Below, in pieces: positions 1-35,735 of a stretch of 35,735 nucleotides of DNA; the first letter of the stretch is position 1; each line of letters starts with the position of its first letter. This DNA is from a virus. Lineage: Duplodnaviria > Caudoviricetes. The position numbers and the translations under genes were made by a program. The stretch spans positions 1-35,735 of IMG/VR virus record IMGVR_UViG_3300033067_001077; one strand, given 5' to 3'. A model generated the notes under the pieces. That model was not told the origin of the DNA. It saw only the letters and a list, made by a program, of their open reading frames with translations, and did not search any database.

Positions 1-2
1 CA

Positions 3-782
3 GAGTTAATCACATCTTGTCCCCACATTAGCTATGTTTTAGAGCACCTGGCACCGGAACATAAATTAGACGGAGAATTATACATCCATGGAGTAGATTT
101 GCAGACAATGCAATCCTACACTTCCCGTCAACGCCCTCATCAAGTTTATAAAGAGATTGAATATCACGTGTTCGATTATGTAGACACTGAAATGCCTTTC
201 ACAGAAAGATATGAAGTATTAAAAAAGATCATCAAAGAGTTAATGATTATCCACAACGATCTACTATCTACCTTTGAATCCATCCCAGAAAAGCTGCGGA
301 GCAAGACGGTATTATCGCCTAATTGTCCCATCAAATTAGTAACTTCCACTCATATAAATGGTCCTACAAATTCTCCAGGTTTCTTGGCTACACTCAAAAA
401 ATACCATACAGATTGTATTGAATTAGGTTATGAAGGTGCTATAATCCGTAATGGAGAAGCACCGTACGGGTTAAATTATCGTTCACCTGATCTACTCAAA
501 TTCAAATCTAGGATGGATGATGAATTTGAAATCATCGATGTAGTTGAAGCATACAATCAAATGGGGACATTTGTATGTAAAACTAAAGACGGGGCTATAT
601 TTGAAGCAACTCCCTCTTGGACAGTAGACAGAAAGCGTTGGTTATTAAGAAACAAGGAAAAATATATTGGAAAGATGCTAACTGTTGAATTTGAGAAATA
701 CTCCAAAGACAAAGTACCCCTAAAACCTACTGGTAAAGCTACCCGAGAAAAGGAAAAGGAAGAAGCCGATGACCCCTCTTGA
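3..782 (+). CDS. ATP-dependent DNA ligase (5'-truncated by window edge)
   Basis: The frame is open from position 3, upstream of the listed 99 start, and gives KLDGELY (motif III). Then YHVFD (IIIa), GYEGAIIRN (IV), LLKFK (V) and an OB-fold C-terminus (IGKMLTVEF...P). Confidence 0.9.
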   Translation, partial: ELITSCPHISYVLEHLAPEHKLDGELYIHGVDLQTMQSYTSRQRPHQVYKEIEYHVFDYVDTEMPFTERYEVLKKIIKELMIIHNDLLSTFESIPEKLRSKTVLSPNCPIKLVTSTHINGPTNSPGFLATLKKYHTDCIELGYEGAIIRNGEAPYGLNYRSPDLLKFKSRMDDEFEIIDVVEAYNQMGTFVCKTKDGAIFEATPSWTVDRKRWLLRNKEKYIGKMLTVEFEKYSKDKVPLKPTGKATREKEKEEADDPS

Positions 783-1161
783 TGGATTAAAATTATCTCT
801 CAAAGTAGCAATTGGTCACAATTCTACCGTATTAGCTCTCAATCCAAAACAACTATTAGAAGCAATCAATCCAAAGATATTTACCGATATCAATGAACAT
901 CCCGATAGGCAGAAACCATTAGATGTTAACTACATAGTGGACAACTTACAGGAATGTCTCAACAATCTACTAGATGCCAGAAAAAAACTAATCAATCTAG
1001 GCTTATACGAATTGGATGTCGACTATGAAGAAAAAGGGATCCCCACAAAACAAACAGTTCAAATCTTCTCTAGAGAAACGGTTCCTAACTCACTGGAAGA
1101 AGACAGGGATACCTATAGCAACTCAGAAACAATTCCACCCGACACGGATGTGGAGATTTGA
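769..1161 (+). CDS. hypothetical protein
   Basis: Start overlaps the ligase stop. The C-terminal third overlaps the next ORF in another frame. Confidence 0.55.
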   Translation: MTPLDGLKLSLKVAIGHNSTVLALNPKQLLEAINPKIFTDINEHPDRQKPLDVNYIVDNLQECLNNLLDARKKLINLGLYELDVDYEEKGIPTKQTVQIFSRETVPNSLEEDRDTYSNSETIPPDTDVEI

Positions 1162-1435
1162 TTTTGCTTTCCCTAATCTCATGATAGCCATAGAAATTCA
1201 AGGGTATGGTCAAGGACACGCTGCATATTCCTCTATGCATCAAGACTATGTACGACACAATGAAGCTGTTAGACTAGGTTGGAAAGTTTACTATTTCATG
1301 GGCAAAGACATAGAAGGAGAAGCTATCCACAAAACAATTGAATACGTGCAACGACTAATCAACCACACACACCCAACACCCCCCAGAGAAACCGGGGCGG
1401 AGTTACTAAGGAGATTACATGGTAAGACTACCTAA
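1016..1435 (+). CDS. PD-(D/E)xK endonuclease, DUF559/Vsr-like
   Basis: QFHPTRMWRFDFAFPNLMIAIEIQG...H...DYVRHNEAVRLGWKVYYF is the typical pattern of this small phage nuclease family. The start may be ATG 1025. Confidence 0.8.
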   Translation: MSTMKKKGSPQNKQFKSSLEKRFLTHWKKTGIPIATQKQFHPTRMWRFDFAFPNLMIAIEIQGYGQGHAAYSSMHQDYVRHNEAVRLGWKVYYFMGKDIEGEAIHKTIEYVQRLINHTHPTPPRETGAELLRRLHGKTT

Positions 1436-1664
1436 TCAAATCGAAGAAGAAACATTACAGAGTGCTTTCACTGATGTATTGGAGGTCTTTGATAAACATC
1501 GACTTACTGTACCTTTCGGTTTCTCTGTGTGTTTAGGTGGATTAAATTATGTAACTAAGATCCAATACGATTTATCAGAAGAACACGCCAGTGAATTAGC
1601 AGATTTAATGGCAGAAACAGTTCAAAATACAATCCATAAATTCTTACAAGATAAGGGATACTGA
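1419..1664 (+). CDS. hypothetical protein
   Basis: AAGGAG Shine-Dalgarno upstream; stop overlaps the next start (TGATG). Confidence 0.7.
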   Translation: MVRLPNQIEEETLQSAFTDVLEVFDKHRLTVPFGFSVCLGGLNYVTKIQYDLSEEHASELADLMAETVQNTIHKFLQDKGY

Positions 1665-2053
1665 TGGATAATGAAGAAGAACTCGATGAATTTCCACTAA
1701 GTGCTAGCTTAGTAAGCTGCATGATCAAATTAACTCGTGAGGAAGGAATAGCTATAAAATCATTGATAAATGAAAACTATGCTCACACTTTTCCACATTA
1801 TTGCCAACGTGTAGGAATATCTACTCCAAATTTCTACTCAACACTAAATGGTGAAAGACAATGTTCCTTAGAATTTCTTAATAAATTATTATCTGGAATA
1901 GGATATTGTGCAATTATATCTGATCCCGAAATAACTATTAAAGAGATACCACAAACTGAAATCATAATAGAACATCTAACGGAGATACCCAATGGCACGT
2001 ACGAAATGGAAATGGAGAGGGCAAACGAAGACGAAGACTTTGATTCTCCCTAA
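1664..2053 (+). CDS. XRE-like helix-turn-helix protein with acidic tail
   Basis: YCQRVGISTPNFYSTLNGERQCSLEFLNKLLSGIG resembles a Cro/cI-type HTH. Confidence 0.6.
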   Translation: MDNEEELDEFPLSASLVSCMIKLTREEGIAIKSLINENYAHTFPHYCQRVGISTPNFYSTLNGERQCSLEFLNKLLSGIGYCAIISDPEITIKEIPQTEIIIEHLTEIPNGTYEMEMERANEDEDFDSP

Positions 2054-2510
2054 TCAATATTATTTGACAACCAATTTTGAATATAATCATGAAAGTGGAA
2101 TATTTTCAAAAGATGGAAATCCGGTCGGTTCCAATATGGGTACGTATTATCAAGTCTCCATAAACAGCACAAGTTATTATGTGCACCGTTTAATTTGGAA
2201 ATACGTAACTGGTGAAGAACCAAATATAATCGATCATATAAATGGTAATGGATTAGATAATCGATGGATCAATCTACGAAATGTCGCTCACATAGCTAAT
2301 TCTAGAAACAGAAAACAACACAACAACGGAAGTGGGATAACCGGTGTAACTTTTAATCACGCCAGAGATCGTTGGAGAGCAGACATATGTTGTTCTGGAA
2401 AAACACATTATTTAGGGAGCTATATTAATGCTTTAGACGCGATTCAAGCAAGAATTGAAGCAGAGGAAATCTTTTGGGGGAAATCACATGTTCATACCAA
2501 TCTTAAATAA
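1992..2510 (+). CDS. HNH homing endonuclease with C-terminal AP2-like domain
   Basis: YYVHRLIW...IDHINGNGLDNRWINLR (HNH), then SGITGVTFNHARDRWRADI...YLGSY (AP2-like). Start uncertain. Confidence 0.88.
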   Translation: MARTKWKWRGQTKTKTLILPNQYYLTTNFEYNHESGIFSKDGNPVGSNMGTYYQVSINSTSYYVHRLIWKYVTGEEPNIIDHINGNGLDNRWINLRNVAHIANSRNRKQHNNGSGITGVTFNHARDRWRADICCSGKTHYLGSYINALDAIQARIEAEEIFWGKSHVHTNLK

Positions 2511-3192
2511 GGAAATAGTTCCAGGAGATAGCTACACTGGTGTTTCGGATTGGAGTAACTGCAAAAAATGTAGATTACATCATACAAGACACCGAGTCGC
2601 TATCAAACGAACAGGAGGAAGCGGACATGTGAAGCTGCTTTTTATAGGAGAAGCGCCAGGTGAAATGGAGAACAAGACCGGAATACCATTTGTAGGAATA
2701 GCTGGTAAAATTCTTTACCACCTATTCAAACATACTCATTTTCAGTTCCAATACTGTATAACTAACACAGTTGGTTGTCGTCCAGTAGATGTGATAATGG
2801 TTGACGAAGATTATGAATTAAACGATAGATTAACCTCAGATGACTACGAACTAATCAATTGGAACAGAGAACCAACAAAAGCGGAAATAGAACTATGTAA
2901 ACCCCACATAGATGAACTACTTGAATGGTATCAACCTCATGGAGTAGTTTATTTAGGTAAGATAGCCGAATCCTATAAAGACCCTAAATACTTAGTACCT
3001 GAAACAAAGTTATTAGAACCTGAAGCTAAGTTGTTCAAACATACAAGTTACAAAAGTGGTTTTGTTTACCGACACCCCCCAACACTTTCACTATTCCATC
3101 CAGCTTACATAGCTAGGTTAGAATACAAATTACTTACCATCAGAAAAGAAGCTAAGAAATTAGATGAATTTGTAGAAAGGTTTTTAGGATGA
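2488..3192 (+). CDS. uracil-DNA glycosylase, family 4-like (Fe-S type)
   Basis: CKKCRL, LLFIGEAPG.E...G.PFVG.AGK.L, TNTVGCRP, NREPT..EIELC, FHPAY. ATG 2488 follows a GGGGG SD. Confidence 0.88.
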   Translation: MFIPILNKEIVPGDSYTGVSDWSNCKKCRLHHTRHRVAIKRTGGSGHVKLLFIGEAPGEMENKTGIPFVGIAGKILYHLFKHTHFQFQYCITNTVGCRPVDVIMVDEDYELNDRLTSDDYELINWNREPTKAEIELCKPHIDELLEWYQPHGVVYLGKIAESYKDPKYLVPETKLLEPEAKLFKHTSYKSGFVYRHPPTLSLFHPAYIARLEYKLLTIRKEAKKLDEFVERFLG

Positions 3193-3199
3193 AACTAGT

Positions 3200-3706
3200 A
3201 TGGGCAGGACCATTAAAAGGAGGAATAACACAATGAATCCCATGAATCGTTTAAAATTACCGGATTTAGATCATCTATCATATGATCCGAATACGGGAAC
3301 AATAACAGAAAACGAACAACACGTTGGGCATATAAACCATTATGGGTACCACGTAATAAATGTAGGTGGGACCGCCTACTATGCCCACAGAATTGCTTGG
3401 AAAATTTATTACAAAGAAGAACCACCCGAACACCTAGATCATATAAATAGGGATAAAGGTGACAACAGAATTAAAAACCTGAGAAAATGTACCGATTCAG
3501 AAAACAAACGGAATCGTGGAGTACAAAAGAACAGCAAAACAACTCTGAAAGGCATAGTATTCGACCATGAACGTGGACAGTACAGAGTAACTCTTCGTAA
3601 AAACAATAAGCAACACCATTGGGGCAGATACTATAATGCACTAGATGCTATAGAAGCCCGCTTAGATGCTGAAGAATATCATTGGGGTGTAGCATGTCGA
3701 AAGTAG
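3200..3706 (+). CDS. HNH homing endonuclease with C-terminal AP2-like domain
   Basis: YYAHRIAW...LDHINRDKGDNRIKNLR, then KGIVFDHERGQYRV...WGRY. Paralog of 1992-2510. The true start may be ATG 3233 after AGGAGG. Confidence 0.88.
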   Translation: MGRTIKRRNNTMNPMNRLKLPDLDHLSYDPNTGTITENEQHVGHINHYGYHVINVGGTAYYAHRIAWKIYYKEEPPEHLDHINRDKGDNRIKNLRKCTDSENKRNRGVQKNSKTTLKGIVFDHERGQYRVTLRKNNKQHHWGRYYNALDAIEARLDAEEYHWGVACRK

Positions 3707-4707
3707 TTTGGAAGGGTCCTTTACACGGAGGAATAACCCAGTCACTGCTCACACGTTTTTTAGAGTGTCCCTACCGATTTTACTTGTATGCCGGACTTGG
3801 TTTGACTGAACCAGGTGAACCAGAACCTAATCTAGTTTGGGGTGATATATGTCACAAAGGACTAGAGTTAATCATTGAAAAGCCCTACGAGATAAGTGAG
3901 TTCACCCCAGAAGATTGGGCCGAAGTCCACCAAGGGATCGAGGAACACCAACAACGTGATTGGCCAGGAGCACCAATCACATTCCTGCCTTCGATAAAGA
4001 ACATGATCACCCTATACAACGATTCATACAAGCAAGAGTATGGAAAGTTTGTTACAGAGAATAAATTCAGTATTGAACATAAAACCGCCGGTGGCAATCG
4101 AGTAACTCTCAGGGGAAAAGCAGATGGTTGGCAAGAACAACACCACGTGTTGGTTGAACACAAGTGTAAAGGTAAAATCGATATTCAACAAACAATACGA
4201 GAAACCCCCACCGATCTCCAAGTAACGGTTTACTCATTTGTACTTGGTACCAGAATAATCATTTATGATCTAATTCGAATACCTGATACCCAATGGAGTT
4301 TGCCACCAAAGAGACAATATGAGAATCCAATCAACTATATTAAATCTCTTTACAACAATAGAGACTGGGGTGACTTCCCAATCAATACAAAGAAACACAG
4401 GTGGTTACAACAAGTACCTATTTACATAACTGATGAACAAGTCCAAGAGACAATGGCTTTGACAGTCGATCCACTAATTGACAAACTTTGTATCTATTGG
4501 GAATATGTTTCTCAACCAGAGTTTGATCACAACAACCCTAAATTCTACAATCACCTTTTCTACAGAACACCAATCCGTCATTTTGATCCATCTAGAACAC
4601 AATCTTACAAGTGTTCCTACTGGAACTTATTGACAGGTGCAATTGACATGGAAGATTTAGTAAGAGTAGATTCCTTTTATGCAGAATTGGATGATAAAGA
4701 TGGCTAA
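3694..4707 (+). CDS. PD-(D/E)xK exonuclease (RecB/Cas4-like recombination nuclease)
   Basis: ITQSLLTRFLECPYRFYL, WGDICHKGLE, LRGKADG...VEHK, DLQVTVY. Lies upstream of a Sak4-like ATPase and an SSB. Confidence 0.8.
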   Translation: MSKVVWKGPLHGGITQSLLTRFLECPYRFYLYAGLGLTEPGEPEPNLVWGDICHKGLELIIEKPYEISEFTPEDWAEVHQGIEEHQQRDWPGAPITFLPSIKNMITLYNDSYKQEYGKFVTENKFSIEHKTAGGNRVTLRGKADGWQEQHHVLVEHKCKGKIDIQQTIRETPTDLQVTVYSFVLGTRIIIYDLIRIPDTQWSLPPKRQYENPINYIKSLYNNRDWGDFPINTKKHRWLQQVPIYITDEQVQETMALTVDPLIDKLCIYWEYVSQPEFDHNNPKFYNHLFYRTPIRHFDPSRTQSYKCSYWNLLTGAIDMEDLVRVDSFYAELDDKDG

Positions 4708-4918
4708 AGTATATATAATCTACCACTCAAAGTCCAACCTCTACTTAAAGGATATAGGAGATAACCTGTCTCTTTCTTTTGTAGACAACGCTTTCGATGC
4801 TCTATTTTTTACAAAGGAATTGGCTGAAGAACTAGTACGTTTCTTGAACATTAACACACCCCACTTTTTATCAGTAGAGTCAATAAATGAGGAAGAAGAT
4901 GTATCGGATAACTCATAA
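4700..4918 (+). CDS. hypothetical protein
   Basis: Start overlaps the upstream stop; tight operon packing. Confidence 0.6.
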   Translation: MAKVYIIYHSKSNLYLKDIGDNLSLSFVDNAFDALFFTKELAEELVRFLNINTPHFLSVESINEEEDVSDNS

Positions 4919-5078
4919 AGGTTATGTAGTAGAAGGAAAGGCTACCTCACCACAAAATGCTTGTCGATTAGCCTTCAAGAAACTTATAGAAGCACAATTG
5001 ATAAAGAACACACCGCCAACTGACAATGATGCCGAATCTTCTTTTAAAGACACGAAAGTAGAGGTGATAAGTGAGTAA
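4899..5078 (+). CDS. hypothetical protein
   Basis: GAGG SD before ATG 4899; tight packing. Confidence 0.6.
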   Translation: MYRITHKGYVVEGKATSPQNACRLAFKKLIEAQLIKNTPPTDNDAESSFKDTKVEVISE

Positions 5079-5517
5079 ACTATCAAAAACTGATATCGAT
5101 GAGTTAGGGAACTCATTCGAAGAACGTATCAAAAAGATGAACGAAACATTTAAACTCCCATCTAACGACAAACCGACTGACCAAGAATTTAACAGACTTG
5201 AACAATTTCACGCTGTGATGATTGACGAACTTAGTGAATTGTGGGAGGTTTATCACACTTCTTATGGACCGCCTAATTTTGTCACTCTTGCAGACACTTT
5301 AGGAGATTTAGTAGTTTACGTCTTCTCGGAAGCACGCCGTTGGGGAATCCCATTGGTTGATGTACTCCATATCATCATGGATTCACAAGACAGCAAGCTA
5401 GTAGATGGACAACCATTGATGGCACCAGACGGATCCAAGTTCATCAAAGGCCCCAACTACATACCCCCAGAAGATAAAATCCGGGCATTGTTGGAGCGGT
5501 TGAATGGTAACCCATAA
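5071..5517 (+). CDS. MazG-like / PRA-PH family all-alpha NTP pyrophosphohydrolase
   Basis: IDELSEL...LADTLGDLVVYV...IMDSQDSKLVDGQP...DGSKFIKGPNYIPP matches the DR2231-type (dUTPase-like) phage MazG pattern. Confidence 0.82.
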   Translation: MSKLSKTDIDELGNSFEERIKKMNETFKLPSNDKPTDQEFNRLEQFHAVMIDELSELWEVYHTSYGPPNFVTLADTLGDLVVYVFSEARRWGIPLVDVLHIIMDSQDSKLVDGQPLMAPDGSKFIKGPNYIPPEDKIRALLERLNGNP

Positions 5518-5689
5518 GATCGAAACTGTGATTAGTTTACCCGATACTCCAATAATCAAATACTCTAACGAAATTGAAGGACCAACAGAACAAAACCCAG
5601 AAACAGTATATGCTTTACTAAGAGGTCACTTGACCACCCTTCAAACAGAGTTAGATAGTTTAGAATTACGAATTAAGAGGAAAAAATGA
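5504..5689 (+). CDS. hypothetical protein
   Basis: Overlapping start and stop; C-terminal coiled coil. Confidence 0.6.
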   Translation: MVTHKIETVISLPDTPIIKYSNEIEGPTEQNPETVYALLRGHLTTLQTELDSLELRIKRKK

Positions 5690-6468
5690 CAAGGGGACTC
5701 GGTTTAGTTTTCTATGGTGGTGAGGGTATCGGTAAAACTGGTACTGCTTTACAACTATCTATTTTAGGACCATTAACATGTTTTTCTATAGGAGAGTCAG
5801 GTTATGAGGACTTGGAAGTAGTTGGTGAAGTTCCACAAGGATGTAACAACACTAACATCGACAGTTGGGAATCCTTAATGAGTAACGTAAAAAAGATTAA
5901 GGAAGGGGTTATTGTTATTGACTCTCTTTCAGGATTGCAAAGAATATTGTTTGACTACGTATGTCGAACAGCTTATGGAAACGATTGGGAAAAGTTTACT
6001 AACTACTGGAAAGGACAACGTGTTGATGCTCCAGTGTTTTTAGACAACTTTCTCAATTACTTAGACTCTCTAAGAGTGAAAGGAGTTCATGTAGTTTTAA
6101 TCGGTCACATGATTACAGCTAGTGAAACCAATACTCTTGGAGCAGATTATCTATCTCACGTGATTGATCTAGATCAAGGAGATAAAGGTGGGTTACGTTC
6201 AAGTATCACTAAATGGGCACAAGCTGTACTATTTATGAACATTGACGTAGCTATTACTCGTGCAACTGAATTGGCTAAGGATAAAACCGTTATTGAAGGG
6301 AAAGCAAAAGACGATGACAACCGACTAATGTTTACTACTAAAGCCCCTGGACATTCTGCTAAGAATCGTCTACAACTACCCTCTATTATCCCAATGGGGG
6401 ATTCAGCAAAAGAAGCATTCAAAAACCTATGGAATCACATGCCCAAAGCATACAAAGACTTGATATGA
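5686..6468 (+). CDS. AAA_24 / Sak4-like ATPase (single-strand annealing protein)
   Basis: YGGEGIGKT (Walker A), IVIDSL (Walker B), VVLIGH, AKNR. Exonuclease-ATPase-SSB context. Confidence 0.85.
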   Translation: MTRGLGLVFYGGEGIGKTGTALQLSILGPLTCFSIGESGYEDLEVVGEVPQGCNNTNIDSWESLMSNVKKIKEGVIVIDSLSGLQRILFDYVCRTAYGNDWEKFTNYWKGQRVDAPVFLDNFLNYLDSLRVKGVHVVLIGHMITASETNTLGADYLSHVIDLDQGDKGGLRSSITKWAQAVLFMNIDVAITRATELAKDKTVIEGKAKDDDNRLMFTTKAPGHSAKNRLQLPSIIPMGDSAKEAFKNLWNHMPKAYKDLI

Positions 6469-6662
6469 CAGACAACGATAAACAGTATATACTGACTAAA
6501 TTAGAAGCACATCAAGAGTCCATTCAAGATGTATGCCTAGCAACTGCCGCAGCATTAGAAGAAACTGCCACAGTTATAGAAAAAATGCAACAAGAGATAG
6601 AACTAATCAAAAGGACACTAAGACCAGTATGTATTGACACAGAAAACCCCATCCACTTCTAA
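6465..6662 (+). CDS. hypothetical coiled-coil protein
   Basis: ATGA overlap with the upstream stop. Confidence 0.6.
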   Translation: MTDNDKQYILTKLEAHQESIQDVCLATAAALEETATVIEKMQQEIELIKRTLRPVCIDTENPIHF

Positions 6663-6719
6663 ACAACAACCAATTTAAGTTTCTCCGTTTAAGTACCCAC
6701 AGTTTTAAGGATTTTAAGA

Positions 6720-7409
6720 ATGGCTAACGTCAAAGTATCTTCCGACTTCAACAAGTTCCTATCTCGCAATGCCAAGGCTGTAGAAGAAGCCAAGTCAGCA
6801 GACAATTCAATGTCCACCTGCAAGATGCCCGTAGGGTGGAAAGGGTTCTGCATTTGTGTTGGAGCGGAAGCAGGTAAAGACCCGGATCGTAAAGATGAGA
6901 AAGGTAACACTCAGGTTGGTCGTGACTTTGTACGTCTCGACTTCAATGTAGTTAACGATGAGGGGTACTCAGGTTCCAAGTTCGTTAAGAAGTGGCAATT
7001 CTGGGATACAGAAAAGGCTACTGCTATGGACCGTTTCGAGTGGTGCTTGAACGAGTTGGAGAACCTGGGGTTGCCAGGTGAAGTTCGTCGTTCCCCCGAT
7101 ACCACTATCGAAGACATGTTGAACTTTTTCATCAACGGTGACAAGGTGTTTGGTTGTGAAGTCAAGCACAACGAATATCGTCGTGGTGATCAGAAGGAAG
7201 TCACTGTTCACAACATCGAAGCTGTAGATGGTGTTGAGAATATGGCTCCTGTTGGACATGCTCCAGTGAAAGCAGGTCCCGAAGTGGGAAAGGACGTCAA
7301 TTACATGGGAAAAGCGTGGGAGTTGGTGGATGCGGACGGGGACGATCTAGTGATCAAATCCAAGGCCACCGGACAAACTCGTAACATCAAAACGTCTGAT
7401 TTAGATTAA
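6720..7409 (+). CDS. putative single-stranded DNA-binding protein (DUF669-like)
   Basis: Downstream of the Sak4-like gene; beta-rich OB-like pattern (MPVGW.G.C....E.G...FVRLDFNVV); strong SD; followed by a terminator. Confidence 0.6.
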   Translation: MANVKVSSDFNKFLSRNAKAVEEAKSADNSMSTCKMPVGWKGFCICVGAEAGKDPDRKDEKGNTQVGRDFVRLDFNVVNDEGYSGSKFVKKWQFWDTEKATAMDRFEWCLNELENLGLPGEVRRSPDTTIEDMLNFFINGDKVFGCEVKHNEYRRGDQKEVTVHNIEAVDGVENMAPVGHAPVKAGPEVGKDVNYMGKAWELVDADGDDLVIKSKATGQTRNIKTSDLD

Positions 7410-7434
7410 ATTTAGACCGTTACCTATTCCTCGC

Positions 7435-7469
7435 TGACATACCGAGAGTCACGTATGTCACTTTCTTTT
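7435..7469 (+). terminator. rho-independent terminator
   Basis: TGACATAC (7435-42) / GTATGTCA (7453-60) form a perfect 8-bp stem followed by CTTTCTTTT. Confidence 0.75.
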
Positions 7470-7482
7470 AAAGGATTTTAGA

Positions 7483-7725
7483 ATGGATACTCCTCCTGTC
7501 CGTAAAGTTTGTCCAGTCTGTGAAACCACCTTCTGGAGCTACCAGAATCACAAATACTGCTCTAAAGCATGTTGGGCACTACAAGACCAGAAAACACCTA
7601 ACTACATCCCCACCCCAGAAGAGATCAAGGAGCAGACGGAACTGATGCGTAGTGGTAAACTAGTTATAAAAGGAGAAAATAGCATACAACCAAACTGGGG
7701 GCCACGTGAAAAGAAGAAAAAGTAA
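7483..7725 (+). CDS. small zinc-finger protein
   Basis: CPVC...KYCSKAC; AAGGA SD. Confidence 0.7.
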   Translation: MDTPPVRKVCPVCETTFWSYQNHKYCSKACWALQDQKTPNYIPTPEEIKEQTELMRSGKLVIKGENSIQPNWGPREKKKK

Positions 7726-7873
7726 AGACACTAAATCTATCAAATGCTTAAAGTGTTTGAAACTATTTCAATCTTTAGATCCCACTAGAAATAGAATCTG
7801 CCCTAAATGTGAAGCAAGAAATAAAGAAGAACCACGAGAATACCGAGTTCACATCCCTACCAGTGAAAAATAA
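7706..7873 (+). CDS. 55-aa zinc-ribbon protein (below the ORF track cut-off)
   Basis: GTG start after GGGGG; MKRRKSKDTKSIKCLKCLKLFQSLDPTRNRICPKCEARNK... has two CxxC pairs. Confidence 0.6.
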   Translation: MKRRKSKDTKSIKCLKCLKLFQSLDPTRNRICPKCEARNKEEPREYRVHIPTSEK

Positions 7874-7922
7874 TCATGTTCTATCTAAATATCTACTCTA
7901 AAGATTTACTAGGAAATTGACG

Positions 7923-8141
7923 ATGCTCTACCATATCTCTTTGGATGCTAACAAACATGCTAATCCACAACTATTTGACTCTCGACTCAATTTAACTATG
8001 CACGTGAATTTCGAAGGTGCTAGATCCTTCTTAGAAGAATACATCAATCGTTTACAATTAAATCCGATCTCAATTTATGAATCTCACTTACCAAATAGAG
8101 TTCAATTGATCTGTTGGTATACTATGAAAGAGAAGAAATGA
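7923..8141 (+). CDS. hypothetical protein
   Basis: AGGA SD; stop overlaps the polymerase ATG (ATGA). Confidence 0.55.
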   Translation: MLYHISLDANKHANPQLFDSRLNLTMHVNFEGARSFLEEYINRLQLNPISIYESHLPNRVQLICWYTMKEKK

Positions 8142-9979
8142 TCCTAAGTTGCGATACAGAAACTACGGGGCTTGACTTCTTTCATGGGTGTCGTCCTTTC
8201 CTAATCACAATGTGTGACGGGGAGGACAACTACTATTTTGAAGGGGATGTTAATCCCTACACCAGAGAAGTATTCTGGGAAGATGATGTTATAGCTGAAG
8301 TACAAGAACTACTAGACAGGTGCTCTATTCTTGTATTTCATAATACACAGTTCGACATCAGAGCATTATCCTTCATAGGTATCAAAATTGATCACTTATG
8401 GGACAAGATAGAAGATACCTTACTAGCTTCCCATGCCTTATGTTCAGGGGATACTCACGGATTGAAAGACCTGAGTATTAAATATCTCAACTATTGGGAT
8501 GATGATGAGAAAGATTTAGAACAAGCTATTAAAAGTATCCGTGTTAAAGCAGCAGCTAAAGGATGGGCAATAGCCAAGAAAGGACACCAACACTTTCCGG
8601 CCATGAAAGGGGCAGTCAGCTGGTGGAAACAAGATATGTGGCTAGCTCCTGAAGAATGTCTAAAGTACGCTCTACAGGATGCTGAACGTACATGGTTGTT
8701 ATGGGATGCTTTCAAAGTAGGATTGACTAATGAAGGATTATGGGCACCTTATAAATTACGGAAGAAACTATTAAAAATATGTTTTGATATGACTACGGCA
8801 GGTATGAGATTAAACCTTAAAGCCACTCAACAACATATTGACAACCTAGAACATAAGATGTTACTTATCCGTAAGTACATCGAGAAAGAGTTAAACATCC
8901 GTCATAAATTTAATTGGAACAAACGAGATCACCTGGTTAGTTTGCTACACAATCATTTACGTATACCACAATTATATACAACCCCCAAAGGTGGGCCGGC
9001 AACCGATAAGAAAGCTCTAGCTGAGTATGCTATTCATTACAAAGGGAAACTATTAAATGCTCTAATGAAGGGAAGAAAGCTAGAAACTGAGCTAAGATAT
9101 GTCTCATCTTACAAACTATGGGCTGACGACAATGGTTATATCCATTCTAATACTAACGTTACCGGTACTAGAGAAACTAGACAATCATCAACCAACCCTA
9201 ACCAACAGAACATCACGGGCAAGCTGAAAGAACTATTCCAACCACCCCCAGGAAGTGTGTGGGTAGATATTGACTTCGTGAATATTGAGTTACGTTTATG
9301 GGCTTTCTCAATTGGTAACCCAGAACTAATTGAAGCATTTTCTAAAGGTATTTCAGTTCATGAAATGATTATGGAAACCCTATATCCACGGGAATATAAA
9401 CTATACAAGACAGCACCTACTGAATACTTGAAGAAATTGTATAGGTCAGTCAAAGCAGGTAACTTTGCCATCATTTACGGAGCAACTCAAAAGAAAGCCG
9501 ATGAAACTTATGGGTATACTGGTGCTACGGCTAAAATCTATGCCCGATTTCCAGGTGTAGCTGAGTTTACGCAATCCTTGATTAAACAATGTGAAGAGAA
9601 CCGGGTTTATCTACAACGTCATGCTATACAGACTCTAGGGGGTTATTTGTTAGATGTTCCTGTCGATGAACCATTCAAAGCCTGTAATTACTACATCCAA
9701 GGTAGTGCTGGTATCATCACTACTAGAGCGATGATTGCAGTTACAAACAATGAAAGATTTATAGATTCAGGATCATGTTTAGTAGCTCAAGTACATGACT
9801 CTTTGAAACCACAAATACCGATTCATAAAGGATTATCTAAGACAATCAATTCAATTCTATACTCAATGGAAACTTGTGCTACAGACATATTTGGACCAAC
9901 ACCAGTAAGTTATGAATTGATAACTCATCCAGACGACAGAAACAATCCCTACATACTTGAAATGGAGATACCTTTCTAA
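8138..9979 (+). CDS. polA: family A DNA polymerase with 3'-5' exonuclease, no 5'-3' exonuclease
   Basis: ExoI CDTETTG, ExoII FHNTQFD, ExoIII YALQD; TRQSSTNPNQQNI; motif A DIDFVNIELR; motif B RSVKAGNFAIIYG (Phe at the E. coli 762-equivalent site); NYYIQGSA; motif C QVHDSL. Confidence 0.95.
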   Translation: MILSCDTETTGLDFFHGCRPFLITMCDGEDNYYFEGDVNPYTREVFWEDDVIAEVQELLDRCSILVFHNTQFDIRALSFIGIKIDHLWDKIEDTLLASHALCSGDTHGLKDLSIKYLNYWDDDEKDLEQAIKSIRVKAAAKGWAIAKKGHQHFPAMKGAVSWWKQDMWLAPEECLKYALQDAERTWLLWDAFKVGLTNEGLWAPYKLRKKLLKICFDMTTAGMRLNLKATQQHIDNLEHKMLLIRKYIEKELNIRHKFNWNKRDHLVSLLHNHLRIPQLYTTPKGGPATDKKALAEYAIHYKGKLLNALMKGRKLETELRYVSSYKLWADDNGYIHSNTNVTGTRETRQSSTNPNQQNITGKLKELFQPPPGSVWVDIDFVNIELRLWAFSIGNPELIEAFSKGISVHEMIMETLYPREYKLYKTAPTEYLKKLYRSVKAGNFAIIYGATQKKADETYGYTGATAKIYARFPGVAEFTQSLIKQCEENRVYLQRHAIQTLGGYLLDVPVDEPFKACNYYIQGSAGIITTRAMIAVTNNERFIDSGSCLVAQVHDSLKPQIPIHKGLSKTINSILYSMETCATDIFGPTPVSYELITHPDDRNNPYILEMEIPF

Positions 9980-10182
9980 TGTATTACTTACTAAAACTTG
10001 ATGGTCAAGTATTGAAAATCGAATGCAAATTCAGTTCGATACCTAACAAAGTGATGGCTTTGTTAAAAATAGGAAAAGAAAATGACATTGCATTGGCTAA
10101 AGCTTTAAGCAAATGTGAACATTTAAGCGAAGATAACTTATCTTTCGTCCAACACAATTACTATCTATTGAAAACAGAATAA
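9979..10182 (+). CDS. hypothetical protein
   Basis: TAATG coupling to the polymerase. Confidence 0.6.
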   Translation: MYYLLKLDGQVLKIECKFSSIPNKVMALLKIGKENDIALAKALSKCEHLSEDNLSFVQHNYYLLKTE

Positions 10183-10262
10183 TGGATCAACTGTTCATAG
10201 TGGTAATAGCTTTTGCTTCAGGGTTTATAGTCAGAGGTTTATTAGAAGGACAAAGAGGATGA
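10182..10262 (+). CDS. 26-aa single-TM microprotein
   Basis: MDQLFIVVIAFASGFIVRGLLEGQRG; TAATG and ATGA overlaps at its two ends. Confidence 0.55.
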   Translation: MDQLFIVVIAFASGFIVRGLLEGQRG

Positions 10263-10477
10263 AAGCCGATGAAATACCCTACGTTTTGATAGTGTGGGAA
10301 AACGGAGAAACCTCACAAGTACCATGGAACGACATTACCGATATCAGGTATGACGGAGTAAAAGCAATCTACAAATACTGCCCCATACAAATAAGCTCCA
10401 TTATATCAAATAACACTCGACTTGCATTTACGGTATTAGCTATGCACCATCAAATTAACACCATAGAGGAAGAATAA
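10259..10477 (+). CDS. hypothetical protein
   Basis: Coupled start; abuts the primase start. Confidence 0.6.
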   Translation: MKADEIPYVLIVWENGETSQVPWNDITDIRYDGVKAIYKYCPIQISSIISNNTRLAFTVLAMHHQINTIEEE

Positions 10478-12499
10478 TTGACACCTTTCGAATTCCATAC
10501 AAGCATTTCTTATGAAGAACATGGTGACCAATTTATAGGTGCCTGTCCATTCTGTGAGAAGCCCGACAAGTTCTATTTCAATCAAGAGAATTTGTGGGAT
10601 TGTAAAAACGCTAACTGTTTAGATCCTTCAACACGTAAACCTCGATCAGGTAATTTAGTGTCCTTTCTTCGTCAACTATACGACGAATACGATACTATTA
10701 CTAAAGCTGCTCAAATCGTAGCCGATTGGAGAGGTTTACCAGTTGCTCGGGTTAGTCAATTAGGCTTAAAATACAACCCATTAAACGATAGCATCTTAAT
10801 CCCCACATTTAAAAATGGTCGATTAAACAACATCTATAAAGCAGAGAAACGAGGGGACAAGATTCAAGTATTGTGTACACCTTCAATGGAACACACAATC
10901 ATGAATTGGCCAGAAGATACCAATGAAACCATTTGGGTATGTGAAGGCCATTGGGATCGAATAGCTGGTGAAGCCATTGTAGGCAACACTAATAACATCA
11001 CTTGTGTAGGGGTGCCTGGATCAGGAGTATGGAAGAAATCTTGGACAGATATATTAGTTGATAAGCATGTTGTCTTTTGTTATGACAACGATAATGCAGG
11101 TAGAGTAGGCTTCGAAAAGGTGATAGCTAAACACATAGCAACACACCCCCAGAAACCCCTCAGCGTCAGCTATATCGAATGGCCTAATGATCTTCCAGAG
11201 AAATATGATCTAAATGATTGTTATAGGAGTCACCATAGAAAATCAATCGAGTATTTAACACCATTCATCAAACCATTCAAAATGGCTGAAGGATCGGTAA
11301 TTGTTAAACAAACTATTGAAAATGTTCAAGCCAATGTTTCAATAGATACTTTTGATAAGTTTCTTGATGTGTTTCGAGAAACCTATCATACAACTCCTGA
11401 TATGGAATTGTGTTTGCTGTTAGTGCTAACTTCAATCTACTCTATCAATGTAGGAGGAGAACAACTGTGGTTAAGAATAATTGGACCACCAGGGTGTGGA
11501 AAAACAACTGTAGCAAAAGCTGTGTCCGCTTCAGATCAAGTGGTCTTACGATCTACATTTACTGGACTGTTTTCAGGGTTTTACGATGGAAGTAAAGAAG
11601 ATAAAAGCTTGGTTCCGATCATTGCTGGAAAAACTCTCTTTGTTAAGGATGCAGATGCTTTACTACAACAAGCCAACATTGCAAGAATCTTCTCAGAATT
11701 ACGTGACTTCTACGACAAAGACAGTTCAACAGGTTATCGTCACGGGTTCAATCATGATTATAGAAATATCCCCTCAACAATGGTGTTGTGTGGAACTAAC
11801 GTTTTACGACGATCTGACCAAGCCTTTCTTGGAGAGCGATTTCTTGACTTCGAGATGCGGATTTCTCAACGAGACGAAGAACTTATAGCCGATAGAATGC
11901 TACAACGATCTATGGTACTAGCCAACGACCCATCCAACCTCCCCCCAGAAATGCACGTCCAGGCAGCGGCTAAGGGGTTTATTGATCACCATCTATTACC
12001 TAAACCAATGACAGGAGTATTATCCAAGAATCTACAACAATTAATCTTGAGATTAGCTAAACTAACTGCTAAAATGAGAACTAAAGTAGATAGGGATATG
12101 TTCGGTAAAGGTGATGTAACTTTCTCACCAGTAGCTGAATTACCTACTCGTTTGATCGGTCAGTTGTCTAAAGCTATGATGTGTGTTCCAGTTATCCTGG
12201 GTAGGGATGACGAACAAATGTCAAGTAAGTTATTAAGAAAGGTAGTAAGAGACGTAATTGATCCGACCTCTAATCGGTTTAGAATCTGTCAAGATTTAAT
12301 GGAAGGGTGGTATGGTAGAGACGAATTAGTTGAAGCTAGTGGTATGTCAAAATCCATGGTCACTAGAGAACTTGATGACTTACGTATCCTAAGATTAGTC
12401 GATGAGAAGATTGGTCATAGCAATATACCAAAACATAAACGATTAGTCTTCACCTTGCGTGATGATATCAAAGAAGGGTTAATAGCGATCAATGGCTAA
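10478..12499 (+). CDS. primase-helicase: Zn finger + TOPRIM primase + AAA+ ATPase + C-terminal winged helix
   Basis: CPFC...WDCKNANC; WVCEGHWD and FCYDND.AG (TOPRIM); IGPPGCGKTT (Walker A); LFVKDAD (atypical Walker B); GERFL (Arg finger); RDELVEASGMSKSMVTRELDDL (wHTH). Confidence 0.85.
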   Translation: MTPFEFHTSISYEEHGDQFIGACPFCEKPDKFYFNQENLWDCKNANCLDPSTRKPRSGNLVSFLRQLYDEYDTITKAAQIVADWRGLPVARVSQLGLKYNPLNDSILIPTFKNGRLNNIYKAEKRGDKIQVLCTPSMEHTIMNWPEDTNETIWVCEGHWDRIAGEAIVGNTNNITCVGVPGSGVWKKSWTDILVDKHVVFCYDNDNAGRVGFEKVIAKHIATHPQKPLSVSYIEWPNDLPEKYDLNDCYRSHHRKSIEYLTPFIKPFKMAEGSVIVKQTIENVQANVSIDTFDKFLDVFRETYHTTPDMELCLLLVLTSIYSINVGGEQLWLRIIGPPGCGKTTVAKAVSASDQVVLRSTFTGLFSGFYDGSKEDKSLVPIIAGKTLFVKDADALLQQANIARIFSELRDFYDKDSSTGYRHGFNHDYRNIPSTMVLCGTNVLRRSDQAFLGERFLDFEMRISQRDEELIADRMLQRSMVLANDPSNLPPEMHVQAAAKGFIDHHLLPKPMTGVLSKNLQQLILRLAKLTAKMRTKVDRDMFGKGDVTFSPVAELPTRLIGQLSKAMMCVPVILGRDDEQMSSKLLRKVVRDVIDPTSNRFRICQDLMEGWYGRDELVEASGMSKSMVTRELDDLRILRLVDEKIGHSNIPKHKRLVFTLRDDIKEGLIAING

Positions 12500-14678
12500 A
12501 AAGAGAGATGAATACGATGAGTTTTATGATGAATATGATGATATTCCTCAAGAACAAGAATTCGAAGCTGGTAAGAAGTTTAGGCTTGCTCGATATAAGC
12601 AAAAAGAGCAAGCTGCAATGCGTGATGAATTTAATGAGGTCGGGGCTGTAGAACAAGCTACCGGCAAATACTTAGAAAAGAGGACACAATATGAAACTGA
12701 TTATGTATCTGCTCACCAAGAAGTATTTACCCGATCAACTGGAATCAAACCATTTGGTCAGACTCAGATTGACTCTGTAAACAGAACATACCACACACTT
12801 ACTCACGGGGGACGATCAGTAATTGCTGAACCCCGTGGGTTTGGTAAGAGTTCTCGTACTGCTAACAATGCTATCATGGCAATTCTTCAAGGAAAGATTA
12901 AGTATGCTTTGATACTTGGTTCATCAATTCAGAAGGCTGAAGATATTCTTGAAGCCATTAAAACTGAATTGATAGACAACGAAGAACTATACAATCTCTA
13001 CCCAAGAGTCTGTGAATGCTGTAGACACGGCGGCGAATCACCCCAGAGAGCAGCCCGCCAGACGTACATGGGTAAGAAAACTCACTTGAAGTTTGGCAAA
13101 TATATGATCAAGATGCCGGTTCTACCTGATGAACCGTCATCTGGATCAATTATACAAGTTAGATCAAAAGACAATGTTCGTGGTCTAGCTGTCAAGATTA
13201 GATACGGTGAGGAATCTGGTAGAGTATTGCGTCCCGATTTCGCTTTCTTGGATGATATACAAACAGATGAAGAAGCAGAATCACCTACGTCCGTTTGGAA
13301 GATTATACAAACGATTAAGAAGTCCGTACTGTTTGCTGGTTCTCACTCACGTCGGATTTCTGCTGTTATGTGTTGTACTCCCATTTGTCCTGGGGATGTT
13401 TCTAGTCACTTTATTCTAAACGAACCATCATGGGATTATATCGTATCTCCTATGATACGGAAGATGCCCACCCATTTAGACATGTGGTTAAATGACTACG
13501 CTAGGATTCTATTAGATTTCGATAGACACGTAACAGGGGACAGATTAAAAGCTAAACTCAGGGCTAGAAAGTTTGTAGAAGAGAACTATGAGAAGATGCA
13601 CGAAGGTTCAGAGATAGCTTGGGAATGGGCTTATGCTTGGCAAGAAGATCCTCAAACTGAAATAAGCGCATTACAGCACGCTATGAATTTCAAGATTGAA
13701 GAAGGTGATGACGCCTTCGAATCTGAGTGCCAATGCAATGTGGCTCCACGAGTTGATGAAGTAGAAGGTATCAAAGCCACTCTTGATGAAATCATGAGCA
13801 AAGTTCATGAGTTCCCAAGACGTAAATGCCCAGTAGAAACTAAGTTTATCGTCACCCACATCGACGTAAACAAGAATCTATTGACATACACAACTGTAGC
13901 TTCACCTAAAGAATTCCGTCCAATGGTTATAGATAAAGGTGAATGGCCAGAACAACAAGGAGCAACATGGACAAAGAAAGATATTATTTACACCCTTAAA
14001 CGTAAGTATCCTGATATCCCGGAACACCATGAGAGAGTTTATTGGGGATTGCGTTCATTGCTCAATTACATAGGCAATCTCACTTACATTCGTGAAGATA
14101 ACCTAGTAATGCACAATAACCTAATCATGGTCGATATGGGTTATCAAATCGATGAAGTACAAAGAGCTATAAGAGACTGTGACTATCGTAACATTTCTAT
14201 GTGTTATCGTGGTCAAGGTATCCGTGCTAAAGACAAACCCTTTATGGACAGACACTATGAAAAGTTTGCAGAGAAGCATTTCCATTGTGCAACAGTTCCT
14301 ACAACAGATCGTACTCTCACTGTACTGTATTCTGACGTCAACTACTTCAAGACCGCCTTCCATAAAGGAATCAAATCTAGATCAGACATAGGAGGCAGCA
14401 TATCCCTGTACACCCCAGAAAGACAGTCGGAGCACCTGCTATTAGCTAAACACTGTCTAGCTGAGATCCCTCAAGAAGATTATTTTGATAAAGAAGATCG
14501 TCGTGTAATCTTTTGGGAAAATCCTAAAGAAGAGGACAATGAATATTTTGACAACATCGTCGGCTGTTTAGCTGGTCTTTTTAAGTTAGGGTGTGAAATC
14601 CGTGGAAAGAAAAAGAAACAAGGTACCTACTCCATCAAAGACTACATCGACAAACAAAAACAATCACGAGGGGATTGA
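12492..14678 (+). CDS. terL: terminase large subunit
   Basis: IAEPRGFGKS (Walker A), RPDFAFLDDIQTD (Walker B), CCTPI (coupling motif); GpA-like nuclease THIDVN, VDMGYQ, NEYFDNIVG. Confidence 0.85.
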   Translation: MAKKRDEYDEFYDEYDDIPQEQEFEAGKKFRLARYKQKEQAAMRDEFNEVGAVEQATGKYLEKRTQYETDYVSAHQEVFTRSTGIKPFGQTQIDSVNRTYHTLTHGGRSVIAEPRGFGKSSRTANNAIMAILQGKIKYALILGSSIQKAEDILEAIKTELIDNEELYNLYPRVCECCRHGGESPQRAARQTYMGKKTHLKFGKYMIKMPVLPDEPSSGSIIQVRSKDNVRGLAVKIRYGEESGRVLRPDFAFLDDIQTDEEAESPTSVWKIIQTIKKSVLFAGSHSRRISAVMCCTPICPGDVSSHFILNEPSWDYIVSPMIRKMPTHLDMWLNDYARILLDFDRHVTGDRLKAKLRARKFVEENYEKMHEGSEIAWEWAYAWQEDPQTEISALQHAMNFKIEEGDDAFESECQCNVAPRVDEVEGIKATLDEIMSKVHEFPRRKCPVETKFIVTHIDVNKNLLTYTTVASPKEFRPMVIDKGEWPEQQGATWTKKDIIYTLKRKYPDIPEHHERVYWGLRSLLNYIGNLTYIREDNLVMHNNLIMVDMGYQIDEVQRAIRDCDYRNISMCYRGQGIRAKDKPFMDRHYEKFAEKHFHCATVPTTDRTLTVLYSDVNYFKTAFHKGIKSRSDIGGSISLYTPERQSEHLLLAKHCLAEIPQEDYFDKEDRRVIFWENPKEEDNEYFDNIVGCLAGLFKLGCEIRGKKKKQGTYSIKDYIDKQKQSRGD

Positions 14679-14850
14679 GTTTAGTCACTACCTTTTAGGT
14701 AGTCTTTGGTTAAACAAATCAAATGGTAAAAAGTATAGATTAAGACGGTTAACTGATCCAACAACATTACAAGGCACTCTTTATATGTGGTGCCCAGATG
14801 ATAGTGAACGTATCTTCGATTTAACTATTGACAAATGGGTACAAGTATGA
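14593..14850 (+). CDS. hypothetical protein (start uncertain)
   Basis: Fills the gap after terL; the N-terminal part overlaps terL and may be spurious. Confidence 0.4.
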   Translation: MKSVERKRNKVPTPSKTTSTNKNNHEGIEFSHYLLGSLWLNKSNGKKYRLRRLTDPTTLQGTLYMWCPDDSERIFDLTIDKWVQV

Positions 14851-14918
14851 GCGAGTGTGATCACGAAGGAGAAGAAAGAGATTATGATCCACCGACTTTT
14901 GAGGATGACGTGCTATGA
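14847..14918 (+). CDS. 23-aa acidic microprotein
   Basis: MSECDHEGEERDYDPPTFEDDVL; ATGA overlaps at both ends. Confidence 0.4.
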   Translation: MSECDHEGEERDYDPPTFEDDVL

Positions 14919-15097
14919 AATACGATGACGAATCAATCCGCAAGGAATTGAAAGCAATTGACGAAGATGAAACGGTAACTGTTCAATCTAATGAAGCAGA
15001 TTTTATTGAACAAATACTCTACAAATACCCAAACTCAACATTAACAGCTAGACAAGCATCTTGGGCTTTAGACATTATAGAAAAGTACGAAAGATGA
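14915..15097 (+). CDS. hypothetical protein
   Basis: GAGGA SD; coupled. Confidence 0.65.
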   Translation: MKYDDESIRKELKAIDEDETVTVQSNEADFIEQILYKYPNSTLTARQASWALDIIEKYER

Positions 15098-15192
15098 AAA
15101 CACTCGGAATCTTAATGATAGCCATATCGTTATGCCTTATTTGCCCCCCAGTAGGGGTAATATTACTAATCGTATGGTTCTTAGTGGATTGA
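15094..15192 (+). CDS. 32-aa hydrophobic membrane microprotein
   Basis: MKTLGILMIAISLCLICPPVGVILLIVWFLVD; ATGA-coupled and fills the gap exactly. Confidence 0.55.
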   Translation: MKTLGILMIAISLCLICPPVGVILLIVWFLVD

Positions 15193-15195
15193 ATA

Positions 15196-15426
15196 ATGAA
15201 ACCAGCAGTTCGTCATGAATTACAACGAGTAACTGATTACATCTGGAAATTGAGAGAGGCTAAGAATATCTCTCAACGTAGATTAGCTACTAAAGCCAAT
15301 GTAAACTTTACAACAATAGCAAGAGTAGAAATGGCTGATGGACAGTATTCATTACCTACTCTACTCAAAATCTGTAGAGCATTAGACATCACACTATCAC
15401 AACTATTCAAGGAGATAGAACTATGA
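15196..15426 (+). CDS. XRE-family HTH transcriptional regulator
   Basis: LREAKNISQRRLATKANVNFTTIARVE....SLPTLLKICRALDITLSQLF is a classic HTH_3 pattern. Confidence 0.9.
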   Translation: MKPAVRHELQRVTDYIWKLREAKNISQRRLATKANVNFTTIARVEMADGQYSLPTLLKICRALDITLSQLFKEIEL

Positions 15427-15818
15427 AATGTATTGAATGCGGAAGAGAGAACCCCCGAATAAACGATCCTATCTATGTGTGTGCAGCCTGTAGTACCGAA
15501 TCACTTGAAAATGTGAAAAGCAAGCTACTCCCACCCCAGAAAGCCGGGACCGACAAAGTAGGGACTGGATTAGTATTGATACCTTGGTATTCAATATTAG
15601 AACTAGGAAAGATATTTATTGAAGGATTAAGATACGGTAGGGATAATTGGAAGAAAGGTGTAAATGATAAAGAATATCAAGAAGAACGTCTTGAACATGC
15701 CATGCTCCATCTTCTTAAATGGAAAGAAGGTGATCGTTCAGAACAACATTTAGCAAAAGTGATGTGGTTTTGTGCAACCCAGTTGGAATTAGAAAAAATG
15801 GAAGGAGTTCCTAAATAA
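15423..15818 (+). CDS. DUF5664-type (dATP/dGTP diphosphohydrolase-like) protein with N-terminal Zn ribbon
   Basis: LVLIPW...ELGKIFIEG..YGRDNWKKG...HAMLHLLKWKEG...HLAKVMW; CIEC...CAAC at the N-terminus. Confidence 0.72.
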   Translation: MKCIECGRENPRINDPIYVCAACSTESLENVKSKLLPPQKAGTDKVGTGLVLIPWYSILELGKIFIEGLRYGRDNWKKGVNDKEYQEERLEHAMLHLLKWKEGDRSEQHLAKVMWFCATQLELEKMEGVPK

Positions 15819-15824
15819 ACTATC

Positions 15825-15974
15825 ATGAGCAGCTGGTGTTTTATTTGTGGTAGAAAAGTAGATGCTAGTTATCGAAAACACAAAGGTGACAAAGCCCATA
15901 AGAAATGCTTAGAAAACTATCTCAATAAATTGAAAAAAGATAAAGAGAAACAACTGAACAAGGAAACAAGCTAA
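15825..15974 (+). CDS. 49-aa basic zinc-finger microprotein
   Basis: MSSWCFICGRKVDASYRKHKGDKAHKKCLENYL... (CxxC...HxxC). Confidence 0.55.
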   Translation: MSSWCFICGRKVDASYRKHKGDKAHKKCLENYLNKLKKDKEKQLNKETS

Positions 15975-16018
15975 TATCCTCTCAGATACATAACTAGGCG
16001 TATCCTAAAAAATTCCAC

Positions 16019-16047
16019 TTGACTATGCGACCCCGTATGTATATAAT
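16019..16047 (+). promoter_or_regulatory. sigma70-type promoter for the late/lysis region
   Basis: TTGACT (16019-24), 17-nt spacer, TATAAT (16042-47), in the intergenic gap between the early and late modules. Confidence 0.8.
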
Positions 16048-16063
16048 GCCTACGGGGTCTTTT
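16029..16063 (+). terminator. GC-rich hairpin + T-run overlapping the promoter (terminator and/or operator)
   Basis: GACCCCGTA (16029-37) / TACGGGGTC (16051-59) form a perfect 9-bp inverted repeat followed by TTTT. Confidence 0.65.
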
Positions 16064-16117
16064 CGTCGCAACTATCTGTATCCAGGGGGATACAGGTTAT
16101 ACAGTCAAGGGGATAAA

Positions 16118-16951
16118 ATGAGAATTGCTTTAGCTTTGCTTGCAATGGTGCTTTTTACAAATACCGTAGAAGCACAACTACTCCGACGAGTTATCAACAG
16201 GAATCAGGGGTGTCCGAATGGTGTCTGTCCAACCAATCAACCAGTAAGACAAACAGTCCGCAATGTATTTGCTCCCGTAAGCAATATCAGTCGAGGGCAC
16301 TGGAGTTATCCTGGAACGATTAGTGGACACTTACAATCTACTCACGGAGTATCGACTGTCGGTATGTCTCGTGAACAGATGTTGAATTTACACGATGCTC
16401 TACACGAAGGCCGAACAACTACTACTCAAACACGAGTACAAATCAAAGTACCACCTACTCCGACCCCTACTCAAACTCGAACAACTATTAAAGTTAGTAG
16501 TGAAACTACATTTGGACTAACAAGTTCAACTCTCACTGTTCCTGATCACATTCTAGCTCAAGTAGCACCTGACAGTTCTTTTGGACTAGAAACAAGCTCA
16601 ACACCGGAACACGTGCTAGCTCAAGTAGAAACTCTACCAGGACCAACACAAGTTAGAGATGTCTTTAAATCTTCTCTAATCAAAGCAGCTGTAGAAGCCC
16701 GTAAAGCTGGTAAAATTACCGCTCGTGATGCGGTCAAATTACGGGTAGCTATGCTTTCCCCCGCCTTTGTAGAACGAGCACACGAACTAGCCGTCACTCA
16801 AATGGCTTTCAGTGGTGAAGTTTCTGATGCAGTCCCTATGTCAGATGAAGGGATTATCCAAGTAGAGGGGATCAATTGGGAAGGGCTTGCTAAGTTCTTA
16901 GAAGCATTCATTCCTTTACTAATCACCCTTCTCAAAGCATTTGGTCTATAA
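16118..16951 (+). CDS. secreted/membrane-associated protein with His-rich domain and C-terminal amphipathic helix
   Basis: AAGGGG SD before ATG 16118; signal peptide MRIALALLAMVLFTNTVEA-Q; CPNGVCP; HWSYPG..SGHLQSTHG...LHDALH; C-terminal INWEGLAKFLEAFIPLLITLLKAFGL. Confidence 0.75.
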   Translation: MRIALALLAMVLFTNTVEAQLLRRVINRNQGCPNGVCPTNQPVRQTVRNVFAPVSNISRGHWSYPGTISGHLQSTHGVSTVGMSREQMLNLHDALHEGRTTTTQTRVQIKVPPTPTPTQTRTTIKVSSETTFGLTSSTLTVPDHILAQVAPDSSFGLETSSTPEHVLAQVETLPGPTQVRDVFKSSLIKAAVEARKAGKITARDAVKLRVAMLSPAFVERAHELAVTQMAFSGEVSDAVPMSDEGIIQVEGINWEGLAKFLEAFIPLLITLLKAFGL

Positions 16952-16960
16952 GGACTCATC

Positions 16961-17863
16961 ATGCCAGAACTGGATTATCCTCTCTCAGAGGAATATGAAG
17001 AAGTCAATTATTCCAGAGAACCTTTAGGCCCTAGTTCACGATCATGTTGTCGAGTATTAAATAGCGGCTCTTGTGGCTCTGGTTCAATTGTTGGTTTTCG
17101 AGACTACAAAACAATCGTACTAACAAATGCTCACGTAGCAGGTACCAAGATTGGGCATGTAGTTCAATGCCAATTCCCTTACGCCAACAATAATAAAGTA
17201 CCTGCTAAAGTAATTATGGCAGGGTACTCTGACCGAGTGATGATGGATTGGGCTGTATTGGAAATTGATCAGAAGATTGAACTCCCAGCAGTCAAATTAT
17301 CTATCACTGCTCCAGAAGGAGACCACTATACCGGTGGTTATCCTCGATGTGAAGGCCCTTTGTTTCAGAAGTTAGTCACTAGACAGATTACGCACAACGG
17401 TGTAGTTTGGCGGTGGCAACCAAACAGTATCGGTGGTCAATCGGGTTCAGCTGTTCACTCTTTCAAAGATCATACTCAACGAGGATTGTTGACTTGGAGT
17501 TGGGGCGGTGATGGGGCGGGACAAACTACCCGTTCAATCTGGTTCCAATATCTAAACCGAGCAGTAGTTGGTATAGTCAAACCAGAGGGTCTTATCGAGT
17601 TAGCCGACAACAAAGCAGAGTTTCTTGAAGAGGGGTTCTTTGCTGAAGCCAATATCACTACATTACCGATTTGGGCACATTTAGATGATCCTATAACACC
17701 TCCTGTGGGACAAGATTGTAAAGTATTCAGAGAACAAGTTCTAAAACTAGCCGAAGCAATGCAACAACAAGTAGGCAAGCTAATAGAAGCAGCTAGAACC
17801 ACCCCAGAAAATAACCCCGAACCAGGAGTAGAACCCAATACAGGCGGAACATTTGGATTATAA
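16961..17863 (+). CDS. trypsin-like (S1/PA clan) serine protease
   Basis: CGSGSIV, LTNAHV (His), DWAVL (Asp), GGQSGSAV (Ser); C-terminal helical extension. Confidence 0.85.
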   Translation: MPELDYPLSEEYEEVNYSREPLGPSSRSCCRVLNSGSCGSGSIVGFRDYKTIVLTNAHVAGTKIGHVVQCQFPYANNNKVPAKVIMAGYSDRVMMDWAVLEIDQKIELPAVKLSITAPEGDHYTGGYPRCEGPLFQKLVTRQITHNGVVWRWQPNSIGGQSGSAVHSFKDHTQRGLLTWSWGGDGAGQTTRSIWFQYLNRAVVGIVKPEGLIELADNKAEFLEEGFFAEANITTLPIWAHLDDPITPPVGQDCKVFREQVLKLAEAMQQQVGKLIEAARTTPENNPEPGVEPNTGGTFGL

Positions 17864-17890
17864 TCAACGACTATCATCGGGATATAAACA

Positions 17891-18175
17891 ATGCACGAAG
17901 AAAATGGTTTACCCGGCATAACCGGGTGGGTATTAGCGGGCATAGCAACCATTATTGCCACCCTTTCAGGCATCGTTCAGATGTTCTATCGAACACAAAT
18001 TGCTGACTACAAAGCTAACATACTCGCACTAGAAAAGACAACGGCAGCTTTAACAGTACGAGCGGACAAATGTGAAGACGAACGTGAAGAACTACGAGTA
18101 AGATACGCAGTTCTTGAACAACGCGTAAGTGAATTAGAGTCGTATAAGAAACATTTCGAAGAGAAGAAGTTATAA
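17891..18175 (+). CDS. single-TM coiled-coil protein (holin or spanin-like candidate)
   Basis: TM segment GWVLAGIATIIATLSGIVQMFY followed by a ~55-aa heptad coiled coil. Confidence 0.6.
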   Translation: MHEENGLPGITGWVLAGIATIIATLSGIVQMFYRTQIADYKANILALEKTTAALTVRADKCEDEREELRVRYAVLEQRVSELESYKKHFEEKKL

Positions 18176-18230
18176 CTGTTCCTGTAGTGTAGGTCACTGG
18201 CAGCACATACGACAAAAGAGATAACGATAA

Positions 18231-21200
18231 ATGAGCGTATTCTTACCAACACAACCACCGACAAGTGTCCCGACTGCCGGAGACTTAGCAACACCTAGTG
18301 CTAGAACAGGCAACGGGTTCGTAGTCTCCACAACAGGTGAATCCACCCCAGGAGATAACGGAGCGGCGGCGTACATCTACCACAGGACTGGTCGGTCAGG
18401 TCAGGTAATGGACAGTGGCGCATATCGAGCTGGTCCAGGAGTTGATGACTGGTGGGAAGTAACAAAGAAAGATGTTCTCAACCTATCCATCTACCCTATC
18501 GATAACACCGGGATTGTCGATGATGGATACTTGCCACTAACGAATGATGTGCCAGGGGAAACGCTATTAGTCAACGAAGGCGTCTACTTAATAGCGTCCA
18601 ACTATACGTTGAATCGAAGAGTGCAATTCGAAAACGGGGCTAGATTTAAGATTGCAAATGGATTCAACGTGCACTTGTCGGCAGGCTATGTGGCAGAACC
18701 AACACAATGGGTATTCGACATCAGTGATGGTGGAACTGTAACAGTTGACAATATGCCAGGAGTGTCTGTAGCTCACTGGGGAGCAGTTCCAGATCACACG
18801 TACAGCCCAGATTTCGGTACTAACAATTCACCAATGATCCAAGCTGCATTTGATGCTTGCAATCAAATGGCAGGCACTTTCAGTTATGTAGAACCAAAAA
18901 GACCAGAGGTGTTTGTACCTCCAGGATCGTATCGATTACTCACTGGTGTTGTACTTAAAAACCTATGTAATCTACATGGTCCAGGAGCTACATTTTGGTA
19001 CTGGGGTTCACAAGCTAGTGATGGTGCCATCTTAACGATTGGTGCAGATACGGGTGTAGATTTCGAGGAAATTGAACTCGGCACATTTACGCTGCCATCT
19101 GTATCTGGAAATCCAAGCAGAACAGTCATCCCAGTAGCGGAAGAAGAGTTTGTCGGTATTCGGATTGATGAATGTGGCTCATCAGTGTTCTATTGTGAAC
19201 TAACTAATTATGTTGCGATTGGTTTACAACTTAGACCAAACGTCACATCAGGATTCGGCTCATACGTAGCCCACAATCACTTCTTGAATCACAAAGCTTG
19301 GAATGTTAAGTGGGCTATTGATTTCGTATGGCAATGGCATCAAACCCAAGCGGGCTATAATGGTTGGGCTAATGAAAACGTATTTACTAACTGTAATTGG
19401 ACACAAGATGGTTCAACGATATGGTACGGTACAACCGCTGGCTGCCGGATGCGATGTATAAATGCTCGTCCTGATTTACCAAAATGGGACTTTGGAGGAA
19501 ATAACAACAACAGATTTTTTGGTCAGTGCTATCAGCCAGCAGGAGAATTTGCTGGCACGCGCCTTGCTGTTGGATTAGCGGTAGTGCAAAACAGACGTTA
19601 TTTCAACCCAGATACTAGACAAGAATATATTTGCGATGTCACTGGAACGGTAGCTACAGTACCAACAAACACAGACCTAGCACAATCCCCAGCGGACGTT
19701 AATGGGATCAGGTTTACGCATCGCGGTCCTTATTTCCATGCACCTATCTATCTTGACAATAATGGTGGGTCAAACATGTGGCATGGAATTCGATGGGAAT
19801 ATGGTGATGGGGCGTGTTGCTATATAGCGAACAGTGGGCAAGACCCACCAGTTGCAAATATTTCTCGTGGCAATGAAATCGTTCTGTACGACTATTCACG
19901 ACAGAACGCAGATCGAGAAGGCAAAGTAATCATTGATGATTACACGCTAGCACGACGAAATGAACTTGCTGGCATGAGAAATACAGGCAGGATGTATGGA
20001 AACGACCTAAACGATAAGTATGTTATATCTGACATACATAAACGGTTCATTGCATCAGCACAAGCACTCACTATTCGTGGGATGCAATTTTACAACCCAC
20101 AGACAAAACGAGTTGTTGATTACGCAGACTATGGCTTAGACGATTGGATATTATTAAAAAATGCTGTTGGAGAAACCACATATCAAACTATCGGTGTAGT
20201 GGTAGATCTTGCTGAAAGCAGACGAATTCAGAGTCACTTTACAATAGCGCCAGTTAAAAATGTGTTTACCGTCGACATTGCTACGAATGAGATTATTTGC
20301 AATAACCACAATCTGCCCCCATACACGCCTATCGTATTTGAAGGCGAAGACTTACCTGGAGGCTTAAAGAAAAATGCAAAATATTTTACTGTTTACGACC
20401 CAACTCCAGATCCTGACAGATTTCAAGTATCAGCAATAAACTACGGTTCTGTGGTTGATATAACCGATATCGGTAGCGGAGAGATGACGTTTTACTCAAC
20501 TGCTGCTTCAGGTTCGAATGCTGTAGTTCCATTAGATGGTGATGGTAAGTTTGTAGATGTTACTACGGCTACCCAAAACGATTGCGTCAGCAATGGTTAC
20601 TGGAATTCAGGTATACATATATGGCAGATAGGTAGTGAGCCGTTATATTTTGGATTGGGGACTAATCAGAATATCACTAAAGCCTTTATTGGTTATTCTG
20701 GAATTCCAAGTTTAGCGACACATTTAGAGCTAAGTGCTGTCCCAGGTGGAACGGTAAACGCAGGCCTTATCAATATTGTCACACCTGACAAAGAGCGATT
20801 CAGTAAAGGTATTCCTACGGGTGGCTTCTTCTTAGAAGCTAACGAGTTTATTCGTAACTACACCCAAGAAGCATTTACGTCGTCGGGATGGAGAGTAAGG
20901 CAGACTGGCGCTCTTGCCCGTCATTGGGCAGTTGGAGAAGACGTAAGAGCCACGGAGCTACGAACGAGTGATGGCAAGATATATGCAGCCATAAACTCTG
21001 GAACAACGGGTGCTACTGCTCCAACGGGTAATACGCCTGTTACGTTTACTGCCAATGCTACGACTAACGAAATAGAAAAAACTGCCCACGGATTAACTAA
21101 CGGCAAAAAGGTCAAGTTTACCGGAGCTTATCTGCCTGGAAATATTATTCAGAACACGATTTATTTCGTTGTCGGAACAACAGCCAACACATTCCAAGTG

Positions 21201-23426
21201 TCACGGTCTTCAGGTGGAGCGGCTATTGATTTCAGCAGTGCGGGTCATAGTGCGACGTACACCGCCATCGTCAGTGACGATACTGTTGAGTGGGAATACT
21301 TCTCGCCTGTAGCTGAGCTAGAAGAAATCTATGAAGGTGAAGCACTCGCAGCGGGATTACCAGCAGTTACAGGAAATCTCACCTTAAACTCAGACGGAAG
21401 TTCTTCTAACTGGTACAAAGCCAACACGTATATTAGTCAGAAGGTATTGTCTGGAGATTTCGACATTACATTTAAGATCATGGCAGGAGATCCTCCTGAC
21501 GGCCAATCTCACATGGTTGGTGTTACGAGTCTCACCTCTGCCACGGAATTTAACAACTACCAAAACTTTGAATATGGCGTTTTGTGGTATGGGCCAACGG
21601 AAGTAGAAATATCGCGGCTAGCAGTCCAGAAAAACTACACCATTGCTGGATGGGGTAATAATTTAGTACGTCTAGTAAGAACCGGCACGACTATCGACAT
21701 GTACATCAACGATGTACTAATCGCACTCGAAACAGCGACATTTACAGCTAATGCAGGGACAGACGTAATTACCAGTGCTGCCCACGGGCTGGACGATAAC
21801 AGGCCAGTACGTTTTGAAGGAGTTGATTTACCTGCGGGCATTGTCGAAGGAACAGTTTACTACGTTATGGATAGTACAACAGATACCTTCAGGATAAAGA
21901 TGACGCCAGTAATAGCATTGTTTAGTGCAAATGACACGACAGATATAATCACCAGTACAGCCCACGGACTAACGGATGGTTGGCCAATACTCTTTTCTGG
22001 AGTAGAGCTTCCTAGCGGCATAATTGCAGGAACAACCTATTACGTCAGAGATAAAACAACAGACACGTTCAAGATAGCAGCCACAGTTGGAGGAGCAGCG
22101 ATTGATATACTTGACGTCGGTAATTACGAGATGTGGTGGGAAGGTGCAGCAGTAAACATTACTGATGTTGGTAGTGGGACAATGACATTCTTTGCCAACG
22201 CAATCGTCGATACTGATTTGCACCCAATGTACTCTGCATACGATTTAGTAAACTCTCATGCTATTCTCTACAACGATGACTACAAACCAACGCAGCAAGG
22301 GGCTGCATTGATAGATAGTTTAGAACCCATTCAAGCCAAGGATGAATTTGAAACTATCCCATCAACAGCTACTCCCACGTTCCGTTGGACCATCTTTCCC
22401 GGTCGTACCAAGATGATGGAGCTAACAGCTAATGTTACCTCCATGGCATTATTGGTCAATGAAGCAGGAGAATACCGAATTATATTCACCCAGGATGCAA
22501 CTGGCGGACGAACGGTAGTGTGGCCAGGAGGAATTAAAGGCACACAACCTACTCTGAACTTGCTCGGCGGTGAAAGCACTATCTTTAATTTGATTTACAC
22601 CGGGATTGATTGGTACTGGGGCAACGTCGTTACAGATGAAAGAGTCAACGTCACTCTCAATGGAACAGCGGCAGGAGTAGCGTGGGACATCACTAACACA
22701 TATGTTAGCAACGACACCCTGACTGGTGATTTCGATATTACATTTGACTTCATCGACCGTACCCAAAACTATATTGTTGGAGTCACAACAAACACGCTAC
22801 CAACTGCATCAGCGAATTACACTGTGCCTGATTTTGGTGCATACCATTTTACTGACGGATTTGTGCAAATTTACAAACGAGGCGCGACGACAAATTACGC
22901 TATCCCTACGTTCGGCAATGGATTAGTGAGGATGGTGCGGACTGGTTCAAATATGGATTTGTATGTCAATAACGCCTTGGTGGCGGCTGCTAACGACCCA
23001 GCATTCACAACAGACCCAGTGCGGCGAATATATACCGCAGAAGTATCGGCATCTGCCGAATGTGTTCTGTTTGGGGATTTAAGCACTCCGATTGCAATCG
23101 GTTCAAACCTAACGCAAGTTAACGACGCTATTCCAGACGAAAACGGTGTCGAAACCGTGTCATTCAGCGCAACAGCGTCATTCAACTTCGCTGTTGACCC
23201 ACGCAAAAACAAAACAATGACGCTGACTGGCAACGCCACAGGTCTGGTAGTAATTGCTCCGACCCCAGGAGTGTACTACATTTCCCTTACCCAGGATGGA
23301 ACCGGTGGTAGAACAGTAGCTTGGGCCACGACCATCAATGGTACTGCACCAACTATGTCGGCTGGAGCAGGGACCAGTACGTTGTTTCCTATTTATTCCA
23401 ACGGCACAGATTTATTTTGGATGTAA
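18231..23426 (+). CDS. 1731-aa tailspike/fibre-like protein (pectate-lyase-type beta-helix plus repeated accessory domains)
   Basis: VSVAHWGAVPD...NNSPMIQAAFD...VFVPPGSYRL (Pectate_lyase_3-type start); Asn-rich beta-helix; four ~70-aa 'AHGL' modules; two lectin-like + TQD.TGGRTV.W units. Confidence 0.8.
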   Translation: MSVFLPTQPPTSVPTAGDLATPSARTGNGFVVSTTGESTPGDNGAAAYIYHRTGRSGQVMDSGAYRAGPGVDDWWEVTKKDVLNLSIYPIDNTGIVDDGYLPLTNDVPGETLLVNEGVYLIASNYTLNRRVQFENGARFKIANGFNVHLSAGYVAEPTQWVFDISDGGTVTVDNMPGVSVAHWGAVPDHTYSPDFGTNNSPMIQAAFDACNQMAGTFSYVEPKRPEVFVPPGSYRLLTGVVLKNLCNLHGPGATFWYWGSQASDGAILTIGADTGVDFEEIELGTFTLPSVSGNPSRTVIPVAEEEFVGIRIDECGSSVFYCELTNYVAIGLQLRPNVTSGFGSYVAHNHFLNHKAWNVKWAIDFVWQWHQTQAGYNGWANENVFTNCNWTQDGSTIWYGTTAGCRMRCINARPDLPKWDFGGNNNNRFFGQCYQPAGEFAGTRLAVGLAVVQNRRYFNPDTRQEYICDVTGTVATVPTNTDLAQSPADVNGIRFTHRGPYFHAPIYLDNNGGSNMWHGIRWEYGDGACCYIANSGQDPPVANISRGNEIVLYDYSRQNADREGKVIIDDYTLARRNELAGMRNTGRMYGNDLNDKYVISDIHKRFIASAQALTIRGMQFYNPQTKRVVDYADYGLDDWILLKNAVGETTYQTIGVVVDLAESRRIQSHFTIAPVKNVFTVDIATNEIICNNHNLPPYTPIVFEGEDLPGGLKKNAKYFTVYDPTPDPDRFQVSAINYGSVVDITDIGSGEMTFYSTAASGSNAVVPLDGDGKFVDVTTATQNDCVSNGYWNSGIHIWQIGSEPLYFGLGTNQNITKAFIGYSGIPSLATHLELSAVPGGTVNAGLINIVTPDKERFSKGIPTGGFFLEANEFIRNYTQEAFTSSGWRVRQTGALARHWAVGEDVRATELRTSDGKIYAAINSGTTGATAPTGNTPVTFTANATTNEIEKTAHGLTNGKKVKFTGAYLPGNIIQNTIYFVVGTTANTFQVSRSSGGAAIDFSSAGHSATYTAIVSDDTVEWEYFSPVAELEEIYEGEALAAGLPAVTGNLTLNSDGSSSNWYKANTYISQKVLSGDFDITFKIMAGDPPDGQSHMVGVTSLTSATEFNNYQNFEYGVLWYGPTEVEISRLAVQKNYTIAGWGNNLVRLVRTGTTIDMYINDVLIALETATFTANAGTDVITSAAHGLDDNRPVRFEGVDLPAGIVEGTVYYVMDSTTDTFRIKMTPVIALFSANDTTDIITSTAHGLTDGWPILFSGVELPSGIIAGTTYYVRDKTTDTFKIAATVGGAAIDILDVGNYEMWWEGAAVNITDVGSGTMTFFANAIVDTDLHPMYSAYDLVNSHAILYNDDYKPTQQGAALIDSLEPIQAKDEFETIPSTATPTFRWTIFPGRTKMMELTANVTSMALLVNEAGEYRIIFTQDATGGRTVVWPGGIKGTQPTLNLLGGESTIFNLIYTGIDWYWGNVVTDERVNVTLNGTAAGVAWDITNTYVSNDTLTGDFDITFDFIDRTQNYIVGVTTNTLPTASANYTVPDFGAYHFTDGFVQIYKRGATTNYAIPTFGNGLVRMVRTGSNMDLYVNNALVAAANDPAFTTDPVRRIYTAEVSASAECVLFGDLSTPIAIGSNLTQVNDAIPDENGVETVSFSATASFNFAVDPRKNKTMTLTGNATGLVVIAPTPGVYYISLTQDGTGGRTVAWATTINGTAPTMSAGAGTSTLFPIYSNGTDLFWM

Positions 23427-23429
23427 CAC

Positions 23430-23744
23430 ATGTTCACACAGATTGATTTTGAAGACGCAGCAGGCAAGACGATTAAAGCAATCGTTCGTCCTTATTCTAC
23501 CCATATAGTGGTCGCGTTTACGGACATGACTTATTCCATCATCGACGCATTTCAACCAGATTATGATGAGGTGGAGTTATGTACGTTGGGGATGTTCATT
23601 GTAATAGACGATAGCTATGAGCGAGTTTTTGAACCGTTGTTCGGTGAATATGCCAAGGAAATGTACACAGAAGCCTGCTTGAAGGATGACGCTAATACAG
23701 CAGCAGTGCGGGCAAATGCAATCGCAAACGGACACAAATTCTAG
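23430..23744 (+). CDS. hypothetical protein
   Basis: Starts 3 nt after the fibre stop. Confidence 0.65.
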   Translation: MFTQIDFEDAAGKTIKAIVRPYSTHIVVAFTDMTYSIIDAFQPDYDEVELCTLGMFIVIDDSYERVFEPLFGEYAKEMYTEACLKDDANTAAVRANAIANGHKF

Positions 23745-23764
23745 TTTTATATTGGACGTAAGTT

Positions 23765-24499
23765 ATGGCAACGTATGAACTACCAATTAACTCACCGTTG
23801 ACCAGCACTGGTGATGATGTATATTGCAAGCCAACCGATAGTGATTTCGCTGGCGGTGCAACGTGGGGAACGGGTGCAGTAGCCGGCATTGAAATAGCCG
23901 ATACGAACGTGTATTTAGCAACACTCGATGAAGCTAAAGGTTATATCGTCTATCTCAATGGCACTGAGAATGCATTCACAGCCGATGCCAGTAGTAATGA
24001 GATTATTGATAATGCCCACGGATTACTAAATGGTGAAATAGTCCGATTCAAAGGACTAGACCTCCCTGGCGGACTCGTGCAATCTACACGTCACTATGTA
24101 ATTGACGTTTCCACGAACAGATTTCGAGTCTCGTTAACCGCTGGTGGATCAGCGATAAACATAACAGATGCTGGTACCGGCACAATGATTTATACTGCCA
24201 CTAGCCAACGGGGAAAGACTAACGACATAGTGCTTGGGACTATCCCTATCGTCAACACAGGCGGACTCACCCCAGAAGGAGAGGCCGCCCTGATTCAAGC
24301 TATCAAAGATGATCCTGAATTAGGTACAGATGGATTGTTGCTCGATGCTAAACGTGCTCGACAGTTTGATACTAACTTGAGAACGGTCAGTGTGATTAGT
24401 GCAACACAATGGCGATACACCGTCTACGAAGATGACGGAGTAACAATCGGTTTCCAAATGGACTTCAATCCAACCACAGGTGAAAAGGCAATAGTGTAA
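23765..24499 (+). CDS. putative virion protein carrying one 'AHGL' module
   Basis: FTADASSNEIIDNAHGLLNGEIVRF.G.DLPGGL...INITDAGTGTM is homologous to the fibre repeats. Confidence 0.7.
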   Translation: MATYELPINSPLTSTGDDVYCKPTDSDFAGGATWGTGAVAGIEIADTNVYLATLDEAKGYIVYLNGTENAFTADASSNEIIDNAHGLLNGEIVRFKGLDLPGGLVQSTRHYVIDVSTNRFRVSLTAGGSAINITDAGTGTMIYTATSQRGKTNDIVLGTIPIVNTGGLTPEGEAALIQAIKDDPELGTDGLLLDAKRARQFDTNLRTVSVISATQWRYTVYEDDGVTIGFQMDFNPTTGEKAIV

Positions 24500-24993
24500 T
24501 GTTGACACCAGCACAGCAAGCAACACTGAAGACAAACATACAAGCAGATCCAATGCTTTCGTTACTCACGCCGAGTAATTCAAGTGCGTTGCAAATCGCT
24601 AACGCCTACAATTCAGAAGCATCACCATTATTTGTAGTGTGGAGATCAGAAGTCACTAAAGATGAAATTGGCAATGCTTGGGTCGGGACGGACATTGATG
24701 GTATGTCGTCGCTAAACATGCAACGCCTGCAACTGTTGTTTGCTTCAGTTGGTGAACGTAGCACGTTTGACATGAGGCGTACAGACAGACGGGCAGGCTT
24801 TGAAAATCCATTCGGAGCCAATGTTAATAATCCTTCCAGAGTAGCAATGCGAACAGTTTGGAAGCGTAATGCAACACGACTAGAAAAGCTATTAGGTAGT
24901 GGCACTGGTTCCGATGCTAGCCCAGGTATCACTACCTTTGAAGGGTCCGTGACGTATTCGGAAATCAACCAAGTAATGGGATGGGTTGAATAA
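24499..24993 (+). CDS. hypothetical phage protein
   Basis: TAATG coupling on both sides. Confidence 0.7.
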   Translation: MLTPAQQATLKTNIQADPMLSLLTPSNSSALQIANAYNSEASPLFVVWRSEVTKDEIGNAWVGTDIDGMSSLNMQRLQLLFASVGERSTFDMRRTDRRAGFENPFGANVNNPSRVAMRTVWKRNATRLEKLLGSGTGSDASPGITTFEGSVTYSEINQVMGWVE

Positions 24994-25484
24994 TGCCAAA
25001 CAAAATCTACGGTGCTCTTGAAACCCCAATCACATTTCGTGATTCAGGTGGTGATGTTGTTATTACGCTGCTTAACTTGGCGTTTGGTGCCGGTAGAGTT
25101 TCAGCACGTTACGATAGAGGTGCTGGTAGTAAAGCAAGACTACATGAAGTTCGAGCAGTTATTCAATTTGAAACAGCACCAGCATTGGGCGAAGCAGTCG
25201 AAATCTATTTATTCCAATCGGACGGTACCTACATGGACGGTACACTTGGAACCGCTGACGCTGCAATGACGAGTGATAAGCGACGAAATGGAATGCTAAT
25301 CGGTGCTGTCATAGCAGATACAGTGTCTACAGCCACCGATATTATTGCCACATTTCAGAATGTGCCGATTTCTTCACGTTATTATTCTATTGGTGTATGG
25401 AATGCCTCAGCAGGAGATAATTTAGAAAATACAGCTAATGCTTGCCGAATCATTGTGACACCTAATCCGGATGAAATTCAATGA
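24993..25484 (+). CDS. hypothetical beta-rich virion protein
   Basis: Coupled; alternating beta-strand pattern. Confidence 0.65.
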   Translation: MPNKIYGALETPITFRDSGGDVVITLLNLAFGAGRVSARYDRGAGSKARLHEVRAVIQFETAPALGEAVEIYLFQSDGTYMDGTLGTADAAMTSDKRRNGMLIGAVIADTVSTATDIIATFQNVPISSRYYSIGVWNASAGDNLENTANACRIIVTPNPDEIQ

Positions 25485-26311
25485 GTTTTGTAGTTCACCC
25501 AACCTACCAAAGTGGCATCGCAGCGCCAAACAGAATTGGTGGTGGACTAACATTTCGTAATCCTAGTCTATGGAGAGGTTGTGTCGGAGCTTGGTGTCCA
25601 TCGTTAGGTGCAACAGGCAGCGTATTGTTTGACCATAGTGGTAATGGATTAAATGGTACGCTGACGGTTATGGATGCCGCTACAGATTGGGTAGCAAGTG
25701 ATGGGCAGTTAGCATTAGATTTCGATGGTACAAATGATTATGTATTAGCCGGTTCTAATGCCATCCATACCAATAATGTGATGTCTATTTCGCTATGGGT
25801 TAAATGCAATGCCTCTCCTAATTCCTATGACGGCATTATTGCTAAAACCAATGGAGGTTTGTGGTCGGAAGGTTGGGGAATGTATTGGTCCGGCCCAGTC
25901 ACTTTGGACTTTTGGGCAGGCAGTTACGCAACGAATTATTCACAAGCCGCATCAATTTCACCATTAGTTTGGAACCATTTCATTGGTATTGCCGATGGAG
26001 CAAATGTAACACTATGGTGGAATGGCAAGCCACAAGTATCACGAGTACAAGGAGCATCTCTTCTAACAACACCAGGTAGTAAGCCTCTTGAGTTTGGGAG
26101 AGTAGGTGGGGATAGTTACAACATAAATGGTCAATTAGACGATATACGAATCTATAATCGTGCTCTAAAAGATTCAGAGATACTAGCATTACGACAACGG
26201 CGAGGGATCGCTTACGAAGGCTATCGTAGTGTGTCTGGTACATCAGCAGCATCGAAACTCCCAGTCTCAGTCATCATCAATCAAGCAGTAATGCACGCAT
26301 CTAATTTCTAA
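25481..26311 (+). CDS. LamG / concanavalin A-like lectin domain protein
   Basis: DHSGNGLNGTL, ALDFDGTNDYV, SISLWVK, WNHFIG, NGQLDDIRIYNRAL..SEI. Confidence 0.9.
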   Translation: MSFVVHPTYQSGIAAPNRIGGGLTFRNPSLWRGCVGAWCPSLGATGSVLFDHSGNGLNGTLTVMDAATDWVASDGQLALDFDGTNDYVLAGSNAIHTNNVMSISLWVKCNASPNSYDGIIAKTNGGLWSEGWGMYWSGPVTLDFWAGSYATNYSQAASISPLVWNHFIGIADGANVTLWWNGKPQVSRVQGASLLTTPGSKPLEFGRVGGDSYNINGQLDDIRIYNRALKDSEILALRQRRGIAYEGYRSVSGTSAASKLPVSVIINQAVMHASNF

Positions 26312-26320
26312 GGAACACCT

Positions 26321-26833
26321 ATGGCTGAACTATATCTAATCACAAATGGTCCAACACCAACTACGGCATCACAGGTTGCAGTTACCACGGGCACAGCCAT
26401 TAAAACAATGCTGCAAGTGAAGCTCGGCTTGACCGCAAACAGAGGCAAAGTAATTGAGTGGGGAATCTCGTTCGATGGCTCTGCTGCGGCACAACCAATC
26501 ATTTGCGAGTTACTGACAACGGGAACTGTAGCAGCCACGGTCACTGCCCACGTTGCAGCAGGTATTCAGAATCTTGACCCATTCGGAACAACGCCAACTA
26601 CCGGCAACCCGTTTACATTTACAACTACTACAACAGGTTACACCTCAAGTTCTGAAGGAACGATAACGGAGAGTCGTACTTTAGACGTGCAGCACATAGC
26701 ACCTACGAATCAGTACATCAAGCAATGGCCGCTAGGTCGTGAACCGTTCTTCAATCAAGCACACTACCTGCGCATCAGAGTCAAAGCGGCTGCTGCTGTT
26801 AATGCCATTTGTTACGTCGTCATTGAGGTATAA
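26321..26833 (+). CDS. hypothetical Thr/Ala-rich virion protein
   Basis: AAGGA SD; beta-rich. Confidence 0.7.
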   Translation: MAELYLITNGPTPTTASQVAVTTGTAIKTMLQVKLGLTANRGKVIEWGISFDGSAAAQPIICELLTTGTVAATVTAHVAAGIQNLDPFGTTPTTGNPFTFTTTTTGYTSSSEGTITESRTLDVQHIAPTNQYIKQWPLGREPFFNQAHYLRIRVKAAAAVNAICYVVIEV

Positions 26834-26835
26834 GA

Positions 26836-27072
26836 ATGGCCAGCGAATATGTATTCAGAATTGAAAAGAGAGAACCTGAACATCCATTGACACCAAAAGT
26901 GTTAGCAGAATTCGGGTGCAATAGCGACGACCCAAAAGCATTGGTTGAAGCTGTGGTAGCGTTTGGTGAACTATTAAAGATTTACAAAACACCAGAGAGT
27001 GTGTGTAGTTGGATGAAAAGCAACGCCGATTTCCAGCGTGCTAAATTGTTTGTAGAAGAGACTTTTAATTAA
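26836..27072 (+). CDS. hypothetical protein
   Basis: GAGG SD; tight packing. Confidence 0.6.
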   Translation: MASEYVFRIEKREPEHPLTPKVLAEFGCNSDDPKALVEAVVAFGELLKIYKTPESVCSWMKSNADFQRAKLFVEETFN

Positions 27073-27084
27073 AGGCAACTGAAA

Positions 27085-27540
27085 ATGGCAGCATACGCAA
27101 GAGTCGCAGTAGCACGCAGTGGAGCGGGATGGACGGTAACTTCCAATGCTGTATCACTAGCAGCCATTGCATCATTCCCAGCAATGTCGGGTGGTGCTGG
27201 TGGAACAGTAACGCACTTTGGTGTGGGTTACGAAGCACTTGGTGGTGCTAACGGACTAGCATTTTTCGGTACAGTCACACCGAATATCGTAGTCTCGAAC
27301 GGAGTGACACCGAAGCTAGACACAGGAACCACCATCACTCAGGCAGCATCGGACGGCATGACTACAGCAGCGGCTAACTCTTTCCTATTGTTGTTTTTTA
27401 ACAACACGGACTGGGCTGTTGTTGGAGATGCGGCTGGTTTGCAGAATTCAGCAGCGGCAGGAAGTTTGTATCTCAGTCTCCACACTTCCAGCCCAGGTGA
27501 AGCGGGCACACAAGCAACTAACGAGATAAGCTACACCTAA
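27085..27540 (+). CDS. small tail-fibre-associated virion protein, apparently circularly permuted
   Basis: Contains both halves of a common phage protein (LLL.FNN...LYLSLHT..PGEAG...NE.SY and YARVAVARS..GW...FP...THFG...GVTP), but in swapped order. Confidence 0.7.
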   Translation: MAAYARVAVARSGAGWTVTSNAVSLAAIASFPAMSGGAGGTVTHFGVGYEALGGANGLAFFGTVTPNIVVSNGVTPKLDTGTTITQAASDGMTTAAANSFLLLFFNNTDWAVVGDAAGLQNSAAAGSLYLSLHTSSPGEAGTQATNEISYT

Positions 27541-27542
27541 TT

Positions 27543-28604
27543 ATGGCAATACTCGGCAGACGCCAAGCATTCAAACCGTTAATCCAACCAGCACTGTATG
27601 CTGTAGAGCTTACTGGTTCAGGTGCAGCGTCGTTCTCAATAACGACTGCTGGTGCTGGAGTTGCCGATGGTATAGGTAGTGGTTCTGCTTCATTCTCGAT
27701 TACAACGGCTGGGACTGGAATTGCGGATGGAATTGGTAGCGGTGCTGTCAGTTTCAATTTTACAGCATCAGCTACGAGCCTAGCGGATGGAATTGGTGGC
27801 GGTGTTTCATCGTTCACGATTACTGCTGCCGCCACAAGTCTGGTTGATACGGTTAGCAGTGGTTCGTCGTCGTTCACCATATCAACAGTTGGCTCGGGTG
27901 CAACAGACAGCGTATCGAGTGGTGCTGTTAGCCTGACAATTACTGTCAGTGGTACGAGTTCAGCAGATGGTACAGGAGGTGGTACTGCCAATTTCGAGTT
28001 AACTGTTGCTGCCAGCGGTATCGGTGATTTCAACGGTACAGGTGTTAGCTCATTCACCGTAGATAGTAGCGGAACTGGACTAGCCGACGCAATCGGTAGC
28101 GGTGCTGTTAGTTTCAGCATTACCTCGGAAGCTACAAGCCTAGCCGATAGCATTGCAGATGGTGCTGTTAATTTCAGTTTCACTCCAACAGCAAGTGGAC
28201 TAGCAGACAGTGTTTCCTCGGGTACAGCGGAGTTTACGTTTACATCAGTTGGTACGAGTTTATCTGATACTGGCAACGGTACGGCTTCATTCTCGATAAA
28301 TGCAGATGCTAGTGGGATAGCGGATGTTGCTGCAAGTGGAGCGTCTAGCTTTGAGATAACCGTTCTCGGTGTATCTGACACAATCGGTATTGGTTCCGCT
28401 ACGTTTGACTTTAGTACAGCAGCAACTGGAACAGCAGACTTCATCGGTTCAGGTGACATTTCATTCTCAGTAACAACTTCTGGCGTTAGTGCCGCAAACG
28501 ATATGGGTAGTGGTTCGGCATCAGTTAGCATGTCGGCAAGTGGAGTATCCCTTGGTGGGTCCATAAGTACGTTGTATTACTATGAATTGCTGCTGGCTAC
28601 TTAA
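27543..28604 (+). CDS. Ser/Gly/Ala/Thr-rich 20-aa tandem repeat protein (fibre-like)
   Basis: About 16 repeats of the type GSGAASFSITTAGAGVADGI. Confidence 0.8.
   Translation: MAILGRRQAFKPLIQPALYAVELTGSGAASFSITTAGAGVADGIGSGSASFSITTAGTGIADGIGSGAVSFNFTASATSLADGIGGGVSSFTITAAATSLVDTVSSGSSSFTISTVGSGATDSVSSGAVSLTITVSGTSSADGTGGGTANFELTVAASGIGDFNGTGVSSFTVDSSGTGLADAIGSGAVSFSITSEATSLADSIADGAVNFSFTPTASGLADSVSSGTAEFTFTSVGTSLSDTGNGTASFSINADASGIADVAASGASSFEITVLGVSDTIGIGSATFDFSTAATGTADFIGSGDISFSVTTSGVSAANDMGSGSASVSMSASGVSLGGSISTLYYYELLLAT
27615..28565 (+). repeat. degenerate 60-bp coding tandem repeat (~16 units)
   Basis: Period-20 aa pattern G.G...F......G.AD; the first units are visibly similar at DNA level. 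Confidence 0.8.
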
Positions 28605-28619
28605 CTTGAAGGAAGGCAA

Positions 28620-29222
28620 ATGAAAAAGAACGTAGCAGGACAAAAAGTTAGGGTCTTTGCGTTTAACCGGACAACCAATGTACCAGTTACAGGTGATGCT
28701 GCCAACATCACTTGCAAAGTAAGCAAGGACAATGGTGCTGCCACTGCTTTAACGGATGTTAATCCGACTGAAACAGAGGACGGGTATTACCTGTTTGATT
28801 TGACCCAGACAGAAACAAATGCGGATACACTTGACTTCTATCCGGAGTCGAGTACACTTAATGTCCAAGTTATTACTGCTAACCATGACCGGCAAACAGT
28901 TGCCGTAATTGGGGACAGTGGTGATCCTGTACCCGCTTTTGATGGAGATGTACCATTCGGTCTAGATGGCCCCGTAGATGTAGATGCGGCATCCGGAGAC
29001 GACGAAAACATTGCAGAATGTCTTCTTAATATACAAACCTTAGTCGGACCTAAAAGTGTCAAGACTAAGGAAGTAGAGATAGAAGCACACGATCCAATGA
29101 AACTACAATTGCTTTGTGAACGATTAAAACCCAAAGCAATCAAATTTGGTCAATTCACGGGTACCTATGTAAAACCTAAGTACAACGATTGTATCTGTGA
29201 ACATCCGAAAGACAGGGAATAA
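28620..29222 (+). CDS. virion protein; C-terminal part possibly a gpW-like head completion protein
   Basis: N-terminal beta domain (VTGDAANIT..VSKD.G...GYY.FDLTQ.ETNAD), acidic linker, then GPKSVKTKEVEIEAHDP; immediately upstream of the portal. Confidence 0.55.
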   Translation: MKKNVAGQKVRVFAFNRTTNVPVTGDAANITCKVSKDNGAATALTDVNPTETEDGYYLFDLTQTETNADTLDFYPESSTLNVQVITANHDRQTVAVIGDSGDPVPAFDGDVPFGLDGPVDVDAASGDDENIAECLLNIQTLVGPKSVKTKEVEIEAHDPMKLQLLCERLKPKAIKFGQFTGTYVKPKYNDCICEHPKDRE

Positions 29223-29224
29223 CA

Positions 29225-30601
29225 ATGTTGACGTCCTTAACGCTACGAAATACCCCAATCGATCAAGATGATTGGAGGCTAATTCCAAGACGAGAATATA
29301 AGATTGCATTAGGTAATCCTATGTTCCGTAAAAAGATACGAGAAGTATCTGCTCAAGAAGATGAAGAGAACAGTTACTACACCGGTATCCTCAATACTAT
29401 AGCTGAACACTGTGTAGGATCAGTTCCACTCATACTAGGAAACCACCCCTCCCCAGAAGCAAACGACGCAGTCGAGGATAAATGGTTGGAGTGGGCTTCC
29501 TCTAATTCAATTGGAACAGCTATCAGACAAATACGTCGAGGGGCTGCTAGGACTGGATTAGGTATCGGTATCCCCTATAAACTGATAGATCCATTAGACC
29601 CTATTGGATTCGGAATCAAAACAGTTTCTTCACTGAGACTGACCAATCCACGTAACGTAGGAATTTTTGATCGTATTTATGACGGTATTGAATACGATGA
29701 AAATTGGGATATCAAGAAGATTTACCTGAAAGAATACGGGGAACAGGATCCAGTCGAATACAATGCCAAAGATGTATTGTTGTGGTTCAAACGAACAACA
29801 GAAGATATGTTGATAGGAATGCCTGAATGCGGACCAGCTTTCTGTTTATTCCCATCAATAAAAAGATATATGAATGCAATTGTTCGAGGAGAAGAATTCC
29901 GATCATGTATTCCTATGGCCATCACGCTAGACAAAGATGTTTATCGGCCAGAAGATTCAGTAGATGTACCGACAGACAGCTTCGAGTACGAACCAGGCTT
30001 CATACCAACACTCCCCCCAGGAACAGAACTCACCGGTATCCCTGTGAGTAATCAATCAGATGATAGAACTAAATTCATCTATCTGATTGTTTCTGCTGCT
30101 GCTCGTTGTGTCCAAATGCCAAGAAACATTGCTCTTGGTGACAGTGCTGATAGTAATATGGCTACAGCAGCTATTGATATTCAACCTTGGATTAACAAAG
30201 TAAAGATCGATAGAGTAGACTTTCAACCAATAGTTCGAAAAGTATTCCAGATGTGGTATGATCGAGCTATCTTGGTAAAGAACTATCTACCGATTCAAGC
30301 AAGATCAGGATTCACATACGCTATCAATTATGATAGTACATTTGAACACCCTGATCCAGGTAAACGAGCAAATGCTAGAGCAGTAGATCTTTCATCCGGA
30401 TCAACTACTCTACACCGTGTTTACACGGACCAAGCTTTGAACCCACGACGAGAGCTAGATAGAGAAGCTAGAACCTTGGGAATCAGCAGACAAGAATTGA
30501 ACGAGATAATTATTGCATCTCGATCAAATGCTCCATTCTTGCTACAAGACCCTGAAGATGAACCAGTAAAGAAAGGAACCAAGAATGGAGATAGAAAATG
30601 A
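29225..30601 (+). CDS. portal protein (lambda gpB-like family)
   Basis: 458 aa, before the protease-capsid gene; ENSYYTGILNTIAEHCVG, IYDGIEYDE, TLPPG, ALGDSADSNMATA, HPDPGKRANA. Confidence 0.85.
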   Translation: MLTSLTLRNTPIDQDDWRLIPRREYKIALGNPMFRKKIREVSAQEDEENSYYTGILNTIAEHCVGSVPLILGNHPSPEANDAVEDKWLEWASSNSIGTAIRQIRRGAARTGLGIGIPYKLIDPLDPIGFGIKTVSSLRLTNPRNVGIFDRIYDGIEYDENWDIKKIYLKEYGEQDPVEYNAKDVLLWFKRTTEDMLIGMPECGPAFCLFPSIKRYMNAIVRGEEFRSCIPMAITLDKDVYRPEDSVDVPTDSFEYEPGFIPTLPPGTELTGIPVSNQSDDRTKFIYLIVSAAARCVQMPRNIALGDSADSNMATAAIDIQPWINKVKIDRVDFQPIVRKVFQMWYDRAILVKNYLPIQARSGFTYAINYDSTFEHPDPGKRANARAVDLSSGSTTLHRVYTDQALNPRRELDREARTLGISRQELNEIIIASRSNAPFLLQDPEDEPVKKGTKNGDRK

Positions 30602-32672
30602 AGCAATAACTAAAGATGATTTATGGTTAGCTAATGAAGCAATAAAACCCGATCCAGAAGCTATCCACATCACTTGTGCAGCTAAAGCATCCATCCCAGA
30701 GAATGGGCCACCAAAGCTAACATTCCAAGGATATAGTGGGGATTCAGTTGATCTTTCTGATTATGGTTTTGACTATCCCGTAGTATACGATATTGCGGGT
30801 ATTCAACTCCAACAGAAAACACCCATCTACTACAATCATTACGATGCTATCGGCCACACAACATCGTTAAGAAAAGTAGACAATGGAACTGCTTTGAGAG
30901 GTAAAGGAGTTGCCTCGTTACCCGGTCCCAATACTACGAAAGTAGTTGAAGGAGCTAAGAACGGATTCCCTTGGCAAGCTAGTATGGGTTTGAAAGTGAG
31001 TAACTGGAAAACCGATATTCGATTGCACGATAAAGGTGTTGTTAAAGTTAATAACCGAGACTTTACCGGACCTATCTACGTTGTTAATAAATCGGTCTTA
31101 CGTGAAATGACTGTTACTCCTTTCGGTCGTGACAGCAATACAAGTTTCGAATTCCTCAACAAGGAGAAAAGAATGGAAATCAAGAATGCTAACACACCCC
31201 CAACTGAAGTTAAGGAAGTAATTCCGCCTGTAACTAAAGTTGAAAACACTCCTCCAGCTGATCCTCCAAAAGAAGAGAAGAAGGAAGAGAAGAAAATCGA
31301 GAATGCTCCACCAGTTGTACCACCCGTACATTCTGGTGTGACAGGTCTCGATCCTGTTACCAAACGGGCTATGGCTCTTCTCAACAAATATCCTGGAAAG
31401 TGGGACCTTATCGAGAAAGGAATCGAGAATGGTTGGGATGATGAATCCATTGACAACAGCATCAAGTTGGCAGAGTTGAATAACAACCTACCAACCCCAC
31501 CCTCCCCAGGATATAAGAAGGGGGATGCTATCGAGAATCAAATGCTGGTCAACATGGCTCTATCTTTCGGTGCTAAACCGGAATATTTGGCCAAGAAGTT
31601 TGATCAGAAATTGGTTGACAATGCTGATTCCCGTCCACAAATGGGTATCCAAGAACTGTTGGTAAATGCAGCCAACATGTCCGGTGGAAACTTCCAAGGT
31701 TATTCCGATCCGGAAGCCGTTTGTAAGTTTCTAAAGAATACAGGATACTCAACGTTCGATCTACCTGACTTTTTCCAACGAGTGGGAACAGTCTTGAAAG
31801 ACGAACGTTGGGAGATCGGTGCTCCATTTGCAACAACAGTTTGCAAGGAAGGTAGCAATCGTGACTTCCGTACCACTGAACGACTCCGTATGACTGGCGG
31901 AGATATGTGGAATCAAGTAGCCGACGATGGTAAGCTTGAACTCTATTCGGCTGGTAATCAGAAGAAGTATCAAACAACATTGGAAACTTACGGAACCATC
32001 TTCACGATGACCCGTAAAGAAGTGGCCAATGATGACATGGATACCCTTGGTGATATGATGGACATGATGGTCGAAGGGGCTATGATGATCCCGGACTATC
32101 AACTTGGCCTTCGTATGATTAATCAAGCTCCAGCAGCTAACACTTTCTGGGTGGATGACGACAATAGCTTTGATAACACGGCTTTGACAGCACCAAACTT
32201 GTCAACAGCTTTCAATGCTATCCGTCAGTACACGGAATCCAAAGCACGGATCAATTGGAACGTGATGCTCAACGAACGTTGGTCATTGATCGTTTCTCCT
32301 AACTTGGAAGAAGCTGCATGGAATCTTATCAAGCAAGATAAGATCGTAAACGATACCACCGCCAACACTAAGACCGGTGACAAGAACTACTGGTTCGGTC
32401 GATTCGATCTTAAAGTGTTTGGTCAAATGGCTAACACAAGTGCTTTCCCAAGTGGAAGCAAATTTGTTGGCAATACGACTTGGATCCTGTGGCCATCGTC
32501 TCTACGATTTGCTCCATACGAAATTACTTACTATCGAGGACAAAAGAAGCCCGTAATCGAAGCAGTCGATATGCCTGCCACATTGCTTGGATTTGGTACT
32601 CGTGGTTATTGGGATGTCAAGATCAACGAACGAGAACGTACTGCTGTATCCCGATACACAGCTACAGCCTAA
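30585..32672 (+). CDS. prohead protease-scaffold-major capsid protein fusion
   Basis: Protease: GYSG...PIYYNH...IGHT...FPWQASMG...LREMTV.PFG.D..T. Pro/Glu/Lys-rich linker. HK97-fold MCP: STFDLP, DFRT, LETYG.IF.MTR..VANDD, LIVSPNLE. Confidence 0.88.
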   Translation: MEIENEAITKDDLWLANEAIKPDPEAIHITCAAKASIPENGPPKLTFQGYSGDSVDLSDYGFDYPVVYDIAGIQLQQKTPIYYNHYDAIGHTTSLRKVDNGTALRGKGVASLPGPNTTKVVEGAKNGFPWQASMGLKVSNWKTDIRLHDKGVVKVNNRDFTGPIYVVNKSVLREMTVTPFGRDSNTSFEFLNKEKRMEIKNANTPPTEVKEVIPPVTKVENTPPADPPKEEKKEEKKIENAPPVVPPVHSGVTGLDPVTKRAMALLNKYPGKWDLIEKGIENGWDDESIDNSIKLAELNNNLPTPPSPGYKKGDAIENQMLVNMALSFGAKPEYLAKKFDQKLVDNADSRPQMGIQELLVNAANMSGGNFQGYSDPEAVCKFLKNTGYSTFDLPDFFQRVGTVLKDERWEIGAPFATTVCKEGSNRDFRTTERLRMTGGDMWNQVADDGKLELYSAGNQKKYQTTLETYGTIFTMTRKEVANDDMDTLGDMMDMMVEGAMMIPDYQLGLRMINQAPAANTFWVDDDNSFDNTALTAPNLSTAFNAIRQYTESKARINWNVMLNERWSLIVSPNLEEAAWNLIKQDKIVNDTTANTKTGDKNYWFGRFDLKVFGQMANTSAFPSGSKFVGNTTWILWPSSLRFAPYEITYYRGQKKPVIEAVDMPATLLGFGTRGYWDVKINERERTAVSRYTATA

Positions 32673-32704
32673 TTAACAATCATTTCAAGTAACAGGAGAA
32701 CCAA

Positions 32705-33205
32705 ATGCCAATTGCAACACCAAATCGGATTGCTGATCCGGTATCTTTGGAAGCATATGAACCACCGTGTATCCTTCGTCAAGAAGGCGGGTTGTTCATC
32801 CCTTTCAAGAATACAAGCACCACTACCTCATTTGTAGCCGGTGAACCAGTATTCTACTTCGGTAGAACATGTATCGTACAAAAGACCATCCTTCCAGGAA
32901 AGATTGGGACATTGATCTCAGACTTTATGGTCGATGCTCTTTTGAACGTGAACCATTCAGGAAATATCACACAAGACTCTCTAGTTTATTGGGATCTTGA
33001 TCTGGATGCTTCCTTAATTATCGGCACCACCACAGTCTCTAGCGGACTGGGAGCAGCTACGAACCAAATACCTTCCAACGGATTTATGTTAGGTAGGGCG
33101 GTGATGGTCAATCCGGACGACACATATACTGCCGTAACTGGCAGCAAACGTGTTCGAGTAGTATCCTTGCCTGGTGCACCAACCACTTACGGTACCTACT
33201 ACTAA
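32705..33205 (+). CDS. capsid cement/decoration protein (DUF2190-like)
   Basis: Directly after the MCP; VAGEPV..G....IVQKTILPGKIGTL...LVYWD...LGRAV...VRV. Confidence 0.65.
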   Translation: MPIATPNRIADPVSLEAYEPPCILRQEGGLFIPFKNTSTTTSFVAGEPVFYFGRTCIVQKTILPGKIGTLISDFMVDALLNVNHSGNITQDSLVYWDLDLDASLIIGTTTVSSGLGAATNQIPSNGFMLGRAVMVNPDDTYTAVTGSKRVRVVSLPGAPTTYGTYY

Positions 33206-33588
33206 TGGCTAACTTCATGCAACAGGGGCTGACGTGGTTTCAAACCCAACGTCAGCTCCATTGTACTGAAGACATATTGATTGGATTCACCAAACTTACT
33301 GCTCAAACTATCAAAGCTACAGCATCAAGTGACGATGCTCAATCCACTCAAAATCATGTTACAATCCAGAAACAGATATTTCATTTCGTAGTAAGACGAA
33401 GTGACTTAGTAAGCAAGTCGATCAAGCTGCAACGTGGATTAAAAATCTGGTACAAACATGATGAGTACGAGTTGACATATGAATCCAAAGATATGTACGA
33501 GTACAATGATCCAACTAGATTGGATATAATACTGAAAGCTGTCCTAGTTGACGATGTAAATCCACTCCACCCATCCTACGGAACGTAA
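33205..33588 (+). CDS. head-tail joining protein (gpFII-like)
   Basis: Position and size; MANFMQQGLTWF...FVVRRSDL...RG.KI. Confidence 0.55.
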   Translation: MANFMQQGLTWFQTQRQLHCTEDILIGFTKLTAQTIKATASSDDAQSTQNHVTIQKQIFHFVVRRSDLVSKSIKLQRGLKIWYKHDEYELTYESKDMYEYNDPTRLDIILKAVLVDDVNPLHPSYGT

Positions 33589-33590
33589 TA

Positions 33591-34082
33591 GTGACTGCTG
33601 TATTACCTGATCTAACAGATACGATGATCACAGCACTAAACTCCGCCCCAGGAGGAACGTGGACGGAGTACACCGTTGGAACGGGTAGCAGTGATTTTGT
33701 TGAAGCTACACCAGTTATTGATCCAGAAACGTTTTTTGAGAGTAAGAAAACTGGTTTGTTTGTTGTACCTGTCACTGTACAATACAATAGACAAGCTAGT
33801 TTGGGTAGACAGAAGATTGTTAGTTTGAATAGAGCACCAGTAATTGCAATCTGTTTATCCTACCGATTTCCTACTGTAGACTCAACCGGTACAGATGTTT
33901 CCACTTGGACGTTAATCAAGAAATTACTAACCCTGAGAGAAGACATTGACACCTACTTGCTCAAGAAACAATGGGACTGGAACATACTAGCAGCGACAGC
34001 AGAACCTGCCCAGGAAATTCCGTTGAAGGCTAGATGGTATCTATCAGTAACAGAGATCGAGTTTGAAGGAATGAGTTGTTAA
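33591..34082 (+). CDS. putative tail terminator / completion protein
   Basis: Position in the head-tail cluster; C-terminal LSVTEIEF strand. Confidence 0.5.
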   Translation: MTAVLPDLTDTMITALNSAPGGTWTEYTVGTGSSDFVEATPVIDPETFFESKKTGLFVVPVTVQYNRQASLGRQKIVSLNRAPVIAICLSYRFPTVDSTGTDVSTWTLIKKLLTLREDIDTYLLKKQWDWNILAATAEPAQEIPLKARWYLSVTEIEFEGMSC

Positions 34083-34103
34083 GAGTATTACTATTCTTAA
34101 CAA
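34076..34103 (+). other. AT-rich hairpin at a gene boundary
   Basis: TTGTTAAGAGTA / TATTCTTAACAA, a 12-bp inverted repeat with one G-U pair and loop TTAC. Confidence 0.45.
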
Positions 34104-34131
34104 TAAGATAATTTGAAGGAATGGCCTGCTA

Positions 34132-34575
34132 ATGTTTGGTATAAAATACTCTACACAACCATTGAGGATTGCTCAGACTTTTACAACAAGAGTCAGAGTG
34201 GCTAAAAGTAGAGCATTGTATCAAGTAGCTGGATTGGTTAAAACTTCAGCTAAGAGAAGCATGAGATTGAGAAGAGGGGCTAGTGTCCCTACTTTTCCAC
34301 CACACGCTCACACTAGAGCAGGTTTAAGAGCTATAGAATTTGTAGTTGACGAAGCAGCTGATGCTGCTATAGTCGGACCTATTAAATTCTCTGGTTCTAA
34401 TTTCTTCAATGAACCAGTGACATTCATACATGAATTTGGTGGTAGCTTTTTATCCAGTAAAGGATATTGGAGATACCCTGAAAGATCATATATGTATTTC
34501 ACTTTGAAAAAATTAGTGGCTAGTGGTAAAATTCCTCAAGAATTTACATTGGCTATGGGACGGGTATTGAGTTAA
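34132..34575 (+). CDS. neck / tail completion protein (HK97 gp10-like)
   Basis: Basic; AKRSMR...S.P..PPH.HT...AIVGP...IHEFGG...YPERSYM. Confidence 0.7.
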   Translation: MFGIKYSTQPLRIAQTFTTRVRVAKSRALYQVAGLVKTSAKRSMRLRRGASVPTFPPHAHTRAGLRAIEFVVDEAADAAIVGPIKFSGSNFFNEPVTFIHEFGGSFLSSKGYWRYPERSYMYFTLKKLVASGKIPQEFTLAMGRVLS

Positions 34576-34639
34576 TCCATGGATATTGAGTATCCTTTAA
34601 TTAACTACTAAGTACTTTCATAAAACAAGGAAACAATAA

Positions 34640-35164
34640 ATGGCTTTGAACACAGAACTCAGCCAATGCGATCGTAAAGGCTCTGAGTTTAGTCTATACT
34701 ACAACTCAGGAAACAATTGCGGTACCCCTGTATGGGTGTATCACAAAGGTGTCACTGGTGATTTGAGCATCAATGAAACGGAAGATGAAGAGGAACTATC
34801 CACTCGTGATCCTGCTCAATTGGTGAAACAATACGTTGAAGCCAAGATTGATGTTGAGATTGCTGGTCAACAAGTAGTAGACCCTCTTTACGAAGGGTGT
34901 CGAATCTTAAACGCTGCTCGATCCGGTGGTTATGCTATGGATTTAGCTGCTCTATCGGGCTACATTACTGATGTCGGTTCAGAAGGGTGGCGAGGTCGAT
35001 TCCGTAACTTTGATCGTAGTCGTACTGGTCCTGAAACTGGTGCTCCTACTCAAACGTTCCGTTTGAAACCAGCAGCTTGTCAATCAACAGATTGTAGAGT
35101 ACGACCTGTATTGATTGCTGTAGCCAATACTGTAGCTGACTACGACCCAACCGTTTACTATTGA
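34640..35164 (+). CDS. major tail (tube) protein
   Basis: Position; LYYNSG...TPVW....VTGDLSINE...E.STR beta-rich siphoviral tube pattern; AAGGA SD. Confidence 0.65.
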   Translation: MALNTELSQCDRKGSEFSLYYNSGNNCGTPVWVYHKGVTGDLSINETEDEEELSTRDPAQLVKQYVEAKIDVEIAGQQVVDPLYEGCRILNAARSGGYAMDLAALSGYITDVGSEGWRGRFRNFDRSRTGPETGAPTQTFRLKPAACQSTDCRVRPVLIAVANTVADYDPTVYY

Positions 35165-35171
35165 TGAAAGC

Positions 35172-35198
35172 TAGTAAACTACTAACAATGGTTTACTA
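35172..35198 (+). terminator. hairpin after the tail tube gene (weak terminator or stabiliser)
   Basis: TAGTAAAC / GTTTACTA 8-bp inverted repeat; no good T-run. Confidence 0.35.
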
Positions 35199-35228
35199 AT
35201 ACACTGTTGATCCCCCTAAGGTGCTCGC

Positions 35229-35558
35229 ATGAGTCGATCTGTCTCGCAAGAAATGTCAGCTGAACAACGTAGAAAAGAATTGTTAGCTGGTTTAGAAAAT
35301 GCAGCTACTGAAGATGAAGTAGTAGTAAACTTCTCTCATCTAGCCCATGCTATAGGTATGGATGCTGCAGAAAGTTTGATTCATACCCTTGTGTCTATGG
35401 AGGGGTTGGTAGCAACCCCCTATAGCCGCAAACCGAAACTGGTGTCTCAGGGGCTATGTTCAATCAACCCCCAAGAGGCCATAGAAGCTATCAAGAGAGT
35501 TCAAGAAAGAACAGAAAGGGCTAGAATTGACCAATTAATGAAACGAAAACCAGGATAA
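35229..35558 (+). CDS. hypothetical protein
   Basis: TAAGGTG SD; follows the tail tube gene. Confidence 0.65.
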   Translation: MSRSVSQEMSAEQRRKELLAGLENAATEDEVVVNFSHLAHAIGMDAAESLIHTLVSMEGLVATPYSRKPKLVSQGLCSINPQEAIEAIKRVQERTERARIDQLMKRKPG

Positions 35559-35661
35559 TGATGGATGTTGGTCACTCTGAAAATACGACATTTATGTAAG
35601 GTGTAAGGGTAAATACCCACCAATTCCCCTAGTTGAGTAAGTCCACCTGAAGGAGTGACCC

Positions 35662-35735
35662 ATGCCAAATCAAGATCATCCCATCTGGTTCATAGGTAAA
35701 GCATTAGTTATATTGGCTTTTGCTGCCTTATTTGC
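35662..35735 (+). CDS. membrane protein, 3'-truncated by window edge
   Basis: AAGGAG SD; MPNQDHPIWFIGKALVILAFAALF... Confidence 0.55.
   Translation, partial: MPNQDHPIWFIGKALVILAFAALF

Follow-up and report, generated by a model that had tools for sequence, protein, structure and literature searches.

A strand-polar, codon-written DNA element in a new phage family as a candidate start site of a DnaG-type primase fused to an MCM-like helicase

The window, i.e. the whole stretch of 35,735 nucleotides of viral DNA analysed here, carries a replication module, terminase, portal and capsid genes and a repeated octamer, CCCCAGRR, that lies almost exclusively on the + strand (table 1). In the primase-helicase of this module, a zinc-binding domain (C23, C26, C42 and a fourth cysteine) and a TOPRIM domain with intact catalytic residues (E156, D203/D205) are joined to an MCM-like AAA+ helicase (GPPGCGKT), and its structural model (pLDDT 89) matches Twinkle, T7 gp4, Aquifex DnaG and MCM. 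Proteins of this type comprise 1688 cluster representatives at E ≤ 1e-30; a set of 50,697 phage records contained no match, and a search of prokaryote genomes found none. The phage family, which is uncultured, also encodes a Sak4-like protein, SSB, an exonuclease, a ligase and a GpA-like terminase as well as a conserved nuclease candidate (phrog_503), which we take to be Vsr/DUF559-like. Word and family are new, with no paper on either found in the open-access literature.

Table 1. Element cores, additional sites and relevant genes in the window.
Feature	Position	Strand	Remarks
Core CCCCAGAG	1381..1388	+	matrix score 20.2; element ~ −20 to +22 around first C
Core CCCCAGAA in PD-(D/E)XK nuclease gene	3905..3912	+	identical aligned position in 5/12 genomes
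Core CCCCAGAA	5465..5472	+	
Core CCCCAGAA	7613..7620	+	
Core CCCCAGGA in polA	9246..9253	+	identical aligned position in 10/14 genomes
Core CCCCAGAA in primase gene	11147..11154	+	
Core CCCCAGAA in primase gene	11943..11950	+	identical aligned position in 9/14 genomes
Core CCCCAGAG in terminase gene	13041..13048	+	
Core CCCCAGAA in terminase gene	14413..14420	+	identical aligned position in 8/14 genomes
Core CCCCAGAA	15534..15541	+	
Core CCCCAGAA	17802..17809	+	
Core CCCCAGGA	18346..18353	+	
Core CCCCAGGA, weak flanks	23263..23270	+	matrix score 10.8
Core CCCCAGAA	24270..24277	+	
Core CCCCAGAA in portal gene	29451..29458	+	
Core CCCCAGGA in portal gene	30015..30022	+	identical aligned position in 11/14 genomes
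Core CCCCAGGA in capsid gene	31504..31511	+	
Core CCCCAGGA	33646..33653	+	
Extra site TCCCAGAA, outside strict pattern	283..290	+	matrix score 16.9
Extra site TCCCAGAG	30694..30701	+	matrix score 15.0
Extra site TTCCAGGA	32892..32899	+	matrix score 15.4
Extra site GCCCAGGA	34008..34015	+	matrix score 14.6
Sole strict reversed copy, in terminase gene	13388..13395	−	number within chance
PD-(D/E)XK exonuclease, rival candidate reader	3682..4707	+	travels with module
Family A DNA polymerase with 3'-5' exonuclease	8114..9979	+	in replication module that travels with motif
Primase-helicase, 673 aa, putative reader of the site	10478..12499	+	Pfam Toprim_2 + AAA; PHROG primase; alignment; model

All 18 + strand copies lie exactly at the coordinates given in the original prediction, which was also right in counting a single − strand copy but placed it at 13390. 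When codons were shuffled synonymously within each gene of the window (1000 rounds), the + strand received 2.54 copies on average and 9 at most, and no round reached 18; the early estimate of about one copy per strand was too low for the + strand. On the − strand, a shuffle mean of 0.89 makes the single copy ordinary. As had been stated, the copies occupy all three reading frames, yet they do so unevenly, the first C being the second base of a codon in 14 cases, the first in three and the third in one; 14 of the 18 sites encode x-P-E/G.

The word is present with the same polarity in 17 of 17 syntenic relatives (+15 to +56 versus −0 to −10 copies), whose primases are 40-83% identical and of which most pairs have less than 3% of their 14-mers in common. 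CCCCAG ranks top among all 4096 6-mers in the family (730 versus 260). Average gaps of 455-1466 bp, which is the scale of Okazaki fragments, were found across the genomes analysed (G018 was left out), and spacing is sub-random in 15 of 18 genomes (CV 0.36-0.78 versus about 0.97), regularity being non-significant in the window (CV 0.72, P 0.07), in G006 and G014 and also in the distant L374, G089 and L384. Site density is uniform along genomes and genes (1.12 per kb inside versus 1.05 outside ORFs; 1.15-1.44 in each of five genome sectors), with neither a concentration at the right end nor a preferred position inside genes. Individual sites turn over, i.e. 53 of 87 aligned positions were found in one genome alone.

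CCCCAGRR is the core of an element of ~40 nt, which consists of a G-poor, C-rich 5' tract, CCAG-R-AAA and a G-rich 3' patch. The flanking bias that had been noticed by eye holds up when 420 non-redundant sites of the family (364 of them in ORFs) are tested at synonymous positions, with counts of 134 versus 56 for C at −2, 38 versus 70 for T at −14, 73 versus 25 for G at +13 and 76 versus 22 for G at +16; the element is under selection at synonymous sites. While the 5' tract is C-rich in the family and T-rich in a distant subclade, the 3' G peak is common to both. The proposal of a genome-wide cis-acting signal is supported, and hundreds of natural site variants define a weight matrix.

Does this signal act at the level of DNA or RNA? 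Reversed copies are enriched from the capsid gene to +14 kb (79 versus 26.8; left of the capsid gene 52 versus 42.8) and have their maximum (19 versus 4) 2-4 kb to the left of the gap behind the tail genes, the sector excess reaching P≤0.02 in 8 of 15 genomes; these sites are not all independent, since several coincide with protein motifs that are orthologous. In the last 3.5 kb, an excess of inverted sites as an origin mark was absent (0.12 versus 0.10 per kb). Because the 32 reverse ORFs examined in the family all look like shadows, reversed genes were studied in 45 distant loci, and there the word keeps to the strand of the primase gene even inside reversed genes (50 versus 30, z 4.1). With reversed copies enriched and strand kept inside reversed genes, the element acts on DNA rather than RNA; our data show that it behaves as a DNA-strand signal independent of gene direction.

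Among distant phages, the relaxed word YYCCAGRR ranks first of 128 comparable words in the 47 loci of clade A6, whose primase-helicases are related to that of the family (GC 35-64%; ratio 1.45), with z>2 in 24 of them. This does not hold for A4 and A5 (ratios 1.12 and 1.09; z>2 in 9 of 75 loci, a family locus, L322, being excluded from this count and included in the A5 ratio), which carry the same primase type without a comparable word. Single-base variants of the word give ratios of 0.83-1.06, and the Dcm word gives 0.95-0.97. The complete genome G089 bears the polar word and shares with the family just primase, PolA and PD-(D/E)XK nuclease, none of the family's virion, ligase or Vsr-like genes being detected in it, and four loci with common terminase, portal and capsid, each a 15-29 kb stretch, are devoid of the word. 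The word co-occurs with one lineage of replication module and, as it travels with phage replication genes, likely marks primase start sites. A link to the D-C-K zinc-finger residues D41/K43, which had been chosen after viewing 14 genomes (MWU p 0.002), was lost under phylogenetic GLS (t −0.6; within-clade p 0.09, 0.88 and 0.06), so the association is one with the clade of the whole module. After phylogenetic control no residue effects were found (best of 538 tests, t 2.9), and CCGC as a cognate word of R-C-x primases was rejected (p 0.91). For the clade association, PolA, the nuclease or a common host lineage would be equally good explanations.

From the candidates listed originally, a primase site fits best, and we consider the element to be probably the start site of the phage's own DnaG-type primase fused to the MCM-like helicase. 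The main replication fork would run in the direction of transcription, which would make the + strand the lagging template. On this template, the recognition sequence of the primase would be 5'-(G-poor, pyrimidine-leaning tract)-CC|AG-R-AAA-(G-rich patch)-3'; a primer rich in purines (pppGG...) would start across from the C run, with the 3' part of the site left uncopied. As such a site is too long to arise frequently by chance, selection would place it within codons at intervals of Okazaki-fragment size. The weaker reversed sites, which extend from the capsid gene to the non-coding gap behind the tail genes, may serve a short leftward fork, which would start at a putative origin near this gap. 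Four-fold GC skew is no guide to fork direction, since T7 shows the same sign as the family. Provided that the element is a primase site, it is also quite possible, with a chance only somewhat short of even, that the − strand is the template, with an E. coli-like 5'-CTG-3' and a primer pppAG; template pyrimidines allowing a two-purine start are present on either strand, which makes this criterion a weak one.

A start site read by the primase would have partial precedents. DnaG primases are described as using short template sites, a two-purine start and 3' flanks (PMC2978363, PMC12839067), with Aquifex DnaG beginning at CCC (PMC2532735). Like T7 gp4, the family's enzyme joins a zinc-binding and a TOPRIM domain to a helicase, and its sites resemble those of gp4 in their kilobase spacing—T7 Okazaki fragments are given as 1-6 kb—and in combining a core that has a compositional side, a spacer rich in A and, ~8-10 nt beyond the core in the 3' direction, a distal element; the T7 site itself is reported as 5'-(G/T)2GTC-3', its 3' flank containing an A/T-rich discriminator and a −10 element (PMC12839067). 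The family differs from T7 in sequence, in its longer core, in having an MCM-like instead of a DnaB-like helicase, in the positions of D41/K43 (D31/H33 in T7), and in the 7-fold polar enrichment and even spacing of its sites, whereas T7's known pentamers show mild enrichment (z 1-4) on both strands without comparable polarity. The bacterial trinucleotides CTG, CTA and TTA (PMC2978363) and CCC (PMC2532735) likewise permit a two-purine start, as do CCA/CCC on the + and CTG on the − strand of our element, but they arise by chance, without genome-wide writing, and in bacterial DnaG residues of the zinc-binding domain set specificity, a link not found in the family. In NrS-1, a phage primase-polymerase is described as also reading an 8-nt site, 5'-TTTGGTTA-3', that stays uncopied; that enzyme, however, has an AEP fold with a helix bundle and makes DNA primers, and its site is unrelated in sequence (PMC8718748).

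A primase site of this kind would bear on how primases choose start sites and on how Okazaki fragment length is controlled; T7 and E. coli are reported to use only a small share of their short priming sites (PMC12839067). In this phage family, evolution appears to mark the chosen sites explicitly, which would allow fork direction and origin to be deduced from the sequence itself, as well as a direct oligonucleotide test of an unstudied primase-helicase. In a more tentative, wider picture, a never-cultured but widespread DnaG-MCM-like lineage may use a strict tripartite start site written into codons every kilobase, the site map would depict a main fork that moves in the direction of transcription and a short one in the opposite direction whose origin lies behind the tail genes, and the G-rich patch might be a helicase brake that times priming.

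A different enzyme of the same module could read the element as a Chi-like or loading/pausing site, i.e. the PD-(D/E)XK exonuclease with the Sak4-like annealing protein, the helicase domain or PolA. Polarity and even spacing are also compatible with a nuclease stop signal, and clade association cannot separate the module enzymes, because their genes travel with the primase and those for PD-(D/E)XK and PolA accompany it in motif-bearing distant phages. Such a reader is nevertheless unlikely, given that A4-type genomes have the same gene types without the word, that a 29.6 kb fragment (G093) bears the word on both strands without a PD-(D/E)XK match, and that the long compositional 5' tract would better suit a copied template.

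That the word marks programmed nicks in one strand of virion DNA, such as those of T5, phiKMV and tf, is improbable. The family does encode a ligase and a Vsr-like nuclease candidate, and phage tf, which like the LUZ24-like phages has a nick consensus, carries 14 nicks in a 9-mer, all on one strand of its 46 kb genome, which were physically demonstrated (PMC3517423). In the phages studied here as assembled contigs, the word and the candidate nickases do not go together: the complete G089 bears it with neither ligase nor Vsr-like gene detected, and the HNH and HTH proteins named at the outset are not family-wide, with HNH genes in just 2 of 17 relatives. In addition, copies are not all on one strand, reversed ones being enriched in the tail sector, and if as many as 100 sites in 50 kb were nicked along with the reversed ones, both strands would be fragmented.

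More improbable still is mimicry of a polar host signal such as Chi (RecBCD/AddAB) or KOPS (FtsK), even though clade A6 may have a common host lineage and the family, with its GpA-like terminase and conserved contig ends, resembles the cos-type, Chi-rich lambdoid phages (LLS and MD8 among them), which are described as carrying 20-32 oriented octamers (PMC12315714). These phages are reported to use the host's word, to lack a Rec module and to cluster their sites at the right end, whereas the family has its own Sak4-like, SSB and nuclease genes and uniformly distributed sites. In 61 Planctomycetota genomes, CCCCAGRAA occurs at ~3-106 per Mb, i.e. chance density, compared with 432 per Mb in the phages, this host assignment being weak (26-29% terminase identity); in many of these genomes it is near the reversed-pattern control, and its orientation is mixed within the contigs listed. 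Atlas and homologue searches with ORF 16019-16951 gave no host clue.

An RNA-level site, as had also been considered, e.g. one for nut/ops-like reloading of antitermination over a single 50 kb transcription unit, is very improbable. All genes lie on one strand, with a sigma70-like promoter seen by eye at the left end in several relatives; enrichment is strongest for sense copies (1.81; 1.48 within reversed genes), and sites fold slightly above swapped controls (−6.11 versus −5.85 kcal/mol). Antisense copies are enriched as well, however, the core is mostly unpaired, base-pair covariation and any Rfam match are absent, and density is equal in and out of ORFs without a preferred gene position. 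As the swap control is blind to pairing with the invariant C run, downstream G runs were also counted, and these show no excess (0.18 versus 0.18); a hairpin/boxB model is rejected. That the word is a functionless by-product of codon use, proline-rich linkers or Dcm/VSP-type biased repair is refuted, the x-P-E/G preference and the many sites still yielded by protein-keeping shuffles notwithstanding, by the shuffle counts, by NNCCAGGN being without enrichment and by flank selection and sub-random spacing, which mutation bias would not yield.

In G017, the polar word GCCGGCGT belongs to 36-bp tandem arrays and is unrelated, and TGCTCCTC occurs flankless and irregularly spaced on both strands, partly as Leu codons and Shine-Dalgarno sites. 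CCCAG is depleted on the − strand of the window (14 versus 30.7), but such antisense avoidance is not specific to the family (482 versus 545; rank 291 of 1024 from the bottom). The gaps described at 18.4-23.2 and 24.3-29.4 kb are genuine for the strict word and contain just weak matrix matches (19129, 22488, 27176 and 27491). Ten of 11 ORFs tested from 18231 to 28604 have no homologue in the 17 relatives, the remaining one giving a single 28% match, and GC is higher in this block.

All genes of this 35.7 kb phage fragment lie on the + strand and include those for a ligase, uracil-DNA glycosylase (UDG), a PD-(D/E)XK exonuclease, a Sak4-like protein, SSB, PolA, the primase-helicase, a GpA-like terminase, a fibre block, a lambda-type portal, a protease–capsid fusion and tail proteins. 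The strand-polarised word CCCCAGRR of the original prediction withstood recounting: 18 copies on + and one on − compare with means of 2.54 (maximum 9; 18 reached in 0 of 1000) and 0.89, respectively, after per-gene synonymous-codon shuffling. As had also been claimed, the word uses all three codon frames, its first C being the second base of a codon in 14 sites, the first in three and the third in one.

The word is polarised with the genes in all 17 syntenic IMG/VR relatives (+ 15 to 56, − 0 to 10), which are 34–54 kb long, with 34–46% GC and 40–83% primase identity; most genome pairs share less than 3% of their 14-mers (G002/G009/G010 and G007/G019 are closer). Across the 18 pooled genomes, CCCCAG leads all 4096 6-mers (730 versus 260), and CCCAGGA leads the 7-mers (489 versus 109). 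A profile of 420 non-redundant family sites consists of an A/C-rich, T- and G-poor tract from −20 to −5 (counted from the first C of the core), then C-Y-Y-H and CCCCAG-R-A-A-A, and a G/C-rich stretch from +12 to +22. The flanking bias noticed originally persists when synonymous third positions are considered (C at −2, 134 versus 56; G at +13, 73 versus 25; G at +16, 76 versus 22; T at −14 depleted, 38 versus 70), with orthologous sites perhaps counted more than once. A hairpin model was rejected: covariation was absent among 176 position pairs except for one distant pair (z 3.8), the core is mostly unpaired and GGG runs occur downstream at the shuffled rate; site folding lies slightly above swapped controls (-6.11 versus -5.85).

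Site density does not differ between ORFs and the remaining sequence, and is uniform along genes and over five genome sectors. In 15 of 18 genomes the spacing is more regular than expected at random (CV as low as 0.36; mean gap 455–1466 bp), the window (P 0.07), G006 and G014 not reaching significance; nor is it significantly regular in the distant L374 (P 0.49), G089 (P 0.12) and L384 (P 0.06). Among 87 site positions in seven core genes (14 genomes), 53 are found in a single genome and five recur in 8–11; most sites thus turn over at a maintained density.

An important question is with which genes the word travels. The predicted primase-helicase model (pLDDT 89) matches Twinkle, T7 gp4 and Aquifex DnaG but also MCM subunits, with Pfam/PHROG primase matches in its N-terminal and an AAA match in its C-terminal part; the family is large, and no annotated phage record matched it. 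In G087, G091 and G092, adjacent genes encode primase and MCM-like helicase separately. The distant set comprised 201 loci of at least 9 kb (zinc domain readable in 173; 125 after redundancy removal). In its clade A6 (47 loci, GC 35–64%) the relaxed word YYCCAGRR ranks 1st of 128 YY-xxxx-RR words (ratio 1.45; z>2 in 24 of 47 loci); in clades A4 and A5 it ranks 32nd and 68th of 256 (ratios 1.12 and 1.09; z>2 in 9 of 75 loci, L322 left out), and no comparable word was found in these phages. The context is exact: single-base variants give 0.83–1.06, RRCCAGRR 0.88–0.98 and the Dcm word 0.95–0.97. A subclade with 23–28% primase identity (L374, L347, L383, L384, G089) has the window's polarity (L374: + 43 versus 12, − 7 versus 5), its 5' tract being T-rich and its 3' G peak as in the family. 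The complete 57.6 kb G089 shares only primase, PolA and PD-(D/E)XK genes with the family in profile searches, whereas four stretches (15–29 kb) sharing terminase, portal and capsid are not enriched; so the word travels with the replication module and not with the packaging module, ligase, Vsr-like nuclease, HNH or HTH genes. Since this link is at clade level, PolA, the nuclease or a shared host might also explain it, and a site read by another enzyme of the replication module, though unlikely, is the most credible rival to a primase site. Putative programmed nick sites, for which phage tf offers a precedent (PMC3517423), are quite unlikely.

A split by the residues flanking the third zinc cysteine (D-C-K), chosen after seeing the data, gave 1.42 versus 1.14 (p 0.002) but was lost under phylogenetic GLS (t -0.6), where no column exceeded t 2.9 in 538 tests. 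Separately, YYAGCCRR/YYGGCTRR is higher in 52 distant loci with basic/Q-C-hydrophobic at this cysteine than in D-C-K loci (1.23 versus 0.88, p 2e-6, uncorrected for phylogeny), perhaps as their cognate word or through an effect of the host.

A host Chi/KOPS signal is very unlikely: density is at chance level in 61 genomes of Planctomycetota, the tentative host phylum, against 432 per Mb in the phages, and Chi-rich phages lack Rec modules and have clustered sites (PMC12315714). The host assignment, drawn from sequence similarity, is tentative because, among the closest terminases of prokaryote genomes, four come from Planctomycetaceae MAGs (26–29%) and two from other bacteria (28–31%). CTGCAG is strongly avoided in the 18 pooled genomes (20 versus 220), as are GGATCC, CCATGG, GGTACC, CTGAAG and GAAGAC; these words are probably restriction sites of the host and a clue to its identity.

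Whether the element acts as DNA or RNA can be asked from its orientation. The family has no truly reversed genes. Over the family as a whole, reversed copies are not depleted (TCCTGGG, 67 versus 41), in contrast to the CCCAG deficit of the window, and are enriched in the 8 kb past the tail tube gene (50 versus 13.8); summed counts are 79 versus 26.8 from the capsid gene to +14 kb and 52 versus 42.8 left of it. The excess reaches P≤0.02 in 8 of the 15 genomes having this sector, some sites being orthologous, and in 12 genomes peaks 2–4 kb left of the post-tail non-coding gap (19 versus 4), declining leftward. Counts in 45 distant loci containing reversed genes show YYCCAGRR enriched on the strand of the primase gene, both in forward (320 versus 177) and in reversed genes (50 versus 30, z 4.1); opposite-strand values were 29 versus 20 and 285 versus 229. 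That copies antisense to genes are enriched speaks for a signal in DNA; an antitermination site is highly improbable, and an artefact can be dismissed.

As background to the primase reading, DnaG-type primases are described as reading a short template site, leaving its 3' base uncopied and starting with two purines (PMC2978363); for T7 primase the 3' flank matters as well, through an A/T-rich spacer and a distal element (PMC12839067), Aquifex DnaG initiates at CCC (PMC2532735), the NrS-1 site has 8 nt (PMC8718748), and phages with SF6 helicases and associated primases are known (PMC4889955). The + strand would be the lagging template, the fork moving with transcription, and the primer would begin pppGG opposite the C run and copy the G-poor tract. 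In the opposite orientation, 5'-CTG-3' on − would give a likewise purine-rich primer, pppAG-R-AAA. The + template is favoured because the 5' side is compositional and varies between lineages while AG-R-A is fixed, and because the reversed sites thin out to the left of the post-tail gap, which is what a short leftward fork would require. In T7 itself, by comparison, its own pentamers reach only z 1–4 and on both strands. The element behaves like a primase recognition site and is, since the zinc-domain link failed, a candidate member of that class. We found no paper on the CCCCAGRR word or the phage family in the open-access literature; new here are the family-wide matrix, the reversed sector and the co-travel with a replication clade over 47 distant loci.

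Coordinates of sites and neighbouring features in the window and in related IMG/VR genomes (G numbers)
Record	Position	Feature	Remarks
Window	1381, 3905, 5465, 7613, 9246, 11147, 11943, 13041, 14413, 15534, 17802, 18346, 23263, 24270, 29451, 30015, 31504, 33646	CCCCAGRR, +	
Window	13388–13395	CCCCAGRR, −	
Window	283, 30694, 32892, 34008	Further good sites	By family-built matrix
Window	2455–3192	UDG	With the pyrophosphohydrolases, possible nucleotide-pool control or base modification
Window	5071–5517, 15423–15818	Two nucleotide pyrophosphohydrolases	phrog_671; dATP/dGTP diphosphohydrolase PF18909
Window	16019–17863	310-aa secreted-looking protein adjoining trypsin-like protease	85 unnamed metagenomic homologs
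Window	18231–28604	Fibre and accessory block	Almost no homologs in 17 relatives, GC higher, few sites; likely recent acquisition
G001, G009	47.3–48.9 kb, 51.0–52.5 kb (gene orientation)	Right-terminal stretch, composition very restricted (GAGCTC, CTCCC, TTGCT repeats)	Crosses ORFs and spacers; CCCAGGA in both orientations
G003, G007	~50.1–50.3 kb, ~47.5–47.7 kb	Non-coding iterated AAAAAA-CCCAGRA units, then one inverted copy	Candidate origin
G017 (record of locus L033)	~44–71 kb	Arrays of 36-bp unit with GCCGGCGT and a second, TGAGACCG-like block	+ 57 versus − 9; many of them tandem; located in intergenic stretches and reversed ORFs; unexplained; resemble iterons or a degenerate repeat array

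At the contig ends, AGGTTCTT, preceded by short direct repeats, is conserved about 25 nt before the end in eight genomes (G001, G002, G003, G008, G009, G011, G014, G015), and a sigma70-like promoter, seen by eye, starts several family contigs. The conserved right end and the promoter at the left suggest fixed cos-type ends, and AGGTTCTT, which we take to resemble lambda cosQ, is likely a packaging signal.
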